From Candidatus Bathyarchaeota archaeon (GTDB lineage: Archaea > Thermoproteota > Bathyarchaeia > Bathyarchaeales > Bathycorpusculaceae), in the NCBI GenBank assembly GCA_963717465.1, contig OY970340.1:1632001-1696000 (forward strand): 64,000 nucleotides of DNA, written 5' to 3'. Numbering within the stretch: the first letter of the stretch is position 1; the number at the start of each line of letters is the position of its first letter. The notes under the pieces were generated by a model, which worked only from the letters and a program-made list of their open reading frames with translations, ran no database searches and was not told where the DNA came from. Below are positions 1 to 64,000 of this stretch, one piece after another. The position numbers and the translations under genes are program-made.

Positions 1-33
1 TACCAAGGTTTCTTGTTTTATTTCTGAAACTGT

Positions 34-387
34 TTAGGCTTTTGATGCCAGAAGGGCTTCAAAAAGTGTTACTGTTTTCTTGATCATAGATATAATTGAA
101 CCAGAAAGCAACGGGTCATCGCTCTCACTCAAAGATTTTGTAAGGTCAGCCCATTTAGCGGAATCTTGTGTTTCACTTTCGAATTTTCTAAAAATATCTG
201 AAGCATAATTCGATTTGAAGAGTTGCAACACTAATAACAAGTTTGTACTTAGACTGTGTTTAATATTAATTCTTTCATCATGATTATCCCACTGATGCGG
301 ACCATACCCCACATATTTGAAGAGATCTTTTTTAAGGTCATCAACTGCAATTTTCAGTTTCGGAATTTCTGACATGATATTCGCCAC
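34..387 (-). CDS. hypothetical protein
   Basis: 117-aa ORF, no motif recognised. Confidence 0.4.
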   Translation of the reverse strand: MANIMSEIPKLKIAVDDLKKDLFKYVGYGPHQWDNHDERINIKHSLSTNLLLVLQLFKSNYASDIFRKFESETQDSAKWADLTKSLSESDDPLLSGSIISMIKKTVTLFEALLASKA

Positions 388-788
388 AATTATTGGTTTC
401 TTATATTAATAATAGGACTTTTTAACTATTCGTGCTAAAACCCATACGCGCGTTAACATAGTTCATGAGAAGAATTTTTCAATTATTTTTTTACATAGCA
501 TTACAGATAGGCTTTGGATTTAGCGGAGTATTTTCATATATTTTTATTAGCAGCAATTACAACTACACCCATTATCTAACACAATTTAAAAATCATTTTG
601 TTAACTTTTTACATGACTTGTTTGATCAAAACCTATCTCTGAAAAGTTTAACAATTTTACTATCAAGTTATTTTAGTCCGGGTATCCTTGTGCGCTAAAG
701 CTGAAAATAAAAAAGAAGCTTTTTGCAGGTTTCTCCAAGAGAAATCTATAGCTGGCTGTTATAAAGAAAGAAGTGGGGGTGGTTTTGT

Positions 789-1013
789 TTAGTACTTTGT
801 TTTGTTATCCGTCATGTAAGCCCATACAGTAACCATGATTACGGTTATTGCAGCGCCCGCAAATCCTGAAATTAGAAAACTCCAATTAATCAACGGTATG
901 ATAGCTTGAAGCCACGGGATGAGAGTCGTCCATGCAACTTGTGCTAGTAAACCTGCAAAAAAGCCTAAGATGGCTACTGTTGCAAATATTTTTATTCTTC
1001 CCATTCGATTCAC
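789..1013 (-). CDS. small two-TM membrane protein
   Basis: 74 aa with two hydrophobic helices; divergent from the cdv cluster. Confidence 0.6.
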   Translation of the reverse strand: MNRMGRIKIFATVAILGFFAGLLAQVAWTTLIPWLQAIIPLINWSFLISGFAGAAITVIMVTVWAYMTDNKTKY

Positions 1014-1233
1014 CTTTTTGTTTTTAGGATTGGTTCAAGCTTCTTTTTAGTCTAACTATCATATTTCTGTCTAATCTGCACTAATCGGTTGGCTAATGTT
1101 TTAATTTTTTAATTAAAGCCTAAGGCATGTTTTAACACGTGTATATCTCTACGTATATACGTGCATATTGTTAACATATTAACAATGTATAAGATTGTTT
1201 TCTACAGTTCTGTGTGTTTTGGAGGAAAATTAA

Positions 1234-1899
1234 TTGTCAGAAAGATTCTCGAAAAAGTGGGAAAATAAACAAGAGGAACAGCCTTTCACAAACCGCCTTA
1301 AAGACGCTGTGAAACCGCCAGGTCCACTCAAGCCAAGACTTGATTTTGCAGTTAGACGCATTGACCTTCAAGTACAGAAGCTTGACCAAGCAAATGAAAG
1401 GTTCACACAAAGAGACAAAGCAATCTTCGCCAGGATAGTTGATGCCTACTCAAAGCATGACAGTGCACGTGCAAACGTTTTTGCAAACGAATTAGCAGAG
1501 GTCCGCAAAATGTCAAAGTTAATCATGAATGCTAAACTTGCACTCGAACAAATAACATTAAGATTACGAACAGTTTCAGAACTAGGTGATGTCGTATCCA
1601 CTTTAGGTCCAGCCGTAGGAGTATTGCGCTCAGTTAAAGCTGGATTAGTTAGCGTATTTCCAGAAGCAGAAAGCGAACTGGGCGAAATAGGAAACATGCT
1701 AAGCGGAATAATGATTGAAGCAGGCCAAGGCTCAGGAATGACAATAAACTTTGACACTGTAAACGAGGACGCATCAAAGATTCTTACAGAAGCAGCAACA
1801 GTTGCCGAACAAAAGATAAAAGACAAATTCCCAGATCTGCCGCCAGGAATGCCCTCAATGGCAAATCCGCAAGCAGAGAAAACAACAGAGAGCTACTAA
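1234..1899 (+). CDS. cdvB: ESCRT-III/Snf7-family protein (CdvB paralogue)
   Basis: Snf7-type coiled coil (ANELAEVRK...LALEQITLRLRTV...GDVV); GGAGG upstream of TTG; adjacent to cdvA and cdvC. Confidence 0.85.
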   Translation: MSERFSKKWENKQEEQPFTNRLKDAVKPPGPLKPRLDFAVRRIDLQVQKLDQANERFTQRDKAIFARIVDAYSKHDSARANVFANELAEVRKMSKLIMNAKLALEQITLRLRTVSELGDVVSTLGPAVGVLRSVKAGLVSVFPEAESELGEIGNMLSGIMIEAGQGSGMTINFDTVNEDASKILTEAATVAEQKIKDKFPDLPPGMPSMANPQAEKTTESY

Positions 1900-1915
1900 A
1901 TAAGGAGGTAAAAAA

Positions 1916-2635
1916 ATGTCTAACTCCAATCTTTTTCTTTCTCTTGGTAAACCCGTTAAAAATGATTATGGAAAAATAATAGGAAAAGTTGCATCCTTCG
2001 CATTAACTCCAAACGGAAAATTTGAATCCGTTTTTATAGAATTTGGTGACGGTCTATTCTCGAAACAATCGATTGATGACCTAAAATTTGATGGCACCAC
2101 AGTTACAATTACCTCAAAAATCAGATCTAAAGCCAGTTATGTATGCGAACAAATCACCCTCATCTGGCGAAAAGATCAGGCTATAAAAGACCTTAATGAA
2201 AAAAGAAAAATCAACTCAGATTTATACCAGGAACTTCACAGTAGTTTTGAGACGGTACTAACTCAACTAAAGAAAGATGCTCAAGTTCTTAACGAAGAGG
2301 CATCAGTTGAAGTGGCGCGTTGTGACGAAGAAATAAAGTCCTTAAGCTATGCTATACTTCATGTAGAATTGGAACATGAAATAGGCCAAATAGACGAAGA
2401 AAACTACAACGCAGCATCAGTAATACTGCAAGAAAATCTTAAGCGTGCACAGACAGAAAAAACAGATTACGAATTAACAAAAAGCAGAATTGCAGGCGTA
2501 CTACTTGGAGATACATCAATACAAAATCTGGTTAAAATCAACAAAGTATATGCTGAACCAGTCACAGCTGCAGCTGACCTTCCAGAGCCCCCAGTCGTTG
2601 TTTACGTTAAGGAAACTGGCAAAACGGTATTCTAA
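1916..2635 (+). CDS. cdvA: cell division protein CdvA
   Basis: N-terminal PRC-barrel-like GKPVKNDYGKIIGKV, coiled coil, ELEHEIGQIDEENY motif; lies between ESCRT-III genes. Confidence 0.8.
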   Translation: MSNSNLFLSLGKPVKNDYGKIIGKVASFALTPNGKFESVFIEFGDGLFSKQSIDDLKFDGTTVTITSKIRSKASYVCEQITLIWRKDQAIKDLNEKRKINSDLYQELHSSFETVLTQLKKDAQVLNEEASVEVARCDEEIKSLSYAILHVELEHEIGQIDEENYNAASVILQENLKRAQTEKTDYELTKSRIAGVLLGDTSIQNLVKINKVYAEPVTAAADLPEPPVVVYVKETGKTVF

Positions 2636-2675
2636 AAAATATAACGAATAAGAGTGACTTCAGACGGAGGGAAAC

Positions 2676-3566
2676 ATTATTAAAAGTTTAACTAATCCCA
2701 ACCCTCCGCCAATCCGTGAAGTCGCAAACAAATCTATTTCTACACTTAAAGTTCAACAAAACAAGCTTGAACAAGCTAGTTTTCGCCTTAAAGAACGTGA
2801 TAGAGTACTTTTTGAGACCTGCATGGGCGCATTAAAAAGAAATAATAAAGAAAGAGCCGCAATGTGCGCAACTGAACTGTCTGAAGTACGTCGCTTAGTA
2901 AAGTTTCTTTCTAACGTTCAGTTAGCAATTGAACGTGTGGTTTTGCGACTTGAGACTATTAGAGAACTAAGCGATATAGTTGTTGACTTAAAACCTGCCC
3001 TGCGGCTGCTTCAAAATGTTTCATCAGAATTATTTCAAGTATTACCTGACGTCAGCAACGAGCTAAGCAATGTAAACGACGCCATAAGCGAAACCCTTCA
3101 CGTAACAAAACTTCAAGCTGACGAAAACATTATCCCCGTTGGAAGAAAGACAGAAGCCGGTGCTGAAATACTAAAAGAAGTTTCATCTTTCATGGAGAAA
3201 AAGATGGCTGAAACTCTTCCTGAACCCCCGCGTGCTTCCCCTGCTAAAGCGAAATCGCCAATCAAGGAGCTCGTTGCGCTTTCCGCTTCCTCTTCTGATT
3301 TACATGGAAACAAAACTGAAGAGAAAGAGGATTCCTCTCAAACAGTTATTTCTTACAAAAAATCTGAAATTAAAGAAATTACTATGAAAGTCAAGCAGCC
3401 ATCATTAGAAGATGTGCTTCTTGAGTACGTAAGAAAGAGCAAAGGTCAAATTGATATGTCACGTTGCTCGAATGAGCTTAATACTTCTAACAAAGAAATT
3501 GAGCGTGCCCTAGAAAATCTGGGAACACAGGGCAAAATAAAAATCGAGTTAAAATCGCCTGAATAG
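2676..3566 (+). CDS. cdvB: ESCRT-III CdvB with C-terminal winged helix
   Basis: Snf7 core plus C-terminal wHTH (LLEYVRKSKGQID...LENLGTQGKIKI). The frame stays open upstream of ATG 2823 to ATT 2676, which follows GGAGG. Confidence 0.85.
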   Translation: MIKSLTNPNPPPIREVANKSISTLKVQQNKLEQASFRLKERDRVLFETCMGALKRNNKERAAMCATELSEVRRLVKFLSNVQLAIERVVLRLETIRELSDIVVDLKPALRLLQNVSSELFQVLPDVSNELSNVNDAISETLHVTKLQADENIIPVGRKTEAGAEILKEVSSFMEKKMAETLPEPPRASPAKAKSPIKELVALSASSSDLHGNKTEEKEDSSQTVISYKKSEIKEITMKVKQPSLEDVLLEYVRKSKGQIDMSRCSNELNTSNKEIERALENLGTQGKIKIELKSPE

Positions 3567-3576
3567 GAGAAATAAA

Positions 3577-4743
3577 ATGAGTGCCTCACATGAACTAGAA
3601 AAATCTGCAACGGCATACGCTTTAGATGCCGTTAAAATGGATAAACAAGGCCAAAAAGGCAGAGCAATAACCCTTTATCAGAAAGCAATTGAGAATCTCT
3701 TGCAGCTTGTTCAATTATATCCTGAATATGGTCTGAACAAAGTTTATGTTCAGAGAGCAATTGCTTACCAAGAACGAATTAAAGCCCTTCAAGGAGCAGT
3801 TTCATCAAATGAAATGCGGGAAGAAGCAATCGACGCTGAAGGTGTACCCAAAACGCCTGAGATCAATGGAAAAGCAGCCGAGGAATTAATCGTTACTGAA
3901 AAGCCGATGGTTAACTGGGCTGAAGTTGTCGGTTTAGATCCTGCTAAAAAGGCAGTTAAAGAAGCAATAGTTTATCCTGTGCAAAGACCTGATCTGTTTC
4001 CGCTTGGTTGGCCGCGAGGAATTTTACTTTTTGGTCCTCCTGGCTGCGGTAAAACTTTGCTGGCTGCTGCTGTGGCTACAGAGATTAACGCGAACTTTTA
4101 CTCGATTGATGCAGCTTCGGTTATGTCTAAGTGGCTTGGTGAAGCGGAGCAGAATGTCGCAAAACTTTTCGGGTCAGCCCGTAAATCCTCAAATGAAGGT
4201 AAGGCTGCTATTGTGTTTGTTGATGAGTTGGATTCACTTATGGGTCAGCATGCAAATGAAGTAGGCGGAGAAATTCGTGTTCGCAACCAGTTCCTTAAGG
4301 AAATGGATGGCATAGTGGATAAAGGAAAGAACTTGCATGTCTATGTTATTGGCGCGACGAATAAGCCTTGGGATTTAGATTGGGCGTTTATTAGGCGTTT
4401 TCAAAAGAGAATTCTTGTTCCTCTTCCAGATAACTCAACAAGACTAAGTATGTTAAAGCTTTATTCAAGTAATCTTAAGATTGATGCAGATGTTGATTTG
4501 TGTGAGTTAGCAAGGCTTTCCGAGGGCTTTTCGGGAAGTGATATTCGTGATGTTTGTCAGTCAGCTCAGTTGTCACTTATCGGCGAGTTCTTTGAGTCTG
4601 GAAAAGCTCAGGATAAGGAGGCAAAGCCGCGGTTGTTAACGATGGCCGATTTCCGCCAAATCCTAGAAGAGCGCAAGCCAAGTGTCTCGTTAGATATGCT
4701 ATCGCAGTATAATAGATGGTTTGAGGCTTTCAAAGCCTTATAA
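3577..4743 (+). CDS. cdvC: Vps4-like AAA+ ATPase CdvC
   Basis: N-terminal MIT domain, Walker A GPPGCGKT, Walker B FVDELD, SRH GATNKPWDLD...RRFQKR. Confidence 0.93.
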   Translation: MSASHELEKSATAYALDAVKMDKQGQKGRAITLYQKAIENLLQLVQLYPEYGLNKVYVQRAIAYQERIKALQGAVSSNEMREEAIDAEGVPKTPEINGKAAEELIVTEKPMVNWAEVVGLDPAKKAVKEAIVYPVQRPDLFPLGWPRGILLFGPPGCGKTLLAAAVATEINANFYSIDAASVMSKWLGEAEQNVAKLFGSARKSSNEGKAAIVFVDELDSLMGQHANEVGGEIRVRNQFLKEMDGIVDKGKNLHVYVIGATNKPWDLDWAFIRRFQKRILVPLPDNSTRLSMLKLYSSNLKIDADVDLCELARLSEGFSGSDIRDVCQSAQLSLIGEFFESGKAQDKEAKPRLLTMADFRQILEERKPSVSLDMLSQYNRWFEAFKAL

Positions 4744-4908
4744 CATGGAGGGCAAAAACCGAAACAAAAACGGGTTGGGTGGAAAGGTTTGGAGAAAATA
4801 AATTTTTTGCACGCTCTCCCTTCTCCCCCTCAAATTATCTCCAAACCCCACAACCCAAAAAAACTAAAAACGATTAGACGCCAACCATAAAACGAAAAAG
4901 AACTAGGT

Positions 4909-5388
4909 TTAAGAGTTGTTTTTCATTTCTTCTTTGAAAATTTCTTCAAGCGTTCTTTCGTTTATGCCGATTTCTTCCGCTAACCGTTTTACTTGTTTTA
5001 CGTAGGTGCGGAATAAGCTTTGAAGAATATCAGCTTTTTCTTCTTCCGTTAATTCTTTCTCTTCAGCTAGCAGCAGAGCGAACCATCTTCCAAGATCTGT
5101 TAGCTTAAAAGTTTTTACCCAGGTTATTCTGCCTTCATGCTCATTTTTTTCCATGCATTCAGTCAAGACGCCAAGTTCAGTGAGTGTTTTTAGATTCTCG
5201 ATTATTGTCTTGTTTGAATAGTTTAATTTCTTAACCAAATCTTTCTGGTAGAGATTTTTTGAAATACCCTGCTTAAGCGAAAACCTAAGCAAGTCAACTC
5301 CTGCTTTTGAACCGAAAATCGCACTTAGTATCCTATCTTTTTTTTCACTTGGAAGAAAAATTACATATGGACGTAAATGTGCTACCAT
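4909..5388 (-). CDS. winged-helix DNA-binding protein
   Basis: YQKDLVKKLNYSNKTIIENLKTLTELGVL...FKLTDLG wHTH pattern. Confidence 0.7.
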   Translation of the reverse strand: MVAHLRPYVIFLPSEKKDRILSAIFGSKAGVDLLRFSLKQGISKNLYQKDLVKKLNYSNKTIIENLKTLTELGVLTECMEKNEHEGRITWVKTFKLTDLGRWFALLLAEEKELTEEEKADILQSLFRTYVKQVKRLAEEIGINERTLEEIFKEEMKNNS

Positions 5389-5495
5389 ACTTGACGATTT
5401 TAATTGTTGAGATGTAACTTATAAAAATTCTGATTAAATCAACTTAAGAACCAAAACAGACAAAATCTATTACCCATGCATGCGTTGTCGCCGTC

Positions 5496-5747
5496 TTATT
5501 TCAATTCCGGGTTTTCCTGTTTAAGTTCTGATGCTCTAGCTTTTACGTTCATTATGTCATTTTCTAGTTTTTTTGTAAGTTCTTCTAACAATGCTTTTTG
5601 TTCAGCATCTAGATTTTCTAATATTACCGTAAGTTTATGATTAGAAACGTCGTTTTGTTGATTTGTTTGTGTCTGAATTCTACTTTCTGTATTGTGATCT
5701 TCATCAAATAAATCATATAGATCAAGTAGCTCAATCATCCAATTCAC
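5496..5747 (-). CDS. hypothetical coiled-coil protein
   Basis: 83-aa ORF; GTAGG immediately before the GTG start. Confidence 0.45.
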   Translation of the reverse strand: MNWMIELLDLYDLFDEDHNTESRIQTQTNQQNDVSNHKLTVILENLDAEQKALLEELTKKLENDIMNVKARASELKQENPELK

Positions 5748-5910
5748 CTACATCAAATACTAACGCTAACCCGTTTTAAATATGGTTTATTTTTAAGGCA
5801 TATACTGCATCATCACATATAAAGTCATCATATAAAAGACAAGATTCAACCATAAAAGAAGCTAACCAAAAAATAAGCTTCTGATGAAGGATTTTCTGCA
5901 GAAAGTTCAA

Positions 5911-5988
5911 TGGCGGGCTCGACGGGAATTGAACCCGCGACCCCCGGATTAAAAGTCCGGTGCTCTAGCCTGACTGAGCTACGAGCCC
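5911..5988 (-). tRNA. tRNA-Lys(UUU), intronless, CCA encoded
   Basis: Reverse complement GGGCTCGTAGCTCAG...CCGGA-CTTTTAA-TCCGG...GGTTCAATTCCC...GAGCCCGCCA folds as a cloverleaf with anticodon TTT. Confidence 0.96.
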
Positions 5989-6119
5989 ACATGTTATTTT
6001 ATTGCGTTGATTAGAAGACTATGAAGGGGTTTTTTAGCGTTTCTGTTCGAAAACCCTTCATGTGGTGAAAATCACCCACGCCCAATTCCCTTTTTTCTCT
6101 TTTTTGGAGGCTTTTCTTA

Positions 6120-6359
6120 ATGGCTAATTTTATCGTTAGTTTTGATCATGCAAGCACTTCTTGGGTAATTGGAAAGCCATGTTTGAAGTGTAAAAAACTG
6201 ATTGCCGAAGGCGATAAAGTTGTTTCTAGACCTCATGAACGCATTTATCATGAAAAATGTTGGGACGGGTGTTTTGTTGGGTATGCGTGCTTAACAAGTT
6301 TTATTTTTTGCGAATATCTAGTAAGAAAGTATGGAAATATGCCTGTGCCCGCATATTAG
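6120..6359 (+). CDS. small CxxC...HxxC zinc-finger protein
   Basis: CLKC...GDKVVSRP...YHEKC; GGAGG upstream; paralogue at 27107. Confidence 0.6.
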   Translation: MANFIVSFDHASTSWVIGKPCLKCKKLIAEGDKVVSRPHERIYHEKCWDGCFVGYACLTSFIFCEYLVRKYGNMPVPAY

Positions 6360-6562
6360 AAAATGCCAGCTGTTTTGCGTTGAACACAACAACAACCAAC
6401 TTTTACACGAAAAATGCAAAATAAGCAGCAGTCATCGAAATTTTTGAGCTGAAACAATAAAACCTCTTGTTCAGGTGCTCATCTGTTATACGTTTCAACA
6501 TCTTAAACAGGTAAGTAACTGTTCAACATATAATACTTGGATAATAACACGGGGAACAAGAG

Positions 6563-6904
6563 ATGCTGAACAAAAAGCGCGTTTTCTTTTCTGTCGTAAT
6601 CATATTGGGCATCTTAGACTGGCTTACAACAGTAATAGGCATTTTCTTCTGCGGCGCAACAGAAGCTAACCCTTTGCTCTCTGGATTAACACAATCAAGC
6701 ATGCTGCTCTTCAGCGTGGTTAAGTTTTCAGCACTCTTACTCGGGGGCTTCGCATTCTACAAAGCATCAGCTATAAGCGAATCGGCAACCGGTGACTGGC
6801 AATTCCCCCAAAAAATCACGTTTGGTGCATACTCACTAACCTCTCTCATTCTCGCCGCTGTAGTAACCAGCAACATGATAACAATCTTGGGCTCGCATTT
6901 CTAA
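6563..6904 (+). CDS. small membrane protein, DUF5658-like
   Basis: DWLTT...EANPLL motif with three hydrophobic segments. Confidence 0.65.
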   Translation: MLNKKRVFFSVVIILGILDWLTTVIGIFFCGATEANPLLSGLTQSSMLLFSVVKFSALLLGGFAFYKASAISESATGDWQFPQKITFGAYSLTSLILAAVVTSNMITILGSHF

Positions 6905-7039
6905 GCAAAATGCCACGCGCTAGCATTTTGGTGTACCTAATAACCTTTTTCCCTTTTTTAAGCAAGAATAGGAGTAAGTTATAAATAGATAAAGAATAAG
7001 TTATAAATAAATAAACAGAACAAAATATTTTTTGCAGAA

Positions 7040-7310
7040 TTGGCTTTAAGAGTCTATAAATTGAATCAGACTAAAATCATGCTTTTCTCTTTTGGAATAA
7101 TATTGTTAATCATTGGTGTGTTTTTGGCAATACAAACTCAGCAACAAGCAACGTGCACAAGCATGTATGGAGTTCAGATTCCCACAGGATCAGTAACAGT
7201 TTATCCTTACTTAATTGAGGTCATACCAACTTTAGTAATTGGAGTAATAATAATTGTATCTGCTTTTACAATTAAAGAAAAAGAAGAGAATACACAAAGC
7301 AAACAAGCTC
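7040..7310 (+). CDS. two-TM membrane protein, read through into an integrase fragment
   Basis: Two hydrophobic helices in the 5' part of ORF 7040-7504. Confidence 0.4.
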
Positions 7311-7575
7311 TAAAGATTCACTTCCACACTTTGAGGTATTGGAAAGCTAGCGGGGAATACGAGAAAACAGGCGATATTTATGCTGTAAAAGACTTGCTAG
7401 GCCATAAAAGTCTAATGAATACAGATCGTTACCAACACAGCAATTATACAAGCGATGAATACATAACTAAGCGACTAAGACAAGCCAAGAAGAGGATGCT
7501 TTAATTTCCGCTGGATTTGAGTATGTGCGTTTTGACGATAGAGAGCAAGTGCCTATCTATAGGAAAAGGAAGTAA
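7311..7575 (+). pseudogene. C-terminal fragment of a tyrosine recombinase/integrase
   Basis: HFHTLR (HxLR), LLGHKS and catalytic-type Tyr (TDRY); after a frameshift it ends ISAGFEYVRFDDREQVPIYRKRK*; N-terminal part absent. Confidence 0.8.
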
Positions 7576-7660
7576 CAACATGACTCAGAATTATAGTGTT
7601 ATCGTTGTTTTTGTATTGTTTCTGTTCGAATAATTAAGAAAAAGTAGGGGTTGGCTTTTT

Positions 7661-8020
7661 TTATGTTTTTAAAATGGTTGACAGGAAGCCTTTGATTTTG
7701 TCGTTTGAGTTAAGTATTACTTCGATGGTGCTTGTTCCTTTTGGGGTAAGTTTGTAGATTCTTTTTCGTTCAATCCAGGCGCCTTCAATTAGACCGTTCC
7801 TTTCTAGTGAGTAAAGTAGTGAGTAGACTGTTCCTGAACTAACTAGAAAACCATACTTGTTATGAATGTACGTTATTATGTCGTAGCCGCTTATTGCGTC
7901 ATTCCGTAGCTCTGACATTATTATCGCGTCCAGGAAGCTTTTGATTATGCGTTCATGAATTTTCTTAAGGACTTTTGCCTCCATTTTTTCGCCGTTTACG
8001 CTGACTGAAAGTGGAACCAT
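7661..8020 (-). CDS. PadR-family transcriptional regulator
   Basis: SGYDII...SSGTVYSLLYSLERNGLIE...RIYKLTPKG. Confidence 0.85.
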   Translation of the reverse strand: MVPLSVSVNGEKMEAKVLKKIHERIIKSFLDAIIMSELRNDAISGYDIITYIHNKYGFLVSSGTVYSLLYSLERNGLIEGAWIERKRIYKLTPKGTSTIEVILNSNDKIKGFLSTILKT

Positions 8021-8451
8021 GTTTTTCTCGCCAGCAATGTCTATTCATGTTTATATATTTAAGTTTAATTCTAATTTCGAATAAAATATATAAATAAATT
8101 TATATTATTTAAACAATTACTGTATATTCAAACTATGTTAGCCTTGTCCTCAAATAAACAACTAGTAATTTTAGCCTGCGTGTCAACAATGCTATGTTCT
8201 TAAAAAAATGTATAAAAAAATAAAAAACATAGGCTACAAATCTTCAATTTTACATGTAAATGTCATAGCGCTAACTTTACATTAAAAAAAATTTACTCTT
8301 TAATTAAATAAGCAATCAAGCAAAGAGCTATTTTTAACTCTTAATTTCCATTTTCGTCGCAAGTTAAATCGTTTTTAATAGCCAGCGATATATGTGCATG
8401 TTAATAAACGTTAATTCAACTATCGCCTTAAAAGCAATCGGTGCCCAAGAT

Positions 8452-9304
8452 TTGATTTCATGGAAATACTCCTACAAACAATTAAACGAAGAATATAATC
8501 TGGCCAATAAGAAAAAACAAGCTCTTAGACAAATTGTACCAAACAGGAAAAATTAGTCAAACCACCCATGACTTATTTGACAGCGACATAAGAACAGCGC
8601 TAACGGAAATTGAGAAAAAGCAAAAAGATCTGCTTGTATCTATGCAGTCAAAATCCCAAGAGTTGATTAACCAAATTGCAACTTTAGAATCGCTACTTAC
8701 GAATTCTGAAATTCAACATGTTGTTGGCGAAATTGAAGATGACACTTACCAACGAGAGATAGACCTTATGGCAGCAAGCCTTGACAGCGCAAAAAACGAG
8801 TTAAGCCTAATTAAGCAAGCAATGGATCAAATTTGCCCAGAAACAGTTCTAGAAGCCACTTCCACGCCAGAGCACATGGATAACCCATCTGTTATTGACA
8901 TTCCAACGGCCGATCCCATTGCAGAAAATATTCCATCCGAATCTATACCAATAGTATCTGCCACAGAGGAAGCTTCTCAAGATACGACTCCCAAAGAAAC
9001 TATACCTACAGAGGTTGCCTCAGCTGAAGATGCACAGAGCCAAAATTCTTTAAATCCATCCGAACCTAACGTCGAGGTTATAACAGAACCTAAAGAACCC
9101 GAAATTACTGAGCCAACAATACACGAACCAATAATAAGCATGGAAACAGCAAACGAGCAACCAGCAATTAGCGTTGCACCCGTAGTCTTCGAAGCCGTTC
9201 CCGAAAATACTGCAGAATTATCAGTTGCGCCAACAACTGAAATAGAAAACAAAGAAATCCCAAAAATTCAAACCACAGAAGAAACGTCAAACAGTACACA
9301 ATAA
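8452..9304 (+). CDS. CdvA-like coiled-coil protein with acidic P/E/T-rich tail (+1 frameshift near 8524)
   Basis: TTG 8452 reads LISWKYSYKQLNEEY...KKKQAL; removing one base joins it to ORF 8534; EIQHVVGEIEDDTY resembles the CdvA motif at 1916. Confidence 0.7.
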
Positions 9305-9620
9305 ACTATCCTTTTCTTTTTCTGTTCTATTTGCAGTTCAAATCTTAAAATTCATCAATTTAAAATTGAATTTGCATTTTTGTTTTGATTTTATTATTTT
9401 GATTGATTTTTGTGCCTCAGAACCTTAATTATGCGTTTATGTCATCTTTCCCAGAAAGAATTCTGGTCAATGCTAACGTGCAATTATCATCATAGGCACC
9501 AAATCTTGTGTTAAATCATGAAGGACAAAAAGATAAACTATACCAAGGTAACCAAAAGATTCGCTAATCAGTTTTCTGCTAGAATAATTTTATAAGCTAA
9601 AAATTGCAAGTTAAGCCTTC

Positions 9621-10406
9621 ATGCAAGCGGAATTTGGAATAATCGGTGGGACTGGTCTTTACGACCCAAAATTGCTAAAGAATATTCAAGAAGTAGAAAT
9701 TGAAACGCCTTATGGGAAGCCATCTGACACCATAACAATCGGTGAAATAGGCGGTAAAACAGCTGCATTTCTGCCTAGGCACGGAAAAAAACACAATATC
9801 CGACCGACCGACATTAACGTTAGAGCAAACATTTTTGCGTTAAAGAAACTCGGGGTTAAATATGTGCTTGCTCCTTCCACAGTTGGCTCTCTCAGAGAGG
9901 AATATCAGCCGGGCGAAATAGTTTTTGTTGACCAGTTCATTGACAGGACAACTCGCCGTGAGCAATCATTCTATACTCAGGATAAAGTATGCCATATTTC
10001 AGTAGCTGAACCAATGTGTCCAAATCTAAGAAAAACCTTAATCTCCGTTGCTAAAAAAATGGGAATCAAAATGCATGAAACTGGAACTTACGTATGCATC
10101 GAAGGACCGCGTTTTTCAACGAAGGCTGAATCCAAAATGTTCCGAACATGGGGAGCAGACATTGTAGGCATGACACTGGTTCCTGAATGCGTTTTAGCAC
10201 GTGAAGCAGAATTATGTTACGCCTCCATATCAACCGTAACAGACTACGATGTATGGAAAGAACACCCAGTTTGCGTAAGCGAAGTGCTAAAAATCATGAA
10301 GGCTAACATTGAAAATGTAAAACGCCTAATCGCTCAAACCATAACGGACCTGCCAAGCGAACGAGACTGTAAATGCAAAGACGCCCTAAAGGAAGCATTA
10401 GTTTAG
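9621..10406 (+). CDS. mtnP: S-methyl-5'-thioadenosine phosphorylase
   Basis: GIIGGTG, LPRHG, EGPRFSTKAES, GMTLVPE, VTDYD motifs. Confidence 0.93.
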   Translation: MQAEFGIIGGTGLYDPKLLKNIQEVEIETPYGKPSDTITIGEIGGKTAAFLPRHGKKHNIRPTDINVRANIFALKKLGVKYVLAPSTVGSLREEYQPGEIVFVDQFIDRTTRREQSFYTQDKVCHISVAEPMCPNLRKTLISVAKKMGIKMHETGTYVCIEGPRFSTKAESKMFRTWGADIVGMTLVPECVLAREAELCYASISTVTDYDVWKEHPVCVSEVLKIMKANIENVKRLIAQTITDLPSERDCKCKDALKEALV

Positions 10407-10419
10407 AAGGAGATAAAGA

Positions 10420-10965
10420 ATGAGCAAGACTGCAAAACAAGTCGATCTAAAGTCAAAAATTAGAAGGATACCTGAATTCAAAGGGGTTGTATTTTGGGAT
10501 ATAACCCCTCTGCTAAAAGATAAGTCCTGCTTTCATAATTGCATTAAGAAATTAGCTGATCATTATAAAAACAAGAAAATTGACGTTGTTGTATCAAACG
10601 AAGCAAGAGGATTCATTATAGGCGCTGCATTAGCCTACGAACTCGGCACAGGTTTCGTCCCAATCCGAAAAAAAGGAAAATTGCCCTACAAATGCGTTAA
10701 TTTTGAGTACAAAAAAGAATATGAATGCGACACAATCGAGATACACGAAGACGCAATCAAGAAAGGCCAAAACGTCTTATTGATCGATGACTTGTTAGCT
10801 ACCGGCGGCACAGTGAAGGCAAACATCGCACTTATTGAGCAGTTAGGCGGTAAAATTGTCGGTGTAGGCTTCCTAATTGAACTTGGCTATTTAGAAGGCA
10901 GAAAACTAATCGGCAACAAGTACGACGTGTACTCACTCGTAAAGTTAGAAACAACGAACGGCTAA
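10420..10965 (+). CDS. apt: adenine phosphoribosyltransferase
   Basis: DITPLL, EARGF, RKKGKLP and PRPP loop IDDLLATGGT. Confidence 0.93.
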   Translation: MSKTAKQVDLKSKIRRIPEFKGVVFWDITPLLKDKSCFHNCIKKLADHYKNKKIDVVVSNEARGFIIGAALAYELGTGFVPIRKKGKLPYKCVNFEYKKEYECDTIEIHEDAIKKGQNVLLIDDLLATGGTVKANIALIEQLGGKIVGVGFLIELGYLEGRKLIGNKYDVYSLVKLETTNG

Positions 10966-11263
10966 TATACGCCAAAATGCCACATGCGTCAGCATCAATT
11001 TTTATTTGGGCTTAGCATCCTAGAAAACACAATTCAAACTCCATTCATTTCCTTCTTTTCAATCTGCGAAAAATATAATTTGAATTGCTGCGATTTTTGC
11101 TTTTGTTGAATTTTCTGGAAAAAAGCATCGGTTTCGCCAGCTCAAGCTTTTTCAGCTGAAAAGAGTAAGCGAGCCGCACCGATTTTATATTGATTTGTTG
11201 TTGCAGTTATGCGACAACTTATGTTAATAGCTTTGTTTCAATGGTTTTAATTTGTAAATTGAG

Positions 11264-11581
11264 GTGAGATTAATTTTGGAGGACGTATATGCAGGTACAG
11301 TTGAATCCATAGTAGTTGATTCTATGGATAGAAAGCCTACTAACCCAGAGTTGCTACGACGAGCTTTTGTATTTATCACGACAGAGCAAGAGCAATGTGA
11401 TCTTGCAGTTGAAGACTTAAGACAAATTGAAGGGGTCGATGAAGTTTATCGTTCTCTTGGATGCTATGATATCGTAGCTAAAGTAAGTGCTAAATCAGTA
11501 GATCTTCTAAGAGAATTGGTTTTTCAGCGAATTAAAAATCTTTCAAGCATAAAATCAACTTTAACATTAACTATAGTTTAA
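11264..11581 (+). CDS. Lrp/AsnC ligand-binding (RAM) domain protein
   Basis: AFVFI...IEGVDEVY...GCYDIVAKV...IKSTLTL; true start may lie further downstream. Confidence 0.8.
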   Translation: MRLILEDVYAGTVESIVVDSMDRKPTNPELLRRAFVFITTEQEQCDLAVEDLRQIEGVDEVYRSLGCYDIVAKVSAKSVDLLRELVFQRIKNLSSIKSTLTLTIV

Positions 11582-11814
11582 TCATTCAAAATTCCTGCGA
11601 ATTTGGAAACTCTCTTTTTTTTGTAAATACCTGATACTGAGAATTAACTTAAATTATTTAAGAACAAGAAACTTGCTAAAAGCTGTAATATAAGCAGCTG
11701 CGGGTCTGACAATAAGGGTCTTTTATTGAATTGTTACATAGAACTTTTCAAGAAAATATTTATTCTGCGAGATAATCTAAGCAATAATCATTGAAAGCAA
11801 GTTGATGTTCATTA

Positions 11815-12138
11815 ATGAGCGAAACTGAAAAACATTCAGACACCCACTTTAAGAATGAGGTAGAAAAGAAGGAAACCGCAATCGTTCTGTTTTATGCATC
11901 TTGGTGTCCTTTCTCACAGAGATTCCTGCCTATTTTTGAGGAATACGCAAAGAACAATCCGAAACAGTGTCTAAGTTTAAAAATGGATGATAAAGAGTAT
12001 CTTTGTGACGATTACTCTATAGAGTATTACCCAACAGTAATTCTTTTCAAAAAAGGAAAAATTCACAAAAGACTCGATTCAGAACATGGTCTTGGATTAA
12101 CTGAAGAACAATTTAAGAAATTTGTAAACAAAATGTAA
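11815..12138 (+). CDS. thioredoxin-family protein (WCPFS, CxxS)
   Basis: FYASWCPFS...IEYYPTVILFKKG. Confidence 0.85.
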   Translation: MSETEKHSDTHFKNEVEKKETAIVLFYASWCPFSQRFLPIFEEYAKNNPKQCLSLKMDDKEYLCDDYSIEYYPTVILFKKGKIHKRLDSEHGLGLTEEQFKKFVNKM

Positions 12139-12330
12139 CGCCTTCACTTTTAGTTCCTTCATGCAGCAGATTAGCGAAATACTTGTTGGTGCCAAAGTGA
12201 ACCAACAATCGTTTTTATCTACGAGCAACTAGAGCTTCATTTTGAAGAATTTCAGATACTAAAGAATTTTTTTAGTCTGTTTTGACCCGCCAAATTTGCT
12301 GAAAATTCCTCGCAAGTTTGGAGAAAAAAC

Positions 12331-12939
12331 ATGAAAAAAAGAAGAATAGGTTTTTTAATTTTCTTTCTCGAGGTTGCAGTTTTAATTCTAATCCTGATTT
12401 ATAGTGCGGAGTTGTTGACTGAAGGTTTTTCGGTTCAAAGTGCAATAAACAGTCCAAATCTATCAATATCAACTTCAAACGAAAAAGTAACGATTAATGC
12501 TGATTTATTACCCAACGCAACGTCGTCTCCGACGCCGACTCCTTCTCCCAGCTCATCTCCAAGTCCTTCCCCGTCCGCAACGCCAACCCCCTCGCCAAGT
12601 GCGACTCCCTCGCCAAGTGCGACTCCCTCACCGACTGTGACTCCCGCACCGAGTGCAACTCCAAATCCAACCCCTACTCAAACACCAACTCCGACAAGCA
12701 TTCCCAAAACTACGCCTTCCCCTTCACCTTCGCCGTCGCCGACGCCAAGCGTGTCTTCAGTTACCCCAACTCCTTCACCAAGCGTTGACCAAGCATCAGT
12801 CTCACCAAACCCTAATGCTCTATCACCGAATAGTGAATACGGAATTAGCGCTTATTATTGGGCAACATTGGTAGCGGCAGTGACAATTATTTTTGTGGTT
12901 ATCGCTACGTCAGTCTTTAAGAAGAAGCAGATTAAATAA
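12331..12939 (+). CDS. membrane-anchored Pro/Ser/Thr-rich surface protein
   Basis: N-terminal signal/TM segment, long PS/PT linker, C-terminal TM followed by basic residues. Confidence 0.75.
12520..12800 (+). repeat. coding low-complexity PS/PT repeat
   Basis: Tandem CCCTCGCCAAGTGCGACT units and related degenerate copies. Confidence 0.8.
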
Positions 12940-13069
12940 AATAAAGATGCTGAGCTATAAAAAATAAAATGAGTTTTTAGATCGCTAAAGCCTGCTGGTT
13001 TTGCCTAAAATAAAGTAAAAATAAGTTTTAGAGGAAATTGAGGTGAAATTAGGTTTGGTGAGCATTTGC

Positions 13070-15469
13070 TCATTCTTTGGAGGATATTGGTTGAACTTCT
13101 TGTTTTGCGTTGATCTTTTGCATGAGGTTTTTTCTGACGTCTTCTTTTAGTGGTCCCATTTTCGAAATTCTATTGTTGAATACTTCAAAGACGTTTATTA
13201 TTTTGTTGTATTCTGGGAGCGTAGTCGAATACGATATTATCCGCATCGGTTCGATATTGTAAGCGCTTAAATCTTTTTTCAACTGGTTGGTATATTCCCG
13301 CAAGGCGTCTTCGCTGAACACGCCGCCATGATCTTCAAACATTATAACACCGTCAGCTCCATAAGCAAAAGCGTGCAACAAATGCTTCAAGCCTATACGT
13401 CCTGTACTGGGAACTCTTATTATTTTGACGTTTGCTGGGTAAGTTGCTCGGCTTTGTCCTGCTAAATCTGCAGCTCCATAGGCGATTTCTTTTTCAAGAA
13501 ACGCTACTAGCTTTGGTGTCATGCTGTAATCGCTGACACTGTGAATTTGAGCCATTAACTGTTCTTCAGTTGAATTATTGAGGTTGATTGCTTCTTTTGG
13601 ACACTTTGGCACGCAGATTCCGCATCCAATGCACGAAATAGAATTGACGGTTATGGCTTTCGATGACTTTTCAATCGCTGAGACTGGGCATACTTTTATG
13701 CATATTTCGCAGCTGTCACATTTCTTCGGATCTATGTATGCCACTTCTGGGGAGATTGAGATTTCACCTTTGCCCAAAAACGTAGCTACTCTTGACGCAA
13801 CTGCCGACGATTCTAAGGTTGTCTCTCTGATATCTTTTGGACTTACAGCGCACCCGGCGATGAATATTCCTTCTCGTTGACTATCAACTGGTTTTAGCTT
13901 GTAGTGCTTTTCTACGAGGAACTCGTCTGATCCAATCTGAATTCCAAGTTTTTTAGCTAATTCCTGAGCACCTGAAGCTGGAGTAATTCCGAGAACTAGC
14001 ACAACTAAATCGAAAACTCCTTCAATGGGGCATCCGACAAGGGTATCCTCTGCTTTTACTAATAAATCGCCGCTCTTTAATGGTAAAATTTCGGCTACAC
14101 GCCCTCTAACAAATTTTACGTTATGCTCTCTGGCTTTAGCGTAAAACTCTTCGTATCCCTTTCCATCAGCTCTTATATCAGTGTAGAAAATCCATGGTTC
14201 AGCGTCTGGCACTACTTTTTGAACCAACATTGCTTGTTTAATTGAAGCCATGCAGCCAATCTTACAGCAGTGCTCCACGCCGCCAAGCTCTTTATTCGTC
14301 ATTCGGCTGCCTACGCAAAGGACAAAAGCAACTTTCTTTGCGACTTTCTTATCTGAAGGCCTTTTCATCTCCTGACCTATAAGTCGTTCAAGCTGCAAGT
14401 TGGTTATTACATCTGGATTTAAGCCGAACTTGTATTCCCCAAATTTCTTTGCATCAACAAGTTCAAAGCCTGTTGAAGAAATTACAGAACCAACATCAAG
14501 TTCAATATTTTCTTCCTTTTGGTTAAAATCAATGGCTTTGCCTTTGCAGAATTTCTCGCAGAGTCTGCAAACTCCTTTTGTTAAATATAGACAATGCTCT
14601 TTATCGATTACATACGTCTTTGGGACTGCTTGCTTAAAAGGTGTATAAATGGCTTTTCGAGTTGACAAATTAGCATCAAATTCGCTTGGTACATTGACTG
14701 GGCAAACCTTTTCGCATTCGCCGCATGCGGTACAATTGGCGGCATTAACAAATCTTGGGCTTTTCTTGATTAAAGCTCGGTAGTTTCCTGGAGATCCCTC
14801 AACGGCTTGTACTTCTGCCATTGGAATAATTTTGATGTTAGGATGTTGCGCAACGCTTACCATTTTTGGCGTCAATATGCATTGTGAGCAGTCCAAGGTT
14901 GGGAAAGTTTTGCTTAGTTGAGCCATGTGTCCGCCTATGCTTGGACTTCGCTCCACTAAGTATACTTGATAACCTTTATCTGCAATCTCTATCGAAGTGG
15001 TAATGCCTGCAATTCCGCCTCCAATGACAAGAGTGTCTTTTTTCACTGGAATTGCCTTGGCAGTTAAGGGTTCCAAGTAGCGAGCTCTCGATACTGCGCT
15101 GCGAATTATGTCGATGGCTTTAGAGGTTGCTTCGTCTTTGTTTCCGTGAACCCAACTGCATTGTTCTCTGATATTTGCCATTTCGAGCAAGTAAGGGTTT
15201 AAACCTGCTGCTTCTACGACACGTCTAAATGTGTCCAGATGCATTCGCGGCGAGCAGGATGCTACAACGATTCTGTTTAATCCGTTTTCCTTAATGCCTT
15301 TTTTGATCATTTCTTGCCCTGGGTCACTGCATACGTATTCGTATTTTTCTACGACTTTTACGCCGTCAAGTTTTGAAACAGCTTCTTTTACCTTGGCAAC
15401 GTCAACTGTGTCGCTTATGTTTCCTCCACAGTGGCAAATATAAACTCCGATCTTTGCTTTTTCAGTCAA
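13070..15469 (-). CDS. hdrA: heterodisulfide reductase subunit A fused to a degenerate MvhD domain
   Basis: [33 protein letters not shown] motif, TFPTLDC, ferredoxin motifs; C-terminal YGAADLAG...YPANVKIIRV...GADGV. Confidence 0.93.
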   Translation of the reverse strand: MTEKAKIGVYICHCGGNISDTVDVAKVKEAVSKLDGVKVVEKYEYVCSDPGQEMIKKGIKENGLNRIVVASCSPRMHLDTFRRVVEAAGLNPYLLEMANIREQCSWVHGNKDEATSKAIDIIRSAVSRARYLEPLTAKAIPVKKDTLVIGGGIAGITTSIEIADKGYQVYLVERSPSIGGHMAQLSKTFPTLDCSQCILTPKMVSVAQHPNIKIIPMAEVQAVEGSPGNYRALIKKSPRFVNAANCTACGECEKVCPVNVPSEFDANLSTRKAIYTPFKQAVPKTYVIDKEHCLYLTKGVCRLCEKFCKGKAIDFNQKEENIELDVGSVISSTGFELVDAKKFGEYKFGLNPDVITNLQLERLIGQEMKRPSDKKVAKKVAFVLCVGSRMTNKELGGVEHCCKIGCMASIKQAMLVQKVVPDAEPWIFYTDIRADGKGYEEFYAKAREHNVKFVRGRVAEILPLKSGDLLVKAEDTLVGCPIEGVFDLVVLVLGITPASGAQELAKKLGIQIGSDEFLVEKHYKLKPVDSQREGIFIAGCAVSPKDIRETTLESSAVASRVATFLGKGEISISPEVAYIDPKKCDSCEICIKVCPVSAIEKSSKAITVNSISCIGCGICVPKCPKEAINLNNSTEEQLMAQIHSVSDYSMTPKLVAFLEKEIAYGAADLAGQSRATYPANVKIIRVPSTGRIGLKHLLHAFAYGADGVIMFEDHGGVFSEDALREYTNQLKKDLSAYNIEPMRIISYSTTLPEYNKIINVFEVFNNRISKMGPLKEDVRKNLMQKINAKQEVQPISSKE

Positions 15470-15484
15470 TTTTCGTTACATCTC

Positions 15485-16372
15485 TTATGCTTTAAGTTTG
15501 TTAACGAGAGTTTGAACTTGGGTTTTATTTTTGTCCAGGCCGATCTCTGCTGGGGTCATACCGAGCGCTAAACCCAAGAGTTGCGTTAGAAAGACTACTG
15601 GTAACTCGTATTTAGTTTTCAACTTTTGATTTATTTCAACTTGTCCGTTATCAAATTGGAGATGACAGAAGGCACATGGTGTGACTACACAATCTGCTCC
15701 AGCACTAAGCATGTTGTCAATCTTTGACCTGGTGAAATCAAGGGCAACATCAATGGCGTCAGATCTCACTCCGCCGCCTGCGCCGCAGCATTGCATTTTA
15801 TCCTTGTAATCAACGCTTTCTGCACCCAATGTTCTAACAAAATCATCGATTATAGTTGGGTTTTCAGCTGAACCGTGTTTTCTCACCGCGCTTGGCTTTA
15901 AAAAGTGGCAACCATAGTGGACTGCAACTTTGATGTTGCTAAGTGGGACTTTTACCTTTTCTTTAATAGCTGAGTAGCCAACATCTTCGTTTAAAACTTC
16001 AATTATGTGTTTTACTTTTGTTGTTCCTTTATATTCTCTATTGACTTCTTTGAAGATATCATTCACCTGATGCTTCAATTCGTCATTTTCCATTAAGAGG
16101 CAGTTAGTCTCCTGAAGTGACCCGTAGCAGCCATTACAGGTAACTGCTATATCCTTATTCATTTGCTCGGCGATAGTAAGGTTTCTTGCACTAATCACAG
16201 CCCATGTTAACATGTCAAAAGAGCCGAAGACTCCTGGAGCAGGGCAGCATGAAGCCCCCTTCATATCCAGTAATTCTATTCCAAAAACTCCAAGTGTTTT
16301 TTTGGTTGCTAATTCAATTCCAGGGTAACGGTTGGGCGCAATACATCCAAGAAAGTAAGCATACTGTTTCAT
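15485..16372 (-). CDS. hdrB: CoB-CoM heterodisulfide reductase subunit B
   Basis: GCIAPNRYPG, SCCPAPG, CNGC, HYGCH, CCGAGGG, CAFC. Confidence 0.95.
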   Translation of the reverse strand: MKQYAYFLGCIAPNRYPGIELATKKTLGVFGIELLDMKGASCCPAPGVFGSFDMLTWAVISARNLTIAEQMNKDIAVTCNGCYGSLQETNCLLMENDELKHQVNDIFKEVNREYKGTTKVKHIIEVLNEDVGYSAIKEKVKVPLSNIKVAVHYGCHFLKPSAVRKHGSAENPTIIDDFVRTLGAESVDYKDKMQCCGAGGGVRSDAIDVALDFTRSKIDNMLSAGADCVVTPCAFCHLQFDNGQVEINQKLKTKYELPVVFLTQLLGLALGMTPAEIGLDKNKTQVQTLVNKLKA

Positions 16373-16950
16373 TTTTTAACCTCTCCCTTAACTGCTTTTT
16401 CTGCAACGAGAACCTTAAATCCTGTTTTTTCAAGTAACTTGTTTATTTCTTTAAGTCCCTCAGGATCACTGAGAGTAGTTGGCGGAACCTCTGATAGTCC
16501 CATGTTTTTTCTAACTGCTTTCATTTCATCATTAATAGGCACGGCATGCCCACTCGCCATGAAAGCTTTGGCGATTTTTCTATGTGATTCTTTTATGTTG
16601 CCATTTTTCACGGCCATGTTTCTGAGAATTCTAACTATGTCAGTAGTGTGAATGCCTCGGGGGCACCTTTCTTGACAGGTATAACAAGTAGTGCATTTCC
16701 ACAAATCATCACTCGAAAGAACTTTATCTTTTAATCCTGTCGAAGTCTCTTCAAAAATTTTTCTAATTCGCCATGAAGTTCGTCTTCCAGAGGGGCAGCC
16801 TCCGACACACCTTCCGCATTGAAGGCATTGTCTAAGTTTTTCTATTTCTTCCTTGTTATAGAATTTTGAACCAGCATCTATAACTTCATTGCGAAAATTA
16901 AATGATGCGTCTTGAATAACTTCTTTCTTTGGAGCCATCCTTATCCCCAT
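16369..16950 (-). CDS. hdrC: CoB-CoM heterodisulfide reductase subunit C
   Basis: CLQCGRCVGGCP and CTTCYTCQERCPRG; overlaps hdrB start. Confidence 0.95.
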   Translation of the reverse strand: MGIRMAPKKEVIQDASFNFRNEVIDAGSKFYNKEEIEKLRQCLQCGRCVGGCPSGRRTSWRIRKIFEETSTGLKDKVLSSDDLWKCTTCYTCQERCPRGIHTTDIVRILRNMAVKNGNIKESHRKIAKAFMASGHAVPINDEMKAVRKNMGLSEVPPTTLSDPEGLKEINKLLEKTGFKVLVAEKAVKGEVKK

Positions 16951-17196
16951 GCTCTTTTCTTAGCCAACTCTACGCTGCTTAGTTTTGAATAAACATTGAC
17001 CCGTGAATTTAAACATTTTTACCTCACCGAATTCATTTAAAATGTTAAAGTCTGCTCAGTTTTATAATGAAAGTTAACTGTTGCATGTACCTTGAGGTGC
17101 ATTATAATGGCAAGCCGATAAGAAATTAACATGACAAGACATAAATAAGCTCAATCGCTTTTTAGTTTCTTAAAAAATAGGAGTGCTACAACTATA

Positions 17197-18222
17197 ATGG
17201 ATTTAAAAGAAAGGTTTCTTGCTTCAACGAAGCGTAAACCAGTTGATAGAGTTCCTTGTGCAAGTCCCCTTCAAACGGCAACAGTAGATTTAATGAATAA
17301 ATGTGGCGCGAGTTGGCCTGAAGCTTTTAGAAATGCAGAGAAAATGGCTACTCTTTCCGCTGCAGCTTACGAAATAGGCGGAATTGAAAGTGTTCGAGTG
17401 CCTTTTGACTTATCCGTCGAGGCAGAAACGTTGGGCTGCAAAATTAAACCAGGCTTGGTCAACGTCCAGCCGCAAACATTAGAAGGCATAATTAATAGTC
17501 CCGATGATGTTGGCAAAGTGAAGGTTCCTGATCCGAAAACAGCTGAACCTATGGCAACAGTCTTAAAAGCAGTAAAGATTCTCAAAGGAAAGTATCCCGA
17601 CAAAGTACCTATTATCGGTGCAGCTTTGGGTCCCATGACGCTAGCCGGACACGTTAATGGTATAGAAAAATTTTTGGTGGCCTTGAGAAAGCAACAGGAT
17701 TTTGCCAGATCAATTCTTGATTTTGCAACGCAAGTTTCAACAACTTATTCGCTTGCGCTAGTTGAAGCTGGCGCTGACGTCATAAGTTTAATAGATCCCT
17801 CAGCAACTGGGGAAATATTAGGGCCAAGGTTCGAAAAAGAGTTCGCTACTCCATACACCAAGAAAGTGGTTGAGCAAATACACAAAGCAGGAGTACCTGT
17901 AATCTTACATATCTGCGGCAAATCTACCATTATTTGGGATTCTATGGTTGAGACTGGATCAGACATGCTCAGCATCAGTGAGCAAGTTGACATGGCTGAA
18001 GCAAAACAAAAAATAGGCAGCAAAGTTGCTCTTGCTGGCAACATTAATCCGATTCAGACTTTGCAGTTTGGGACACCGCAAGACGTGGAGAAAGCAGTCA
18101 AAGAATGCATAGAAAAGGGCGTAGATAACCTTTGCCCAGGTTGCGGATTCACACCGAATACATCACTAGAAAACATGAAGAAAATGACAGATGCGTGCAG
18201 AGCTGTAGGAGCCAAACGATAA
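17197..18222 (+). CDS. mtaA: methylcobamide:CoM methyltransferase (MtaA/MtbA family)
   Basis: URO-D fold; VRVPFD..VEAETLG, Zn motif LHICG...PGCG. Confidence 0.85.
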   Translation: MDLKERFLASTKRKPVDRVPCASPLQTATVDLMNKCGASWPEAFRNAEKMATLSAAAYEIGGIESVRVPFDLSVEAETLGCKIKPGLVNVQPQTLEGIINSPDDVGKVKVPDPKTAEPMATVLKAVKILKGKYPDKVPIIGAALGPMTLAGHVNGIEKFLVALRKQQDFARSILDFATQVSTTYSLALVEAGADVISLIDPSATGEILGPRFEKEFATPYTKKVVEQIHKAGVPVILHICGKSTIIWDSMVETGSDMLSISEQVDMAEAKQKIGSKVALAGNINPIQTLQFGTPQDVEKAVKECIEKGVDNLCPGCGFTPNTSLENMKKMTDACRAVGAKR

Positions 18223-18469
18223 ATTCAAAGGCATGCAGCTTAAACAGCCCTCTCTTTTATTTTAGCGGTATGTAACTGCTCAGAAATGTTTATAATAAAT
18301 TTTCGCAAATTTCGTAATTTTCTAACCCTTTCTCAACATTTTTGCCAGCATGTAGTGTGTATTATTCGTCAATAAACGAAATACATACCTTTCCATGCAC
18401 GTTTAGTGTTTTGGCACTCTATAAGGTAGGTCCGTGAGCGTCGCGCAGCCTTTCGGCAGTGCGCGCTAA

Positions 18470-18660
18470 ATTGCGTCTTGTTAAGTTCAATAGTTGCTCA
18501 AAGAGTTTATTATAACCTTGAAGGATGTATTCAATGACTTCTCCTTTATCATTAAAGACAAGCTCACAGACTTGAACGTCTACATTAAGCATTCTAAAAG
18601 TTTAAGACAATTATCAAAACTATTTTGGAAGATATCTTGAACGATTTGTTTTTCTTCCAT
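18470..18660 (-). pseudogene. frameshifted PAS-domain-like remnant
   Basis: ATG 18660 MEEKQIVQ...; after a shift CELVFNDKGEVIEYILQGYNKLFEQLLNLTR resembles a PAS N-terminus. Confidence 0.35.
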
Positions 18661-18680
18661 AAATCCCAATAATTAATTAT

Positions 18681-18722
18681 TTCTGATTAGGTACTTTATT
18701 AATTCTGATTAGGTATTTTATT
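18681..18722. repeat. 20-bp tandem direct repeat
   Basis: TTCTGATTAGGTACTTTATT (18681) and TTCTGATTAGGTATTTTATT (18703). Confidence 0.8.
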
Positions 18723-19165
18723 TTTTAGGTTTAATCTAATTAACATGACAAAACCACAAGCAGAGATGGCTTGAATTGACCTTGTTTTAGTCCAAGCGAA
18801 TGCAAAAACTGGCAGGAAGAAGAGGTGAAGCATTCCACTTTGGATTAAATGTCAATTCAACCAGCCTCATATTTTTGGATTGGGTTTAGTGCGCACTCCA
18901 AATCAATTGTCTTTTGCGTTATGAAAATATCGTAAGCTGCTTTTACGCATTGATTGGCTGCTTCAAAAATATTTTGATTTGAACTATGATTAAATGGTTC
19001 TGTAGGTATTAATCCCTAAATATGTCTTGGGAGAAATGAGTCTTGAAATCGACATTATTGGATTTTGACCTTTTTGGTTTAAGTCGGTAGGCCTAGCGCT
19101 GCTACAATATATTTAATTAATGTTTACTTAAAGGCTTAAATATCAGTAAAATTTCCAAAGCATTT

Positions 19166-20215
19166 ATGACAACTCCATATGATCGATTGATTAATGTTTT
19201 GAGTGGTAAAAAAGCTGAAGTTGATCGACTTCCCGTTATAAACCCTGTCTCCACTTACACATATGATTCTATGAAAGCATATGACGCCTATTGGCCAGCT
19301 GCCCATAGAGATCCTGAAAAAATGGCAAAGCTAGCCGCAGGGCTCCATAGACTTGCAGGCTTAGGTAACGTGACAGTTCCATTTGAATTGACCTTCGAGG
19401 CTGAGATTCTCGGTGCCCCAGTGCAGTTTTTCGAAGACAAGATAAAATGGCCCACTGTTAAGGGTTTTATTGCTCATGAAGTTTCTGACCTTAAATTTCC
19501 CAAGGATATATCAACGGCTGGAAGAATACCAGTTGTTACTAATGCTATTAAAATATTAAAAAGGGAATTCGAAGGCAAAGTCCCAATAATTGCGTACATA
19601 AATTGTCCATTCACCAGCATCAGTAGCTACTTAGTTGAACCAGTCGAATTCCTGAAATCTCTAAGACGTGAACCCGAGAAGGTTCGCGAATTCTACAAAG
19701 CATCCTACCCATTTTATGGTGAAATTGCAAACGCGTTTAAGGAAGCCGGCGCCGACATAATCACATATAGGGAAGAAGGTGTCTCACTTGACAACATCTC
19801 AATCAAGGATTTCGACGAATATGTTAAGCCATATCTCACTAAACTGATTGGTCTCACAAAGTCGCCGAAAATTCTCCACACCTGCGGTTTATGCATAAGC
19901 CGTGAAAAGGAAATTATTGGAAGGATGATAGAATGCGGTGCCGATGCAATTTCCATTGAGGAAAGGACACCAATGAAAGCAGCAAGAGAATTCGCCGACA
20001 AGGCTAAACCAGGTTATCCTATATGCGGAAATGTTGCTCCTTTTTCGGTTATACATAATGGTCCTATTGAAAGAATCAGATTAGCCGTTAAAAAAGCAAT
20101 TGATGAAGGAGTGGATATAGTATCACCTGGCTGCGACTTTTACTTGGAGACCCCGACTGAGCATGTGAAGGCTTTCGTCAATGCCGCTATTGAGTTTGGT
20201 ACACAAACAAGGTGA
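19166..20215 (+). CDS. MtaA/CmuA (URO-D) family methyltransferase, paralogue 2
   Basis: WPAAHRDPEKMAKL, VPFE..FEAEILGA, LHTCG, PGCD. Confidence 0.85.
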   Translation: MTTPYDRLINVLSGKKAEVDRLPVINPVSTYTYDSMKAYDAYWPAAHRDPEKMAKLAAGLHRLAGLGNVTVPFELTFEAEILGAPVQFFEDKIKWPTVKGFIAHEVSDLKFPKDISTAGRIPVVTNAIKILKREFEGKVPIIAYINCPFTSISSYLVEPVEFLKSLRREPEKVREFYKASYPFYGEIANAFKEAGADIITYREEGVSLDNISIKDFDEYVKPYLTKLIGLTKSPKILHTCGLCISREKEIIGRMIECGADAISIEERTPMKAAREFADKAKPGYPICGNVAPFSVIHNGPIERIRLAVKKAIDEGVDIVSPGCDFYLETPTEHVKAFVNAAIEFGTQTR

Positions 20216-20628
20216 GGAAGTCTGTCAACTTCGTTAGGGAAATCTAAAGGTAAATTTTCGAGGAAACGTTAAGGATTATAATCGGCAAACCTCTTCTTTC
20301 GGCACTTGCCAATAAGCTTGGCATGTCGAAAAGTCTTTATTTTTTCTTTACATTTTTTATATGTGTACATTACTTAGAAAAGCATGTGCTCTGTAACTTA
20401 CCTTTCAACTATTATCCTTATTGTGAAAGCGTTCGCCATGAAGAAAGAGTTGATGAATTAATCGAAAAATAAACAGTCACTTTAAGAATTTTTTACAACA
20501 TTAAGAGATAAAGGTAATACTTAACGAATTTGACAGAAATCGGCAGGTTATGGGCAAATAAAGAAGAAGTTTACAAAAAAGTAAAAATATAGGTGTTTTT
20601 TGCTAAAAAACAACAGGTGAACAAAGAC

Positions 20629-21589
20629 ATGTTTAAATTTAAATCTCAACAAAAAATTTTCAAGATAGGAAATGTGAGTATAGGTGGACAGCCGGGAGAA
20701 CTCCCGAAGGTGCTGTTCGGAACCATTTTTTATGGCAAACATAAAATCGTAGAGGACCAGAAAAAAGGCATTTTCGACAGGAAAAAGGCAGAGGAACTGA
20801 TAAATAAACAAGAAGAGCTTTCTGATCTTACTGGTAACCCTTGCGGGTTAGATGTTGTATGCATCTCGCTTGAGTCAGCTTGTAAGTTCATCGATTTTGT
20901 TGCAGAGACAACTGATTGTCCGATTTCAGCAGATATTTGGACGCCCGAGATTAAAATTAAAGTTCTAAATCATATTGCTGAGGTAGGTCTTTCAGATCGA
21001 ATCATTTACAACAGTGTGATGTCAGTTCCGTTGCCCAGCGAAGATGAACTTAATGCTATTAGAGAGTCAAAGGTTAAGTCAGCTGTAATTCTATGTTACA
21101 ACACAAAGGATCGTACGACCAAAGGTGTTTTGTCTTTGCTCAGGGGCACTGAAGAGCAAAAGGGCTTGCTGGACATAGCTCAGGGAGCAGGAATAGAAAA
21201 GCCATTAGTTGACGCAACCATCTTTACATACATTCCAAGCATAGGCGTTGGAGCTAGAGCATGTTACTTAGTAAAAGATGAATTCGGTCTTCCAGTGGGC
21301 GGTTCACCTGGAAACGCAACTACTGTTTGGAAAGAACCAAAAAAGTGGGGACAAGATATCTTTAAAGCGTGTGAAGCAGCGGCAGAAGTTGTACCTTTAG
21401 CCTTAGGCGCAGATTACCTGTTTTATGGACCAGTTGAGTCGGCCCCTTGGGTATTTCCAGCCTGCGCTGGAGTTGACGCAATGATTGCCAGCAGCAGCTA
21501 AAACTGAATTCGGAATAAAAACCTTGACGAAAGAGCATCCACTGTATAAATTATTCCCCGAAATCGTTAAAAAGTTAGACATTGAATAA
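20629..21589 (+). CDS. MtrH/MtgA-family corrinoid:pterin methyltransferase (+1 frameshift near 21490)
   Basis: MFKF...IGGQPGELP..LFGTIFY..HKIV.D...G.FD, IIYNS, GADYLFYGPVE; the shifted tail contains HPLYKLF; AGGTGA before ATG 20629. Confidence 0.88.
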
Positions 21590-21609
21590 GAATAAAGAGA
21601 TGATGCAAT

Positions 21610-22650
21610 ATGGTTGAATTGACTTCTTATGACAGAGTCATGGCTGTTTTAAACGGCAAGAAAAGTTCTGTTGATAGGCTTCCTTGCATAAACTCTGTTA
21701 GTGTAAGCACGATTGATTTCATGAAGTCTTATGATGCTTATTGGCCAGCCGCACACAAAGACCCTGTGAAAATGGCCAAACTTGGCTCGGCGGCTCACAG
21801 ATTATGTGGTCTTGATAACGTGACAGTACCATTTTGTATGACAGTTGAAGCGGAGGCACTTGGAGCGGTGATTAATTTTCACGAAGACACAATAAAGTGG
21901 CCCTCAATTAAAGAATTTCACGTGAACGAGCCTTCAGATCTTAAATTTCCCAATGACGTATCAACAGCTGGAAGAGTTCCAGTCGTCATTGAAGCAATCA
22001 AAATATTGAAAAAAGAATTTGAAGGCAAAGTTCCCGTAAATGCTTACATAACACCACCATTCACGAGCATCAGCAGTTACCTAGTGGACAGCGTTACTTT
22101 CTTGAAGTGGCTGAGAGTTTCGCCAGAAAAGGTTCATCAATTCGTAAAAAGCGCTAACGATTTTTACGCAAAAATAGCAAAATTATACGAAGAAGCTGGG
22201 GCTGACATAATTACTCTTCATGAGATGGGTGCTTCTACAGATAACATATCACCGAGACATTTTGATCAATTCGTTAAGCCTTATATCGTTGACTTGATTA
22301 AGCCTTTGAAGGCAAAAACGATTTTGAACATTTGCGGAGATGCTAATATGATTGTTGACAAAATGGTTGGAACTGGTGCAAGTGCCATATCAGTAGATGA
22401 GAGAACAAAAATTAGCGGAGTTAGAAATGCAGTGGATAAGATTAAGCCAGGTTATCCTGTCGCCGGTAATTGCCCATCCTACACAGTGATACACTTAGGT
22501 ACTGTCGAAAAAATAAGGGACTATGTCAAGCAAAACATCCAAGATGGCGTTGATATTGTGGCTCCCGGTTGTGATTTTTGGCTAGAGACTTCTGTTGATC
22601 ATGTGAAGGCTTTTATTGATGCAGCCAAAGAATTTGGGAAACTACAATGA
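21610..22650 (+). CDS. MtaA/CmuA (URO-D) family methyltransferase, paralogue 3
   Basis: VPFCMTVEAEALGA, LNICG, PGCD; closely similar to 19166-20215. Confidence 0.85.
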   Translation: MVELTSYDRVMAVLNGKKSSVDRLPCINSVSVSTIDFMKSYDAYWPAAHKDPVKMAKLGSAAHRLCGLDNVTVPFCMTVEAEALGAVINFHEDTIKWPSIKEFHVNEPSDLKFPNDVSTAGRVPVVIEAIKILKKEFEGKVPVNAYITPPFTSISSYLVDSVTFLKWLRVSPEKVHQFVKSANDFYAKIAKLYEEAGADIITLHEMGASTDNISPRHFDQFVKPYIVDLIKPLKAKTILNICGDANMIVDKMVGTGASAISVDERTKISGVRNAVDKIKPGYPVAGNCPSYTVIHLGTVEKIRDYVKQNIQDGVDIVAPGCDFWLETSVDHVKAFIDAAKEFGKLQ

Positions 22651-22740
22651 TAAAGAGGAATACTTTACAAAAAAGTATTTATTCCTGCAACAAAACTCAC
22701 GAAACTTAAAGAACTAATAATTTAATGGAGAGAAAAAATA

Positions 22741-23427
22741 ATGAGTGAAACTGAAATATTTAAGAAACTTTCTGATGCAGTTGATACTGGAAACGTTGAG
22801 ATGGCTAAAGAGGCTGCTAACGAGGCTATCGCTAAGGGCGTTCCAGCTTTGAAGGCGATTTTGAATGGGCTTGCAGAAGGAATGAGAATTGTTGGCGTAA
22901 AATACGAAGAAAAGGAATATTTCTTGCCTGACATGCTTGCGGCAGCAGATGCAATGTACGCTGGGATAGAACTTTTGACTCCTCATATTCCTGCGGCGGA
23001 TAGAAAATCAAAAGGAAAGATAGTTATGGGTGTTGTAGAAGGCGATGTTCATGACATTGGAAAAAACATTGTAAAAATAATGTTGACGGCTTCTGGATAT
23101 GAAATCGTGGACTTGGGCAAAGATGTGCCAACAGGCGAATTTATTAATAAAGCTAAGAGTGAAGGAGCGCAAGTAATAGCGATGTCAACGCTTATGACGC
23201 CAACGCTCATGTCTATGAAAACAGTAGAAGAAAAACTGAAAGAATCAGGAATGAAAGACACTGTTAAAACTATCATAGGCGGCGGCTCAGTAAGCGAGGA
23301 ATGGAAGAATAAAATAGGTTCAGATGCTTATGGCGCGGATTCTTCAGAAGCTGTCAGCAAAGTTAAGCAGTTGCTAGATAGTATCATGACCGCTGTAGAC
23401 GTAATGAAAAAAGATCAGAAACAATAA
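22741..23427 (+). CDS. methyltransferase cognate corrinoid protein (MtaC/MtbC-like)
   Basis: GDVHDIGKNIV B12-binding motif, MSTLMT, IIGGG. Confidence 0.93.
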   Translation: MSETEIFKKLSDAVDTGNVEMAKEAANEAIAKGVPALKAILNGLAEGMRIVGVKYEEKEYFLPDMLAAADAMYAGIELLTPHIPAADRKSKGKIVMGVVEGDVHDIGKNIVKIMLTASGYEIVDLGKDVPTGEFINKAKSEGAQVIAMSTLMTPTLMSMKTVEEKLKESGMKDTVKTIIGGGSVSEEWKNKIGSDAYGADSSEAVSKVKQLLDSIMTAVDVMKKDQKQ

Positions 23428-23441
23428 GAAGGTAGACTAGT

Positions 23442-25358
23442 TTGGCTCCTGAAGAAATTGAGATCGTATTTCAGCCCTATGGCAAACGAACAAAGTTTCC
23501 ATCGGGCATCAACCTTTTAGATGCCGCCAAAGGTTTAGGCATAGATTTATCTTCACTATGCTCAGGAAAAGGCACTTGCGGAAAATGCAAAATCAAGATT
23601 CAAAAAGGAGCAGAGGGTTTAAGTCCCCTCACAGAAAAGGAATCAAAGCGCCTATCCCAAGAGGAACTTGACACATCCCACAGATTAGCATGCCAAGCTA
23701 CAATAACAAACTCTGCAATAATCTATGTTCCACTAACAAGCAGAGTGGGAGTTCAGAGACTACAAACTGACGGGCTTGATGTACCAGTAAAACCCAACCC
23801 CTTCGTGAGAAAATACTATTTAGAAATGACTCAACCATCACTTCATGACATGAGGTCTGATGAAGACAGAGTTTTTGATGCATTAAACAAGGAGTACGGT
23901 CTTTCTAACGTAAAATTTGACTTTGACACCGCAAAAACTCTTCCAATAAACCTTCGAAAAGAAGATTGCAAAGCAACCGCTGTTGTCTGGAACGACAAAG
24001 AAATTATTGCTCTCGAACCTGGAAATACCTCCGATAGATGCTTTGGACTTGCCGTGGATATCGGATCTACAAAGCTAGCAGGATTCTTGATGGATCTTAA
24101 AACCGGTCAAGTTGTTGCCGTCGCAGCTAGAATGAACCCCCAAATTCCGCTGGGCGAAGATGTCATGTCAAGGATAACCTATGCTATGATGGGTGAGTGG
24201 AAAGCCATCCAGGAACTCCAAACAGCTGTTGTCTCAGGAATTAACGAAATAACTGAGGAATGCTGCAAAAAGGCAAATGTGAAAATTGAAGAAATATACG
24301 AAACCAACTTCGTCGGTAACACAGCAATGCAACTTTGTTTCCTCGGTTTCTGGTCTAGATATGTAGGCTTCTCACCTTACCCGCCAGTACTTCGAAGAGG
24401 TGTTGATGTACGCGCTGCAAGGTTAGGCTTAAAGGCTCACCCAAATGCGAATACGCACTATCTCCCGGTCATTGGAGGTTTCGTGGGAGCAGATAGTATT
24501 GCATGCATCTTAGCATCAAAACTTCTAGAAGAAGATGAAATCAAAATGATTATCGACGTAGGCACAAACACTGAAATCATGTGCGGAAATAAAGACCTAT
24601 GCATGGCTGACTCTTGTGCATCTGGTCCAGCCTTTGAAGGAATGGAAATAAAATTCGGCATGAGAGCAGCAACAGGAGCTATCGAAAAAATTAGCATTGA
24701 TCCTGATACATTGGACCTTAACTTCAGAACTATTGGAAATGCTCCTGCTGTTGGCATAACTGGATCCGCACTCGTCGACGCTCCAGCTGAGCTTCTGAAG
24801 TCTGGTATAATAAACTTGAGGGGCAACTTTGTTCCAGAAATGATGAAGAGAACTGATAGATTAAGAAAGGGATCTAGCGGCTGGGAATTTGTGATAGCGA
24901 GAAAGAATGAAACAAGCATCGGCACAGATGTCGTTTTAACCTTAGCTGATGTTAGAGCACTCCAGCAGGCAAAAGCTGCAATGCACGTTGGAGCAGACAT
25001 TCTGATGAAAAGGATGAACATTCCAATAGAGAAACTGGATAAACTGGTGATTGCTGGGGCCTTCGGAAACTATATCGACGCCGAAAACGCAAGGACAATC
25101 GGCATGTATCCTGAAGTGCCGCTTGAAAAGATCGCTTTCGTTGGAAACCTTGCTGGCACAGGTTCTAGACTTGCTTTGATTTCAAAAGAAGAAAGAGCGA
25201 AAGCTGAAGAAATAAGCAAAAAGGTAAAGTACTATGAACTTGCAGTGGATCCTGAATTCCAGACAGAATATGCGAAGTCACTGTACTTCCCGCACTCTGA
25301 CCTGGATAAGTATCCAAGCACTAAAGAATTACTGAAGAAGTTAGGTCGCATTCCTTAA
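23442..25358 (+). CDS. ATP-dependent reductive activator of corrinoid proteins (RACE/RACo type, ASKHA/DUF4445)
   Basis: N-terminal [2Fe-2S] CSGKGTCGKC...RLAC; DIGST, DVGTNTE, GPAFEG, AGAFG. Confidence 0.9.
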   Translation: MAPEEIEIVFQPYGKRTKFPSGINLLDAAKGLGIDLSSLCSGKGTCGKCKIKIQKGAEGLSPLTEKESKRLSQEELDTSHRLACQATITNSAIIYVPLTSRVGVQRLQTDGLDVPVKPNPFVRKYYLEMTQPSLHDMRSDEDRVFDALNKEYGLSNVKFDFDTAKTLPINLRKEDCKATAVVWNDKEIIALEPGNTSDRCFGLAVDIGSTKLAGFLMDLKTGQVVAVAARMNPQIPLGEDVMSRITYAMMGEWKAIQELQTAVVSGINEITEECCKKANVKIEEIYETNFVGNTAMQLCFLGFWSRYVGFSPYPPVLRRGVDVRAARLGLKAHPNANTHYLPVIGGFVGADSIACILASKLLEEDEIKMIIDVGTNTEIMCGNKDLCMADSCASGPAFEGMEIKFGMRAATGAIEKISIDPDTLDLNFRTIGNAPAVGITGSALVDAPAELLKSGIINLRGNFVPEMMKRTDRLRKGSSGWEFVIARKNETSIGTDVVLTLADVRALQQAKAAMHVGADILMKRMNIPIEKLDKLVIAGAFGNYIDAENARTIGMYPEVPLEKIAFVGNLAGTGSRLALISKEERAKAEEISKKVKYYELAVDPEFQTEYAKSLYFPHSDLDKYPSTKELLKKLGRIP

Positions 25359-25700
25359 CTTCACAATTCCTCAATTTTTTTATTTAAATGCGAATTACTA
25401 GATTATCAGTTGCATCTATTAAGGCACTAACAATGTAATATTGTTTCAAACCATTTTCTGCGGACCGTGCGTAGAACTGATGTTTCCTTGGGTTTTTTGA
25501 TCTGCAGTTTGGCTCGGAACGCTCGCTTTCTGTTTCTTTCATTATTAGGTTAATGAGTGGGAGACCAGGTTTTGCAAAGCAGAAATGTACCTACAGTCAA
25601 ATCAATCAACAAGTCGTTCAAACTTACTCATACTCTTCGTGTGCTGTCCTTAAGAGTGCGATGGCTGCTAGCGCTATAAATTTATTATAATAATTAATTC

Positions 25701-26531
25701 TTATTTTTTTCTTACTTGCTCAAGTTGTTGTATTCTTGTATTCACATCGACAGCTTTGCCCCATAACCCCTCAAAAAATACTCGCAACACTCGAATAAAC
25801 ACTTCGCTATCAGTCCAAAAAGCAACCATATCTTCGCCCATCTTAGATTCCCAAACTAGCATCGCACTTTTATCATCTCCTATTAAAAGTCTATATGTTA
25901 TATTTTCCTCCAAAACTAAACAACGCGATTCTGCATTAATACCTAATTCAATAGTCGTAGCCATAAATCGGTTAACTTTTTCGACTTCTTCACGTTTAAA
26001 ATTGATTAAAGATCTAATTTTCACATTCTTAAAATTGCCTTGTACTATCTGTTCAGAAGATAGTCCCTTAAAATTTGAGACCATCCATAATATCTCTTTC
26101 TTTGCATCAAGAACCACCTGTACGCCTTTTGCAGATATAATTTCTTGCCGTTTAAGAATTAGAAATTTTTCATTATCCGCTATTGGGTAATCAGATGTTA
26201 TTGACTTAAATTGAGCTATGATCTCCTTTTTATCAGCTTCTAAGCAATGAGTTTGTTCTTTCATTGCTTTAATATTCAAGTCTAGAACTTTTTCAATTGG
26301 AACAGCAATATATGCCATTGGGCGGTCTATTGTTGATTCTACGATGCCCTTACTTTGTAAACTCTTTAGAGCACGATATGTATCCCCTTTATGGAGTCTT
26401 AGTCTGTTTATAATTTCCTTAGCATTGGTAGGGACTTGATTTTTTGCGAGGTAAAGGAAAACTTCTTGCTCTTTTTTAGTCAGCCCCAGTTTTGTAAGAA
26501 TCTCTGATAACTGATTGTTGTATCCATTCAT
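25701..26531 (-). CDS. TrmB-family transcriptional regulator
   Basis: LGLTKKEQEVFLYL...YRALKSLQSKGIVE...RPMAYIAVP. Confidence 0.85.
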   Translation of the reverse strand: MNGYNNQLSEILTKLGLTKKEQEVFLYLAKNQVPTNAKEIINRLRLHKGDTYRALKSLQSKGIVESTIDRPMAYIAVPIEKVLDLNIKAMKEQTHCLEADKKEIIAQFKSITSDYPIADNEKFLILKRQEIISAKGVQVVLDAKKEILWMVSNFKGLSSEQIVQGNFKNVKIRSLINFKREEVEKVNRFMATTIELGINAESRCLVLEENITYRLLIGDDKSAMLVWESKMGEDMVAFWTDSEVFIRVLRVFFEGLWGKAVDVNTRIQQLEQVRKK

Positions 26532-26832
26532 CTGTTAATCTTCCATTGATATTTTAGACTGGCTTTGAAAATGAATAAGTACTTCCAAGAAAATAACTTT
26601 CATAGTAATTGATCATAAACCATTAACTAACCTTCACTACCACTAGTCTCAGGGTGTTCGCATTTTCGACTTACCAAATTATATATTTGAATATTTACAT
26701 AAAAGCCTTGTGATGGTGTGATGGTTTAGGGAGGTGTTCTTCATGTACATACTCCAGGTCTCAATACTTGATTCCAACTCCCTAACTAATCTCCAATAAA
26801 ATTGTCAGAAATATGGGGGATCATAAGAATAT

Positions 26833-27099
26833 ATGTCTGGGCGTAGGAGGAATATGGTCTCAAAAGCTGCTTTTGATATTCTTCGCCTTCTTTCATTAAA
26901 TGGACGAACAAGATACACTCAAATTTGCTTTGAATTGGCTTTAAGTAAGACTACTGTAAGCATTTGTCTGAAAAAATTGATTGCCGAAGGCTTGGTTAAA
27001 AGCAGAATTAGCATTGCTGGAATCAAAGTTTACTCTAACACGGCTAAAGGTAACAAAGTCTATGAGCGCAAAAAAACAACTGTAGTAATCTTAAGTTGA
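26833..27099 (+). CDS. small winged-helix DNA-binding protein
   Basis: ILRLL...YTQICFELALSKTTVSICLKKLIAEGLV...YSNTAKG. Confidence 0.7.
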   Translation: MSGRRRNMVSKAAFDILRLLSLNGRTRYTQICFELALSKTTVSICLKKLIAEGLVKSRISIAGIKVYSNTAKGNKVYERKKTTVVILS

Positions 27100-27106
27100 T
27101 GCTGTT

Positions 27107-27283
27107 ATGACTGAGTTTGTAGCGGGTTTAAGTCGTAATAAAACTAAAACTCAGATTTTCACCAAGTATTGTATGCGCTGCGATAAACCGTTCAGGCTAA
27201 ATGATAAAGTTGTAAGTCGCCCACGGAGAAATCAACTCCAAAGATACTATCATAAAGATTGCTATGAAGAAATGTTTGTTTAA
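27107..27283 (+). CDS. 58-aa CxxC...HxxC zinc-finger protein (below the ORF-track cut-off)
   Basis: MTEFVAGLSR...YCMRCDKPFRLNDKVVSRPRRNQLQRYYHKDCYEEMFV*; homologous to 6120-6359. Confidence 0.7.
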   Translation: MTEFVAGLSRNKTKTQIFTKYCMRCDKPFRLNDKVVSRPRRNQLQRYYHKDCYEEMFV

Positions 27284-27289
27284 GCACGC

Positions 27290-27849
27290 GCAGTCTTTTT
27301 GCGTGTTTAGCGGACCGATACAACTAGGCAATTCTCTGTTAAGATAAGGCTCCAAGTTTCCACGTGTCAATGTTATAAAATCGCTAACACGTAAGCCTAA
27401 CGACTTGCCAACTGTAATGACGTATTGTTTGGTTAAATTACCTATATCAGCCATTTTCTTTAAATCATCCCTAGTAAACCGATAGTCTTCGGTTTTACGA
27501 CTTGCCTTGTTGTTTTTTACTTTCTTGTGTTCGTAAAACAATTGGCATGTAAAAGTATGTGAAAAAACTTCTAGGCGCAATGGTTGCGGTTTTTGCGTAC
27601 TTGAATGAAACCCTTGTTTTTTAGCCATTGTTTGAATGACATTATTTTGCGTTCCCAGCTATGTTCGGTATCGGTTTTGCGGTCTGCAAGTATTTGGTCG
27701 CCTGTCATGCCTGTAAATTCCAAAAAATTTAACCAGTTGTAAAATTAACCATCCCTCGTTGCATTTAAACTATCCAACCATTCTGTCGAAGCTTTATCGG
27801 TTGGGTCGATAGTTCTTGGGGTTTTAGAGCGGTAAGCGCCTTTTCTCAA
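27290..27849 (-). pseudogene. N-terminal fragment of a tyrosine recombinase/integrase
   Basis: TTG 27849, in-frame TAA near 27746, FLEFTGMTGDQILADRK, frameshifts, box I GLRVSDF, then truncated. Confidence 0.75.
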
Positions 27850-27984
27850 TTAATCTAACCTTCCTACTTGGTTGATTAACTTTTAGCGCCTTGGATTTAG
27901 GCTATTTGTGGATTTAAGGCGAATATGAGACTTTATTTTAAAGCGCGACTTAAAAAAATATGTTGGAAAATTTCGTTTTTTCAG

Positions 27985-28012
27985 CAAAGTTTATAATAAA
28001 AGTTTTATATAG
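27985..28012 (+). promoter_or_regulatory. candidate BRE/TATA promoter of the mcr operon
   Basis: AAAGTTTATAA and AAAAGTTTTATATA 35-60 nt upstream of mcrB. Confidence 0.5.
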
Positions 28013-28045
28013 TCTGAAAGAATATCATAATAAAACCAAAAGGTC

Positions 28046-29387
28046 ATGATCGGAATGAAGTACAAGGACAAAATAGACCTGTATAGTGAGGAAGGAAAAC
28101 TACTTGAGTCTAATGTACCTCTTGAGGCCATTAGTCCAATTTTAAACCCTGCGATTAAGAAAATAATTCATACATTGATGAGATCCGTCGCTGTTAACTT
28201 AGAAGGCATAGAGAAATCTTTGGCAAACGGAACAGTTGGCGGTGAAGGATGTAAGATTCCTGGAAGAGAACTACAACTCGACATTGTGAAAAATGCCAAT
28301 GTCATTGCAGACAAGGTTTTGGAAAAAGTCAGAGCTAAGAAAGGCGATGATGCTGAAGTTCAAATTCTAGCTGGCGGAAAACAACTCCTAGTTAAATCTC
28401 CAACTCTGAGACTCGAAGCTAGTGCTGAATACACAACATCTTTAACTAACATTGCATCAGCTGTGACGCAAACGATCATTGATGTATTCAACGTATCAAT
28501 GTTCGATGCGGATATGGTTAAAGCAGCTGTTTGGGGCAGGTACCCACAATCAATTAATCTAATGGGCAGTAATCTTGCCTCTGTCCTAGGTGTGCCACAG
28601 GCAAACGAGGGCTTAGGTTACGCTCTAAGAAACATATCCGCGGCTTATGTAGCAATGATATGCAAGAAGAACGCTTTAAACACAGCAGCCTTATCCTCAA
28701 TACTTGAACAGATCAGCAGCGTTCGAAATGGGAGACGCAATCGGCGACTTTGAAAGAATGCAACTTCTCGGACTCGCATTCCAAGGATTAAACGCTAACA
28801 ACCTCGTTTACGACCTTGTTAAGGAAAACGGTAAAACCGGAACAGTCGGCACTGTTATTACCAGCCTCGTAAAACGTGCACTCAAAGACAAAGTTATACG
28901 ACCTCTTGAAAAGAACGAATCAGGTTTTGTTACATATACTACTGACGACATGGCGCTCTGGAACGCATACGCAGGAGCTGGATTATTAGCAGCCACAATG
29001 ATAAGCCAAGGCGCAATGAGAGCTATGCAAGGAGTTTCAGCAGTAGTAGTATATTTCAACGACATGCTCGAACACGAAACAGGATTGCCCTCAGTCGAGT
29101 TCGGCAAATCCATGGGTTCAGGAGTTGAATTCTCATTCTTCAGCCACTCAATATACGGCGGTGGAAGCCCAGTCGTATTCCACGGAAACCACATCGTGAC
29201 AAGACACAGCAAAGGATTCTCCATACCTCCAGTCGCAGCAGCAATCGCACTCGACGCAGGAACAGTTTACTATACACCAGAAAAAGTCGCTGGAATAATT
29301 AGCGAAGTTTTCAGCACAATACCAGAACTAAGAGAGCCAATCGCTCATGTAGCAAAAGCTGCTGCAGAAGTGAAGGCCTCTATATAG
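28046..29387 (+). CDS. mcrB: methyl-coenzyme M reductase beta subunit (+1 frameshift near 28713)
   Basis: [61 protein letters not shown]. Confidence 0.97.
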
Positions 29388-29399
29388 GCGAAAAAATCG

Positions 29400-29847
29400 G
29401 TGCCAAACACACCCCCTCAATTTTCTTTTAAAAATATTTCTGAAAATAACGAAGAAATCGAAATTTTTCCGAATCGTCTATTAAGCCTTGCAACTTTAGA
29501 AAAAATATTAAATAAAATTTCTAAAATTGAAGAAGTTATCTCTGTAACCTTGCAGGGTCAGCGTCTTCCTAAAGAAGAAGCTACTTGCGCTTGTGAAGCT
29601 GAAAACCAAGTTGAGAGCAGAAAGATTCTTGTGCAAAATCAGGAAATTGAAATTCACATCATGACTGGTCGAATAATTCTCGAAGTGCCAAGCCAAGAAA
29701 CTGAAAAAGTTATCAAAAAAATTAAGAAAATATCTGATCAACTGTCTTCCATTTGGCTATAGTATTAGAGTTGGCAAATTCCTTAAAAGAAACGTGTCAC
29801 TAGCTGATTATAAGAGAGAATGGTTTCAAAATATCTCCAAAAAATAA
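29400..29847 (+). CDS. mcrD: MCR operon protein D (+1 frameshift near 29746)
   Basis: IEIFPNRLL...TLEKILN, QGQRLP, GRIILE; shifted tail LPFGYSIRVGKFLK...SLADY; lies between mcrB and mcrC. Confidence 0.9.
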
Positions 29848-29875
29848 TTCGTATCTTTAAGATTCTTAGGAGTCG

Positions 29876-30545
29876 ATGATAAAGTTGCCTGGTGGTTCTT
29901 GTCGCAGAATGGAGAAGCCTTGCATAGGCAAAAAGACACAGTTTATCGATTGCCGAGAGGTAATGGGTTTAGGTTTAGGTGGAGGATTAGCGCAACGTGG
30001 AACTCTCGCTGAAGCGTCTCCTGCAGATGTTATTGTTATAGCTATGTCACCTGGAAGAAGGCATATTACTAAACCCGTTTGCGAAATTACCTCTGCATTA
30101 AGAGAAGCTGGTATCAGTGTGAGTGTTTTGATTTTAGATGCTGGTTCAAGTGTACCACCTGATGCACCTTCCTCAAGACAAGGGTACGGACCAATCTTTG
30201 GTTTGTCTCCAGAAGAATTTGCAAAGAATTTCAAAGCATAAACTTGCAATAATTCATTTGGGAAATGTTAGAGCTCACATTGTTTATAAAGCTCGTGCAA
30301 TTTTGAGAATGGTCAATATTCCTGCGGTTGTTATTTGTCAATGTCCAGTTGATTTTGAGGATTTTGCTGAAGTCGGTGTTAGAACGCGCTTTGTAAAACC
30401 GAATGCGACTGAGGAGCAGACTCTTGGTGAGATTGTTGAAATTGTTACTGACGTGGTAAGGGGTCAAACATGCCCTCGAAGTAAACTCGATGAGATAAGT
30501 GGAAAAGTCAAGTCATCACTAAACTTATTAAGGAAAACAAAATAA
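29876..30545 (+). CDS. mcrC: MCR operon protein C (+1 frameshift near 30224)
   Basis: [54 protein letters not shown]. Confidence 0.95.
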
Positions 30546-30596
30546 TAGTTGAAAAGAAACCATACAATAATTGAGACAAAACGGAGTGTATAGCAT

Positions 30597-31379
30597 TTGG
30601 AAAAATCAGATTATAAGCCTCAATATACCCCTGGCGTCTCCGATGTAGCTAAGAACAGAAGAAACTACATGGACCCAAAGCACAAATTGGAGAAGCTTCG
30701 CTCAATTTCTGACGAATCTCTGATAAGGTTGCTTGGGCATCGCGAGCCTGGAGAAGCCTATAAATCAGTTCACCCACCCCTTGAAGAAATGGGCGAACCT
30801 AAATGCACGATAAGGAAACTTGTTGAACCCACACCTGGAGCCAAAGCTGGTGACAGAATCACATTCATACAATTCACCGATTCTGTGTACTTCTCGCCTT
30901 TGGCACCCTACAGCAGGTGCTGGATGTACATGTCAAGATACAGAGGTGTAGACCCTGGCGCTCTATCAGGAAGATGCCCCCTTGAAATGAGAGAAAGAGA
31001 TTTAGAAGCAGTTTCAAAGGAGCTAATTGAAACAGAAGTTTTCGACCCAGCAAGAACCGCAGTTAGAGGCGCAACAGTACACGGCCACTCTTTGAGACTG
31101 GACGAGAACGGAATGATGTTTGACTTATTAAGACGCTCTGTTTACGACAAGAAGAAGCAAGAAATCACATATGTTAAAGATCAGTTGGGAGTACCGTTAG
31201 ACACGCCAATTGCACTTGGAAAACCGTTACCAGAAGAAGAATTAAGGAAAAGAACAACAATCTTCAGGGCAGACGGAACATCCATACGAAAAGATCCAGA
31301 GCTACTAAAATATATTCAAAGAATTCACACACTAAGAACAATCGCTGGTCATAACCCGGAAAAAGCCAAAGGACTATAA
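30597..31379 (+). CDS. mcrG: methyl-coenzyme M reductase gamma subunit
   Basis: LGHREPGEAYKSVHPPLEEM, GAKAGDR, RGATVHGHSLRLDENGMMFD. Confidence 0.97.
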   Translation: MEKSDYKPQYTPGVSDVAKNRRNYMDPKHKLEKLRSISDESLIRLLGHREPGEAYKSVHPPLEEMGEPKCTIRKLVEPTPGAKAGDRITFIQFTDSVYFSPLAPYSRCWMYMSRYRGVDPGALSGRCPLEMRERDLEAVSKELIETEVFDPARTAVRGATVHGHSLRLDENGMMFDLLRRSVYDKKKQEITYVKDQLGVPLDTPIALGKPLPEEELRKRTTIFRADGTSIRKDPELLKYIQRIHTLRTIAGHNPEKAKGL

Positions 31380-31405
31380 AAAGAGGTTAAAATGAGGTAA
31401 TAATT

Positions 31406-33078
31406 ATGGTTAAGAAAGAAAAAATGTTTTTAGAAGAACTTGAGAAGAAATTCAAGGAAGATCCTACTAAAAAGACTACTACCTACTACCATTTTGGTGG
31501 CTGGAAGCAGTCAAAGAGAAAGCAAGAATTCTACAGAGCTAGCCAAAAGATCGAGAAAGAGAGAGGCATACCGATGTACTCTCCGGATACTTCACTTAGG
31601 TGGTGTACCTGTAGGTCAAAGACTTCTTATGCCCTATAAGATCTCTGGGACAGACGTTTATTGTGAAGGAGACGACTTACATTTCATCAACAACGCAGCC
31701 ATGCAGCAAATGTGGGACGACATAAGAAGGACAGTAATCGTAGGCTTAGATGCCCCGCACAAAGTATTAGAAAGCAGATTAGGCAAAGAAGTAACACCAG
31801 AAACAATAAGCGAATACATGGAAATACTCAACCACACAATGCCTGGAGCAGCAGTAGTTCAAGAACACATGGTTGAAACACACCCCGCACTAGTGTCAGA
31901 TTGCTATGTAAAACTATTCACAGGCAACGATGAGCTTGCAGATGCCATAGACAAAAGATTCGTAATTAACATAAACAAATTATTCCCCAAAGAAAATGCT
32001 GCAGCCCTAAAGAAAGCAATCGGAAACCGCGTTTGGCAAGTAGTCAGAGCACCCTCAATGGTTGGTCGTGTCTGCGACGGTGGAACAATTTCCAGATGGT
32101 CAGCAATGCAAATTTGCATGGCTATGATATGCTCATACAAACTAATGGCAGGAGAAGCAGCCACTGGAGAATTCGCCTATGCATCAAAACACGCCGAATT
32201 AATTGAAATGGGTACAATGACACCTTGGAGAAGACAAAGAGGTCCAAACGAGCCTGGTGGTATTACATTTGGTTATCTAGCTGATATGATCCAATACGAC
32301 AGAGTTCACCCAGATGACCCAGTAAGACAATCCCTTGAAACAATCGCTGCAGGCGCAATGCTATTCGACCAAATATACTTCGGCAGCTACATGTCAGGTG
32401 GTGTAGGATTCACTCAATATGCAACAGCAACCTACACAGACAACATTCTTGACGATATGTGCTATAACATTGCTGATTACGTTAAGAAGAAATATGGCGG
32501 ATTTACAAAGGCAAAAGTTTCCATGGACACTATACTCGACGTTGCAACAGAAGCTACAGAATATGGTCTTGACCAATATGACATGTACCCAACTCTAGCG
32601 GAAACTCACTTCGGAGGCTCACAAAGAACCTCAGTAGTATCTGCCTCAGCAGGAGTAGGTGTCGCTCTCGCTACTGGACGTGCTCAAGCAGGAGTAAACG
32701 GATGGTACCTATCTCAAATACTGCACAAAGAAATAGCCGGCAGACTCTGGATTCTACGGTTACGATGCACAAGACCAAATGGGAGCAGCAAACAGCTTTG
32801 CCTTCCGAGGCGACGAAGGATTGCCAATGGAACTACGAGGACCTAACTATCCAAACTACGCAATGAACGTTGGCCACACCGGTGAATACGCAGGAATAGT
32901 CGCAGCAGCGCATTCAGCTCGAGGAGACGCCTGGTGTTGCAACCCAATAATCAAAGTCGCATTCGCAGACCCAAGCCTCAAATTCGACTTCGTAAACGTC
33001 AGAGCATGCTTCGCAAAAGGCGCCACAAGAGAATTCATGCCTGCTGCAGAACGTACAGCAGTCATACCTCCAAAGTAA
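31406..33078 (+). CDS. mcrA: methyl-coenzyme M reductase alpha subunit (+1 frameshifts near 31589 and 32748)
   Basis: [65 protein letters not shown]. Confidence 0.98.
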
Positions 33079-33110
33079 ATTCTCTCTTTCCTTTTTCATT
33101 TTTTTTAAGT
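33079..33110 (+). terminator. oligo-T archaeal terminator of the mcr operon
   Basis: TCTCTCTTTCCTTTTTCATTTTTTTT directly after the mcrA stop. Confidence 0.6.
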
Positions 33111-33219
33111 AATTTGTTTGCCTTTTATTTCCAAAAAATTAATATCATAAAAAATTACAGACTACTTCAAAGGGAAAAATTTAGCAGTTTTAATGAATAA
33201 TTACGGGGAGTATGAAGTC

Positions 33220-33597
33220 ATGGTAACGTTAAAAGTCGATCCTGGCGCTTGCAGATTCAACGCAGTCATCAATGTTAAGAAAGTGCTGGACGGAGAAGTT
33301 GAGCAAAAGAAAGCATCCGGCGCAGACATATTGAGGACGCTTGGTGGAGAAGTTGAAATAAGCATCATAAGTCAATGCCCAAATATTACGAAGCTAAAAC
33401 AAGCAATAGGTAAGGTTAAAATTTCTGAGGCAATTACATTGCCAAGTAGAAACATTATAATAAAAAAGGCTAATGAAACGTTGCCACACTCGGCATGTCC
33501 ACTTCCCTGTGCAATAATTAAAGCTGTTGAAGCAGAAATAGGCTTTGCAACCAAAAAAGATGTGGAGATATCCTTTGAAAAGTCTGAAAACATTTAA
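33220..33597 (+). CDS. Cys-rich conserved protein, DUF6951-like
   Basis: VDPGACRF, SQCPNI, HSACPLPCAIIKAVEAEIG. Confidence 0.65.
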   Translation: MVTLKVDPGACRFNAVINVKKVLDGEVEQKKASGADILRTLGGEVEISIISQCPNITKLKQAIGKVKISEAITLPSRNIIIKKANETLPHSACPLPCAIIKAVEAEIGFATKKDVEISFEKSENI

Positions 33598-33938
33598 TCA
33601 GTTTTTTTGGTTAGCGTGTATTAATAGAAATGAGTTGGCTTAATTTATCCGGAGAGACTTTTGGGCAATTATTTTGATTAAAGAACCAAGAATCTCTTTT
33701 TTCTTGGCGAAGTTTATGTTACCAAGTGCTGGAAGGTTTTTCTAGCCTTTTTCTTTTCTTACTTAGTCATTCTGCTTACTTGCAAATTATTTGCCTCTTC
33801 CTGCCGGTCCTCACACTTGTTCTCTTTATGAGCGTTAAAAGTTTGACGTGAAGGGATTTTAGCAACAAGGCCTTATAGATAAGTTAGCTACATTCCCCTA
33901 TAATCCCGTATACTATCTTTATGAGGAGGTGAATTATC

Positions 33939-34460
33939 TTGAATGATATAGAAGAAAAGGCTGCTGGGCTCCAAAAATTTGTGAAATTGTTTGAGACAAA
34001 ACCTGAAGCTGGCTTATTAAAGCCAAAGATTAAAGCAACTAACAAGGATGGTGTAGTGACCCTTAAAGCGGGTAACAGTAGTTGGGAAGAAGATTTTCCT
34101 CCCTCACTCGGAGGGCGTGATACAACAATCGGACCAATCCCTCATTTGCTCGGGTCACTGGCTGGTTGCGCTGCAGGTTTAATCAAGAATACACTTGCCC
34201 CACAAACAAATACATCAATTGACTCAGTTGATGCAGATGTCCAATGCGAATTTGATTTAAAAGGAATTCTCGGCATGGAAGGTGCTAAAGCAGACATTGG
34301 AAACGTTTCACTCACAGTTACAGTTTACTCAAATGACAGTCAAGATAAAATTGAGAAGTTACTTGAAGAATGGAAAAAGCGTTGCCCAGTATATCTATGT
34401 TTTACAAAACCAATTCAGGTCTCCACTAACCTAATAGTGAAAAAATCGGAAAGCAAGTAG
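33939..34460 (+). CDS. OsmC/Ohr-family protein
   Basis: D.PPSLGG.D..GP..LLGSLAGC...RCPV; GAGGAGGTGA SD. Confidence 0.85.
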   Translation: MNDIEEKAAGLQKFVKLFETKPEAGLLKPKIKATNKDGVVTLKAGNSSWEEDFPPSLGGRDTTIGPIPHLLGSLAGCAAGLIKNTLAPQTNTSIDSVDADVQCEFDLKGILGMEGAKADIGNVSLTVTVYSNDSQDKIEKLLEEWKKRCPVYLCFTKPIQVSTNLIVKKSESK

Positions 34461-34744
34461 TCCTTTCGCTCTATGGGCAAGTGAATTAATTCTGATTAAC
34501 TCTTTTTTCAATTTATCGTTCAATGGGTGCTTATGATTTATGCTTCTTCTGGGCACTGATTACTTCTAGAGCCTATTGACAACTGACGGAGGTCGGAATT
34601 CATTCCCATAGCAGTTATCTTCATTTTTTTGCTGCACGCCGGAGCTTCCGCAGCCTAAACTTGGTTATTTTCTAAACCAAACAGATTAATACTGTTTATG
34701 TTACATCTAAACTTAACAAAATTGATCAATGAGGTGAGAAAACG

Positions 34745-35128
34745 TTTACTAAAATTGTAATACCAGTTGATGATCAAAACGGTCTAGAATCACGTTTGGC
34801 TGAACATTTCGGAGAAGCACCTTACTACGCAATTATTGAATTGGATGAAAATAGCAAAATAACCAATTTCCAAACCGAACCAAATAAGAGCGTCCATGTA
34901 GGCGGAACTGGATATCCACATGAGCACCTGTTACTTCTGAAACCCAACGTTTTTGTCGTCCGCGGTATGGGACCAGGATGCCTAGCAAGTATTCGAAGCT
35001 ACGGAATCAATGTGCTAAAAGCTGATGGGAGTACCGTTAAGGAAATAGTTGATTTCTATATTGGCGGAAATTTAATGCAACTTATCGGCGGCTGCAATCA
35101 TGCACATAATCACTCCAACAACTGCTAA
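34745..35128 (+). CDS. NifX/NifB-family (FeMo-cofactor-precursor-binding domain) protein
   Basis: KIVIP...HFGEAPYY...GMGPG; frame open upstream of TTG 34796; start uncertain. Confidence 0.8.
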   Translation, partial: FTKIVIPVDDQNGLESRLAEHFGEAPYYAIIELDENSKITNFQTEPNKSVHVGGTGYPHEHLLLLKPNVFVVRGMGPGCLASIRSYGINVLKADGSTVKEIVDFYIGGNLMQLIGGCNHAHNHSNNC

Positions 35129-35269
35129 AAATGTGTAGCGCCAAAGAAGTCATGGGGCAAAATATTGCTTAAATTCTGATTTATTTTCTAAACTTTATAC
35201 CGAATTTTTATTCCAAAAGCCATAAATATGTTTATTTAATAATCAGGCAGACGAGAAAGTGTTTGTAAA

Positions 35270-36298
35270 ATGTCAAGTAGACTCAGCGATAAAGAAATTC
35301 AAATTATCCTAAATAAATCACTATCAAATAAACTCATCACAAAAGAAGAAGCAACAGCCCTTATGAAAGTTCCAATATTCTCAAAAGAAATGTATGACCT
35401 ATGCTATGTGGCAAACAAATTGTCGCGTGATCAATTCAAAAACAAAGGTGAAGTACATGCTCAAGTAGGCTTGGATTTCTCACCGTGCGCCAACGACTGT
35501 AAATTCTGCGTTTTTGGCAGTTTGGACCAGAAAGCAATTAGATTAAGTCCTCAGGAAGTTGTAGAAAGAGCCAAAGCCTTTCAAGATGCAGGAGCAAACG
35601 CAATTTACCTGATGACGACAGGTAGCTATGACTTCAAAGAATTCATTAGTATTGGCAAGAAAGTAAAAGCAGCTTTATTACCTACTATGCCTTTAGTTGC
35701 GAACATTTATGATTTTGGAGCAGAACAAGCTGAAGACTTAGCAAAAGCAGGTTTTACGGCAATATACCATGCCATTAGACTCCGAGAAGGAAAAGACACA
35801 AAAATTGACCCTAAAAAAAGAATACAAACAATAAAAAACGCTCAGAAAGCAGGATTAGACAGTTTATTCTGCATTGAACCTATTGGACCGGAACATGCAG
35901 TAGATGAAATAGTTGATCTCATGTTTTTAGGAAAAGAACTTAGAGTAACATTCAGTGGAGCAATGAAAAGAGTCTGTGCACCAGGCACACCACTCCATAA
36001 AAACGGTGAAATCTCCTATTGGGAACTTGCCAAAACGGTCGCTGTATCAAGGCTCGTTATGGGCAAATCTGCTTTAGGTCACTGCACCCACGAGCCAAAT
36101 ATGCCCTCATTGCTTGCGGGGGCAAATTTGATTTGGGCTGAGACAGGACCAAACCCAAGAGATGCTGAAAAAGAGACATCAAAATCCCGTGGGCTTGCTG
36201 TTTTGAATTGTCGCAAAATTTTGTGGGAATCAGGTTTCGAGCAGCTTGAGGGTCCATCGCCTTCTGCATTGGGTTCTCTACGCAAGCAGCAGGTTTAA
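35270..36298 (+). CDS. BioB/HydE/PylB-like radical SAM protein, function unknown
   Basis: CANDCKFC motif, RLREG, CIEPIGPEH, CTHEP, GANL. Confidence 0.85.
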   Translation: MSSRLSDKEIQIILNKSLSNKLITKEEATALMKVPIFSKEMYDLCYVANKLSRDQFKNKGEVHAQVGLDFSPCANDCKFCVFGSLDQKAIRLSPQEVVERAKAFQDAGANAIYLMTTGSYDFKEFISIGKKVKAALLPTMPLVANIYDFGAEQAEDLAKAGFTAIYHAIRLREGKDTKIDPKKRIQTIKNAQKAGLDSLFCIEPIGPEHAVDEIVDLMFLGKELRVTFSGAMKRVCAPGTPLHKNGEISYWELAKTVAVSRLVMGKSALGHCTHEPNMPSLLAGANLIWAETGPNPRDAEKETSKSRGLAVLNCRKILWESGFEQLEGPSPSALGSLRKQQV

Positions 36299-36328
36299 CC
36301 ATTTTCTTTCTTCTTGAGGCTTTGAGAA

Positions 36329-37228
36329 TTGAATCAGCCGTTAAAAGGTTTCTTGCCATGGACTTGCGTAATCGTTGCTTCGGTTGCAACCATTTTTATA
36401 GGTAACTATTTTGGCGTGGATCCTGTCACTTTATCAGTCTATACGTTATTTGCGTGTTGGTTCTCTTTTATTATTTCCTATTCTGACAAATGGCCACTGA
36501 GAAAATATTCACAGCCCCTTCAAGGAGCACTATTTCTTGTCGCGTGTATCATTTACGCGTTTGTTCAACCCTATGTCCAAGTGAACATTCTCAATTATGG
36601 AACAGAGAATTATTGGCCGATAATTGCAAACCTTTTCTTTGCATTAGGCTTATCTGCCGCATTTGATAACAGACTTGTTAAAGGGTTAAAACAGCCCAAA
36701 GCGGTGATTCTCAACGCCTTTTTCTGGTACCTCATAACAATCGTGTTACTATTAACAATCGGATATGTTCCATCAATTTGGTTTGCATTTTTCGTGTTGT
36801 ACTTTTTCTGGTTTGACAGATACCCAATTGGAACTATGAAACAGCCATTCAAAGGAATTTTGTCATTTGTAGTGATGGGTGCGTCATCTTTGGTTTTAGA
36901 GTTTGCTTTTAGGCTTGCTGGCACAAGCTTTGTTGGAGGGAACTTGGTTGGTCCAGTTTGGTTTGCTCATTGGGTTTTTTGGCTGGTGGCAACCTCGTGG
37001 GTTTTTAAAAATTATCCTTTTGAGAAACTTCGGCAACCCTTAAAAGGGATAGTTGGAACAGCAATGACTGTCGCTTTAGCCTTATGTTCATTTTACATAA
37101 CTAATAATTTAGCAGGCCTGCCCCTGGCAGAGAATTTGGGATACGCGTGGGTGTTTGTAAGCTGGGTATACATTTGGCCCATCGTCTTTGGATCGTGGCC
37201 AGCTCGTGATAAAGAGATAAAAAATTGA
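36329..37228 (+). CDS. polytopic membrane protein
   Basis: About 10 hydrophobic segments with a repeated (W/Y)P...QP.(K/Q)G motif. Confidence 0.75.
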   Translation: MNQPLKGFLPWTCVIVASVATIFIGNYFGVDPVTLSVYTLFACWFSFIISYSDKWPLRKYSQPLQGALFLVACIIYAFVQPYVQVNILNYGTENYWPIIANLFFALGLSAAFDNRLVKGLKQPKAVILNAFFWYLITIVLLLTIGYVPSIWFAFFVLYFFWFDRYPIGTMKQPFKGILSFVVMGASSLVLEFAFRLAGTSFVGGNLVGPVWFAHWVFWLVATSWVFKNYPFEKLRQPLKGIVGTAMTVALALCSFYITNNLAGLPLAENLGYAWVFVSWVYIWPIVFGSWPARDKEIKN

Positions 37229-37409
37229 AGCGCGCTTTTAATAATTTAGCTACTGAAATTTATTCAGTTTTTTATTGAAAGTTCAATGTTCACTGAAATT
37301 TTTTCGCTGTAGATATGTAGCACTGGGCAATTTGCTATTGTTCTTCGCTCGGTGATGTCGATTTCCAACTAATTTTAATTGTCTAATTAGTAATTTTTAA
37401 CGTTAATTG

Positions 37410-37931
37410 TCATTCTCTTGAAGCAATATTTTCTATTATCCTTTTATTTTCTTCGGCAGACATTTTCTGGATCTTCTTATACATTAATTCCATGACATTG
37501 CCTCCTGCGTATTCCAGCACTCTGCCAAGTGTGTATCGTCCGCCATTTTTTGCAAAAACTTCTTCTACCAATGCTTGATTTTGAGTAATTTTTTCTACAA
37601 ATTCCTTATAAAAGTTATTAGCCAATTTTTTAAGTCCAGGTTCCAGTTCTTTTATGTCAACGTCTCGAAGGATTGGCGTAACTGCTGAATAGTATTTTTG
37701 GCCCTGCTTATCTGTTGCCAACACCACAACTAAGCCAGAGTCGACTAGTTGTTTTAAGCATCCCTGAACCACTTCCGGTGGAAGATCCAGATACTCTGCA
37801 ACAACCCTGCTGGGTAAAGCTGCCCGAGACAACATTTCCAAAATATTCCTTTTTACGCCGTCAATCATTGTTACACTAAATTCGAGAAGATCCTTAAAGT
37901 TTTTATAAACTATAACTGGCATAAGTCTCAA
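37410..37931 (-). CDS. winged-helix transcriptional regulator
   Basis: KRNILEML...VAEYLDL...CLKQLVDSGLV...YY. Confidence 0.65.
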   Translation of the reverse strand: MRLMPVIVYKNFKDLLEFSVTMIDGVKRNILEMLSRAALPSRVVAEYLDLPPEVVQGCLKQLVDSGLVVVLATDKQGQKYYSAVTPILRDVDIKELEPGLKKLANNFYKEFVEKITQNQALVEEVFAKNGGRYTLGRVLEYAGGNVMELMYKKIQKMSAEENKRIIENIASRE

Positions 37932-38240
37932 ACCATTTTTAATAAAACATTACACCTTTAAACGACCTCAGCTCTTATAAAAGTTTAACCTACTAATGTT
38001 TCTTAAAAATATCTTGGACTCAACTTCAAAATAAATCTGTTTTCAGGTTGTTTTTCTGAAATTTCTGTTTCTTCAGCGGGTTTTAGCGGATTTTTTATTA
38101 AAATACCCAATGATTGTAGACATGGGAATTTTGAACTGACGAAGGGAAGCTACATCTATGTTTTAAAACGCTTGTTGTGATTCAAATCGCACATTAAAAG
38201 GCTCACTAAAATCGAATTTCGGTAATAGACATTAATGCGA

Positions 38241-39143
38241 TTACGTTAGAGGCTTTGGCGATCTTTCAACCGTTAGTGTAGGTAGCTTTGCTTTCAATAT
38301 CACTAACGGTTCCTTAAGTGCTTCTGCTCTTGCCAACAAAATGCCCTTACCAGTTTCTGTAATAGCGAACACGGGTATTGCCATGCCTTCTTGAAGTAAA
38401 GCTTTAGGTCCAACAATCTCACGAACAGTCTTCGATGCGCAACCCCACACTATATCCGCATGGTTAGCTAAGATTTCAGCGTCTTGCAGGCTTATCCCAG
38501 TGTTATGAACCGCAAAAATAACCACGTTGACTCCCTTTTCTTTCTCAATCTTTCTAATCTTTATAACTTCTTGTGCTTCTCGTCCAGTCACCGTTACTGC
38601 AATCTTCTTATAGCCCGAATCAGCAGCTTTACAAACACCTTTTGCCTGATTTATCGTTGCATCTAATGGATTTAAAACTGAAGCACCTTTCGCCTCCAGT
38701 TTCTCTATGACCTTGGGAACAGGAGAGGTCTTTTCGATTCCAGTTAGTCTCGCTCCAATTCCTTGGACAAGATAAGGATTATTCGTCACCACAGTACCGG
38801 CTCCATCACACGCGATAACGGCTGAATCGAGAATTCCTCTCATCATCACTGTCATGATCATTTCTGACGCTCCAAAGAGCACAAAATCTTCATGATCCAA
38901 AGCTCTTCGCTCGGTGTATGTTCCAAATTTCCTGATGTTTTGCTCAACCATTGATCTTATAGTATCCTTAGTGAGAAACTTAATTCCATAAGCGCGGTCA
39001 TAAAGTGGACAATAATTTGTCGTGAGATCTTCAATTTCTTTTACAATACCGTCCTCTATTACAACACGAGCTCCGGCAAATCGAATGACGTGCCTGTCTT
39101 TCGTCCCGTATGCACTTTTACGTTGATTTTTTTTGCCAGTCAT
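38241..39143 (-). CDS. methanogenesis marker protein 8 (DUF2099)
   Basis: DRHVI, YCPL, FGASE, ACDGAGTV, LVQGIG.R..G, AVHNTG, CASK.VRE. Confidence 0.85.
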   Translation of the reverse strand: MTGKKNQRKSAYGTKDRHVIRFAGARVVIEDGIVKEIEDLTTNYCPLYDRAYGIKFLTKDTIRSMVEQNIRKFGTYTERRALDHEDFVLFGASEMIMTVMMRGILDSAVIACDGAGTVVTNNPYLVQGIGARLTGIEKTSPVPKVIEKLEAKGASVLNPLDATINQAKGVCKAADSGYKKIAVTVTGREAQEVIKIRKIEKEKGVNVVIFAVHNTGISLQDAEILANHADIVWGCASKTVREIVGPKALLQEGMAIPVFAITETGKGILLARAEALKEPLVILKAKLPTLTVERSPKPLT

Positions 39144-39205
39144 AAAGTGTCCCTTAACTAATTGCGAACCTATAATTTTTAATGCAATTTAAATTACATT
39201 TAATG

Positions 39206-40126
39206 TTAGATTGTGATTGCAACAACTGATTCTGGTAGGATCTTTACTATTGTGTGTCCTTTTATTTCTGATGCTTTGACTTTAGCGACGTCTCTTATCT
39301 TAACTTTCTCTGCAAGATTTACGTTTAGAATTTTTTCTTGGTACTTGTTGAAGGGAAGTTTTACTCTTAACCCGTCAAGTTTGACTACTATTGGAGCTGG
39401 TGAAACAACTTGCTTTATAGCTGGAACTTGCTGTTCTATCATTTTCTTAACAAAAAATGGTTGAATTGCAGGGGGATCGTTGTCTATATCTTCTCTTCTC
39501 TTATCAATACAACGTGTTACCGCGTTTGCAATGCGTTCAAGTACTTTGATTTCTTCCTCTTTTTGAAACCGACGGCATATCCTTTCTACCCCACTAACGT
39601 ACTCACCCACATACGGCATTTTCTCTTCAATCTGTGGAGCGCCAGTGACGATTATTGGAATCGTTATATCTGAAATCAGCTTTGCTTTTTCCGTAATGCA
39701 TTTGCTAAAACATCCAAGAGCAAGCACAGCAGCATCATGCTCCTCAAGCAATCTTTTTTCCGACTCACTTATCTGGGCAATCCTGCGGCCAACCCCTCTT
39801 GCTAACCCAATAAAATTGGTTTTTGCACCTTGACGCCTCAAGTATTCAGCTATGTCGCAGAGTGGATGAGGCATATGTTGAGGGGAAAGAGAAGGCGCAA
39901 CGATAGCTATTTCAGTGCCACCTAAAGGCGCGTTTTCTATTTCCCCATGGAGTTCTTGAGCTTTTTCTCGAACTTTGTTCGTGTCTTTCTCTGGTACTGC
40001 AATTAGCATAATTACTCCTGTTTGGGTAATGTTCTTTTGTACCACAAATCCTCCAAGATCCTCTACTAACTCTTCGATTTCATTCTGCCTATACACTCCG
40101 CCGGTGTAGGTTAATGTGATATACAA
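39206..40126 (-). CDS. mmp7: methanogenesis marker protein 7
   Basis: YTGGVYR..E..ELVEDLGGF, HMPHPLCDIAEYLRRQGAK, GLARGVGR, LDGLRVKLP. Confidence 0.92.
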   Translation of the reverse strand: MYITLTYTGGVYRQNEIEELVEDLGGFVVQKNITQTGVIMLIAVPEKDTNKVREKAQELHGEIENAPLGGTEIAIVAPSLSPQHMPHPLCDIAEYLRRQGAKTNFIGLARGVGRRIAQISESEKRLLEEHDAAVLALGCFSKCITEKAKLISDITIPIIVTGAPQIEEKMPYVGEYVSGVERICRRFQKEEEIKVLERIANAVTRCIDKRREDIDNDPPAIQPFFVKKMIEQQVPAIKQVVSPAPIVVKLDGLRVKLPFNKYQEKILNVNLAEKVKIRDVAKVKASEIKGHTIVKILPESVVAITI

Positions 40127-41019
40127 GTGTCATCCTCTCGGTTGATGCCTCTTTTTTCTAAGCCTGGGATTCCGCATGCATCTGCTCTACACATTTTGCA
40201 TAATCTAAACTGTGGAATATGAGGTTCGCAAAGGTCACGACTCGTCCTTAATTCTTCGCATGTTGGAGAGCGCAAGTCTTTGAAGTTATGAAGCGGCAAA
40301 AGCGGAATTATGTTCATTTTAAACGCTCCAAGTTTGGAGACTACTTTCGCGATTTCTTCAACATGTTTATCGTTTATTCCAGGTATGAGAACAGTGTTTA
40401 CTTTTATGCATAAGCCTTTTTTTGCGGCTAATTTTATTCCTTCAATCTGGTTCTTTGTAATTATCTCTCCAGCACGCAAACCCGTGTATTTCTTTCCTTC
40501 ATACACGATATATTCATAGATTTTTGCTGCGATGGCTGGATCCACGGCGTTGACTGTGACAGTTATGGTTTTTACGCCAGCCTCCACTAGTTCATCCACT
40601 TTCTTTGGCAAGAGTAAACCGTTTGTTGCGATACAATTTATTAGGTTTGGAAACTCTTGATGAACTCTCTTAAGAGTTGTGAATGTTGCTTCATTTGCAA
40701 GAGAATCCCCTGGACCGGCAACTCCGACTACTGTTAGTTGCGGATACTCTTTGACGGTTTTTCTGACTTTTTCTAAAGCTTCATCCGGAGTTAAGATGCG
40801 TGATGCTACGCCTGGTCTATTCTCGCATTTGTTAATGCTTCTTTTGCAGAAATTGCATTGTACATTACATTTGGGTGCAACAGGCAAGTGTAGTCTTGCA
40901 CATTGAGAATGAGCTTTATCATTGAAGCATGGGTGCAGCATCGTTGCATGAGCGAACTTTGAGTATTGTTTCGCGTCACGTGCACTCTTAAATTTATAAT
41001 TAAATCCTTTATCTTTCAA
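40111..41019 (-). CDS. nifB: NifB-type radical SAM protein (stand-alone, methanogen type)
   Basis: HPCF, RLHLPVAPKCNVQCNFC, ENRPGV, GVAGPGD.LAN, CKMCRADA; start uncertain. Confidence 0.9.
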   Translation of the reverse strand: MKDKGFNYKFKSARDAKQYSKFAHATMLHPCFNDKAHSQCARLHLPVAPKCNVQCNFCKRSINKCENRPGVASRILTPDEALEKVRKTVKEYPQLTVVGVAGPGDSLANEATFTTLKRVHQEFPNLINCIATNGLLLPKKVDELVEAGVKTITVTVNAVDPAIAAKIYEYIVYEGKKYTGLRAGEIITKNQIEGIKLAAKKGLCIKVNTVLIPGINDKHVEEIAKVVSKLGAFKMNIIPLLPLHNFKDLRSPTCEELRTSRDLCEPHIPQFRLCKMCRADACGIPGLEKRGINREDDTCISH

Positions 41020-41596
41020 GCGAATCAGCCTTCTTAATAATTTCTTTGGATAATTCGAGCCATGACGGTTTAATCGGGTCTTCAGAGGCAACGATCAAGA
41101 TTTTTGAGTCATGCGTTGTTGAGTATCTAACACGCATTCCTTCAGGAATCATTCTAGTCAACGTGTCTATTATTCTATTAAGTAGCTCCTCTTTTGGGTC
41201 ATCAATAACCATTTCCGATAATTCTTCAACTTTTATCGGCTTTTCAATGACGATTTCATACCTGCTGGGTTGGCTGACTTCTTCTTTCCCGTACTTGTTG
41301 AAAAGGGCTCTTAGCAGTTTTGGCATGTAAGAATCGTCTTCTGCCGTTAGACTAACTCCTTTTTCAAGTTGTCGAATGGTTATAACCTCTGAGGCTTTTA
41401 CTGCTCTGCCTGATACAGCGTAAACTGCATAGATCATGAAGACTGGTTCTTCTGGATTAATGTAAATATACAAGCTCTTGATGGCGCTTTGAATCATGGA
41501 CTCTGCTAAGATTGATTCGATATAAGTTTGGTATGCTCGGCGGCTTGCCTCATCTGGAACTTCTATTGTGAGTTTTTCGGAACCTATTGTTGACAT
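41009..41596 (-). CDS. mmp17: methanogenesis marker protein 17
   Basis: PEEPVF, QPSRY, IPEGMRVR, ASED; position after mmp15. Confidence 0.85.
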   Translation of the reverse strand: MSTIGSEKLTIEVPDEASRRAYQTYIESILAESMIQSAIKSLYIYINPEEPVFMIYAVYAVSGRAVKASEVITIRQLEKGVSLTAEDDSYMPKLLRALFNKYGKEEVSQPSRYEIVIEKPIKVEELSEMVIDDPKEELLNRIIDTLTRMIPEGMRVRYSTTHDSKILIVASEDPIKPSWLELSKEIIKKADSLER

Positions 41597-42825
41597 TACT
41601 TGTCCTCCAGCAGTCCGGAAACTAGGACGGCTGAACCGACGGCGCCTATGAACGGAGAATGTTCTGGAACTATTACATCCATGTAGAGTGTGTCTTCCAT
41701 GGCTTTTACTAATCCCTTAACTAAAGATGTTCCTCCGACCTCAATTATTGGCGGTCGAAGGTCGATTTCTTGTAGTTGCTGCTCGAAAACTTGTTCTGCT
41801 ACGCTGTGGCACGCTGCAGCTGCGACGTCTGCTGGTGATGTTCCCGCTGCTAACGCGGTGCTTAAGTCCTGCATTCCGAAGACTATGCAGTATGCATTCA
41901 TCATTACTTTGTCATAATGCCCTTTTAGAGCCAATTCACCTAGCTCGACAACGTCCATTCCTAATCTTTTCGCGGTTACTTCAAGAAATTTCCCTGAGGC
42001 GCCTGCGCAAATACCTCCCACTGTGAAGCTGTCAGGTATGCCGTCATGCAGAGTTACTGCTTTGTTATCCATTCCTCCAATATCTAGTACTGTTGCGTCG
42101 CCTTTTTGCCTGTTCGCTAAAAATACTGCTCCTTTTGAATTTACTGTTATTTCGTCTTGGATTAGTTTTGCTTTGAAACGTTCTCCGACCAGGAATCTTC
42201 CATAGCCAGTTGTGCCAATAGCTTGAATGTCCTTTGCTTGAACTTTGGCTTGTTCTAACGCGGTTTCAAACGCTTTTTGGGCTGTTTCAACAATGTCAAC
42301 TGTAGGTATCCACGCTTCGCCGATAATTTGGTTATCTTTCATAATTGCGACTTTTGTTGTGGTAGAACCTGAGTCTATCCCTGCGGTAAGTCCTTCTTGC
42401 TTGGTTCTAGCCAATAACGCTTTTTTAGCGATGATATTTACTAGTGCTTCCATTCTTAAACGAAAATTGCCTGCTTTTGTTCTCTCAGTAAACGAGTAGG
42501 AAACAATTGGAATGTTTGCTTCAAGTTGAAGGTACCTTCTTATTGCGCTTCGCACAATTGCTCCTTCAGCACATCTGAAACAGGTTGCAATTAAAGCGCC
42601 ATCGACGTTGGATTTTCCTTCAGCGATTGATTTGGCTCTTGCCATCATAACTTTTAAGCCATTACTTGCAACCTTCAATCCGAACTCTTGGGAAACCTTG
42701 TTAATGTCTTCAGTAGCAACTTCAGGTATAACGATAGTTGCTCCAACATCTTTTGCAGTAGTTTCAATTTCTTTTTGAATTCCACTGTATTCTGTTCCGC
42801 AGGATATTTGTGCAATTTTTATCAA
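41596..42825 (-). CDS. mmp15: methanogenesis marker protein 15 (ASKHA ATPase)
   Basis: [44 protein letters not shown]. Confidence 0.93.
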
Positions 42826-43283
42826 TTTTTCGTCTCCTCTAATGATTTGAGAAAGTCTATTATTTTGCTAACCATCTGTTTTGCTTCTTTCTTGTTTTTC
42901 GGATAATTGACAACGATGTGCGGAATTTTATGCTGCTTGATAAGATACACTAAGAACTCATTTGACCTGGCGCAACCACAACACCCAAACCCGAAATCAG
43001 CGTCGTCAATTATAATTGCTGCGTCAGCTTTCTCTACGAGCGGTCCCCACATTGATAGACGGCCCCTGACTCCTGAGGGCACCTCGACAGCCGCGTACTT
43101 CAAGCCTTTTCTTGGTTCTTCAGCTGTTATGTTCATGGGCGGAGAATCTATTTCTGGATTCTTTACGATTTTTCCAATTTCGCTCATCATTGTTAAAGGT
43201 ACATGACCGCTCCTCTCAACTATATCAGCCAGAACAAGACTGTTTACTGGAGAAATTAGAACATTTTTAGCCAGATTTATCAC
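42822..43283 (-). CDS. mmp5: methanogenesis marker protein 5
   Basis: [45 protein letters not shown]. Confidence 0.93.
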
Positions 43284-43746
43284 GCTTCTGCTTATTCTTA
43301 TTTGAATTTAAAATATCAATCGCAATTTCTTTAATTTCATCAGCTTCCACTTTTCTCTCTTCTCTTTTTTTAGCTACACGCTTGCCTCTATCAATATCTT
43401 CTAAGGCTTCACTGATGAATGGTAGAACATCAAATTCCATTTCAAGCTGATGATAGCCTGGTTTAGGGCCTCCTCCTCTATCAGCTCTACAAATTCTGCG
43501 ATCACCAATCGGGAAACCTCTCTCTTTCATAAAAACATCGTAAGTAAATGACTTTCTCAATTCTTGAACAGCTTTATTCACATGCTCTGCTTCTCCCTCA
43601 ATAAGAAGGCCGTAGCATGTTTCCTTAACCTTGATTGGCAGTCCTAACGAGTAAACCTTCACCGCGAGTTCAGAAGGCGTACGATTTGATTTTGGTGAAA
43701 GCACAACCATTCTCGTCTTAACTTCACTCATGAGACTACTCCTCAA
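43267..43746 (-). CDS. mmp6: methanogenesis marker protein 6
   Basis: KETCYG, KERGFPIGD.RICRA.RGGG..PGYHQLE.E. Confidence 0.92.
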   Translation of the reverse strand: MRSSLMSEVKTRMVVLSPKSNRTPSELAVKVYSLGLPIKVKETCYGLLIEGEAEHVNKAVQELRKSFTYDVFMKERGFPIGDRRICRADRGGGPKPGYHQLEMEFDVLPFISEALEDIDRGKRVAKKREERKVEADEIKEIAIDILNSNKNKQKRDKSG

Positions 43747-45277
43747 TTAAGTAAATTTTTTCGTCTTCCTTAACTTTCTTCAAGAAATCCATACCTTCAG
43801 TAATTTGCCCAATAATGTTCGTGGAATCTAAATTCTCTCCTGTAGGCCCGTACTTCTCGCTGTCAGATAGTCTTATGCCTATTAGACCTGCATGCTTAGT
43901 TGACATGTTAGTTACACCCAACGTTTTTGATTTTACAAGGTTTTTAGGAATATTTTCTGGAATCAACGGCTCTAAAGGCGCTGCCTCGGCTTTAAAAATA
44001 ATAAGATCCTTTGTTTTGAAATGAACCTTAAGTAGTCCAATGGGCTTATCTAAAAGTTGCGCTGCTGATCTGAAAAATTGGCAGGTCTTTGGCGCTTTTT
44101 GATCCAGTAATTTGATTTTAACAATTTTTTCTTTTGATAATCCGTATGTTTTTATCGAACCTTCCTTAATCGCTTCAAAAGTTTTCTTCGGGCTTTGAGC
44201 TATTATTATTGCGTCATCATTCTTCAGGCCATTGCGCAATTGTTTAATGCCAACAGTGGAAAGTAAACCCGAAGCATCTGATTGTGAGCGACCAAGAACC
44301 ATTATTCTGGAAGGCTTAGTGATGACTGCTATTTTGTCGCCTTTTTTTGCAGAATCCAACAACTCGAGTCCTGTATAAACACTTCCAAAAACGCTGTGAG
44401 AACTGTTCGGCATCTCTTCGCTCCTGTAGATATAGATATCTCCTGTGCCAGAGCCAGTGTTTCTCACAGTTACTGAGCCCTTATTTCTGTTCTTTAGATT
44501 CTCTTTTGCTATTGCTAATCCACTTAAGCCCTTAAACTTCACATAAGAAGTTGAAGTATCGTTAACTTCTGCTACTTTGCTTTCAAGAACGCTTAATGCA
44601 TATTCGGAACACGAGGAAGCGGTTTCGTTTAGGTTTATGCCGATGAAAGTGAATATTTCAAGGTTATCATGCAATTCGTCAGTCATTCTTGCAAGTTGAG
44701 CGTTGCTTGCCACCAAGCTTCTGTCAATAACTGGCTCAATACTTTGGATTGCGTCTGCTTGTTGCAAGTTTTCAGCGGTGAACCTTCCGCTCACGACTTT
44801 TGCGAAAACTCCACGATTGCCCTCTGGAACACAGTATTCTGCTTCATGTCGCCTTTTGGAAATGATAATATGCGAGTTTTCTGGGTCAAATCCGGTTAAG
44901 CTTAGAATAGCTTCCCAACGGTCGTATTCATGTGAGCCTTTTGTTGGTTGTAAAGATGTTGAAAATGGCCCTATTGCTACACAATTTTTTGTTGTGAAAG
45001 TGACCTTTAGCTCCTTTAGTGCTGGCGACTTCTTTCTCCATTCTTCAATAAGTGGGATAGCGGAACCGTCTTCGAGTTTAATGTTTATTGTTCCTTTATT
45101 GGTTTTAATCAAGTACAGGTCAGTTTGCCTTAGAAGTTCTTCCCTGCTGTGAATTAACGCTATGATTGTACCCTCAACATGTGGTTCCTGTGATGCTTTG
45201 ATAGCATCCTGAACATTGGAGCCTTCGGGCAGAGTGATTGTTTTTCCATTAATCTTAACTAACATAGCTCCAACCAA
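43736..45277 (-). CDS. mmp3: methanogenesis marker protein 3
   Basis: GSVTVRNTGSGTGDIYIY...SHSV.G, GVTNMS.KHAG.IGIRL....YGPTGE. Confidence 0.92.
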   Translation of the reverse strand: MVGAMLVKINGKTITLPEGSNVQDAIKASQEPHVEGTIIALIHSREELLRQTDLYLIKTNKGTINIKLEDGSAIPLIEEWRKKSPALKELKVTFTTKNCVAIGPFSTSLQPTKGSHEYDRWEAILSLTGFDPENSHIIISKRRHEAEYCVPEGNRGVFAKVVSGRFTAENLQQADAIQSIEPVIDRSLVASNAQLARMTDELHDNLEIFTFIGINLNETASSCSEYALSVLESKVAEVNDTSTSYVKFKGLSGLAIAKENLKNRNKGSVTVRNTGSGTGDIYIYRSEEMPNSSHSVFGSVYTGLELLDSAKKGDKIAVITKPSRIMVLGRSQSDASGLLSTVGIKQLRNGLKNDDAIIIAQSPKKTFEAIKEGSIKTYGLSKEKIVKIKLLDQKAPKTCQFFRSAAQLLDKPIGLLKVHFKTKDLIIFKAEAAPLEPLIPENIPKNLVKSKTLGVTNMSTKHAGLIGIRLSDSEKYGPTGENLDSTNIIGQITEGMDFLKKVKEDEKIYLIEE

Positions 45278-45448
45278 TTCTTAACTTGCTTACTGCTTGT
45301 TAACTAATCTAAATAAATCCCTTTACCTTAGGATTAGTATGCATATCTTATCGCATATATTTAGTTTTTTTATGAAAAGTGAGCAGATAACATTAAATGT
45401 TAGGAAGATTTAGCACATAAACAACTTTGGGCAATTTCATGGATTCAG

Positions 45449-47044
45449 GTGAATTCTTTGAAAGAGGATTTTCTGAAAATCGAAGGCGTAAGTAAAGAAT
45501 TCGATGAAACCAGCGTCTTGGAAAACGTTAATGTAACCATAAAAGAAGGCGAAGCATTAGGCATTATCGGTAGAAGCGGAGCAGGCAAATCAGTTCTTAT
45601 TCACATGTTAAGAGGCATGAAAGGTTATGAACCAACTAAAGGCAAAATAACCTATATAGTATCCGTATGCCCTCATTGCCTTTGGGTTGATCTTCCAAGC
45701 AAAAAAAATCAACCATGCCCAATGTGCAAATCCACGCTTGAATTGAAAGAAATCGATTTTTGGAATTCAAAGAATTCAGCTTATTTTGAGCCGATTAGAC
45801 GAAGAATTGCAATAATGTTTCAAAGAACCTTTTCTCTTTTCGGCGACTTTTCATCGCTTCAAAACGTTATGGAGTCCTTGCGGTGGGCAGGTTGCAAAGA
45901 TGAAAATGCAATTGTTAACAAATCCTTAGAGCTATTAAAAATGGTGAACTTAACCCATCGATTAACTCATCCAACAAGGGACTTGAGTGGTGGCGAGAAG
46001 CAAAGGGTTGTACTTGCCCGCCAGTTAGCTATTGACCCATTAATGTTGCTGGCTGATGAACCAACTGGCACTCTTGACCCTCAAAATGCAAAGCTAATCT
46101 ACTCAGTTCTTGACCAGTATATTCGAAAAAGCGGAAAAACTATGCTGGTGACTTCTCATATTCCTGAGGCAATTGAAAAGTTAACGGATAGGGCTATTTG
46201 GCTTGATCAAGGCAAGACGGTTTTAGACGGCAATTCAAAAGAGGTTATTGAAAAGTTCCTGAAAAAGACTAAGCCTCTCCGTGAGATGGAAAAAGAAAAG
46301 ATTGGAGACGACATTATAAGACTCGTTGATGTTAAAAAGCACTTTTTATCCATCGAACGAGGCATCGTGAAAGCTGTTGACGGCGTAACGTTGAACATTA
46401 GGGAGAAAGAAATTTTTGGCCTTATAGGCTTAAGCGGAATGGGCAAAACAACGATTGCGCGAATTATGGCGGGCATAACTACTCCAACAAGTGGAGAGGT
46501 TTATGTTAAGGTTGGTGATGAATGGATTGATCTTCGCAATCCAGGTCCCTTTGGCAAGGGGAGAGCTACTCAGTACATCAGGATTTTGCACCAAGAGTAT
46601 GCCTTGTATAGTTACAGAACCGTTCTAGAAAACCTGACCGAGTCAATCGGCGTTGAACTTCCAAGTGAATTTGCAGAAGTCAAAGTCTACGATGTCTTAA
46701 AGAGTGTTAGTTTCAATGAATCAGCCATAAAGAAAATACTCAACAAGTACCCCGAAGAAATGAGCGAAGGCGAAAGACACAGAGTTGCCTTGGCTCAAGT
46801 GATGGCAAAGGAACCCCGAGTCGTGATTTTGGACGAACCCTCTGGAACAATGGATCCACTGACAAAAATTGAAGTGGCCAAAGCTATTAGACAATCCAGA
46901 TCAGAACTTGAAACAACAATAATCATAGTATCCCATGACATGGACTTCGTTTGTTCAACCTGCGATCGAGCAGCCTTGGTACGAGATGGAAAAATCGCAA
47001 CAATGGGCACGCCAACTGAAATCGTAAAGCAAATAACAGCTTAA
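45449..47044 (+). CDS. atwA: MCR system component A2 (double ABC ATPase)
   Basis: GRSGAGKS...HMLRG, CPHC/CPMC Zn insert, IAIMFQRTF, second ABC domain with GRATQYI..LHQEY. Confidence 0.95.
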
Positions 47045-47142
47045 GCTGGTTGTAGCCAACAAGTTTAAAACATCGTTAAAATCTTTCCTTTCTTTGGGAA
47101 CAAAATAGCCTTAAATATTTTGTTTCATATGAACAGTCGAGT

Positions 47143-48540
47143 ATGTTCCAGTTAGTTTATGATATTGAGCTTAAGAATGATCCGCATGGTGCAAGGGTTA
47201 GACTGGTTCGTTTGCTTCGGAAAAATGATGCTGTTCAGCTTCAACGGTCTGTTTGGCTAATATCTGACATACCGCCTAATCTTTTCAAAATGTTGAATGA
47301 AATACGACAATTGAACGGAGCGGTTCTAATTTCCGAGTGGAAACCCAAGAATCTAAACGATTTCAGAAATTCACAATTCGATAAGCTTGAGGAAGGAAGC
47401 ATTGTTGGCGTTATTGTCCATGGTCCCGAAGTCATTGACAGCGGCTGGGCTCAAAAATTTATAAGAATTTTTGAAGATTTCGGCGTGAAAGTAATAGCTA
47501 AGCTTGGAGGGACCATGGGTAGGACCGCTATTATAGACGCTGGGCTTGAGGACAAAGTTGATGCTATGGAAAGTCTTCAGCCAAGCCATATCTTGGATGA
47601 TTTTGTACGGCAAGGCGTTGACGCTATATTTCTTTTAAATCATGGAAAAACGGTTGAAAGTGGCGTTTCACTTGGCATGGGTATCTTGGAAAGATCTCGA
47701 TTAATTAGGGAAGTTGAACTGCCCTTCTTTCAAATTGAAAGACCTGGAGAATCTGACGGGTTAGTTTTGCCTTGGGTAAAGGGCGAGGCTTTGGCAAAAT
47801 GGGTGGGAAGTAACCTTAACCTGGAAGTAATTAAGCCGCCCCCTATTGCTAAGACAATCGAATCCAAGCATGATACTATCTATAGGTCGGTTGGAGGAGT
47901 GCTGCCTGGAGAGAAAATCCTCGTTAACGGCGTGGTAATTGGAGTAAGCTCTTCCTCAAACGTAGTCGTAGCGGCTCGAAAAGGGCAAATAATCGATTTG
48001 AATGGTGGACAATTGAACAAGTATGGCGTAAGAAAGCTACGCAAAGTCGACTTAGCTAATGCCTCTATAAAATCAGCTGAAGTACTTCGCAGAAGCGAAC
48101 CTTTGAAAAAGGCGCAGATTAAAAGAGGTTACATAACAAAAAGAATCGCGCTATTAGAAAAAGCTGAAGATACTATTGATCTTGCTAAGACTGCTGACGC
48201 TATCGTTTCTGTTGGCGACGATACCACGGCGATTGCTGCTGAAATCTTGTCAAGGTTCAATATTCCCATGATTGGTGTCATCGATGGTGATGCTGACGGG
48301 CTAATTCGGCAAATAAGCAAAAAGGCTTCGATCGAGGAATATCAAATGATAGCGCCTCCAAAATCTGTCATCATAAAGCTCGAAGCAGGAGCCGATGACA
48401 ACGCAAGAGGATTGATTCGACGCATAATTTTCAATAATACCAAAATAATTGAGTTGAAAGAAACAGAAAATATAGACAATGTAAAAGATAAGATAATTCG
48501 ATTACTCGGAGATTATGTCGTAAAGATATCCAGTGTCTAA
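47143..48540 (+). CDS. DUF2117-family protein with an N-terminal Cas2/PaaX-like domain
   Basis: GVIVHGPEVIDSG, LGGTMGRTAIIDA, LLNHGK, VGDDTT, GVIDGDAD; N-terminus LVYDI...LQRSVW. Confidence 0.8.
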   Translation: MFQLVYDIELKNDPHGARVRLVRLLRKNDAVQLQRSVWLISDIPPNLFKMLNEIRQLNGAVLISEWKPKNLNDFRNSQFDKLEEGSIVGVIVHGPEVIDSGWAQKFIRIFEDFGVKVIAKLGGTMGRTAIIDAGLEDKVDAMESLQPSHILDDFVRQGVDAIFLLNHGKTVESGVSLGMGILERSRLIREVELPFFQIERPGESDGLVLPWVKGEALAKWVGSNLNLEVIKPPPIAKTIESKHDTIYRSVGGVLPGEKILVNGVVIGVSSSSNVVVAARKGQIIDLNGGQLNKYGVRKLRKVDLANASIKSAEVLRRSEPLKKAQIKRGYITKRIALLEKAEDTIDLAKTADAIVSVGDDTTAIAAEILSRFNIPMIGVIDGDADGLIRQISKKASIEEYQMIAPPKSVIIKLEAGADDNARGLIRRIIFNNTKIIELKETENIDNVKDKIIRLLGDYVVKISSV

Positions 48541-48625
48541 AATCCCAAAATGTTCATTTTTTCAGAAATAAAAAGAAAATAATTCTTATTGTTCAAGCTA
48601 GCTTTAATAGAAAACTATGAAGACT

Positions 48626-49624
48626 TTATTCTTCTTTTTCGAGTTTTGCTGTTTTTGCTTTTGTGTTCTTCTTTTTTAATCCGAAGATTGATTCTTTTTC
48701 AAGATTAAAAAGGGTTTCAACTTGTCCTTTGTAGGATATCTGAATAATCCTTTTCTTTAAAATTGATCCGACAACATTTGCGGTTAGACCATGCTTCCTA
48801 AGCAGCATAATGCATTCTTCGGGCTTGTCTGTAGTGAATACAAAACCAATTGATGGGTAAGTCACAAGCCATTCTTGCAATGAGATGTTTTCCGGTTTTG
48901 GTATGCTTTCAATGTTTATTTGGGCTCCAACGTGGCTTGATTCGCACAACATGGCGATAGTTCCGATAACACCTGGCCCGCTTACATCTTTACTTGTGTG
49001 CACAAGGTTTTTCTCTGCTAATTGCATTGGGGCTTCTAATCGCGTTAACACTTGTTTTCTAGTTTTAGACTGGACTGAGTCGAAGGTTTTGACCCAGCCT
49101 TTTGATCCAGGTTTTCCCTCTACATCTACTGCAATAATTATGCTGTCATTTAGTTTTGCAGTAGCACTTGATATAAAACTGTGTGAAACGCCTATGACTG
49201 CCGCGTCAACAGCATCGTAGGGCGTGTCTGGATGAGTATGCCCCTTTAGAAATTTTAATCCGTATTTGTCCAAGCCATATTTTATCCCTTTAACTATTTG
49301 CAATCTAAGGTTAGGGGAACTTGAAGATAAAACGTGGACATACCCAAGTGGCCGTGCTCCCTTGGCAACAATATCATTCACATTAACCACAACTGAGTAG
49401 AAGCCTGCAAGCCAAGGGTCATCTTTAACCAAGCTGTCTACGATACCGTCAGCTGAAACCACAATTTTTGTATCGCCTAAATTAAGAGAACCTGCATCAT
49501 CGTACACGTTTTCCCCCATGATTTCTAATAGATCACCCAGGGCAGATTTGCGTGTTAGCCCCTTAAACTGCTTCAATGCGCTCGATAACTCTGAAACGGA
49601 CGGTTGAGTTTGGTCTAGCCCCAA
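48626..49624 (-). CDS. mmp2: methanogenesis marker protein 2 (AIR-synthase-like)
   Basis: GLTRK, DDAG, ADGI...DPWLAGF.SVVVNVNDI, GHTHPD, KDVS.PG..GT.AML.E.S. Confidence 0.85.
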   Translation of the reverse strand: MGLDQTQPSVSELSSALKQFKGLTRKSALGDLLEIMGENVYDDAGSLNLGDTKIVVSADGIVDSLVKDDPWLAGFYSVVVNVNDIVAKGARPLGYVHVLSSSSPNLRLQIVKGIKYGLDKYGLKFLKGHTHPDTPYDAVDAAVIGVSHSFISSATAKLNDSIIIAVDVEGKPGSKGWVKTFDSVQSKTRKQVLTRLEAPMQLAEKNLVHTSKDVSGPGVIGTIAMLCESSHVGAQINIESIPKPENISLQEWLVTYPSIGFVFTTDKPEECIMLLRKHGLTANVVGSILKKRIIQISYKGQVETLFNLEKESIFGLKKKNTKAKTAKLEKEE

Positions 49625-49928
49625 CTTTAGATTGTCACCTAATAACCCGTTACTTTTTCAATCAACTTTAATATCTCTTTTGATAAGATTGCAGGGCTAA
49701 ACCTAACCTTGTCGAAAAAATGAAAAAATCACAGTTAGATTGCTTTTGCAATAGCTCTCGAGTGCGATTTTTCGCCAGCCATATTGATGCTTTTTTCAGC
49801 CCATTATTTTCCATTCAGTGATAAGTTGTGAACTGATCAAAGAAATCTATTTTCAAAAGCTTGACTTTGGGAATTAATCTTTATATTTCTAAACATTCGT
49901 TGGTAGGTGATTGGACAGGGGAAACTAA

Positions 49929-50702
49929 GTGCTAAATATTCAAAAGCTTATTGTTATTGGTGGCTGCGGGAAAAGCGGTGAAAAAGAGGCTGTTGAAAGA
50001 GTCGTTTTTTCCGGCGGAACGGTCGCAAGCATTGTTGGTCCCACTGGTAGCGGTAAAACGGCACTTATTAATGATATTGCGCTTTTTGCAAACCAAAATA
50101 CTCCTTCGAAAAGAAGAATTTTGATTAATGGTAAAGATCCGCTTGAAGACATGATGGAGAATCCCTCTCAAAACCCGATTGCATTAATCACTCAGCATAC
50201 GAATTTTCTTTCAGATTTGCCTGTTGGAAAGTTTCTGCAAACGCATGCTGCGATTCGTCACTGCGAAAAGGATATTACCGAAACCTTGAGTTTTGCGAAT
50301 CAGTTGACGGGTGAGCCGATTAACATTAATTCAAGCATGACTGAACTGTCAGGCGGTCAAACAAGGGCGCTTTTAATCGCTGATGCCGTGATTATTGGAA
50401 ATTCCCCAATTATTTTGCTTGATGAAATCGAGAATGCCGGGATTTACAGGGCTAAAGCGTTAGAGTTGCTTAAAGGCTACAAGAAACTGTTTATCTTTGT
50501 CACACATGACCCTTTCATCGCCTTGCTGTCTGACTTCAGAATTATCATGAAAAATGGGGCAATGCAAAAGCTCATTTTCACCAATGATGAAGAAAAAACT
50601 GTAGCAAAAGAAATAAAAAAGCTCGATGAACAGCTAACGCATTGCCGTGATAAACTACGCAACGGCGAAATCCTAAGCACTGCCGACTTGGAGCTGAATT
50701 AA
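49929..50702 (+). CDS. soluble ABC-type ATPase
   Basis: GPTGSGKT, LSGGQTRALLIAD, LLDEIENAG, VTHDP. Confidence 0.85.
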   Translation: MLNIQKLIVIGGCGKSGEKEAVERVVFSGGTVASIVGPTGSGKTALINDIALFANQNTPSKRRILINGKDPLEDMMENPSQNPIALITQHTNFLSDLPVGKFLQTHAAIRHCEKDITETLSFANQLTGEPININSSMTELSGGQTRALLIADAVIIGNSPIILLDEIENAGIYRAKALELLKGYKKLFIFVTHDPFIALLSDFRIIMKNGAMQKLIFTNDEEKTVAKEIKKLDEQLTHCRDKLRNGEILSTADLELN

Positions 50703-51399
50703 TTGAAGGCGATCATTTGCGCGGGTCCACCCGACAAGCGGGAAAACAATGGTGCTCAAGCAGGTTGTTCGCCGATTATTAGGCAAGTACAAGATTGCCT
50801 ACATTAAAATCGATGTTCAATTTGCAGATGAAGATGAAATATTCGCCAAGGAATTTGGCATTCCAACCAAAAAAGTTTATTCAGGAGACCTATGCCCAGA
50901 CCACTGCAATGTAGTGGTTTTAGGTGATGCAATAAACTGGGCTCAAGAAAAAGGTGCGGATATATTTCTAATCGAAACCGCAGGGCTTTGCCTTCGATGC
51001 TCACCTTACATCAATAACTCGCTTGGCGTCGTTATTTTGGAAGCTACAAGCGGCATGAATCTTCCCAGAAAAATCGGTCCAATGCTTTCACTCTCAGATG
51101 TAGCTGTCGTGACAAAGATTGATTTGGTTTCTCAGGCTGAAAAAGAAGTTTTCCGCGCAAACATTTTAGCAGCCTCAAACGTCAAAGTCATCGAGACTGA
51201 TGCCCTAAGAGGAATAAACATTGATTTTCTAACAAGACTCATCGAAAAGGCTCCAGAACTGCAAAAACCATTGTTCTTAAGAGGCAATCCACCTTTGGGA
51301 ACATGCACGATATGCGTTGGCAAAAAAGAAATCGGAAAAGAAGCACACTTTGGAACATTAAGGCCATTAAACAATGAAATATTCTTCAGAGGAGAATAA
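50703..51399 (+). CDS. HypB/CobW-like G3E GTPase (+1 frameshift near 50730)
   Basis: TTG 50703 KAIICAGPP/TSGKT, CPDH, ETAGLCLRCSP, TKID, CTICVG. Confidence 0.85.
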
Positions 51400-51400
51400 A

Positions 51401-52054
51401 TTGTCAAAAGAAGAAATACTGAAAACTTTGCCCAAGAAAAACTGCGGCTTATGCGGTTTCAAAACTTGCGACGAAATGGCTCAAGCAATGACATTAAAAC
51501 CTGAACTTATTGAGCACTGCACTGTTAGAGAAACTCGCGGTCCAAGCAGTAGCGAATCTGAAAATTTTGAGCCTTTAACTTTCAAGGATTTTCTTGGCAG
51601 AGAGTACGATTTTGTATTGGACAAGTTCCCAAAGGATCACGGTCCGAAAGAGACAATTTTTCCATTCAACCCAGCGATTGTTGAAAAGCTCAAGCTTAAG
51701 AAAGGCGACCTTATCTTTGGGCGTCCAAGCTGGATAAGCTGCGGTTGCCCAGTTACACATGTTGGTTTAATAGTTGAAGATCCAGACTACTTCAACGGGC
51801 TTATCGTGTGGAACATTATGGGTCCATTAGCTGGCCGCCAGAAAGGAGCAATCGAAATCGGACACTACAACGCCATTGCGTACGAAGGCATCGTAAAAGA
51901 TGTCAAACCAGGCATCGAACTGAAAATTGGCATGCGCTACTTCTTCCAGCCCAGGTACTGCATGATGCAATGGCGCCACAGCGGACTTATCAACTTCATG
52001 CAAAACACTCCCGACGGATTGCACGTAAGAATCGAAGGCATCTGGATAGCCTAA
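51401..52054 (+). CDS. Fe-S-binding protein
   Basis: LPKKNCGLCGFKTC...C, GCPVTH, CMMQWRHSG. Confidence 0.8.
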   Translation: MSKEEILKTLPKKNCGLCGFKTCDEMAQAMTLKPELIEHCTVRETRGPSSSESENFEPLTFKDFLGREYDFVLDKFPKDHGPKETIFPFNPAIVEKLKLKKGDLIFGRPSWISCGCPVTHVGLIVEDPDYFNGLIVWNIMGPLAGRQKGAIEIGHYNAIAYEGIVKDVKPGIELKIGMRYFFQPRYCMMQWRHSGLINFMQNTPDGLHVRIEGIWIA

Positions 52055-52220
52055 ACACGCAATTCACAAATCTCTAAACTTCGAAAATCTCATAATAGCT
52101 TAAATGCTCAAAGGTAATGCTTACTTTTTAAGTAAAAATCAAAACCCTGATTTCCATAAGATTTATGAATTCCAAAGAATCTGTTTCCCCTAAGCGTACA
52201 ATAACACGCTAACTGGAAAA

Positions 52221-53481
52221 GTGGGCTTTATGAAGTACAAAACAATCTGCGAATCATGTCACGAAACACTCAAACCCCAAGTCGGCTTAAGCTCCACCTG
52301 CCCAAACGAATGCAGCTCACTTGCAAAGAACATCTTTACAACAGAAAAAATAACGCTTCGAGATTTGCCTGGGGTTTGGCGGTATCTGGATTGGCTTCCA
52401 GTTAACAAACCGTCAAGTTATGACGGCAAGAGTGTCACTTACAAAAGCAAAAAATTATCTAAGGAGCTTGGACTAAAAAACCTCTATGTGACGTTTACTG
52501 GTTACTGGCCTGAAATTGGTGCCCGTGTGAAGACTTGCACTTTTAAGGAGCTTGAAACTGCCGTCGGAATTCAATATGCCAAGGAGCAGGGTGCGTCTCA
52601 CTTAATCATTGCCTCGGCTGGGAGTACAGCCAACGCTTATGCCTATCTTGGCTCAATTGAAAAAATTAGCGTAGTCTTGGTGGTGCCTTCAAAGGTTGAA
52701 GATTGCCTTTGCGCGCCATTGGTTGATGGGAAATTCGTGAAAACCATTGCTGTGAAAGGGGAATATTCCGATGCTATTGCAGTTGCTCAAAGATTGGCTG
52801 GTTTGCCTAGTTTTGCTTATGATGCTGGAGGCAAAAGCCCTGTGAGAAGAGATGGGGCTGGCACGGTTATGCTTGAAGCCGTTGAAAAAATGAAGATTAT
52901 CCCTAGCCATTATTTTCAAGCGGTATCCAGCGGGGCAGGAGCAATAGCTGCTTTCGATGCGGTAGAAAGGCTTGCCAGAGATGGCAGGTTCGGTGCGTCA
53001 AAATTTAAACTTCACCTTTCCCAAAACGACCCGTTTATACCTGTTGTGAAAGCTTGGAAAGCAAAAAGGTGCATGATTGAAAAAACAGATGCGGAACCTG
53101 CGAATCCATTAGACGTCATTTACGCTAAGGTTCTCTCAAACAAGCAACCCTTATACGGGGTAAAAGGAGGCATGTTCGACGCTCTGCAGGCAACTTCTGG
53201 AGAAACGTATTCAGTGACAAATAAGCAAGCTCAAGATGCTCAAAAAATGTTCAGTCAACTGGAGGGAATCGATATTCATCCTGCAGCAGGAGTAGCGTTG
53301 GCTTCGTTAATTGATTCTGTTAATCAGGGAAAAGTAGGTTCAGAAGAAAACATCATGCTAAACATCACTGGCGGCGGATTTGAGCGAGCTTGAAAAGGAA
53401 CTTGGCACTCAGAAAATACCGTTCACCGCAAAAGTTGATAAGGATGCGTCGCTTGAGAAATTGAGGGATATTCTGCTTTGA
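52221..53481 (+). CDS. cysteate synthase (threonine-synthase-like PLP enzyme; +1 frameshift near 53388)
   Basis: WRYLDWLP, GYWPE.GA...TCTFKELE, RRDG.GTV, YFQAV.SG.G, HLSQN.PF.P; directly upstream of comDE. Confidence 0.88.
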
Positions 53482-54602
53482 ACGTCTTTGCAGAAATTTC
53501 TCAGATTCTTAAAGACTCAGGCGTAAACTTCTTCGCCATCCATCCATGCGAAAAAGTTGCCGGATTGTACAATTTAATCTCTAAAGATTTTAAGCATGTT
53601 TCTTTGGCAAAAGAAGAAGAAGGAGTAGGAATATGCGCAGGAGCATTTCTTGCAGGCGCAAAACCTGCAATGCTTATCCAAAGCTCAGGTCTTGGAAACA
53701 TGCCCAACGCGTTATGCTCTCTTACTCAAACTTACCAGATGCCCTTACTGGTTCTGGCAAGCTGGAGAGGCATATACCAAGAAGGTATCGTAGCCCAAAT
53801 TCCTCTTGGAAAAAGCATTCCCAAACTGCTTGAAGCAATCAACGTAAATTACACAATCATAGAAGACAGCGATAACCTCCCATTAATCGCCAATGCTGCA
53901 AACGAATGCTACCAACAAAATAAGGCGCATGTAGTTCTTTTAAGCCCTAAACTATCGGCTCAACAAGAAAAAATTCCTTATGACGCCACCTGCACAAACC
54001 GCAAACAGACAATTTCATTCAGAAAAACCACATTTGCTAAACCGGTTTTGACAAGATTCGAAATCTTACAGTGCATTGCTCCATTCCTCAAGGATAAAAT
54101 TGTGGTGTGCAATCTTGGCATTCCCAGCAAAGAATTGTATTCGATTTGTCATCAGAAATCAAACTTTTACATGCTTGGAAGCATGGGCTTAGCCTCATCA
54201 ATTGGACTTGGCTTATCATTGTTTACTCCAAAAGAAGTCGTTGTAATCGATGGGGATGGAAGCTTGCTAGCAAACCTTGGAACCCTCTCAACTATAGCCA
54301 AAGAGAAACCTAAGAACTTGACCATTATAGCAATTGATAACGGTGCTCACGGTTCAACCGGCAACCAGCCTACAGCAACAGCAAGCTGTGTGGACTTAGA
54401 AAAAGTAGCCCGAGCGTCAGGCTTTAAAAAAACCTGCAAAGAGGCAAACCCAAAACGACTGCTGCCTACCTTACAGAAAGTGGGTTCAGGACCGAATTTT
54501 GTACACTTACTTGCAAAACCTGGAAATTCCACTGTGCCAAACGTGCCCTTAACGCCAGAAGAAATAAAACGCAATGTGCAAGAGGCTATTTTGCGTGGAT
54601 AA
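53478..54602 (+). CDS. comDE: fused sulfopyruvate decarboxylase ComD-ComE
   Basis: EEEGVGICAGA, QSSGLGN, NLGIPSKEL, NFYMLGSMGLASSIG, DGDGS...DNG.HGSTG.Q. Confidence 0.92.
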   Translation: MNVFAEISQILKDSGVNFFAIHPCEKVAGLYNLISKDFKHVSLAKEEEGVGICAGAFLAGAKPAMLIQSSGLGNMPNALCSLTQTYQMPLLVLASWRGIYQEGIVAQIPLGKSIPKLLEAINVNYTIIEDSDNLPLIANAANECYQQNKAHVVLLSPKLSAQQEKIPYDATCTNRKQTISFRKTTFAKPVLTRFEILQCIAPFLKDKIVVCNLGIPSKELYSICHQKSNFYMLGSMGLASSIGLGLSLFTPKEVVVIDGDGSLLANLGTLSTIAKEKPKNLTIIAIDNGAHGSTGNQPTATASCVDLEKVARASGFKKTCKEANPKRLLPTLQKVGSGPNFVHLLAKPGNSTVPNVPLTPEEIKRNVQEAILRG

Positions 54603-55572
54603 GGTTCGAATTGGGCATTTAACAACTTCCTATCATACTGCTTTGATTATTATGGGAGCCGGCTGGGTTGAGAAAGAAATCGGCGTAAAACCTGAATGGC
54701 GACTGTTTCCAACTGGTCCTGAAATGATAAAAGCGTTTTCCAGAGACGAATTGGATATTGGCTATGTTGGGCTTCCTCCGGCAATGATTGGCATAACAAA
54801 AGGAATTCCACTAAAATGCATTGCAGGCGGGCATATGGAAGGCACCGTCATGACCGGTAAAGAAAACTTGAGATCGTATCAGGAAACAGGAAGCATCAAG
54901 AAAACTCTTGAGCAATTAAAAGGCAAAACCGTGGGGACACCGTCAAAAGGTTCAATCCACGATGTAATACTGCGTACCATTCTTGACGAGTCTAATCTTT
55001 CACAGAACGTATTAGTTAGAAATTTTGATTGGGCGGACATGATACTTGATGCGATGGAAAATGATGAGGTACAAGCCGCAGTTGGTACTCCTCCACTTGC
55101 AGTTTTAGCTTCCAAATCATTAGGTGCCAAAATAATACTTCCGCCTTCTGTGCTTTGGCCCCATAACCCAAGCTATGGAATCATAACGACAAAGACAATG
55201 ATTGATAATTCTACTGAAACGTTAAGAAAGTTTTTGATTTTACATGAAAAAGCATCTAATCTGATCAGAGAAGAGCCGCATAAAGCTGCCAAAATAGTCG
55301 CAAACACCGTTAAGCTCATGGATGAAGACTTTGTTTTCCAAGTTTACAAGGTTTCTCCGAAATATTGTGCGAGTCTTTCCCCAGAATACGTGCAGTCCAC
55401 GATGGCATTTGTTCCAGTCCTTCAAAGAATGCAATATATCAGCGGCAAGATAACTGAGGAGCAAGTTTTCTGCAAAGAATTAATTAAAAGAGTGCATACA
55501 GAGTCAGCCGCATTACGATTTCCCGTTAATGCTTGCCAAATGATTCTAGTCAAGCATTTTTCTCTGAATTAA
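54595..55572 (+). CDS. SsuA/NMT1-like substrate-binding-fold protein without signal peptide
   Basis: RIGHL, FPTGPEM, LDIGYVGLPP, GSIHDVIL; GTG start overlaps the comDE stop. Confidence 0.8.
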   Translation: MDKVRIGHLTTSYHTALIIMGAGWVEKEIGVKPEWRLFPTGPEMIKAFSRDELDIGYVGLPPAMIGITKGIPLKCIAGGHMEGTVMTGKENLRSYQETGSIKKTLEQLKGKTVGTPSKGSIHDVILRTILDESNLSQNVLVRNFDWADMILDAMENDEVQAAVGTPPLAVLASKSLGAKIILPPSVLWPHNPSYGIITTKTMIDNSTETLRKFLILHEKASNLIREEPHKAAKIVANTVKLMDEDFVFQVYKVSPKYCASLSPEYVQSTMAFVPVLQRMQYISGKITEEQVFCKELIKRVHTESAALRFPVNACQMILVKHFSLN

Positions 55573-55601
55573 CGTAGTGCCCATAATCTGTTTTGCTATA
55601 A

Positions 55602-56183
55602 CTATCTTGAGATGTGTATGCTTCTAATTTCTGGTGATAGTTCAGCAAAGTCGTCATCGCCAACGTGAAATACTGGTTTAAACTTTGCAATGTTACAATT
55701 TGGTGAAAAAGCTCCTTTTGTTGTGTAGGCTGCTAAAACTTCACCAACTACAATTATGTGATCCCCAGCAGGAATCTTGTTCACTACTTTGCATTCCAGA
55801 TGAGCAAAGCATTCGTTTATGATTGGCGCTTTTACTTTCTTTGAAACGCCTGGTGTTAATTTTGATTCTTTAAATTTATCATGATTTCTTCCTGAAACTC
55901 TTCCACATAAAAGCGTCTCTTTGACAAAGTCCATGGATGGAACATTCACTACGAACTCTCCTGTTTCCTCAATCATTTTGGTAGAGCAATGGGTAGGTCT
56001 AAGACTGGCTGCCACTAGCGGCGGCACGTAAGAAACAGGCATTGACCAAGCGACAGTGACTATATCCGTTTTGCCCTCCTTATTGGCACATGATATGAGA
56101 ACAGTATGGCGAGGATGCAAAAGCCGACAGCTCATGCCAAGATCAAAATCCACTTTTTCCATATTCAACAAGCTAACCCTCAA
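55602..56183 (-). CDS. flavin reductase family protein
   Basis: PVSYVPPLV, EFVVNVP, CG.VSGR..DKF, AHLECKV, GDH..VVGEV. Confidence 0.9.
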   Translation of the reverse strand: MRVSLLNMEKVDFDLGMSCRLLHPRHTVLISCANKEGKTDIVTVAWSMPVSYVPPLVAASLRPTHCSTKMIEETGEFVVNVPSMDFVKETLLCGRVSGRNHDKFKESKLTPGVSKKVKAPIINECFAHLECKVVNKIPAGDHIIVVGEVLAAYTTKGAFSPNCNIAKFKPVFHVGDDDFAELSPEIRSIHISR

Positions 56184-56374
56184 ACCTTAATTTTAATTAG
56201 CCATAAATAAAATTTGTTAAAAATTAGACCGTGAAAAGCAAGAATTACGTGCTTCTATTAAAGAAAAGGTTAGTTTCTTGTGCAACTAATGAAGGTTTTT
56301 TAAGTTGACTCTTTTTATTCATACCAAATTTCAAATTCGTCCAATCAAAAACCTCATAGTTGTGAAATTTAACA

Positions 56375-57200
56375 ATGACAAATGAATGGCGTCTTTTAGA
56401 TTCTGATCTTGTTGACCCAATAACTGGCGTCGCCACGGTTGAAGCCGTCGGAATAGCTAGATCAAAAAACTTGGTTCCGAATACAATAATTTTTTGGCGA
56501 CCGAAAACACGTTTTGTTTGTTTAGGTTACTTTCAGTACGTGAAAGATGAAGTTTACCCAGAAATATGCGAAAAACTCGGTGTAAAAATTGCTCGCAGAA
56601 TTCTCGGAGGCGGAATGGGTTACGTGGATCAAAACCAACTTTTGTACGATGTTGTAATGGGTTCAGAATACAAGGTAACTCCAGTCGCTTCTAGCATTGA
56701 ACGAATGTACAAGCACGTTTTAAGCGGAGTAATTCAAGGCTTAAGAGAACTCGGTTTCACAGATGTACTTCTAATGCCTGATTATAACTCTGCTATTTGG
56801 TTAAACGGCAAGAAAGTCTCTGGAAATTGTGCAACCAGCTTAACTGGAGCCCAAATAGTTGGCGGCAGTCTGCTTGTAGATTTCGATTTCGAAATGCTCG
56901 AAAAAGTCAGTAGAAATCCATACAAGAAGTCTCAAGTCAGGCATAACTTCACTTGAAGAAGGTTTAACATGTATTAACCGAGAAAGCAAAAAAAATGTCA
57001 GCTTAAAGAATGTAAAAGTTGCCGTTAAAACTGGCTTTGAAAAAGCTCTGAACATAAAATTGAAGCATGGAGCCCTAATCAAAGAAGAAGAAGATTTAAT
57101 CAATGAATTAGAGCCAAAGTTTTCTTCCAAAGAATGGACTTATCATATGGACATCAAGAGCCAAAAATTGATGCCGTACCCAGAAACTGGAGAGACATAA
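56375..57200 (+). CDS. lplA: lipoate-protein ligase, catalytic domain (+1 frameshift near 56930)
   Basis: WRLLD, LGYFQ, RRILGGG..Y.D, NGKKVSG. Confidence 0.85.
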
Positions 57201-57211
57201 TCTGACCAAAC

Positions 57212-58244
57212 TTGACAGAATTGCAAGAAAAAGCATTCAACGATGAAGCCATATCAAAAAATGAAGCAGACGTAATTTTACATCTTTCAGATGAACGGCA
57301 AATATCAGATTTAATCAAGCTCACAAGAGCCGTGTCTGATAAGCAAAATGGGAAAAGAATTAATTTTTACTATACAGGGAATTATTTTCCTGCATTATCT
57401 GTGACAGGCAGCAATTGTGCGCTTGCGATGTAAACACTGCGAAACCAAGCTCTTGCAGCAATTACCTGCAGCCCCAACGCCGCAAAAACTATGTTGAAAT
57501 GTGCTTAAAACTAAATGAAAAGGGTGCAAAAGGTGTTCTGATCACTGGCGGCTGCTCAAGTAATGGTAAGGTTCCTATCAGTAAATTTCTCGACGCTATA
57601 TCAGAAATTAAGAAGAAGACTAGTCTTATCGTTATAGCGCACACGGGAATTCTTGAAACAAAGGAAGCCAAGGAACTTGTTAATGCAGGATTGGATGGAG
57701 CAGCTGTAGACGTTGTTGGATTGCCTGAAACAATCAACTCCGTTTATTGCGCAGAATTCAAGCCAGAAGATTATGCTAATACTCTTAGAGCTCTTGGAAA
57801 CAGCTAAGATGCCAATAATATCTCCCCATGTTTGTGTAGGGCTCAATTTTGGCAGTCTCAAACATGAATTAGACTCATTAAGCATAATTGCAAAAATTAA
57901 ACCTACAACCGTCGTGATCACCGCTATTTTGCCTCTAAGAGGAACGCCCATGGAAAAAGTAAGAGTAGCAGCCTTTGATGTTGCCAAAGTTGTTATCGCT
58001 GCTAAACTAATGTTCCCCAATATTCCAATAACTCTAGGTTGTGCAAGATCAAAAGGTCCAGATAGAGAACATATAGAGAAACTTGCAATTCACGCAGGAG
58101 TAACTAACGTAGCCGTCCCCTCCGAATCAGCCATCAAAGAAGCAGAATCTATAGGGCTCAAAATTACTAGCTTATGGTGCTTGTTGTGCGGTTCCTCCGC
58201 TTGCTTCTCTTAAACTTGAAAAATGGAGAACTGTTGACGCATGA
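57212..58244 (+). CDS. LipS1-type radical SAM sulfur-insertion enzyme (several frameshifts)
   Basis: SVTGSNCAL/CKHC, LITGG, AHTG, SPHVCVGL, LGCAR, C-terminal ACCA. Confidence 0.8.
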
Positions 58245-59254
58245 CTTCATCGCCAGTAGAAAAAATCCGGTTGTCAATTGGGACTGCAGTGATTTTAGGT
58301 CTTGAAATAGCTTTTATGAATAAGGATAATGCACCTACAACCGCCTACTTGCAGACTTATCATCCTGGCAGATGTGCAGCTAACTGCAAATTCTGTGCGC
58401 AGGCAAGAGATTCCGATGCGAAAGTTGACAAGATCGCCCGTGGATTGTACTTGCCCTACGATGCGGAGTTAGTAATTACTCGACTGAAAAAAGCAACTGA
58501 ACGCAAATTCATCAAAAGAATATGCATACAAACCATGAACTACCCTAAACTCATGGATGAACTACTCTGGCTCATCAAAAGGTTAAGCAGTGAAGTTTCA
58601 GCACCAATATCAGTATCAATTTACTCAATTTCACCCGAGAAAATCAGGCTTATAAAAGAAGCGGGCGCTCAAAAAATGATAATTCCATTGGATGCGGCGA
58701 ACGAAAAAATATTTGATGAAATTAAAGGCGCCAAAACTGCGGGTCCATACAGGTGGAAAAGCCACTTTTCAACCCTTGAAAATGCCCTTCAAATCATGGG
58801 CAAAGGAAACGTTGGAACACATCTAATGGTTGGCTTAGGCGAAACTGAAGAGGAAATAGTTAATTTGCTTGAAAAACTCGAAGAAATGGGCATCTACTGC
58901 GGACTTTTCGCTTTTACTCCCATCCCTGGAACTCAACTGGAAAAAATGGAGTCTCCTTCAATCGAGAGTTATCGCCGAATAAAACTCGCAAACTACTTAA
59001 TTTACAACAATTTAACCGAAGTCAACAAAATACGTTTTAATGAAACGGGAGAAATCGTTGATTTTGGAATAAAACAAGAAGAATTGGACAAAGCCATGGC
59101 GAAAGGTGAACCTTTCCTTACTTCAGGCTGCCCAGATTGCAACAGGCCGTTCGCAAACGAGGCTCCTGAAAAAACAATTTACAATTATCCCAATCTTCCA
59201 AAAAAAGTGGATCTTGGAAAAATCAAGAAACAGATAAAAAACAGTGGGATTTGA
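58241..59254 (+). CDS. LipS2-type radical SAM sulfur-insertion enzyme
   Basis: RLSIGTA, PTTAYL, CAANCKFCAQAR, LFAFTP, TSGCPDCNRP. Confidence 0.85.
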   Translation: MTSSPVEKIRLSIGTAVILGLEIAFMNKDNAPTTAYLQTYHPGRCAANCKFCAQARDSDAKVDKIARGLYLPYDAELVITRLKKATERKFIKRICIQTMNYPKLMDELLWLIKRLSSEVSAPISVSIYSISPEKIRLIKEAGAQKMIIPLDAANEKIFDEIKGAKTAGPYRWKSHFSTLENALQIMGKGNVGTHLMVGLGETEEEIVNLLEKLEEMGIYCGLFAFTPIPGTQLEKMESPSIESYRRIKLANYLIYNNLTEVNKIRFNETGEIVDFGIKQEELDKAMAKGEPFLTSGCPDCNRPFANEAPEKTIYNYPNLPKKVDLGKIKKQIKNSGI

Positions 59255-59258
59255 AGAA

Positions 59259-60204
59259 ATGAGCCAAGAAGATTTTGTTCCAGTGGCTGGAGGTTTTGGA
59301 GTAAAAATCCATGCTCCAAGCGATGGCTGCATTGCATTCTGCAATAGTCCTTTCCCAGCGCACCGAGAATCCAGCGCTTTAGATATTTATCCAGCTGACG
59401 CAAAATTCGGAGATGAAGTTTCTTGTCCAGTAAACGGAATCGTCAAAGAGACACGGAAGTTTTCTTCACCCAATCTTTTTCCTGACAAGCCACCACTTGA
59501 TGAGTACTTGATTCTTATTGAGTCTGCTGATAATCCTGAGGTATACGTAAAAATCATTCATGCTCATCCGAAAGTTAGAAAAGGTGAAAAGGTTAACGTC
59601 GGGGATACTTTGGCGGTGTTAGTGCGCAGCGGTTACTGGGCTTATTCGGTTGACCCTCACATCCATGTGGAACTTCGCAATCCAAAAGATGCAATTAGAG
59701 CTTTAGGGTCCTATCCTCTGGAAGTATTAAACTCTCCAGAAAAAAAATGCGAAATAAGAGAACACGATAGAGAGTGATGTCTTAGGCGTTGTTGTTAAAG
59801 TGGAAAAGCGTTATGCAATTGTTCGCCCAAATCCTGAGAATTGGGTTAACAATCGGCAATTTTTCAGGTTTAGCAGCAAACTGTTGGAAACTGTGTTGGC
59901 ATTCTTGACGGAGGCTTACCATTTATGGGTTACGGAGGCGTTATAGGAACTGAAAAAGGCACGATTGCAGATGCTCCAGTAATCTTAAGTGGGAAAACTA
60001 TCGGAAGAATAACTACAAGCTTGGAGGGGCTGTCTAAATTTGAAACAGTTCCCTTCAAAGTCAAAGCAGGCACCTGTTCGGATGACTTGGGGATTTCTCT
60101 TAAGGTTTTTGTTGGGAAAACAACGAGAAATAAAACTTGTTCCAGCAAAAAACAATCAAATCAACGTTAAAGAGGACGATGTTGTAACAATAAAAAAGGA
60201 TTAA
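59259..60204 (+). CDS. conserved protein with M23-peptidase-like motifs (several frameshifts)
   Basis: AH....ALDIY, CPVNG.V, PHIHVE.R, GILDGGLP. Confidence 0.6.
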
Positions 60205-60256
60205 AATATGAATAAAACAATCAATGCACAACTTTCAGTTATTGGAGTGAATTTGT

Positions 60257-60704
60257 TTGGTTAAAATTGAAGGATTCAGTTTCCCGGAAAAACTCTATTA
60301 TAGCGAAGATCACCTTTGGATAAAACTTAAGGGAAATGAGGCGACAGTTGGCTTTACAAGTCTTGGAGAGGCCTTATGCAAAGAAATTGTGCATGTCGAT
60401 TTGCCTTTTGAAGGTGACGAAAAAAAGCAAGAGTGAAGAAATCGGTTCTTTCGAAAGCATTAAAGCAGTGTTTCGAATCCATGCGCCATTAAGCGGAAAA
60501 GTTACAAAAACAAACAATGACTTGTATCAGCAACCTGATTTGATAAACGAAGCTCCGTATGGAAAAGGTTGGTTATTTGTAATGGCTGCAACCGATCCGA
60601 AAGGTGAATTAAAGAAGCTAATGGATGCAAAAAAAGCAACTGCATACTACAAAGTTATTATCGATGAGGAACGAGCAAAATTCGGCGAGTACGATGAACC
60701 CTGA
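60257..60704 (+). CDS. gcvH: glycine-cleavage H-like lipoyl carrier protein (+1 frameshift near 60431)
   Basis: LYYSEDHLWI, ATVGFT, lipoyl-Lys in ESIKAV, APLSGKV, INEAPYGKGW. Confidence 0.9.
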
Positions 60705-60721
60705 ATACCTAAACTTTAGCT

Positions 60722-61752
60722 ATGGAGTTCTCTGAATTTTTGGAAAAGCAAGAATTAAATAATATTTTAGATAAGGCCCTTACCAGACCAATTACTGGCC
60801 AAGAAGCGCAAAAACTGTTATTGATTGATAAAGTTCAGCTTCCAGAATTATTATCGACATCACGGATTGTTTCAGACAAAAAAACCGACAAAACGCTGAC
60901 TGTTTATCACAAAGCGTTTCAACCCGTATCAATAACAGGACGAACTTGTGCTTTAAACTGTAAACATTGCAGTCAACATTATTTAGAGCACATGATTCCT
61001 GCAAGTAATCCTGAAAAACTGCTTACAAATCTGCAAGAATCTTAAGGCAAATCACGCGCCAGGTGTTCTTTTAAGTGGAGGTAGCAGAAAAGATGGAACC
61101 GTTCCATTAGACGAATTTGCGCATACAATAAGTTTGATCAAGAAAGAAACAGGCTTACTAATTTCTGCTCACACAGGTCCAATAAATTATGAAAATGCCA
61201 AAATCCTAGTTGAAGCCGGATTAGATATTGCTTTGCTTGATGTTGTAGGTTCAGCAGAAACCACAAAAAGCGTTTACGGCGTCAGTATAACTCCGGAGGA
61301 TTACCAAAAAACTTTAATGCTCTAAATGCTGCTGGTATCCCAAATATTTCTCCTCATATCTGTGTTGGGCTTCATTTTGGGAAACTTCTTGGAGAAGCAA
61401 AAGCTTTAGAGTTTAGTTTCACATGCCAAAGTGTCTACAATAGCCATAGTGGTGCTAATTCCAACAAAGGAAACGGCTATGGCTGAAGTTGATCCTTCTT
61501 CACCTGAGGACATAGCCAAAGTCATTGCAATCGCCAACTTGATGTTTCCAAAAACGCCTGTTTCGCTTGGTTGTGTGCGGCCTGGGAAAACTTTTCGTGC
61601 AAAGATTGATGAATTGGCAATCAAAGCTGGCATAGGAAAATTGGCGATTCCAACTGGAAATTCGCTTGAAGATTGCCCGAAGCGAAGGACTTAAAATTAA
61701 ATCTTTTGAGGATGTAATGTGCTGTTCAGTTGATGAATCTCAAATGAAATGA
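60722..61752 (+). CDS. second LipS1-type radical SAM enzyme (several frameshifts)
   Basis: SITGRTCALNCKHC, LLSGG, SAHTG, SPHICVGL, LGCVRP, MCCS. Confidence 0.8.
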
Positions 61753-61869
61753 GTCTCTGCAACATTCTGATTTGAAATAGAGGAGTAGTGCCATCTTAAA
61801 CTAACTAAAAATTAAATATTTGGCTAATCAACCATTATAAAGCCTTAAAATCTGTTGAGTGTGTAATGC

Positions 61870-62926
61870 TTGGATAAATGGAGATTTATTGATTTAGACA
61901 CTACTGATCTTCCTTCTGTTCACGCTATAGAAGAAGCTATAGCTGAAGAAAAAATCGGAAATACACTATTACTATGGCGAGTAAACAAACCCGCTTTAAC
62001 GCATAGGCTATTTTCAGAACGTTTATGAGGAAATTGATGTTGAAAAAGCAAAAGAACTTGGCGTCCCATTTATAAGACGCATGGGCGGAGGCGGAACAGG
62101 TTATCTTACGCCAACTGTTTTAGCATATTCAATAATAGTCAGCGAAAAAAGCAATGTTATGCCTAAAAATGTTGAAGAAACATACGGTGTCATATGTAAC
62201 GGGGTGACGCTTGGTCTTAAGGAATTAGGGCTTGATGCAGTTCACGTGCCAATAAATGATGTTTTAATTGGCGGGAAAAAATTCTCTGGAAGTTCTCAGC
62301 ATAGAAGCTATGGAATGATTATCCAGCATGGATTCATAACTACAGAATTAGACCTTCCCACATTGGCCAAGTTGATTAAAGCTCCTAAAGAAAAGCTTCA
62401 GGATAAAGGCATAACCAAAATAGAAGATAGGATAACTTGGATTAACCGGGAAATTCAAAAAGCTGGAAGAGAACCGTTAAGTTTAGAGCAGATAAAGAAA
62501 GCGATTAGAACAGGATTTGAAAAAGCGCTTAAAGTCACTTTCCAGGATAGCAAACTTACGAAGCAGGAATTGGAAGCTGCAAAGAATTTTAAAGAAAGAT
62601 TTGAACTTGAAACATGGAACATCAATCCTAGACTATTCAAACGAGTCAACGCAGCATCAATTATTAAAGCACCTAAAGGCGTTATCAGAGTAAACGCGTA
62701 CGTTGCCAACGGTAAGATACTGGAGATAATGATAACCGGTGACTACATGATGCATCCTGTTGAAGCCATATCATCTCTTGAAGCTATGCTTACAGGAGCT
62801 AAAACTGATGAGCAAACAATACGAAAAATAGTGAATGAATTTTACGCTAAAGAGACAGTAATTACTCCTGGGGCTTCTCCGGATGATTTTGTAAAAGCAA
62901 TAATGAAGGCAAAGAAACCTTCCTGA
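61870..62926 (+). CDS. lplA: lipoate-protein ligase with C-terminal accessory domain (frameshifted 5' part)
   Basis: KWRFID, IGYFQ, RRMGGGGT, NDVLIGGKKFSGS, KAPKGVIRV...ITGDY. Confidence 0.85.
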
Positions 62927-63037
62927 ATTTTAAGAAGAACTTTAAAAATGATCATGCCTTTTATAAAAAAACTTTTAGAAGATACCTTAAAGACCTTTTT
63001 ACATAAAACTGTTAATTGGATGGGAGAAGCAACATGA

Positions 63038-64000
63038 ATGAGAAACCCACGAATAGGCGTTTATATTTGTCACTGTGGCTTGAACATTGCTGCCACAGTT
63101 GATGTTAAATCAGTTGCAGAATATGCAAAGAATCTCCCTAATGTTGTTGTATCCAAAGATTACAAGTATACGTGTTCTGACCCTGGCCAGGAAATGATAA
63201 AGAAAGATATCAAAGAGCAAAAGCTTAACAGAATTATTGTTGCAGCTTGCTCTCCAAGGATGCATGAGCCTACTTATCGAAAGCTTTTGGAAGAATCAGG
63301 ATTAAACCCGTACTTGTTTGAAATGGTCAATATCCGAGAACAAGTTTCTTGGGTTCACATGAAGGATCCTGAAAAAGCCACTGAAAAAGCTAAAGACTTA
63401 ATCAGAATGGCAGTTGCTAAAGCTGCCTTATTGCAGCCTTTAGAAGAACAAGAAGTTCCTGTATTAAAATCGGTACTTATAATCGGCGGCGGTATTGCTG
63501 GTATTCAAGCAGCCCTTGATTTAGCTGATCAAGATTACAAAGTTACCTTAGTGGAAAAGAAGCCAACCCTCGGAGGTCATATGGCTCAGCTTGACAAGAC
63601 TTTCCCGACAATGGACTGCTCAATCTGTATTTTCGGTCCTAAAATGGTTGACGTCTACAAACACCCAAACGTTACACTTCTAGTTAACAGTGAAGTGCAA
63701 GATATCTCTGGTGCAGCGGGTAACTTCCATGCAAAAGTCTTGAAGAAAGCAAGATATGTTGACGAGAAGAAATGTGTCGGTTGCGGCGTATGCGCAACAA
63801 AATGTCCAATTAAGACTCCTAACGAGTTCGACAAGAATCTTGGTATGCGCAAAGCAATCTACATCCCATTCCCGCAAGGAGTTCCAGCTAAATACACGAT
63901 TGATAAAGAACACTGCTTGTTCTTCACTAAAGGCGTCTGTAAAGTTTGCGAGAAAATGTGTGAAGCCAAAGCAATCGACTATACTCAAGAAGACCAAGTT
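63038..64000 (+). CDS. hdrA: second heterodisulfide reductase subunit A (runs off the window end)
   Basis: [66 protein letters not shown]; absent from the ORF track because it has no stop. Confidence 0.93.

Follow-up and report, generated by a model that had tools for sequence, protein, structure and literature searches.

Is a set of genes for methane metabolism a true part of a Bathyarchaeia chromosome, from where did it come, and could it support methane formation? These questions are raised by the window analysed here, a stretch of 64,000 nucleotides in the 3.05 Mb closed contig OY970340.1 of the genome under study (G000). The original prediction placed mcrBDCGA, atwA, methanogenesis markers 2, 3, 5, 6, 7, 8, 15 and 17, nifB, hdrABC, methyltransferases and coenzyme M synthesis genes next to cdvB-cdvA-cdvB-cdvC, tRNA-Lys, mtnP and apt. 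Searches with Pfam and NCBIfam recovered the former at or near the predicted places, and the cluster was found on the same contig as the latter (Pfam, NCBIfam, ARAGORN).

Host backbone and borders of the island

The operon cdvB-cdvA-cdvB-cdvC (1234..4743, plus strand; NCBIfam and Pfam) comprises cdvB (1234-1899), cdvA (1916-2635), a second cdvB (2823-3566) and cdvC (3577-4743), each assigned as best match to a Cdv model with a score under the NCBIfam cut-off. A tRNA-Lys (UUU; 5911-5988, minus strand; ARAGORN) and the plus-strand genes mtnP (9621-10406) and apt (10420-10965; both NCBIfam) follow. The DNA of the cdv operon is 70-76% and that of mtnP-apt (9621..10965) 67-75% identical to the DNA of all five congeners compared. 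CdvC shares 87-88% identity with P0153, P0167, P0172, P0218 and P0234, all named Candidatus Bathyarchaeia archaeon by the NCBI submitters, in agreement with the Bathyarchaeia-like host that had been proposed. By these comparisons, the cdvBABC operon, mtnP and apt are host backbone. A close second copy of cdvA, cdvC, mtnP or apt was not found elsewhere in the genome. The chromosome is rearranged in this region: genes adjacent in 5/5 congeners are located about 147 kb apart in G000.

The first genes without a congener counterpart are hdrA2 with an MvhD-like end, hdrB and hdrC (13070-16950, minus strand; NCBIfam, with HdrB at 439 and HdrC at 200 bits, both over cut-off), for which five congeners gave only weak DNA matches at the level of paralogs. 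Between 20 and 60 kb of the window, hardly any DNA match to five congeners was present. The block extends beyond the window to the window-equivalent position of about 70-72 kb and thereby adds two hdrA copies, hdrCB and mvhD: a second hdrA2 starts at 63038 (63038..64000 in the window, plus strand) and is followed past the window by genes for hydrogenase-like subunits, hdrC, hdrB, a third hdrA and mvhD, and then by host-like mvhG and mvhA. Host-like DNA is found again from 72.4 kb (window-equivalent). Neither an integrase nor a transposase nor an att-like repeat was detected at the island ends. A 17-base inverted repeat at 12116 and 69815, considered as a mark of the island, was at chance level; an equally long match was present in 15 of 296 control regions.

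A separate cfbBCDEA-hem block with genes for coenzyme F430 and tetrapyrrole precursors is situated 55 kb upstream of the window among ordinary housekeeping genes. Among 120 genus genomes, G000 was the only one in which CfbD exceeded the cut-off. Judged from this search, the cfb-hem block is, like the island, unique to G000 within the genus, and both are insertions relative to five congeners.

The mcr operon

The plus-strand operon has the gene order mcrBDCGA. The gene mcrB (28046-29387) matches TIGR03257 in two frames with an extra base near 28713, mcrD (29400-29847) matches TIGR03260 in two frames with an extra base near 29744, and mcrC (29876-30545) matches TIGR03264 in two frames, through halves that cover 1-97 and 83-194, with a break near 30.2 kb. 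The model TIGR03256 matches mcrA (31406-33078) in three frames, in pieces of 62, 684 and 184 bits, with extra bases near 31588 and 32748. Solely mcrG (30597-31379; TIGR03259, 375 bits versus a cut-off of 172) is intact in a single open frame. The cluster had been called complete, and all genes are indeed present, but the five +1 frame breaks, one each in mcrB, mcrD and mcrC and two in mcrA, had been overlooked.

In two trees McrA was located inside the group II (TACK-type) clade, with values of 98 and 100/100. Together with P0001, a metagenomic, intact protein of 556 residues and 90.4% identity, it constitutes a separate deep branch within group II that is nested in no named lineage; the identity to named sequences is 76% at most. 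The best named matches of McrA, McrB, McrG, Mmp15, A2 and Mmp2 belong to group II TACK lineages (70-74% for McrA, 70-75% for McrG), and the closest named McrG proteins are those of Methanomethylicia (74-75%). Ten of eleven residues that are catalytic or modified in the enzyme of M. marburgensis are retained. Because the predicted McrA groups with methane-type group II enzymes and keeps the catalytic residues, it is of the methane type and not an alkyl-CoM reductase, as the original prediction had it.

In 2015, Evans et al. are said to have described alkyl-CoM reductases of the BA1/BA2 type in Baizomonadales Bathyarchaeia. These resemble the case of G000 in that an mcr-like operon, thought to be horizontally acquired, is present in Bathyarchaeia, and they differ in that the G000 McrA is methane-type, falls into the clade of canonical enzymes and keeps the catalytic residues. 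The genome G334, from the order to which G000 also belongs, has a McrG with 51% identity that may be of the BA1/BA2 kind, a type discussed in two further studies (PMC10321748; PMC12694404). The view that Bathyarchaeia possess alkyl-type homologues only, on which the original prediction relied, is outdated: a single mcr cluster of the canonical group II type is described for the Jinwuousiales MAG 3300028193_21 (Hou et al. 2023, PMC10321748). As in G000, this is a methane-type group II MCR in Bathyarchaeia recognized from sequence alone; unlike G000, the MAG is assigned to a different order, and its McrA is reported to be the sister of Nezhaarchaeia (PMC12700198). In our trees a 'Bathyarchaeota' McrA (L051) grouped with Nezhaarchaeia, away from the G000 McrA; our guess is that it represents the Jinwuousiales lineage.

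Frame breaks

Throughout the genome, frame breaks interrupt 38 of 174 conserved orthologs. A total of 57 events was counted in 172 kb of conserved genes, 49 of them +1, and the same kind of +1 error occurs inside and outside the island. Because conserved genes are broken alike and contigs of a close relative from peat lack the extra base at three of the sites, the five breaks in mcrB, mcrD, mcrC and mcrA are almost certainly assembly errors and not gene decay. These contigs, derived from short reads and 90-97% identical, omit exactly one base at each of the three break sites covered among the matches listed (mcrB 28713, mcrD 29744 and the first mcrA site at 31588/31589); the base at 28713 is omitted in contigs from two runs. 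A real island whose mcr operon is being lost through true mutations, in an organism that no longer makes or uses methane, would agree with the density of breaks, five in 5.03 kb where the genome-wide rate predicts 1.67 (Poisson P = 0.028). Events are clumped elsewhere in the genome too, and such decay is very improbable given the shared +1 single-base kind and the absence of in-frame stops and large deletions from the mcr operon. Genome-wide breakage at this rate, if real, would be incompatible with life. The similarity of McrA to the intact P0001 and its retained residues likewise speak against decay, as do the accessory genes checked, which are all open save for similar breaks in lipS1 and hdrA2.

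Accessory genes

An MtaA-family methylcobamide:CoM methyltransferase is encoded at 17197..18222 (plus strand; PRK06252 of NCBIfam, 370 bits versus a cut-off of 244). In the peat relative this gene directly adjoins mcrB: one contig joins 18275 to 27981 and skips a variable module of 9.7 kb (18276..27980, plus strand). TATA-like 12-base direct repeats are located at 18288 and 27989. The module encodes a second and a third MtaA-family protein (at 19166 and 21610), an MtrH-like protein (20593-21501), a corrinoid protein (22741-23427) and a RACo activase with a 2Fe-2S end (23442-25358), all on the plus strand, in addition to TrmB-type and winged-helix regulators. Paralogs of the module with 76-82% amino-acid identity are present at 750,317-753,984 of G000. 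The arrangement shares with the Mto O-demethylase system of Methermicoccus shengliensis, composed of MtoB1/B2, MtoC, MtoA and MtoD (PMC8630106), an MtrH-like methyltransferase, a corrinoid protein with a mass of about 22-25 kDa, an activase that carries a 2Fe-2S domain at its N-terminus and a pair of methyltransferase paralogs with 59% mutual identity. Unlike the MtvB-related MtoB of 47-48 kDa, the paralogs of G000 have 346-349 residues and match the MtaA/CmuA family. A substrate-specific first methyltransferase was not identified in the window.

The genes mmp8, mmp7, a NifB-like radical-SAM gene, mmp17, mmp15, mmp5, mmp6 and mmp3 (38241-45277, minus strand; NCBIfam, seven markers over cut-off) are followed by atwA for component A2 (45449-47044; TIGR03269, 761 bits versus a cut-off of 517), a DUF2117 gene (47143-48540; PF09890) and mmp2 (48626-49624, minus strand; TIGR03267). 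The predicted nifB and marker 2 genes were found, but both score under cut-off (317 versus 343.65 and 275 versus 365 bits), and the NifB-like gene covers profile positions 6-278 of 441. The ATP-driven activation complex of MCR in Methanococcus maripaludis is described as consisting of McrC, Mmp7, Mmp17, Mmp3, A2 and DUF2098, and NifB is proposed to build the [8Fe-9S-C] clusters of this complex (PMC12176620). Homologues of McrC, Mmp7, Mmp17, Mmp3 and A2 are all present in G000, as known from the genes, and the position of the NifB-like gene between mmp7 and mmp17 fits this proposal. DUF2098 was not found in the 27 further open frames scanned, out of 57 unannotated ones of at least 55 residues in the window. 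Coenzyme M synthesis is represented by cysteate synthase (52221-53393; TIGR03844, 445 bits) and a fused sulfopyruvate decarboxylase (53478-54602; TIGR03845 and TIGR03846 both over cut-off), and lipoylation by lplA, lipS1, lipS2 and gcvH (56375..62926; NCBIfam), which are partly duplicated and frame-broken; all are on the plus strand.

Origin of the island

Jointly, the observations are probably best explained by a genuine island of about 57-60 kb in the chromosome of a closed Bathyarchaeia genome, which represents an old horizontal gain and encodes the kit of a methyl-reducing methanogen, with frame breaks due to assembly errors. The full gene set was most likely gained from another archaeon. 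The donor would have been an unsampled group II lineage, and the gain long enough ago for the island composition to match the host. A published case of an old horizontal gain that made such a methyl-reducing methanogen was not found in the literature.

Two other origins are each improbable. A long-read assembler could have joined the mcr block of a co-sampled group II methanogen into the Bathyarchaeia contig. The many broken orthologs lower the trust in the joins of this assembly, which has a marker completeness of 88% for a closed contig; the rearranged region and the junctions point the same way, as no read or contig was seen across either border between host-like and island DNA and cover was thin at 12.3-13.0 kb. 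McrG was found in none of 119 congeners (73 of the 120 genus genomes are at least 90% complete) and, in a search with the family model, in none of 200 family genomes of 70 genera; among 400 other genomes of the order, one contained a copy, the divergent one of G334. This distribution also bears out that the host lies outside the known mcr-bearing lineages. Composition gave no sign of a chimera: the tetranucleotide distance between the island and the remaining genome amounts to 0.0049 (median of 51 windows, 0.0045), compared with 0.012-0.014 for a congener and 0.020-0.056 for every sampled mcr locus of other group II lineages. Host-like genes on both sides within one contig, the cfb block among housekeeping genes, the module paralogs elsewhere in the genome, the lack of duplicated host genes and like +1 errors in and out of the island argue against a chimera as well. 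The native composition would equally suit inheritance of mcr and kit from an mcr-bearing ancestor of the Thermoproteota, followed by loss in the other sampled members of genus, family and order. The separate deep branch of the G000 and P0001 McrA outside all named lineages and the marker 15 and marker 5 paralogs kept in the host outside the island are consistent with such a relic, and vertical descent was favoured for the mcr of Jinwuousiales in the text of Hou et al. (PMC10321748). Against inheritance stand the very many independent losses required by the distribution of McrG, the grouping of the other canonical 'Bathyarchaeota' McrA apart from that of G000, and the insertion of island and cfb block relative to the congeners.

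Proposed metabolism

With the island as a horizontal gain, methyl groups would pass from the corrinoid protein via MtaA to coenzyme M, methane would be released by MCR, and HdrABC with MvhADG would regenerate the thiols with H2. The island would supply MCR, the parts of the activation machine (McrC, Mmp7, Mmp17, Mmp3 and A2, with the NifB-like gene among them), further markers, the methylcobamide:CoM methyltransferase, heterodisulfide reductase and coenzyme M synthesis, and the separate cfbBCDEA block would provide F430. The membrane Mtr complex would take no part; MtrE, D, C, B and A of a Methanobacterium locus had no tblastn match in the genome, and MtrH alone matched. Energy might be conserved by a complex-I-like membrane complex, and three NuoL/M/N-like genes are present at 1.201-1.206 Mb.

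This scheme is close to that of the methyl-reducing Thermoproteota Methanosuratincolia/Methanomethylicia, Methanonezhaarchaeia and Korarchaeia, whose group II MCR shares the McrA clade with G000 and whose scheme likewise includes MtaA and Hdr/Mvh without membrane Mtr. Unlike these methanogens, G000 is the only mcr carrier of its Bathyarchaeia genus, its McrA is a separate deep branch, the gene order is mcrBDCGA and nearly the whole kit is concentrated in a single block; a search of the genome for MtaB gave no match. We regard it as unlikely that the genes serve anaerobic methane oxidation or a methyl dismutation through the MtrH-like enzyme into the H4MPT pathway. The joint location of MtrH-like, corrinoid protein and MtaA-family genes just upstream of mcrB could connect coenzyme M with H4MPT in the absence of membrane Mtr, and the MtrH-like MtoA of Methermicoccus is described as using tetrahydrofolate, an analogue of H4MPT, and not coenzyme M as the methyl acceptor (PMC8630106). 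The group II enzymes reported at work to date, however, are methanogenic (PMC12700198; 10.1101/2025.10.16.682713), and the three hdrA copies with mvhD and host mvhGA at the island end fit H2-driven heterodisulfide reduction. On the evidence of its genes, one species of a large genus otherwise without methane genes may thus be an unrecognised methane producer.

Results

Gene content of the region was established from a six-frame ORF listing combined with Pfam and NCBIfam scans, and ARAGORN was used for tRNA genes. The left part of the window contains a cdvB-cdvA-cdvB-cdvC operon (1234-4743), a tRNA-Lys gene (5911-5988, ARAGORN), an integrase-like fragment of 154 residues (7040-7504) whose match is confined to the end of the phage-integrase domain, a PadR gene together with a second cdvA-like gene, and mtnP and apt (9621-10965), followed by genes for an Lrp-type regulator and a thioredoxin. 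The second cdvA-like gene (8534-9304; PF18822, 41 bits) lies apart from the cdv operon and adjoins the PadR gene, a neighbourhood shared by the congeners. The mcr-bearing island begins at 13070 with hdrA2-hdrB-hdrC on the minus strand. It continues with an MtaA-family gene (17197-18222; 370 bits against a cut-off of 244) and with a methyl-transfer module (19166-27100) of two MtaA-family genes, an MtrH-like gene, a corrinoid protein gene, a RACo-type activase gene with an N-terminal 2Fe-2S domain, and regulators. The genes mcrB, D, C, G and A follow at 28046-33078. DUF6951, OsmC-like, NifX-like and radical-SAM genes separate mcrA from the minus-strand group mmp8-mmp7-nifB-like-mmp17-mmp15-mmp5-mmp6-mmp3 (38241-45277), which is faced by atwA (45449-47044). 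Beyond atwA are a DUF2117 gene, mmp2 and then ABC, GTPase and FeS genes, the genes for cysteate synthase and a fused sulfopyruvate decarboxylase, ComDE (52221-54602; both products above cut-off), a sulfonate-binding protein gene, lipoylation genes and the first part of a second hdrA2, which extends past the window. Past the window, genes for hydrogenase-like subunits, hdrC, hdrB, a third hdrA, mvhD and then mvhG and mvhA were found; MvhG and MvhA scored below their curated cut-offs. The ORF, Pfam, NCBIfam and ARAGORN results bore out the gene list of the original prediction. A DUF2098 gene was not matched in the 27 further ORFs scanned of the 57 unannotated ones in the window. The lipoylation set (56375-62926) is partly duplicated, in the order lplA, lipS1, lipS2, gcvH, the start of lipS1 and lplA again, and contains several frame breaks.

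McrA, McrB and McrG were each matched by their own equivalog model. McrG scored 375 bits (cut-off 172), the two halves of McrB 289 and 341 bits (cut-off 516) and the three pieces of McrA 62, 684 and 184 bits (cut-off 768); the single McrA and McrB pieces stay below the cut-off because of frame breaks. Named matches of the middle McrA piece (385 residues) were Methanomethylicia (70-74%), Nezhaarchaeota (70%) and a 'Bathyarchaeota' MAG (68%), and the protein collection added an 'Archaeoglobi' MAG (76%) and P0001, an intact metagenomic McrA of 556 residues encoded on a 46 kb contig (90%). A quick tree of 80 rows placed McrA on a long branch within the group II clade (support 98). A second tree, built from 40 rows with a more careful method, recovered group II with support 100/100, and the McrA of the genome under study (G000) formed with P0001 a separate branch (100/100) outside the Korarchaeum/Archaeoglobi, Methylarchaceae, Nezhaarchaeia/'Bathyarchaeota' and Methanomethylicia groups, the base of group II being unresolved. 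The best matches of McrB, McrG, Mmp15, A2 and Mmp2 were likewise in group II loci.

Both trees left out alkyl-type sequences, and the alkyl type was therefore excluded through sequence identity and residues. Ten of the 11 McrA positions that we take to be catalytic or modified in the Methanothermobacter marburgensis enzyme are conserved; Cys452 is replaced by Met, as it is in P0001. McrA is 66.8% identical to that of M. marburgensis (548 columns) and 64-68% identical to those of many Methanobacteriaceae. Alkyl-coenzyme M reductases (group III) are described as having an McrA less than about 60% similar to canonical enzymes (PMC12694404), and on this measure the present enzyme falls outside them. 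Judged from its sequence, G000 is an mcr-encoding member of the Thermoproteota with a group II enzyme.

In this assembly mcrB, mcrD and mcrC are each spread over two reading frames and mcrA over three, with five +1 breaks in all, and decay of the operon to a pseudogene had to be considered. The operon exceeds the general error rate (five events against 1.67 expected, Poisson P = 0.028). Clumping of frame breaks was also seen outside the mcr operon, where a single gene can have as many as five. No residues are missing relative to P0001 at the two mcrA breaks, each of which is a single-base insertion outside a homopolymer; the mcrB break resembles them. In a wider survey, 288 ORFs from 400 kb of the closed congener G003 were placed on G000 by tblastn, and best matches of at least 55% identity were counted as orthologs (n = 174). 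Of these, 38 were split across frames. The 57 events, of which 49 were +1, fell in 172 kb of conserved coding DNA, about one every 3 kb. Disruption on that scale, in a fifth of the conserved genes, cannot be real, and the same errors account for a marker completeness of 88% in a closed contig. Contigs 85-99% like the window came from two runs of a single study, which is labelled as peat metagenome. At 28713 and at 29744 the contigs of both runs are shorter by exactly one base, and at 31588/31589 those of one run each, the check covering the mcrB, mcrD and first mcrA break sites. Given the genome-wide error pattern and the peat contigs without the extra bases, the pseudogene explanation was dropped, and the mcr frame breaks are very probably assembly errors. 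Other broken genes are lipS1 (57415-58213) and an hdrA2 at L002:3038-5440.

The contig is a single one of 3,053,889 bases (40.1% G+C), with the window at 1,632,001-1,696,000. DNA of the cdv operon and of mtnP-apt is 67-76% identical to that of five out of five congeners. In a search of 5.8 billion proteins with CdvC, the one backbone protein tested, the NCBI-named relatives at 87-88% identity, five rows among the 120 matches listed, were all Candidatus Bathyarchaeia archaeon. The best CdvC identity among 119 congeners was 90%, and none is close. The predicted Bathyarchaeia-like host is supported by CdvC. The methane-type MCR predicted for it was likewise supported by the position of McrA in group II, its identity to the M. 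marburgensis enzyme and the conserved residues.

Relatives were searched with the McrG family model or the McrG protein. None of the 119 remaining species in the genus gave a McrG match (73 of the 120 genus genomes reach a completeness of 90% or more), nor did any of 200 genomes representing 70 genera of the family; among 400 further genomes of the order there was a single match, of 51% identity. This match lies at G334:C13:146851-147615 (L107) and may belong to an alkyl-type reductase of the BA1/BA2 kind. Together with the assignment of BA1 and BA2 to the Baizomonadales by Hou et al. (PMC10321748), it prompts a mere guess that the host order is Baizomonadales (B26-1). When window DNA between 20 and 60 kb was compared with five congeners, it aligned only over two or three short, weak stretches. 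Host-like DNA stops at about 12.1 kb and restarts with mvhGA at 72,454 on the window scale continued past its end.

A search for NifD-like genes led to a second block at G000:C1:1,566,576-1,577,359 (L112:6576-17359), which comprises cfbB, cfbC, cfbD (marker 13), cfbE, cfbA, a cobA/hemD fusion, hemC, hemL, hemB and hemA. CfbD and CfbA were above cut-off, CfbB, CfbC and CfbE just below. The cfb-hem operon is predicted to make F430 from glutamyl-tRNA, and with cfbBCDEA, cysteate synthase and ComDE the genome encodes its own F430 and coenzyme M supply. Apart from one short hemB hit, the block has no DNA match in five congeners, and G000 is the only one of 120 genus genomes with CfbD above cut-off. 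Ordinary housekeeping genes separate this block from the window.

Two further regions were noted. For a third stretch (G000:C1:742001-756000; L119:1-13950), five congeners again gave no DNA match; it holds genes for a nitroreductase, an MtaA-family protein, an MttB-superfamily protein, two corrinoid proteins, an MtrH-like protein, a RACo activase and a thermosome subunit. Outside the island, G000:C1:2612175-2616516 carries paralogs of marker 15 (56%), of marker 5 (50%) and of a LipS2-like radical-SAM gene (44%), which may be the 'remnant' markers known from non-methanogens.

Discussion

The island is absent from close relatives and has conserved backbone on both flanks, and in the McrA tree G000 did not group with the other 'Bathyarchaeota' row, at odds with the placement of its host. 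Such a pattern could arise from a chimeric assembly as well as from gene uptake. The tetranucleotide distance between the island and the rest of the genome was 0.0049, compared with a median of 0.0045 and a 90th percentile of 0.0058 for 51 equal windows; the island lay 0.012-0.014 from pieces of the congener G003, and its distance from the mcr loci of other group II lineages (n = 14) was 0.020-0.056. The tetranucleotide continuity proposed as a check in the original prediction was found. By the same measure the island lacks the deviant composition expected of a horizontally acquired genomic island, its composition being native. The genes cdvA, cdvC, mtnP and apt are single, with no close second copy in G000, so the stretch is not a second strain folded into the assembly, and F430 synthesis at a separate site is hard to square with one false join. 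For the junction at 12-13 kb, no bridging contig was present among the listed matches of the public runs X1-X3, whose contigs are short.

Integration of the island as a single element was also considered. L112:1-4063 and the segment from L002:18791 to L003:1368 adjoin each other in all five congeners compared and are separated by about 147 kb in G000. The intervening stretch holds both methanogenesis blocks together with single-copy housekeeping genes (ribosomal protein, RuBisCO form III pathway, cdv). These genes rule out a single foreign insert of 147 kb, and because of them the separation is read as a large rearrangement with two embedded islands. Neither mobility genes nor attachment repeats were found at the island ends in the window scans. 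A 17-base inverted repeat occurs near both ends (12116 and, past the window on the same scale, 69815); 15 of 296 control regions matched as well, and it is probably due to chance rather than an attachment site. The integrase-like fragment lies beside tRNA-Lys, 5.5 kb to the left of the island, and an integrative element at this tRNA was rejected since the host-like mtnP-apt genes intervene; the tRNA, PadR and cdvA-like genes adjoin in congeners too. The order at 5911-8020 is tRNA-Lys, a DUF5658 gene, the integrase-like fragment and then PadR; this stretch, which does not adjoin the mcr island, may be left over from an integrated element.

The methyl-transfer module upstream of mcrB has relatives within the same genome: its MtrH-like, corrinoid and activase proteins have paralogs at 750-754 kb (82, 76 and 79% identical in amino acids, respectively), in a region that also holds an additional MtaA-family gene, an MttB-superfamily gene and a second corrinoid protein gene. 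These paralogs may be taken as a sign of integration into this genome. One contig of the peat relative joins position 18275 straight to 27981, with mtaA directly beside mcrB and the 9.7 kb module missing from that site. Direct repeats of 12 bases, TATA-box-like, flank the module at 18288 and 27989. Corrinoid methyl-transfer modules of this kind are thought to be used by Bathyarchaeia on lignin-derived methoxyl groups. The MtrH-like, corrinoid and 2Fe-2S activase components of the module are similar to those of the Methermicoccus Mto system; the two paralogous methyltransferases of the module belong to the MtaA family and are not MtvB-like (PMC8630106).

Both MCR and a methylcobamide:CoM methyltransferase of the MtaA family are encoded, and HdrABC with MvhD, MvhG and MvhA are encoded across the window and the region just past it. 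Queries for MtrE, D, C, B and A of the membrane Mtr complex from a single Methanobacterium locus (L100), confirmed by Pfam, gave no tblastn match in G000 at E ≤ 1e-5, and a search of G000 for MtaB, a substrate-specific first methyltransferase, gave no match either. One MttB-superfamily gene (about 745.5-747 kb, 62 bits) and three NuoL/M/N-like genes (1.201-1.206 Mb) were found. Corrinoid-bound methyl groups would be reduced to methane with H2, as in other group II organisms. In Methanococcus, McrC, Mmp7, Mmp17, Mmp3 and A2 form an ATP-driven activation complex, and NifB has been proposed to make its [8Fe-9S-C] clusters (PMC12176620). All five proteins are encoded here, and the position of the NifB-like gene between mmp7 and mmp17 fits the proposal on cluster synthesis.

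Alkyl-type reductases are known in the bathyarchaeal genomes BA1 and BA2 (PMC10321748, PMC12694404), which Hou et al. assign to the Baizomonadales (PMC10321748), and one canonical group II cluster has been described in a draft MAG of another order, Jinwuousiales (PMC10321748, PMC12694404). In studies on peat Bathyarchaeia, mcr was not found and methanogenesis was deemed unlikely (PMC11619403), and digester and peat members are reported without mcr (among PMC11619403, PMC11697101, PMC12700198 and preprint 10.64898/2026.04.28.721461). Group II mcrA from peat was, in the literature covered, filed throughout as Methanosuratincola-like (preprint 10.1101/2025.10.16.682713). A literature search, whose scope excluded subscription journals, supplements and the newest papers, returned no account of a canonical mcr in such a Bathyarchaeon. 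The setting is unusual: G000 is the only carrier among 120 species of its genus, the kit is nearly complete in one block with cofactor synthesis in a second, and the composition is native. What appears to be new, on the genome data, is a closed chromosome with a canonical MCR, its entire activation set and cofactor synthesis. The original prediction, a Bathyarchaeia-like archaeon carrying a methane-type MCR with most of its activation kit in one block, is supported.

A close relative of the mcr region of G000 is present in peat metagenomes. One tentative scenario, which we consider possible but rather unlikely as a whole, is that a peat-dwelling Bathyarchaeon became a methanogen by acquiring a complete kit as two or more blocks, among them one for MCR and its activation machinery and one for F430 synthesis, and then wired a copy of the corrinoid methyl-transfer module that is also present elsewhere in the genome directly upstream of mcrB; methoxylated aromatics or other methylated compounds would then be its source of methane. 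G000 offers a specific candidate for a methane-forming Bathyarchaeon and probably a clean natural example of an entire methanogenesis kit passing between lineages. The linkage of nifB with mmp7 and mmp17 in a genome backs the recent proposal on MCR activation. Any gene call or 'pseudogene' in G000 should be judged in light of the frame-error rate of its assembly. If the scenario is true, the G000 lineage could own some of the peat group II mcrA reads now filed as Methanosuratincola-like.

Follow-up and report, generated by a model that had tools for sequence, protein, structure and literature searches.

The six methyl-transfer genes studied here, from a Candidatus Bathyarchaeota archaeon, constitute a conserved five-gene module with one extra gene, UroD1, beside it. 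We propose that the module and UroD1 together split corrinoid-bound methyl groups between H4MPT and coenzyme M (CoM) without the Mtr pump, and we give this proposal about an even chance of being right. What the sequences show is which genes are present, the clades they belong to, their synteny and the lack of MtrA and MtrE; the substrates, the direction of transfer and the split are inferred. The archaeon carries MCR, unlike its close relatives, and the methyl-transfer genes adjoin mcr.

Results

Gene content of the cluster

The window is the whole 64,000-nucleotide stretch GCA_963717465.1 OY970340.1:1632001-1696000. ORF and domain calls located all six genes of the original prediction at their predicted positions on the + strand (Table 1). 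Pfam and NCBIfam scans of ORFs of at least 100 aa also bore out its claim that the window contains no Mtr A-G, MtaB, MttB, MtbB or MtmB; nine ORFs matched nothing. The reading frame is unbroken in UroD1, UroD2 and UroD3 and in the genes for the corrinoid protein and RACo. The corrinoid protein has the DxHxxG motif as DVHDIG (residues 102-107), and the RACo activase has four RACo/Fer2 domains and four N-terminal cysteines (Cys40, 46, 49 and 84). Each URO-D protein has an ORF of its own, separate from that of the corrinoid protein, with no CmtA-type fusion. The gap of 943 bp between UroD1 and UroD2 has no ORF of at least 80 aa, and the repeat within it recurs elsewhere in the genome (G000), at 335036-335425 with 80% identity and in shorter form at 332182-332279. 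Since this gap with its repeat lies between them, it is doubtful that UroD1 and the module are co-transcribed. The TrmB-family protein downstream is possibly a regulator of the neighbouring genes.

Table 1. Features of the cluster and its surroundings, with positions counted from the first letter of the window.
Feature	Position	Strand	Description
hdrA2-hdrB2-hdrC2	13070..16950	-	Divergent from UroD1; context of heterodisulfide reduction
UroD1	17197..18222	+	URO-D, 285 bits; predicted methylcobamide methyltransferase of the MtaA/MtbA clade
Spacer	18223..19165	.	Without long ORF; repeated element at 18467-18877
UroD2	19166..20215	+	URO-D, 204 bits; UroD2-type clade, His-Cys-Cys
MtrH-like	20593/20629-21501 (main frame), tail to 21589	+	PF02007, 290 bits; stand-alone MtrH/MtgA-type methyl-corrinoid:pterin methyltransferase
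UroD3	21610..22650	+	URO-D, 217 bits; UroD3-type clade, Asn-Cys-Cys
Corrinoid protein (methyl carrier)	22741..23427	+	B12-binding_2 and B12-binding domains; TIGR02370, 216 bits
RACo/AcsV-type ATP-dependent reductive activase	23442..25358	+	Fer2, RACo_linker, Raco_middle, RACo_C_ter; N-terminal 2Fe-2S domain
TrmB-family transcription regulator	25701..26531	-	PF01978, 45.5 bits
mcrBDCGA operon, canonical type	28046..33069	+	Several one-base frameshifts in the assembly

The MtrH-like protein gives a full-length match to PF02007 (positions 2-289 of 299), and its top solved relative is MtgA of Desulfitobacterium hafniense (6sj8, 224 bits; the MtrH chain 9qtp scores 190 bits), likewise a stand-alone methyl-corrinoid:pterin methyltransferase with a corrinoid protein. 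It belongs to the MtrH/MtgA family by PF02007 and by these solved members, with its C-terminal tail out of frame: a one-base frameshift near the 3' end of the gene moves the conserved HPLYKLFP tail into a different frame (21485-21589). Its neighbourhood was compared across 79 metagenome loci, split at 49% identity into 10 and 69. A UroD2/3-type gene occurs within 5 kb in half of the loci with at least 49% identity (5/10) and in just 2 of the 69 less similar ones, 6 of which carry MtoB-, MttB- or MtmB-like genes instead.

A conserved module and an additional methyltransferase

The module, in the order UroD2-type, MtrH/MtgA-type, UroD3-type, corrinoid protein and RACo, recurs in metagenome contigs and in five genomes of the class. 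One metagenome locus (L045) has the same order, with identities of 62% for UroD2, 61% for the MtrH-like protein, 62% for UroD3, 68% for the corrinoid protein and 67% for RACo, and three loci (L043, L046 and L054) carry the module with rearrangements. Synteny is seen in the class genomes G183, G234, G138 and G233; in G225 the MtrH-like slot is occupied by two CdhD-family (corrinoid iron-sulfur protein-like) genes. A third URO-D type adjoins the module in G183, G234, G225, G233, L045 and L043. UroD1 lies upstream of the module in this genome alone. The other two MCR-bearing class genomes, G045 and G187, had no UroD2-type match at E 1e-80, so the module is no general partner of MCR.

UroD2 and UroD3 are 59% identical and fall into two distinct clades, each with good tree support. 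In both clades the named members derive from MAGs of Bathyarchaeota, Hodarchaeota and Heimdallarchaeota, and the UroD2 homologues in these MAGs are 56-61% identical. On the tree UroD1 joins sequences labelled Methanosarcina MtbA and Methanomassiliicoccales MtaA/MtbA (SH-aLRT 98), away from the three URO-D clades of the module, and is the sole URO-D protein of the cluster to fall with methanogen MtaA/MtbA. The label MtaA may suit UroD1, as predicted, and does not extend to UroD2 and UroD3, which fall in two other clades. UroD1 scores 370 bits against NCBIfam PRK06252 (subfamily cut-off 244) and stays below the equivalog cut-offs for MtaA_Meth (331 versus 400 bits) and MtbA (309 versus 600); among solved structures it matches MtaA of M. 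mazei best (4ay7, 219 bits). No orthologue above 47% identity was found among the sampled class genomes, and the UroD1 clade also includes organisms without McrA, namely G096 and the source of one protein labelled Alphaproteobacteria. Of the cluster's enzymes, UroD1 is the strongest candidate for passing methyl groups out to CoM.

The His-Cys-Cys zinc motif was present in all UroD2-type (21/21, as His-x-Cys ... PGCD), third-type (8/8) and UroD1-clade (15/15) sequences examined; in UroD1 it is His238-x-Cys ... Cys316. In UroD3-type proteins Asn takes the place of the His ligand, giving Asn-Cys-Cys in 11 of the 11 members examined. In the account of the superfamily in PMC10418091, His-Cys-Cys marks the S-methyltransferases and favours a sulfur or selenium ligand, while O-methyltransferases replace the Cys ligands.

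Comparison with known methyltransferase systems

As outlined in PMC8630106, the methoxydotrophy system MtoABCD of Methermicoccus shengliensis likewise clusters an MtrH-like protein, a small corrinoid protein (~22 kDa), an activase with a 2Fe-2S site at its N terminus and URO-D-related methyltransferases, and it feeds methyl groups in at H4MPT rather than at CoM, as the module would; a Mto system is also reported from Archaeoglobus fulgidus (PMC8359953). This make-up could suggest an O-demethylase of the Mto/Mtv kind, and relatives within the class have been reported to demethylate lignin-derived aromatics (PMC10989822; PMC11697101). We nevertheless consider such a function very unlikely. MtoB1 and MtoB2 are described as MtvB-related O-demethylases of 47-48 kDa (PMC8630106), whereas the URO-D proteins of the cluster are MtaA-like and only 341-349 aa long (UroD2 349, UroD3 346), and UroD2 and UroD3 keep both of the Cys ligands that O-methyltransferases are said to replace. 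Moreover, a 449-aa URO-D protein, as large as MtoB, is encoded away from the cluster at 1091 kb, together with another corrinoid protein. The cluster does combine a DxHxxG corrinoid protein with a RACo-type 2Fe-2S activase, as Mto/Mtg-type systems do, but it contains neither MtoB/MtvB (47-48 kDa) nor MtgB (MttB superfamily), and genes of MtoB size or MttB-like type are located elsewhere in the genome. In the MtgABC system of Bathyarchaeia the first-step partner, MtgB, is of the MttB superfamily and not a URO-D protein, and no activase was identified in that cluster (PMC10989822).

The type 1 mlp clusters of Kountz and Balskus (PMC10418091), and the sdm genes of Methanococcus voltae cited in that paper, likewise combine a corrinoid protein and a RACE activase of bacterial type with two or more MtaA-like paralogues of distinct lineages, a likeness at the level of gene make-up. 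As presented there, type 1 mlp clusters occur mostly in non-methanogens and have a His-Cys-Cys site; UroD1, UroD2 and the third type carry this site, whereas the UroD3-type has Asn for His. The module could be an archaeal relative of these clusters that salvages sulfur or selenium or methylates thiols or selenides (e.g., demethylation of dimethylselenide or methanethiol, or methylation of sulfide), with no role in energy metabolism or in a link to methanogenesis. Its MtaA-like paralogues of distinct lineages, its Cys-rich zinc ligands and its presence in non-methanogens agree with this reading, which we regard as quite unlikely. The clusters described in PMC10418091 are without a pterin methyltransferase, while the module has the MtrH-like protein (or, in G225, CoFeSP-like genes) inside it and is thereby tied to the Wood-Ljungdahl pathway; in this genome it also lies within a methanogenesis island. 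The module most likely moves methyl groups between a methyl compound of the sulfur or selenium type and H4MPT.

Genome context and the absence of Mtr

The genome is closed, in one contig of 3.05 Mb, with a completeness of 88%. The search for Mtr subunits covered MtrA (PF04208) and MtrE (PF04206); neither had a match in it, while both control methanogens were matched. With MtrA and MtrE absent from a one-contig genome, there is no complete mtr operon to carry the flux, as the bypass idea had assumed, and the MtrH-like protein is not accompanied by MtrA and the membrane subunit MtrE as in the Mtr complex. M. shengliensis, by contrast, still uses Mtr. Of the pathway genes that the original prediction had singled out, the genome encodes Mer, Mch, Ftr, FwdA and CdhC; F420-dependent Mtd, the one methylene-H4MPT dehydrogenase type covered, had no match to PF01993. 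Elsewhere the genome encodes about 22 corrinoid proteins, 9 MttB-superfamily, about 6 MtmB-like and 1 MtoB-sized methyltransferases.

On the bypass reading of the original prediction, the corrinoid protein, the MtrH-like protein and an MtaA-like protein might instead form a dedicated soluble methyl-H4MPT:CoM methyltransferase that replaces Mtr and works both ways without moving sodium. One corrinoid protein is flanked by second-step methyltransferases of both kinds in a window without MtaB, MttB, MtbB or MtmB, the genome lacks MtrA and MtrE, and mcr, CoM-synthesis genes and hdrA2B2C2 adjoin. The idea that an archaeon with MCR could transfer methyl groups between pterin and CoM in its cytoplasm, with no sodium gradient, also has precedents. 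These are CmtA of Methanosarcina acetivorans (as cited in PMC4716644), a fused corrinoid/URO-D protein unlike the separate genes here, and MtrAH of a Lake Pavin Methanomassiliicoccales MAG, MALP (PMC6147122), in which the carrier is MtrA and not an MtbC/MtgC-like protein as here. A soluble substitute for Mtr is, in these sources, an idea already in print.

We nonetheless think a dedicated shuttle unlikely. McrA was found in 0/5 of the module-bearing class genomes tested, and cysteate synthase scored above its cut-off in 1/5. Since McrA is missing from these carriers, the URO-D genes beside the MtrH-like gene are not CoM-specific by descent, and CoM chemistry was not the module's original job. 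In addition, the corrinoid, MttB, MtmB and MtoB-sized genes elsewhere in the genome could load corrinoids directly, and a shuttle from pterin to CoM is therefore not required. Finally, methyl transfer from CoM back to the pterin is endergonic without coupling and is thought to need a sodium gradient, according to the treatment of this step in PMC6147122.

The surrounding island and its frameshifts

The module lies inside a stretch of at least 47 kb that is unique within the genus and that also contains hdr, mcr, marker and CoM-synthesis genes. The canonical mcr operon and CoM-synthesis genes are located 3-30 kb downstream of the cluster, and the McrA fragment scores 596 bits against solved MCRs versus 327 bits against ethyl-CoM reductase. 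HdrB (TIGR03288, 439 bits) and HdrC (TIGR03290, 200 bits) are above their NCBIfam cut-offs, HdrA2 (889 bits) is below its cut-off of 1100, and the hdrA2-hdrB2-hdrC2 region has just weak DNA matches in relatives of the genus.

Frameshifts affect mcrB, mcrC, mcrA, probably mcrD and the MtrH-like gene, and in the duplicate set of MtrH, corrinoid protein and RACo genes at 750 kb the frame is interrupted by a TAA and also shifted. If the frameshifts in the MtrH-like and mcr genes are real, the pathway is decaying, and the module and mcr could be passengers of a transferred island that have lost their function. This seems highly improbable to us. Broken frames are common across the assembly, several hdrA paralogues included, and completeness is just 88% for a one-contig genome. 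Related peat contigs from short-read runs are one base shorter at 28713, 29744 and 31588/9, and the three mcr frameshifts thus fit insertion errors of the assembly. Moreover, five of the six cluster genes have unbroken frames.

Discussion

From the chemistry of the families, RACo would reduce the corrinoid protein to Co(I) at the expense of ATP, and UroD2 and UroD3, as a pair, would exchange methyl groups between a heteroatom compound and the corrinoid. To judge by the Cys-rich zinc site, the methyl group of this compound is most likely bound to sulfur or selenium. The MtrH-like enzyme would exchange methyl groups between the corrinoid and H4MPT and so join the Wood-Ljungdahl pathway, while UroD1, beside hdrA2B2C2 and near mcr, would most likely hand corrinoid-bound methyl groups to CoM. 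Methyl groups may thus part ways at the corrinoid: those destined for oxidation or acetyl-CoA would pass to H4MPT, and those destined for methane to CoM. With a split at this level no Mtr pump would be needed. The module resembles the Mtr complex (MtrA-H) in principle, with an MtrH-family transfer from pterin to corrinoid followed by transfer from corrinoid to CoM, but its carrier is MtbC/MtgC-like and, being soluble, it cannot pump sodium.

The idea of a bypass around Mtr receives partial support: MtrA and MtrE are absent, Mer, Mch, Ftr, FwdA and CdhC are encoded and mcr lies nearby. It is plausible that methyl groups on the corrinoid are divided between H4MPT and CoM; a reversible shuttle from methyl-CoM to H4MPT is less likely. 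Because UroD2 and UroD3 form clades of their own, McrA is absent from the five carriers and UroD1 alone is methanogen-like, a branch point at methyl-corrinoid is likelier than a shuttle from methyl-CoM to the pterin. The suggestion that methane-derived methyl groups are funnelled into acetogenesis drew no support from any test run. Most of the gene set is also found in relatives without methane formation, and in this archaeon the methyl-transfer set could feed both carbon fixation and the methane pathway without a membrane pump.

Gene content of the methyl-transfer cluster

The original prediction placed six methyl-transfer genes at 17197-25358 and stated that the window carries no gene for Mtr A-G, MtaB, MttB, MtbB or MtmB. 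Both statements were borne out. The six genes are all encoded on the forward strand with clear family matches, and no match to the listed families was found among the open reading frames of at least 100 aa in the window.

Features of the methyl-transfer cluster and of related loci (window positions unless a genome or locus is named)
Feature	Position	Strand	Characteristics
tRNA-Lys (anticodon TTT)	5911-5988	-	conserved in genus relatives
UroD1	17197-18222	+	URO-D 285 bits; PRK06252 370 bits (cut-off 244); MtaA_Meth 331 bits (cut-off 400)
Repeated element	18467-18877		80% identical copy at genome 335036-335425; shorter copy at genome 332182-332279
UroD2	19166-20215	+	URO-D 204 bits
MtrH-like	20629-21501	+	PF02007 290 bits
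UroD3	21610-22650	+	URO-D 217 bits; 59% identity to UroD2
Corrinoid protein	22741-23427	+	DVHDIG motif, residues 102-107
RACo/AcsV-type activase	23442-25358	+	four N-terminal cysteines
NifX-like, radical SAM and NifB-like genes	34796-36298, 40111-41091		interspersed with mcr and methanogenesis marker genes
Lipoate gene set	56375-64000		other corrinoid genes adjoin similar sets at genome 738-742 kb and 2812-2826 kb
Locus L038 (partly broken duplicate set)	genome 738-757 kb		duplicate at 750-754 kb
CdhD-family pair and ferredoxin gene in the MtrH-like slot	locus L137 (G225:C17) 3144-5691

UroD1 and UroD2 are set apart by 943 bp that contain no long open reading frame; the repeated element in this spacer may be a mobile-element remnant. 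Upstream of UroD1 lies a divergent hdrA2B2C2, and downstream of the cluster are a TrmB-family regulator, mcrBDCGA, methanogenesis marker genes, atwA, cysteate synthase and sulfopyruvate decarboxylase. The McrA fragment scored 596 bits against solved MCRs and 327 bits against ethyl-CoM reductase, and by its sequence it is of the canonical methane type. Farther along, pieces of a lipoate-protein ligase, the lipoyl synthases LipS1/LipS2 and a GcvH-like protein adjoin a second hdrA. The arrangement may be comparable to the sets of lipoate-binding proteins that accompany sulfur-oxidising Hdr-like systems.

Several of these genes are interrupted in the assembly of the genome under study (G000). mcrB, mcrC, mcrA and probably mcrD are split by frameshifts, those in mcrB, mcrD, mcrA and the MtrH-like gene being of one base, and the hdrA paralogues of the genome also often have broken frames. 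The MtrH-like gene is frameshifted near its end (21485-21501), with the conserved tail of its homologues in another frame at 21485-21589. At three mcr sites (28713, 29744 and 31588/9), peat-metagenome contigs that are 90-97% identical to the window are one base shorter, so the frameshifts there are probably assembly errors. Strain-specific decay may instead have split the genes. Since breaks are common in this assembly and three of them differ by a single base from related contigs, we set the frameshifts aside as evidence of pseudogenes and consider most of them probable assembly errors.

The cluster lies on a genus-unique stretch

MCR is rare among the relatives of this archaeon. When 24 relatives from the same genus and 16 from the same order were compared, McrA was found in G000 alone (1 of 41 genomes); across the class, MCR alpha was present in 3 of 301 genomes, and within the family none of 77 other genomes had it. 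A URO-D family gene was likewise absent from all 24 genus relatives at E 1e-20. In a DNA search, all 12 genus genomes matched the window at about 0.9-12.1 kb, which contains Cdv genes, tRNA-Lys, MTAP/APRT and thioredoxin, whereas the matches of the same 12 at 13-60 kb were all short or weak. The methyl-transfer genes are thus part of a stretch that is unique within the genus, spans at least 47 kb and contains the whole methanogenesis kit. From 13070 to at least 60000, this stretch holds hdrA2B2C2, the methyl module, mcrBDCGA, the methanogenesis markers, atwA and the CoM-synthesis genes. This island was probably gained horizontally. A tRNA or an integrase was sought at its border, and the sole find was the tRNA-Lys about 7 kb before it.

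Methyl-transfer genes across the genome

The genome consists of one contig of 3.05 Mb with a marker completeness of 88%. The original prediction was that the cluster could connect to a Wood-Ljungdahl methyl branch and bypass the Mtr pump. In the genome search, neither MtrA nor MtrE had a match, and there were matches for Mer, Mch, Ftr, FwdA and CdhC. A PF01993 search of the genome for the F420-dependent Mtd returned nothing, and MtaB had no match either.

Corrinoid-dependent methyl-transfer genes are numerous in the genome as a whole. There are four MtrH-like genes, about 22 corrinoid-protein genes and about six MtmB-like genes, and a 523-aa MttB-superfamily protein is encoded by nine paralogues. 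The URO-D genes number five: the three in the window, the MtaA-like UroD744 at 744 kb, and one for a 449-aa protein of MtoB size that has its own corrinoid protein. UroD744 and an MttB-superfamily gene are neighbors of a second set of MtrH-like, corrinoid protein and RACo genes (locus L038), 78-82% identical to the set in the window and broken in part by an in-frame TAA and a frameshift.

The URO-D proteins and their zinc sites

The predicted zinc ligands were compared among the URO-D types. His-x-Cys ... Cys was present in every sequence of the UroD1 clade (15/15), the third or UroD744 type (8/8) and the UroD2 type (21/21), and Asn-x-Cys ... Cys in every one of the UroD3 type (11/11). According to the sections of PMC10418091 cited here, His-Cys-Cys marks the S-methyltransferases of this superfamily and favors a sulfur or selenium ligand, while the O-demethylases have the cysteines replaced.

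UroD1 falls in a group with proteins that carry the labels Methanosarcina MtbA and Methanomassiliicoccales MtaA/MtbA (SH-aLRT 98). The proteins closest to it, 82-86% identical, were seen on contigs only, and its best match in the 300 other genomes of the class reaches 47% identity. In two quick trees, both midpoint rooted with SH-aLRT as the only support measure, UroD2 and UroD3 belong to two clades that are sisters and share a long stem with full support. The members of these clades, like the closest homologues of UroD2 and the MtrH-like protein, derive from contigs and from MAGs with the labels Bathyarchaeota, Hodarchaeota and Heimdallarchaeota. Going by the source names of its closest homologues, the archaeon probably belongs to the class Bathyarchaeia. 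In the protein atlas, UroD2 and UroD3 matched generic MtaA/CmuA clusters only, which did not separate the possible readings.

The module occurs in archaea without MCR

The order UroD2, MtrH-like, UroD3, corrinoid protein and RACo recurs in a metagenome locus (L045, 61-68% identity) and in the class genomes G183, G234, G138 and G233, where a third MtaA-like gene, one of UroD744 type, usually adjoins it; three other loci (L043, L046 and L054) have the module rearranged. A scan of genome contigs for the MtrH-like gene returned 5 loci. Among 79 metagenome loci, a UroD2/3-type gene lay within 5 kb in five of the ten whose MtrH-like protein was at least 49% identical, and in only 2 of the remaining 69. 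Six of those 69, with their less similar MtrH-like proteins, had MtoB-, MttB- or MtmB-like genes instead.

None of the five module-bearing class genomes tested had McrA, and cysteate synthase scored above its cut-off in one of them. Since MtaA-like genes thus stand beside a stand-alone MtrH in archaea that lack MCR, reading them as CoM methyltransferases is unwarranted. In G225, a genome of the same family that has no McrA, two CdhD-family genes and a ferredoxin gene are found between the UroD2- and UroD3-type genes, and these CdhD-family genes are similar to the one for acetyl-CoA synthase's corrinoid iron-sulfur protein. Whether it has the MtrH-like gene or the CdhD-family genes, the module is connected to the Wood-Ljungdahl pathway, and in neither form does it need coenzyme M.

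Discussion

The systems closest to the module are MtoABCD (in the parts of PMC8630106 cited), the mlp/sdm clusters and MtgA-type enzymes (PMC10989822). Type 1 mlp gene clusters, as described in the cited parts of the preprint by Kountz and Balskus (PMC10418091), contain several MtaA-like proteins, a corrinoid protein and a RACE activase, occur mostly in non-methanogens, and have a proposed role in methyl-sulfur or methyl-selenide metabolism. The present module is alike in make-up, but it includes a pterin methyltransferase, which is absent from the clusters in those parts of the preprint.

The original prediction was that the six genes could form a soluble link from methyl-CoM to the Wood-Ljungdahl methyl branch, bypassing the Mtr pump. 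Its nearest precedents are CmtA (via PMC4716644) and, in the sections of PMC6147122 cited, the MtrAH of a Methanomassiliicoccales MAG. The absence of MtrA and MtrE and a plausible exit to CoM through UroD1 uphold the bypass in part; the link is better placed at methyl-corrinoid, and the module is found in McrA-less genomes. The cluster may still be a true shuttle from methyl-CoM to H4MPT, but such a shuttle faces an endergonic step, one that normally depends on a sodium gradient, as stated in the cited part of PMC6147122.

The best reading is a carrier-centered system, in which everything past gene content, clade membership and synteny is inferred. RACo would activate the corrinoid protein, and UroD2 and UroD3 would load or unload this carrier with methyl groups from a sulfur- or selenium-type compound. 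The MtrH-like enzyme would link the carrier to H4MPT, and UroD1, added in G000 beside hdrA2B2C2 and mcr, would provide an exit to CoM. The genome's many other methyltransferase/corrinoid-protein pairs could share both exits, in which case methyl dismutation would have no need of Mtr. A bolder proposal, which we regard as unlikely though worth stating, is that the complete methanogenesis kit arrived on a single island, at least 47 kb long, and supports methyl-dismutating methanogenesis without Mtr, with corrinoid-held methyl groups divided by two soluble enzymes. The MtrH-type enzyme would send part of them to H4MPT for oxidation or acetyl-CoA, and what remains would go to CoM for methane by way of the MtaA-type enzyme.

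According to a 2025 preprint, known MCR-encoding Thermoproteota, with one class excepted, have neither Mtr nor the methyl branch. G000 departs from this pattern. It combines canonical MCR with Mer, Mch, Ftr, FwdA and CODH/ACS and has no MtrA or MtrE; with most of the H4MPT methyl branch thus present, the joining of methyl-CoM chemistry to the pterin pathway becomes a testable question. The cluster supplies defined candidates: a single carrier protein, activase and pterin enzyme, together with three URO-D enzymes. It also carries a warning for annotation, as pairs of MtaA-like and stand-alone MtrH genes exist in archaea without MCR. If Mtr-free dismutation proved true, then Mtr-dependent dismutation and hydrogen-dependent methyl reduction would be joined by a third wiring between MCR and the Wood-Ljungdahl pathway.

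Follow-up and report, generated by a model that had tools for sequence, protein, structure and literature searches.

Probable group II, methane-type McrA at the end of a frameshifted mcrBDCGA operon in a Bathyarchaeon

Methane formation by Bathyarchaeia has been debated since 2015. A stretch of 64,000 nucleotides from a Candidatus Bathyarchaeota genome (contig OY970340.1, positions 1,632,001 to 1,696,000; hereafter the window) carries an mcrA gene that is broken into three reading frames. This raises the question of which kind of enzyme the gene encodes, whether it is intact in the living organism and whether it belongs to this host at all. With good confidence, we read positions 31406–33078 as a group II, methane-type McrA at the end of an mcrBDCGA operon, situated in a methanogenesis island of a Bathyarchaeon that would follow a methyl-reducing route, the frameshifts being most likely errors of the assembly.

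The gene was delimited with Pfam, translations and the match to the closest McrA in the comparison, P0001, which is intact and 556 aa long. In the sequence as given, the mcrA frame is interrupted by two +1 shifts. Its three pieces (61, 386 and 109 aa) are free of stop codons and yield a McrA of the same 556 aa once both shifts are bridged. The middle piece matched MCR_alpha_N (E 1e-116) and MCR_alpha (E 9e-59). Together the Pfam matches covered positions 1–58 and 63–269 of PF02745 and positions 1–127 of PF02249, all above the cut-off. The gene and its motifs, read from the mcrA translation, are located as follows.

31406–33078, + strand: mcrA, in three frames (31406–31588, 31590–32747 and 32749–33078)
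31854–31871, + strand: VVQEHM motif
32103–32126, + strand: AMQICMAM motif
32187–32195, + strand: KHA motif
32370–32390, + strand: QIYFGSY motif
32388–32423, + strand: motif of 12 residues
32607–32630, + strand: HFGGSQRT motif
32749–32781, + strand: motif of 11 residues
32866–32880, + strand: NVGHT motif

The motifs at 32749–32781 and 32866–32880 lie in another reading frame than the remaining ones. All motif strings named in a preliminary description of this DNA, which covered positions 31840–32900, were found in the window. The two mcrA frameshifts that it had noted are likewise real, one of them (31588/31589) outside the range it covered and the other at 32747/32748.

mcrA was the last gene of the operon, with mcrB, mcrD, mcrC and mcrG directly upstream. 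For comparison at the shift sites, Logan contigs were used from two runs (X1 and X2) of a single peat-metagenome study; they represent relatives and not the same strain.

28046–33078, + strand: mcrB-mcrD-mcrC-mcrG-mcrA operon
28046–29387, + strand: mcrB, in two frames (MCR_beta_N and MCR_beta 1–33, then MCR_beta 36–249), extra base near 28713
29400–29847, + strand: mcrD, MCR_D 1–95, then 97–120 in the +1 frame, extra base near 29744
29876–30545, + strand: mcrC, with weak MCR_C matches, extra base near 30227
30597–31379, + strand: mcrG, intact (MCR_gamma 1–245 of 246, E 3.9e-122)
31588–31589, + strand: first mcrA shift, an extra T or A in ccggatactt; base absent at 31588 (X1) or 31589 (X2); P0001 reads ...PDLHLGG... 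across the site
32747–32748, + strand: second mcrA shift, an extra base in gactctgga; base absent at 32747 (X1); P0001 reads ...GRLGFYGYD... across the site

Relatives of the window mcr genes occur in peat metagenomes. Of 54 contig pieces compared with the operon, none reached at least 99% nucleotide identity, 12 lay at 95–99%, 21 at 90–95% and 19–21 below 90%, and a further run (X3) had next to no match to the operon stretch. At each of the five shift sites, the contigs of the peat relatives lacked exactly one base (three contigs at 29744, one contig at 30227). The remaining listed indels relative to the peat relatives were intergenic, except for an in-frame insertion of 3 bases in mcrD. mcrB and mcrC were colinear in one frame in all relatives compared. 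In Archaeoglobi-type, Methanocaldococcus and Methanothermobacter loci, the gene flanked by mcrD and mcrG was matched by both halves of mcrC, colinearly and in a single frame (52–69%). Among the best 40 of 422 differences from the relatives, 38 coding differences were best supported; 30 of them, including all 10 in mcrB and mcrA, lay at third positions of codons in the corrected frames.

Frame changes of the same type were found throughout the genome. From 400 kb of the congener G003, 403 ORFs were taken; with redundancy removed, these yielded 202 orthologues over 178 kb of alignment, in which 49 frame changes relative to G003 were detected (0.28 per kb). Of these, 45 were +1, and 34 of the 202 genes were affected: 26 genes had one shift, five had two, two had four and one had five, while 168 had none. 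The broken genes included those for enolase, the PolD small subunit (4 shifts), PurL (4), TruD (5), PurD, adenylosuccinate lyase, an aconitase-family protein and CdhD. A pile-up of shifts in the most conserved genes was rejected, with rates of 0.40, 0.33, 0.35 and 0.13 per kb at identities of 45–60%, 60–70%, 70–80% and 80% or more, respectively. Marker completeness (CheckM) was 88% for the single contig of 3.05 Mb, compared with 86–100% in 19 of the 24 listed congeners. Since the same +1 breaks occur genome-wide, including in essential genes that no living cell could all lose, the five operon shifts most likely stem from errors in the assembly consensus, as judged against relatives' contigs that all fell below 99% identity. 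The real mcrA would therefore be intact. A point against this reading is that four of the five inserted operon bases lie outside homopolymers, unlike the commonest long-read error. Roughly one in six genes in this assembly carries a spurious +1 shift, and seeming pseudogenes in the genome should accordingly not be taken for biology.

It is unlikely, in our view, that the operon is truly decaying through real mutations and that the host is a former methanogen with a dead MCR. The density of the breaks would fit such a decay: five fell within approximately 5 kb of operon (1.0 per kb), against the genome mean of 0.28 per kb, and just one other split gene was recognised among the scanned ORFs of the window (LipS1, 57415–58213, the sixth +1 split in the window). 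Moreover, none of 119 congeners needs MCR. However, the presence of similar +1 breaks in 34 of 202 conserved genes, essential ones included, means that the signal is not specific to mcr. All five operon breaks are insertions, and no stop codon, deletion or lost catalytic residue was found. At columns with at least 97% conservation, the window McrA departed at 3 of 178, and so did the intact P0001, with two departures common to both, so that the window has no excess of odd residues. The preference of the differences from relatives for third positions of the corrected frames also argues against decay, as does the finding that the remaining methanogenesis genes of the surrounding island, 30-odd in all, give full-length profile matches.

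This island extends from approximately 12.1 kb to approximately 72.45 kb in window coordinates (8.45 kb past the window end) and is thus about 60 kb long. Compared with five congeners, it had almost no DNA match apart from a few short ones at 65–69%, while both flanks matched at 70–76%. The following genes were found in it besides the mcr operon.

13070–16950, − strand: hdrA (with an MvhD-like end), hdrB and hdrC, by Pfam; CoB_CoM_SS_B and CoB_CoM_SS_C above the NCBIfam cut-off
17197–25358, + strand: methyltransferase cluster with three MtaA/CmuA-family genes, one MtrH-family gene, a corrinoid protein and a RACo/AcsV-type activase
38241–49624: methanogenesis markers 8, 7, 17, 15, 5 and 6, Mmp3 and component A2 (AtwA), all above the NCBIfam cut-off
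38241–49624: DUF2117, a marker-2-like gene (below its cut-off) and a NifB-like radical SAM gene, by profile matches
52221–54602, + strand: cysteate synthase and fused sulfopyruvate decarboxylase for coenzyme M synthesis (TIGR03844, TIGR03845 and TIGR03846 above cut-off)

HdrA2 scored 889 bits, below its NCBIfam cut-off. A search with Rfam at the gathering threshold gave one tRNA only in the window. The AtwA had relatives at 81–86% identity, followed by P0246 (60%) and P0247 (58%) and then by taxonomically assigned AtwA at 51–56%.

The assignment of the window to a Bathyarchaeon was based on its flanks and contig. The window lies inside a single contig of 3,053,889 bases, and its host markers include a Vps4 (3577–4740) that is 87–88% identical to proteins of Ca. 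Bathyarchaeia, as well as CdvA genes. It is very unlikely that the island was joined to this contig as an assembly chimera from another MCR-bearing archaeon. In favour of a chimera, the island is present in just one of 120 genomes of the genus, its host-like flanks lie apart from each other in congeners, and the assembly is error-prone. Against this, host-like blocks lie on both sides of the island within the one 3.05 Mb contig, and the composition of the island is that of the genome: its GC content was 0.405 versus 0.401, and its tetranucleotide make-up was typical, with 22% of 50 windows being further from the mean. In addition, the AtwA relative at 81% and P0001 (McrA, 90%) are taken to share one contig of 46,044 bases, and therefore the linkage of McrA and AtwA recurs in a relative.

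The type of enzyme was assessed from identities, a tree, bit scores and gene order. On the middle piece, the window McrA was 90% identical to P0001, 76% to the McrA of an Archaeoglobi MAG, 72% each to those of Methanosuratincola and Korarchaeum, 70% to that of Nezhaarchaeales and 68% to that of Methanothermobacter marburgensis. In a maximum-likelihood tree (IQ-TREE, 61 rows, LG+C20+F+G4) of sequences outside group III, group II formed a clade of 40 rows that included the window, with a support of 100/97. Within it, the window and P0001 were paired (100/100) on a stem of 0.186; this pair was joined by P0004 (92/93), and the trio grouped with the Korarchaeia and Archaeoglobi types (83/89). The middle piece scored up to 593 bits against solved MCR alpha chains, compared with 321 bits against the ethyl-CoM reductase 7b1s; 16 of the 17 MCR structure entries scored 513–593 bits, and the ANME-1 entry 3sqg scored 453. 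From these lines of evidence, the enzyme is therefore a canonical MCR of the methane type, lying inside the known group II (TACK-type) clade as a distinct sublineage. The preliminary description had favoured methyl-CoM or methane over long alkanes as substrate, which agrees with the bit scores, the group II placement and the adjacent MtaA-type genes for methyl-CoM formation. It had also proposed a deep-branching MCR clade, which did not hold: the window represents a sublineage within an already described group, in which the listed substitutions are mostly ordinary. Of what would have refuted that proposal, nesting at high identity inside a described clade with the same substitutions, half applies: the clade is described and does share the substitutions, but identity to its Archaeoglobi, Korarchaeia and Methanosuratincola members is no higher than 72–76%.

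We regard it as extremely unlikely that the enzyme is an alkyl-CoM reductase acting on ethane or longer alkanes. Divergent ACR-like genes do occur in Bathyarchaeia of the same order (G461, 44% identity; BA1 and BA2, as described in PMC10321748), and some neighbours of the substrate channel depart from the group I consensus. The placement inside group II, the bit scores given above and an identity of just 44% to the ACR-like gene of G461 speak against such an enzyme, as do its length of 556 aa without ACR-type insertions and the nearby MtaA-type and coenzyme M synthesis genes. The BA1/BA2-type alkyl-CoM reductases (group III) share the host class, and probably the order, with the window enzyme, but belong to a different enzyme group; in PMC10321748, BA1 and BA2 (ACR) are assigned to Baizomonadales. 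The presence of an ACR-like gene in the order of the window host is a hint, though no more, that this order could be Baizomonadales.

The closest taxonomically assigned relatives were the group II McrA of Archaeoglobi MAGs (P0002, L028–L030, L045; 76% on the middle piece), which fell into the same subclade (83/89). Their loci (L028, L029, L030 and L045) have the same mcrB-D-C-G-A order, with identities of 73–74% for McrB, 72–75% for McrG and 60–69% for McrC. They differ in the host phylum, in the separate stem (0.186) of the window pair and in AtwA, which is 52–53% identical. The Korarchaeia McrA P0008 (Ca. Korarchaeum sp., 72% identity) has YDAQDQM and NVGHT exactly as in the window, but differs in having A402, S232 and W319. 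The order mcrBDCGA is shared with group I too, whose representative M. marburgensis MCR I (P0063; PDB 1hbm, 1mro) was 68% identical. Methanosuratincolia, Nezhaarchaeota, MAGs labelled 'Nitrososphaerota' and other Bathyarchaeia loci have mcrBGA instead.

Within the genus of the host, McrA was detected in none of 119 congeners, leaving the host alone among the 120 species genomes searched. In the order, two of 400 genomes drawn from a larger group gave a match, one at 44% in the 620-aa ACR-like frame of G461 and one partial at 51%. In the class, two of 400 genomes, again a draw from a larger group, encoded McrA with 70% and 69% identity. These latter Bathyarchaeia (G045/L040 and G215/L026) belong to orders other than that of the window host and have the operon mcrBGA; they share the host class and group II membership with the window, as does the Jinwuousiales MAG in the main text of PMC10321748. 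Together with P0019, the two other Bathyarchaeia McrAs branched beside Nezhaarchaeota. A single clade of the window pair and the other Bathyarchaeia McrAs was rejected (delta lnL 123, p-AU 1.1e-5) in an AU test with 33 rows under LG+G4, for a group that was defined after the tree was seen. Judged by sequence, the MCR lineage of the window is thus distinct from that of the two other Bathyarchaeia McrAs found.

In the main text of Hou et al. 2023, one Jinwuousiales MAG with group II mcr is given among 304 Bathyarchaeia MAGs (PMC10321748). A 2025 review files the methane role of Bathyarchaeia as unresolved and refers to just one MAG that has a canonical mcr cluster (PMC12694404). The main text of a 2025 preprint lists a Bathyarchaeia clade within group II and describes all group II mcrA from its surveyed peat as Methanosuratincola-like (10.1101/2025.10.16.682713). 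A canonical MCR was not found described for this genus of Bathyarchaeia in the main texts of the literature; supplements may list such sequences. The window extends this record by a genome assembled into one contig, which has a second group II MCR lineage, separate from the first, and carries the full accessory gene set in a single block.

Which route might this set serve? MtrA was not found in the host genome, which is 88% complete by markers and in which the positive controls were detected, and MtaB was likewise not found. The window encodes MtaA-type enzymes, a corrinoid protein, an activase and HdrABC. In the genome, roughly ten frames matched the MttB superfamily weakly, and of three [NiFe] hydrogenases one lay just beyond the island. 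This gene content is compatible with methyl-reducing methanogenesis. Methyl groups would be transferred from the corrinoid protein to coenzyme M by an MtaA-type enzyme, and MCR would convert methyl-CoM and CoB to methane. HdrABC, together with a hydrogenase, could then regenerate the thiols, so that overall methyl-reducing methanogenesis would proceed without Mtr. Other energy-conserving routes are encoded by all hosts of group II according to the 2025 preprint (10.1101/2025.10.16.682713), which counts against this reading.

As a tentative and broader hypothesis, a small branch of a large, otherwise MCR-free genus may have acquired the complete island of about 60 kb and may function as a methyl-reducing methanogen in habitats resembling peat, where it could use methoxyl groups. 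The adjacent MtaA- and MtrH-type enzymes could then pass methyl groups from one corrinoid pool to both CoM and H4MPT without Mtr. If this hypothesis is true, the Archaeoglobi/Korarchaeia-like mcrBDCGA type would imply that group II MCR entered Bathyarchaeia a second time, independently of the first.

The residues of the active site were examined in an alignment of the window McrA with 200 distinct McrA (39 of group II and 161 outside it), numbered after M. marburgensis and checked on P0063. Q147, H257, R270/R271, F330, Y333, Q400, F443, G445 and D450 were all kept. We take Gln147 to be the axial ligand of F430, F330, Y333 and F443 to be channel residues, and position 452 to be the S-methylated Cys of M. 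marburgensis. The codon of Gln147 (31860–31862, + strand, in VVQEHM) encodes a residue present in 38 of the 39 group II sequences (one gap) and in all 161 others. The earlier claim of an intact catalytic core was borne out, as every catalytic or modified residue checked was retained except C452, which is Met in the window (32779–32781, + strand). Met occurs here in 5 of 39 group II sequences, and Cys in 21 of 39 and in 158 of the 161 others. With Met at this position, an S-methylcysteine of the M. marburgensis type cannot form in the window McrA.

Compared with M. marburgensis MCR I, the window had the substitutions G232C, S234A, W319Y, L320F, A402T, L448A, C452M and Q485T. That the window departs from the classical consensus of group I is confirmed: among the 161 sequences outside group II, the majority residues were G232 (134), W319 (142), L320 (159), A402 (161), L448 (159), C452 (158) and Q485 (134). 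Seven of the eight substitutions occurred in further group II sequences (C232 in 7 of 39, A234 in 15, Y319 in 5, F320 in 32, A448 in 15, M452 in 5 and T485 in 5). The neighbouring residues described as unusual are therefore so when set against group I, but mostly ordinary within group II. The exception is Thr402 (32628–32630, + strand, FGGSQR-T), the sole lineage-specific substitution, which lies two residues past Gln400. It was found in the window and P0001 only, that is, in 1 of 39 group II sequences and 0 of 161 others, while Ala was present in 38 of 39 and 161 of 161. By this comparison, Ala402Thr marks the sublineage of the window and P0001. What is noteworthy about this McrA is its host and its island rather than its residues.

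Poor amplification by standard mcrA primers had also been anticipated. In silico, ME1 (32103–32122) had three mismatches, in line with this expectation, but mlas (32397–32419) and mcrA-rev (32846–32869) had one mismatch each.

The exact positions of the inserted bases also bear on translation. A Ty1-like shift at 'ctt agg t' was considered for the first mcrA site and rejected, since P0001 and the relatives' contigs place the shift two codons upstream. That the +1 sites are real and read through, by programmed frameshifting or four-base decoding, is the remotest of the alternatives: 45 of the 49 genome-wide frame changes are +1 and the broken essential genes would be lethal otherwise, but no common motif links the five exactly placed operon sites (aga[t]cag, act[g]tct, aag[a]att, gga[t/a]ctt and act[c]tgg), related populations simply lack the base, and the lone four-base-anticodon call of ARAGORN, 'tRNA-???(ccgg)', proved to be a tRNA-Trp(CCA) that bears an intron. 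The clustering of shifts in the operon counts against assembly errors, but comparable clusters exist elsewhere in the genome, with four to five shifts in single genes.

Around the mcr operon, the following genes of the island, the methanogenesis gene block in which the operon lies, were distinguished (window coordinates):

17197-25358: consecutive genes for three MtaA/CmuA-family methyltransferases, an MtrH-family methyltransferase, one corrinoid protein and a RACo/AcsV-type activase
33193-33597: DUF6951 gene, immediately 3' of mcrA
Within 35270-37228: radical SAM gene with weak similarity to BioB, located after mcrA and before the marker-gene block
Within 35270-37228: 299-aa protein without a family match, multi-pass membrane-like by eye, likewise between mcrA and the marker-gene block
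40111-41091: NifB-like radical SAM gene amid methanogenesis markers 7 and 17 (TIGR01290, 317 bits, slightly below the cut-off)
57415-58213: LipS1-family lipoyl synthase, split between two frames by a further +1 shift, one frame matching profile positions 33-141 and the other 129-262

The methyltransferase row was reminiscent of O-demethylase-type systems, and its layout could serve a single corrinoid-bound methyl pool from which methyl groups pass to CoM or H4MPT. MtaB was not found in a genome-wide search. A Methanomassiliicoccaceae MAG encoded a weak homologue of the DUF6951 protein (29% identity over 126 aa) in the vicinity of its mcr locus.

Frame changes occurred throughout the assembly. 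Their rate in conserved coding sequence across the whole genome was approximately 0.28 per kb, they were clustered, and 45 of 49 were of the +1 type; 34 of 202 orthologues were split. Examples were located at the following positions (contig coordinates):

C1:281842-283214: frame-change example
C1:551765-559246: frame-change example
C1:682454-692034: frame-change example

We regard signals resembling pseudogenes as suspect in any window of this genome.

Cell-division genes of the Cdv type, comprising two CdvA-like genes and Vps4, were also encoded in the window, in two blocks:

1916-4743: first block of the Cdv set
8534-9304: second block of the Cdv set

The first block was syntenic in all five congeners checked (70–76% nucleotide identity). 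A tRNA-Lys(UUU) gene (5911-5988) was situated near a phage-integrase fragment (7040-7504), whose match to the phage-integrase domain was confined to the C-terminal portion of that domain. In the congeners, tRNA-Lys(UUU) was grouped with a PadR gene and the second of the two CdvA-like genes in a single block at a different locus.

Related proteins were recovered from public contigs, with 84–86% identity for AtwA (component A2; database proteins P0243 and P0242) and 93–95% identity for Vps4 (P0122 and P0123). Close sister populations bearing the island probably exist beyond the species genomes searched.

ARAGORN additionally called two similar tRNA-SeC(tca) candidates elsewhere on the contig; in both, the variable arm was long and the acceptor stem imperfect:

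C1:845695-845779: candidate tRNA-SeC(tca)
C1:2829638-2829723: candidate tRNA-SeC(tca)

Follow-up and report, generated by a model that had tools for sequence, protein, structure and literature searches.

The window, the 64,000-nucleotide stretch analysed here, ends in a run of lipoate-assembly genes that leads into an hdrA gene. The gene order lplA-lipS1-lipS2-M23-like-gcvH-lipS1-lplA-hdrA on one strand, given in the preliminary description, was recovered on the plus strand, but in the assembly only one of the seven lipoate genes, lipS2, forms an open reading frame. The features are as follows.

lplA1, 56375..57200, plus strand: short lipoate/octanoate-protein ligase or transferase paralogue (PF21948, E 1.4e-23)
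lipS1a, 57212..58213, plus strand: radical-SAM lipoyl synthase subunit of the LipS1 type, split into three ORF pieces (NF053742, E 2.5e-23 and 1.7e-23)
lipS2, 58241..59254, plus strand: lipoyl synthase subunit of the LipS2 type, an intact 337-aa ORF (NF053743)
X (M23-like), 59259..60204, plus strand: DUF8155 protein (weak PF01551 match, E 3.5e-5)
gcvH-like, 60257..60704, plus strand: lipoyl carrier protein (PF01597, E 6.5e-20)
lipS1b, 60722..61752, plus strand: second LipS1 paralogue (NF053742 matches on pieces)
lplA2, about 61870..62926, plus strand: lipoate-protein ligase of the Lpl(AB) type, full length, with a C-terminal LplB domain (PF21948, E 8e-25; PF10437, E 1.8e-9)
hdrA', 63038..64000 and on to about 65006, plus strand: long methanogen-type HdrA, 5' half in the window (NF040770, E 9e-154)

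Frameshift-aware alignment to intact orthologues located 14 positions with a single inserted base and one with a single deleted base between 56375 and 64000, and these lesions split every lipoate gene except lipS2. The product of lplA1 is the catalytic domain alone (orthologues, 262 to 276 aa) and is 68% to 69% identical to its L025 and L027 orthologues over 261 to 275 codons, with a single +1 insertion near 56927. In lipS1a, extra bases lie near 57422, 57492, 57793, and 58172; the frame-corrected product is 60% to 66% identical to its orthologues over 344 codons, retains the CxxxCxxC motif, and has no internal in-frame stops. Its pieces score 83 and 83.5 bits against NF053742, and the intact L025 orthologue scores 225 bits, just below the cutoff of 230. 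Three extra bases (61022, 61412, and about 61665) and the loss of one base (61318) interrupt lipS1b, whose product retains CxxxCxxC and is 75% to 80% identical to its orthologues over 335 to 341 codons; the pieces score 47 and 60 bits, and the L025 orthologue, at 256 bits, lies above the same cutoff. The intact LipS2 passes the equivalog cutoff of 270 bits (317.4 bits; L025 orthologue, 311.9) and belongs to a distinct subclade whose homologues are 60% to 91% identical to it, with a drop to 53% beyond, found in 5 of 301 genomes of the family. The ligase encoded by lplA2 alongside the lipS genes combines LplA and LplB domains, is 74% identical to its orthologues over about 355 codons, and scores 64.7 bits against NF053749 LplB (L025, 63.4; cutoff, 65). 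This gene has one extra base near 62002 and a TAA at aligned codon 4 (61864 to 61866), which is probably upstream of the true start. The GcvH-like protein, 78% to 80% identical to its cluster orthologues and interrupted by one extra base near 60431, keeps the lysine of the E-S/T-I-K-A motif (E-S-I-K-A in this ORF; K72, invariant in the GcvH alignment), so that the cluster encodes an acceptor with a conserved lipoyl-lysine. The L025 orthologue scores 117.2 against a GcvH subfamily cutoff of 117.

In protein X, a LytM/M23-like metallohydrolase domain at the N terminus is joined to a beta-rich domain at the C terminus (DUF8155_C). The X gene contains four extra bases (near 59763, 59848, 59882, and 60111), and its product is 78% identical over 312 codons to a close homologue, P0131, the predicted structure of which (pLDDT 91.4) superimposes on EnpA (6smk) as a LytM/M23 fold (Z 12.3, rmsd 2.5, 117 residues aligned), in agreement with Foldseek. 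Residues H35, D42, H101, H134, and H136 do not vary across 35 sequences and are all present in the window copy; the LytM fold thus has putative zinc-ligand His and Asp residues and an HxH motif, although the Pfam M23 score stays below the gathering threshold (24 to 28 bits versus 28.7). The domain thus resembles the LytM/M23 zinc metallopeptidases EnpA (6smk) and LytM (2b0p) in fold (Z 10 to 12) and in the invariant His/Asp/His-x-His residues. In contrast to those peptidases, X is archaeal, lacks a signal for a cell wall role, adds DUF8155_C, and is genomically tied to lpl and lipS genes. In many metagenomic contigs, DUF8155 accompanies lpl/lipS genes, a pairing not remarked on before. Distant homologues sit with lpl/lipS, but none of the 10 loci flanked by 5 kb or more on each side had an hdr gene.

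The broken frames most likely arose in the assembly through erroneous insertion of single bases, and the organism itself probably has intact genes, since the same insertion-biased lesions break the only mcrA and mcrB of the genome as well as mtnA, leuA, and other hdr genes. Fourteen of the 15 lesions add a single base (+1), a bias that does not resemble natural mutation, and one doubtful in-frame stop, with no definite nonsense codon, occurs in about 2,095 aligned codons. Identity of 60% to 80% continues past every frameshift, the catalytic motifs are all retained, and amino acid divergence is not raised (X is 74% identical to the outgroup copy, versus 75% for its intact sister). Throughout the genome, +1-type ORF junctions outnumber +2-type junctions (440 versus 326), compared with 16 versus 30 in 177 kb of relatives' DNA, and the genome is a single contig yet only 88% complete. 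Real decay has to be considered because the indel density is several-fold above that of neighbouring DNA: 15 in the 7.6 kb of the cluster against none seen in about 18 kb at 38 to 56 kb. Intact lipS1, lipS2, lplA, and gcvH copies elsewhere in the genome, the TAA in lplA2, and the absence at this position of a 230-aa gene located after lplA2 in relatives would also fit a redundant, functionless pseudogene array. Set against the mutation pattern and the retained motifs, we judge such an array improbable.

Intact versions of all seven genes occur in the same order in the Bathyarchaeia genomes L025, L026, and L027 and as two divergent operons in L028, and the seven-gene order recurs in the metagenome contigs L056 to L065. 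Among eight loci with usable flanks, seven (the window's own locus, L025, L026, L027, L057, L061, and L065) have the cluster abutting Hdr/MvhD modules; in L028, there is no hdr gene within 10 kb. Three arrangements were observed: the cluster followed by unk230 and hdrA-hdrC-hdrB-mvhD; hdrB-hdrA-mvhD-FeS-HydB-HydG followed by the cluster; and, in the window's own genome, both Hdr modules downstream of the cluster. In L025, the DNA preceding the cluster shows homology to positions 1.124 to 1.128 Mb of the own genome and not to the window, indicating that the cluster and Hdr genes stay together while other neighbours change. The association with Hdr put forward in the preliminary description therefore holds at seven of eight flanked loci, which represent perhaps five lineages, and relatives may show such adjacency through inheritance and not through selection. 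In L021 and L022, which have other cluster types found in the order, gcvH and lipoate genes are also interleaved with hdrBC or hdrA.

On the downstream side, hdrA' contains one extra base at 64106, just beyond the window end, and is followed by mvhD', genes for an FrhB-like Fe-S protein, a HydB/AsrA-like protein, and a HydG/AsrB-like protein, and then hdrC, hdrB, hdrA, mvhD, vhuG, and vhuA. HdrA' is 78% identical in amino acid sequence to the paralogue 6 kb downstream, with 88% nucleotide identity over the first ~1 kb. In L008, the 19-kb own-genome locus that holds the cluster and these downstream genes, a full Mvh-Hdr set (hdrA, hdrB, hdrC, mvhD, and the small and large hydrogenase subunits) lies at 13311 to 19001; its genes score below the methanogen equivalog cutoffs (e.g., HdrB, 259 versus 345), too low to assign them as orthologues of the CoM-S-S-CoB enzyme. 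The HdrA genes of this locus encode proteins of about 670 to 800 aa that best match HdrA2 or methanogen HdrA.

The nature of the Hdr genes separates the locus from the sHdr-LbpA sulfur oxidation system, to which it had been likened. The maturation genes of that system, as reported by Cao et al. (2018; PMC6067878) and Tanabe et al. (2023; PMC10332631), are those for sLpl(AB), LipS1, LipS2, and LipT. The two systems share a GcvH-like lipoate-binding protein encoded with its own ligase and LipS1/LipS2, beside Hdr family genes and without glycine cleavage partners. However, sHdr has a short HdrA within hdrC1B1AHC2B2, whereas HdrA here is of the long methanogen type, with genes for MvhD and Vhu hydrogenase after it; in addition, this locus has two copies each of lplA and lipS1 and a DUF8155/M23-like gene. 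The short-HdrA hdrC1B1AHC2B2 set was not found, nor was the accompaniment of DsrE/TusA/rhodanese and LipT genes: the ORFs scanned in the 19-kb locus gave no DsrE/TusA-type match, and tblastn detected no LipT/GGR-like gene in the cluster region. A LipT-like gene lies in a separate own-genome cluster at 0.737 Mb.

GcvH, LplA, and LipS1/LipS2 form the standard archaeal lipoylation set as presented in PMC10332631, and an ordinary supply of lipoate to the glycine cleavage system or to 2-oxoacid dehydrogenases would account for them. The 3.05-Mb genome (88% complete), however, gave no match to GcvP (PF02347) or GcvT (PF01571), and thus has neither the P nor the T protein of a glycine cleavage system. 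Its single E2-like gene is an orphan catalytic domain that lacks a lipoyl domain and E1/E3 neighbours, and a Biotin_lipoyl-domain search matched only a gcvH. The lack of such partners, noted earlier within the window, therefore extends across the genome, and the ordinary-supply explanation is hardly credible. In Thermococcus kodakarensis, LipS1 and LipS2 are reportedly two radical-SAM proteins, annotated as biotin synthase-like, that jointly replace LipA and are said to serve the glycine cleavage system; the locus described here differs in having two LipS1 paralogues per LipS2 and no P or T protein.

A target outside the cluster is less easily dismissed. The genome has nine GcvH-like genes, compared with one in 22 of 24 genus relatives and two to six in cluster-bearing genomes, and about six of the nine lie in corrinoid protein cassettes beside genes for a B12-binding protein, a ~420-aa protein, SCP2, and a TrmB-like protein. 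The cluster could instead be a second lipoylation machine that matures these expanded paralogues, perhaps for methyl transfer, with its Hdr neighbours kept by descent alone; the occurrence of DUF8155 with lpl/lipS but away from hdr in distant lineages is consistent with this. Conversely, the GcvH encoded within the cluster is a distinct protein with 30% identity to the cassette type, the Hdr adjacency survives three rearrangements, and housekeeping-type lipS1, lipS2, and lplA genes are already present elsewhere in the genome. We consider this second-machine explanation rather unlikely.

A specific tie to MCR had also been proposed, in which a lipoyl carrier shuttles electrons to HdrA for the recycling of CoM-S-S-CoB and makes up for an MvhD domain without its cluster. 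The cluster does lie 23 kb from mcrBDCGA, directly after the CoM biosynthesis genes (cysteate synthase and ComDE), and the HdrA at 13070 to 15469 does have an MvhD-like tail without the conserved cysteines. However, the hdrA adjoining the cluster has its own cysteine-bearing MvhD, which leaves no need for complementation, the MCR-side hdrACB at 13 to 17 kb is a complete set by itself, and the neighbours upstream of the cluster are not conserved. Moreover, mcrA was found in 1 of 41 genomes searched and the sulfopyruvate decarboxylase ComE in 1 of 8, in both cases the own genome alone; none of the four other cluster-bearing genomes has mcrA (0/4) or ComE (0/4). The comparison with mcr-negative relatives suggested in the preliminary description thus shows that the cluster is kept in mcrA-less genomes. 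The own-genome mcrA is a lineage oddity. Because the same operon and Hdr unit occur in relatives without mcrA or ComE, the cluster is probably linked to Hdr and not to MCR or CoM-S-S-CoB, and probably is not an MCR accessory; the distribution largely refutes the MCR proposal, which we regard as very unlikely.

Judging from gene content and synteny, a few Bathyarchaeia may well conserve this stretch as a self-contained accessory operon that matures a dedicated lipoyl carrier serving the neighbouring Hdr, a reading that we hold with evenly balanced confidence. LipS2 and the two LipS1 paralogues would provide the archaeal two-part radical-SAM lipoyl synthase, the short LplA1 and the full Lpl(AB)-type LplA2 would carry out ligation or transfer, the GcvH-like protein would accept the lipoyl group on its lysine, and the DUF8155 protein, with its putative zinc site, would complete the operon. 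As the operon travels with Hdr/MvhD electron-bifurcation modules in a genome without GcvP/T or lipoyl-E2, the carrier is likely the dithiol/disulfide partner of Hdr: a protein-bound dithiol/disulfide that, depending on the direction of electron flow, would be reduced or oxidised by the neighbouring Hdr at the HdrB site in place of CoM-S-S-CoB. The hdr-free surroundings of the L028 cluster and of the distant DUF8155 loci (0/10) argue against this coupling, and the cluster could mature the corrinoid cassette proteins instead. A full-length dihydrolipoyl dehydrogenase-like gene elsewhere in the genome (363 bits, below the 408.8 cutoff) could recycle the carrier without Hdr. Lipoamide, with a redox potential of about -290 mV, is less suited than CoM-S-S-CoB to act as a high-potential acceptor.

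The idea of a lipoyl carrier as the dithiol/disulfide partner of Hdr is already published for Culexarchaeia, where GcvH is encoded with an HdrA2B2C2/HdrB-hydrogenase (Ehe) and proposed as the carrier of the Hdr disulfide (Kohtz et al. 2022, PMC9723716). As described there, Culexarchaeia are, like the present organism, TACK archaea with GcvH beside Hdr, and they are non-methanogenic and without CoM/CoB synthesis; unlike the lone gcvH in their membrane hydrogenase cluster, the gene here belongs to a seven-gene maturation operon next to a soluble Mvh/Hdr-type module (PMC9723716). More tentatively, and with a chance that we put well short of even, a dedicated lipoylated GcvH-like protein could be the physiological disulfide for flavin-based bifurcating complexes of the Mvh/Hdr type in CoM-less Bathyarchaeia, and the DUF8155 hydrolase a missing lipoate assembly enzyme that, e.g., frees or trims octanoyl or lipoyl amide for the ligases. 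If true, lipoyl-GcvH as the Mvh/Hdr disulfide would identify the substrate that Hdr reduces in archaea that are not methanogens.

The lipoate cluster occupies the plus strand of the window from position 56375 to 62926 and is followed by hdrA from 63038. Family scans of the window from 56375 onward confirmed the gene content proposed in the preliminary description, every gene lying on the plus strand. An LplA catalytic domain comes first (from 56375), followed by a LipS1 in three ORF pieces, a LipS2 that is intact in the window (317 bits; cutoff, 270), a weak M23 match (gene X), GcvH, LipS1 once more, again in pieces, and an LplA with a C-terminal LplB domain. The window closes with the N-terminal 321 residues of a protein resembling HdrA2. 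Beyond the window are the remainder of hdrA, mvhD, and genes for an FrhB-like Fe-S protein, an HydB/AsrA-like protein, and an HydG/AsrB-like protein and, further downstream, hdrC, hdrB, a second hdrA, mvhD, vhuG, and vhuA. No gene near the cluster encodes a dihydrolipoamide dehydrogenase; the best candidate genome-wide is located far from the cluster and scored 363 bits, under the cutoff of 408.8.

The two hdrA genes (window 63011 to 64000; G000, the genome under study, 1,701,973 to 1,702,953) are 6 kb apart. Their first ~1 kb share 88% DNA identity, while the 3' halves are far more diverged (78% amino acid identity overall), a pattern suggestive of a partial duplication in recent time or of gene conversion. 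The mvhD genes following both retain the conserved cysteines. The HdrA beside hdrB and hdrC on the MCR side (window 13070 to 15469, minus strand) has a fused MvhD-like tail in which the conserved cysteines are all replaced, and the same holds for HdrA of L022, a locus of a relative.

The reading frames of the cluster were analyzed by frameshift-aware dynamic programming, in which intact orthologous proteins from two independent references (loci L025 and L027 of other Bathyarchaeia) and, for X, its intact close homologue P0131 were aligned with the window DNA.

Cluster genes in order (window, plus strand), with protein lengths in L025 to L027 and frameshifts in the window
lplA1: 262 to 276 aa; one-base insertions, 1; one-base deletions, 0
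lipS1a: 345 aa; insertions, 4; deletions, 0
lipS2: 342 to 359 aa; insertions, 0; deletions, 0
X (M23-like): 312 to 326 aa; insertions, 4; deletions, 0
gcvH: 149 to 151 aa; insertions, 1; deletions, 0
lipS1b: 337 to 344 aa; insertions, 3; deletions, 1
lplA2: 354 to 356 aa; insertions, 1; deletions, 0
Total, 56375 to 64000: insertions, 14; deletions, 1

One more insertion is located in hdrA at 64106, beyond the window end. In the translated alignments, identity to the orthologue holds at 60 to 80% past every shift, and no loss is seen in the cysteine motifs of the radical-SAM proteins, the lipoyl-lysine, the lysine motif of the ligases, or the His/Asp residues of X. Across ~2,095 aligned codons, lplA2 alone has an in-frame stop, a single TAA at its aligned codon 4 that probably lies 5' of the true start. 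In a relative-rate check, the outgroup copy was 74% identical to the window X and 75% identical to its intact sister. The near-pure +1-insertion spectrum, the lack of nonsense codons, and the lack of added divergence make it likely that the frameshifts are assembly errors and not signs of decay. Homopolymers were rejected as their cause, since the 15 indels do not lie in long runs of one base. An alternative genetic code and programmed frameshifting were also rejected, since what breaks the genes is a change of frame, each time at an unrelated sequence, and not a recurring stop codon. The density of 15 indels in 7.6 kb, versus none noticed in the 18 kb before the cluster, remains odd under the assembly-error reading. 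The preliminary description was right about the identity and order of the genes but incomplete, their frames being broken in the assembly, probably by error.

The same signature was observed elsewhere in the genome, which is a single contig of 3.05 Mb with a completeness score of 88%. The window covers positions 1,632,001 to 1,696,000 of this contig (G000:C1), and the names borne by homologues, along with CdvABC genes, assign the genome to Bathyarchaeia.

Frameshifts in other genes of the genome
hdrA, 0.80 Mb: three one-base insertions
lipS2, 0.74 Mb: one one-base insertion
lplA, 0.738 Mb: two one-base insertions
GGR-like gene: two one-base insertions, a two-base insertion, and a two-base deletion
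hdrA, 2.29 Mb: one one-base and one two-base insertion; a doubtful two-base deletion at aligned codon 4

In addition, mtnA is split and leuA is apparently truncated or split. As the ORF-coverage profile of the genome did not separate error-rich regions, junctions of overlapping same-strand ORFs were counted in its place: the whole genome has 440 of the +1 type versus 326 of the +2 type, and 177 kb of relatives' DNA has 16 versus 30. The error density is patchy, with none noticed at window positions 13 to 26 kb and 38 to 56 kb and ~1 to 2 per kb in the mcr and lipoate loci and in part of the hdr loci. In the genome's only mcr operon, mcrBDCGA (window 28046 to 33078), mcrB is in two ORFs and mcrA in at least three pieces; mcrC and mcrD gave only partial family matches, and mcrC was also counted as split. 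The present assembly does not allow the mcr operon to be called intact. Since probable assembly errors split it and numerous further genes, apparent gene loss in G000 should not be read from the assembly as it is.

At the DNA level, a search of 30 relatives gave matches to the hdrA portion alone, and synteny was therefore tested at the protein level. The LipS2 family is near universal in the order (38 of 41 genomes). The window LipS2 falls in a subclade of its own, whose members are 60 to 91% identical before a fall to 53%. This subclade was found in only 5 of 301 genomes of the family, and 2 of these 5 are among 88 other genus members. In L025, L026, and L027, the entire cluster is intact and in identical order, and lplA2 is followed by a gene of 226 to 232 aa without an assigned family and then by hdrA, hdrC, hdrB, and mvhD (and in L027 also by vhuG). 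The genes upstream of the cluster in L025 correspond to 1.124 to 1.128 Mb of G000 and not to the window. In a fourth relative (L028), the cluster genes are divided between two divergent operons, and hdr is absent up to 10 kb away. Scanning metagenomes for the X family yielded ten further loci of the cluster type, and all three with sufficient flanks have Hdr: hdrA-hdrC-hdrB after the cluster in L057 and hdrB-hdrA-mvhD-FeS-HydB-HydG ahead of it in L061 and L065. The remaining seven contigs (3.3 to 7.4 kb) end in or at the cluster and are not informative for flanks. Both types of module, that of L061/L065 and that of L025/L057, are downstream of the cluster in G000. Overall, the cluster adjoins Hdr in seven of the eight informative loci, across three rearrangements. 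This conserved and rearranged synteny supports the association with Hdr that had been claimed earlier, but it is suggestive and no proof, as related loci are involved that stem from perhaps five lineages. In a less likely but serious rival explanation, the targets of the cluster are the expanded GcvH-like paralogues of these genomes, and Hdr is a neighbor through descent. The carrier made by the operon, which stays joined to Hdr modules through the rearrangements, is a candidate Hdr substrate.

The cluster had also been linked to MCR and the recycling of CoM-S-S-CoB, a link that our results do not support. Among 41 genomes (our own, 24 of the same genus, and 16 of the same order), mcrA was identified only in G000, a rare mcr-bearing member of the Bathyarchaeia, and it was found in none of the four other cluster-bearing genomes. 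ComE (sulfopyruvate decarboxylase of CoM synthesis) was likewise detected in G000 only, out of eight genomes. The cluster-plus-Hdr unit therefore works in organisms lacking both MCR and a ComE-type CoM route. The cluster does occur in mcr-lacking relatives, yet it is rare there and not standard. Service to glycine cleavage or to 2-oxoacid dehydrogenases is very unlikely as well: GcvP and GcvT gave no matches in the genome, the single match to the Biotin_lipoyl domain is a gcvH, and the one E2-like gene (L048:6687-7637; G000 2,444,686 to 2,445,636) is an orphan between unrelated genes. Its 316-aa product has the acyltransferase catalytic domain only, without a lipoyl domain, and no E1 or E3 genes are adjacent.

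Many non-methanogenic archaea, including Bathyarchaeia, have several Hdr/Mvh sets and no ability to make CoM or CoB. The cluster probably constitutes a full maturation line for one carrier: a ligase or transferase would put a C8 chain on the lysine of the GcvH-like protein, and LipS2 and LipS1 would then introduce two sulfurs. The LipS1/LipS2 lipoyl pathway has reportedly been established in work on T. kodakarensis. The simplest reading of the gene content is that lipoyl-GcvH serves as the thiol/disulfide couple of the adjoining Hdr complexes, because the carrier has no classical partner enzyme and its conserved neighbors are Hdr modules with HdrB, the disulfide reductase subunit of Hdr. The text of PMC10332631 describes LipS1/LipS2 lipoate assembly as established in sulfur oxidizers, and PMC6067878 views LbpA of the sHdr system as a thiol/disulfide couple of this kind. 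In Culexarchaeia, where CoM/CoB synthesis is likewise absent, the same role has been suggested for a lone gcvH beside Hdr genes (text of PMC9723716). The idea of a lipoyl carrier for Hdr is therefore not new, and the cluster varies a known theme, Hdr plus a lipoate-binding protein. What is new is the dedicated seven-gene operon with doubled LplA and LipS1, as opposed to a lone gcvH; the partner, a long HdrA with MvhD and the Vhu hydrogenase instead of sHdr; and the occurrence in Bathyarchaeia.

G000 has nine GcvH-like genes, versus one in 22 of 24 genus relatives. Six are paralogues with the motif E-S-R/I-K-Y-T-G-P, each in a cassette that also encodes a protein with a B12-binding domain and a ~420-aa protein assigned to no Pfam family, and that has an SCP2-like gene plus one for a TrmB-like regulator.

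GcvH-like cassettes
G000: ~85 to 90 kb
G000: ~1123 to 1128 kb
G000: ~1358 to 1361 kb
G000: ~1373 to 1376 kb
G000: ~1507 to 1515 kb
G000: ~2823 to 2826 kb
Relative: L025:729-7811

These cassettes put a lipoyl carrier in a corrinoid setting; the main text of a Bathyarchaeia methyltransferase paper does not mention GcvH. A second, distinct lipoate cluster (L010; G000 736.6 to 742.4 kb), with counterparts in L022 and L021, comprises a LipT-like GGR gene, lplA (~530 aa in relatives), lipS1, a divergent lipS2 (198 bits), an OsmC-like gene, and gcvH. It has no hdr neighbor in G000; in the relative G029 it is flanked by hdrA/hdrC/hdrB, and its genes in G019 are interspersed among two hdrBC pairs, three hdrA genes, GlcD, and an HdrD-like gene. 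A housekeeping-type lipS2 (346 bits; L009, G000 2,612,143 to 2,616,523) adjoins further genes resembling methanogenesis markers, the second such set: marker 5, marker 15, and one for a marker-6-like protein of 328 aa.

X matches DUF8155 and DUF8155_C (Pfam 38.1) and had only 38 sequence clusters in a search of 5.8 billion proteins. The P0131 model (pLDDT, 91.4) has an N-terminal LytM/M23 fold (Z, 12.3; root mean square deviation, 2.5 Å; 117 residues aligned to 6smk; Foldseek probability, 1.0 to LytM and lysostaphin); its C-terminal beta-rich domain gave no clear structural match (Z < 5). Residues H35, D42, H101, H134, and H136 are conserved without exception across 35 sequences. In 80 metagenomic loci with an X relative, LplA was found in 30, LipS1 in 25, and LipS2 in 19, in several gene orders. 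At loci of distant relatives (<45% identity; at least 5 kb on both sides), Lpl/LipS genes were within 5 kb in seven of ten and Hdr in none of the ten; X is therefore a companion of lipoate assembly in general. Our literature search, which covered main texts, found no paper joining LipS1/LipS2 with M23, and the main text of Tanabe 2023 (PMC10332631) contains no mention of M23, a peptidase, or an amidase. One guess at the role of X is that of an amidase with an octanoyl or lipoyl amide as its substrate.

The main value of these results is twofold. For non-methanogenic archaea, they offer a concrete candidate for the substrate of Hdr, the product of a compact, portable operon open to expression and testing; they also place DUF8155 in lipoate assembly. 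This named but uncharacterized family thereby gains a context, which may bear on the source of the octanoyl group in archaea.
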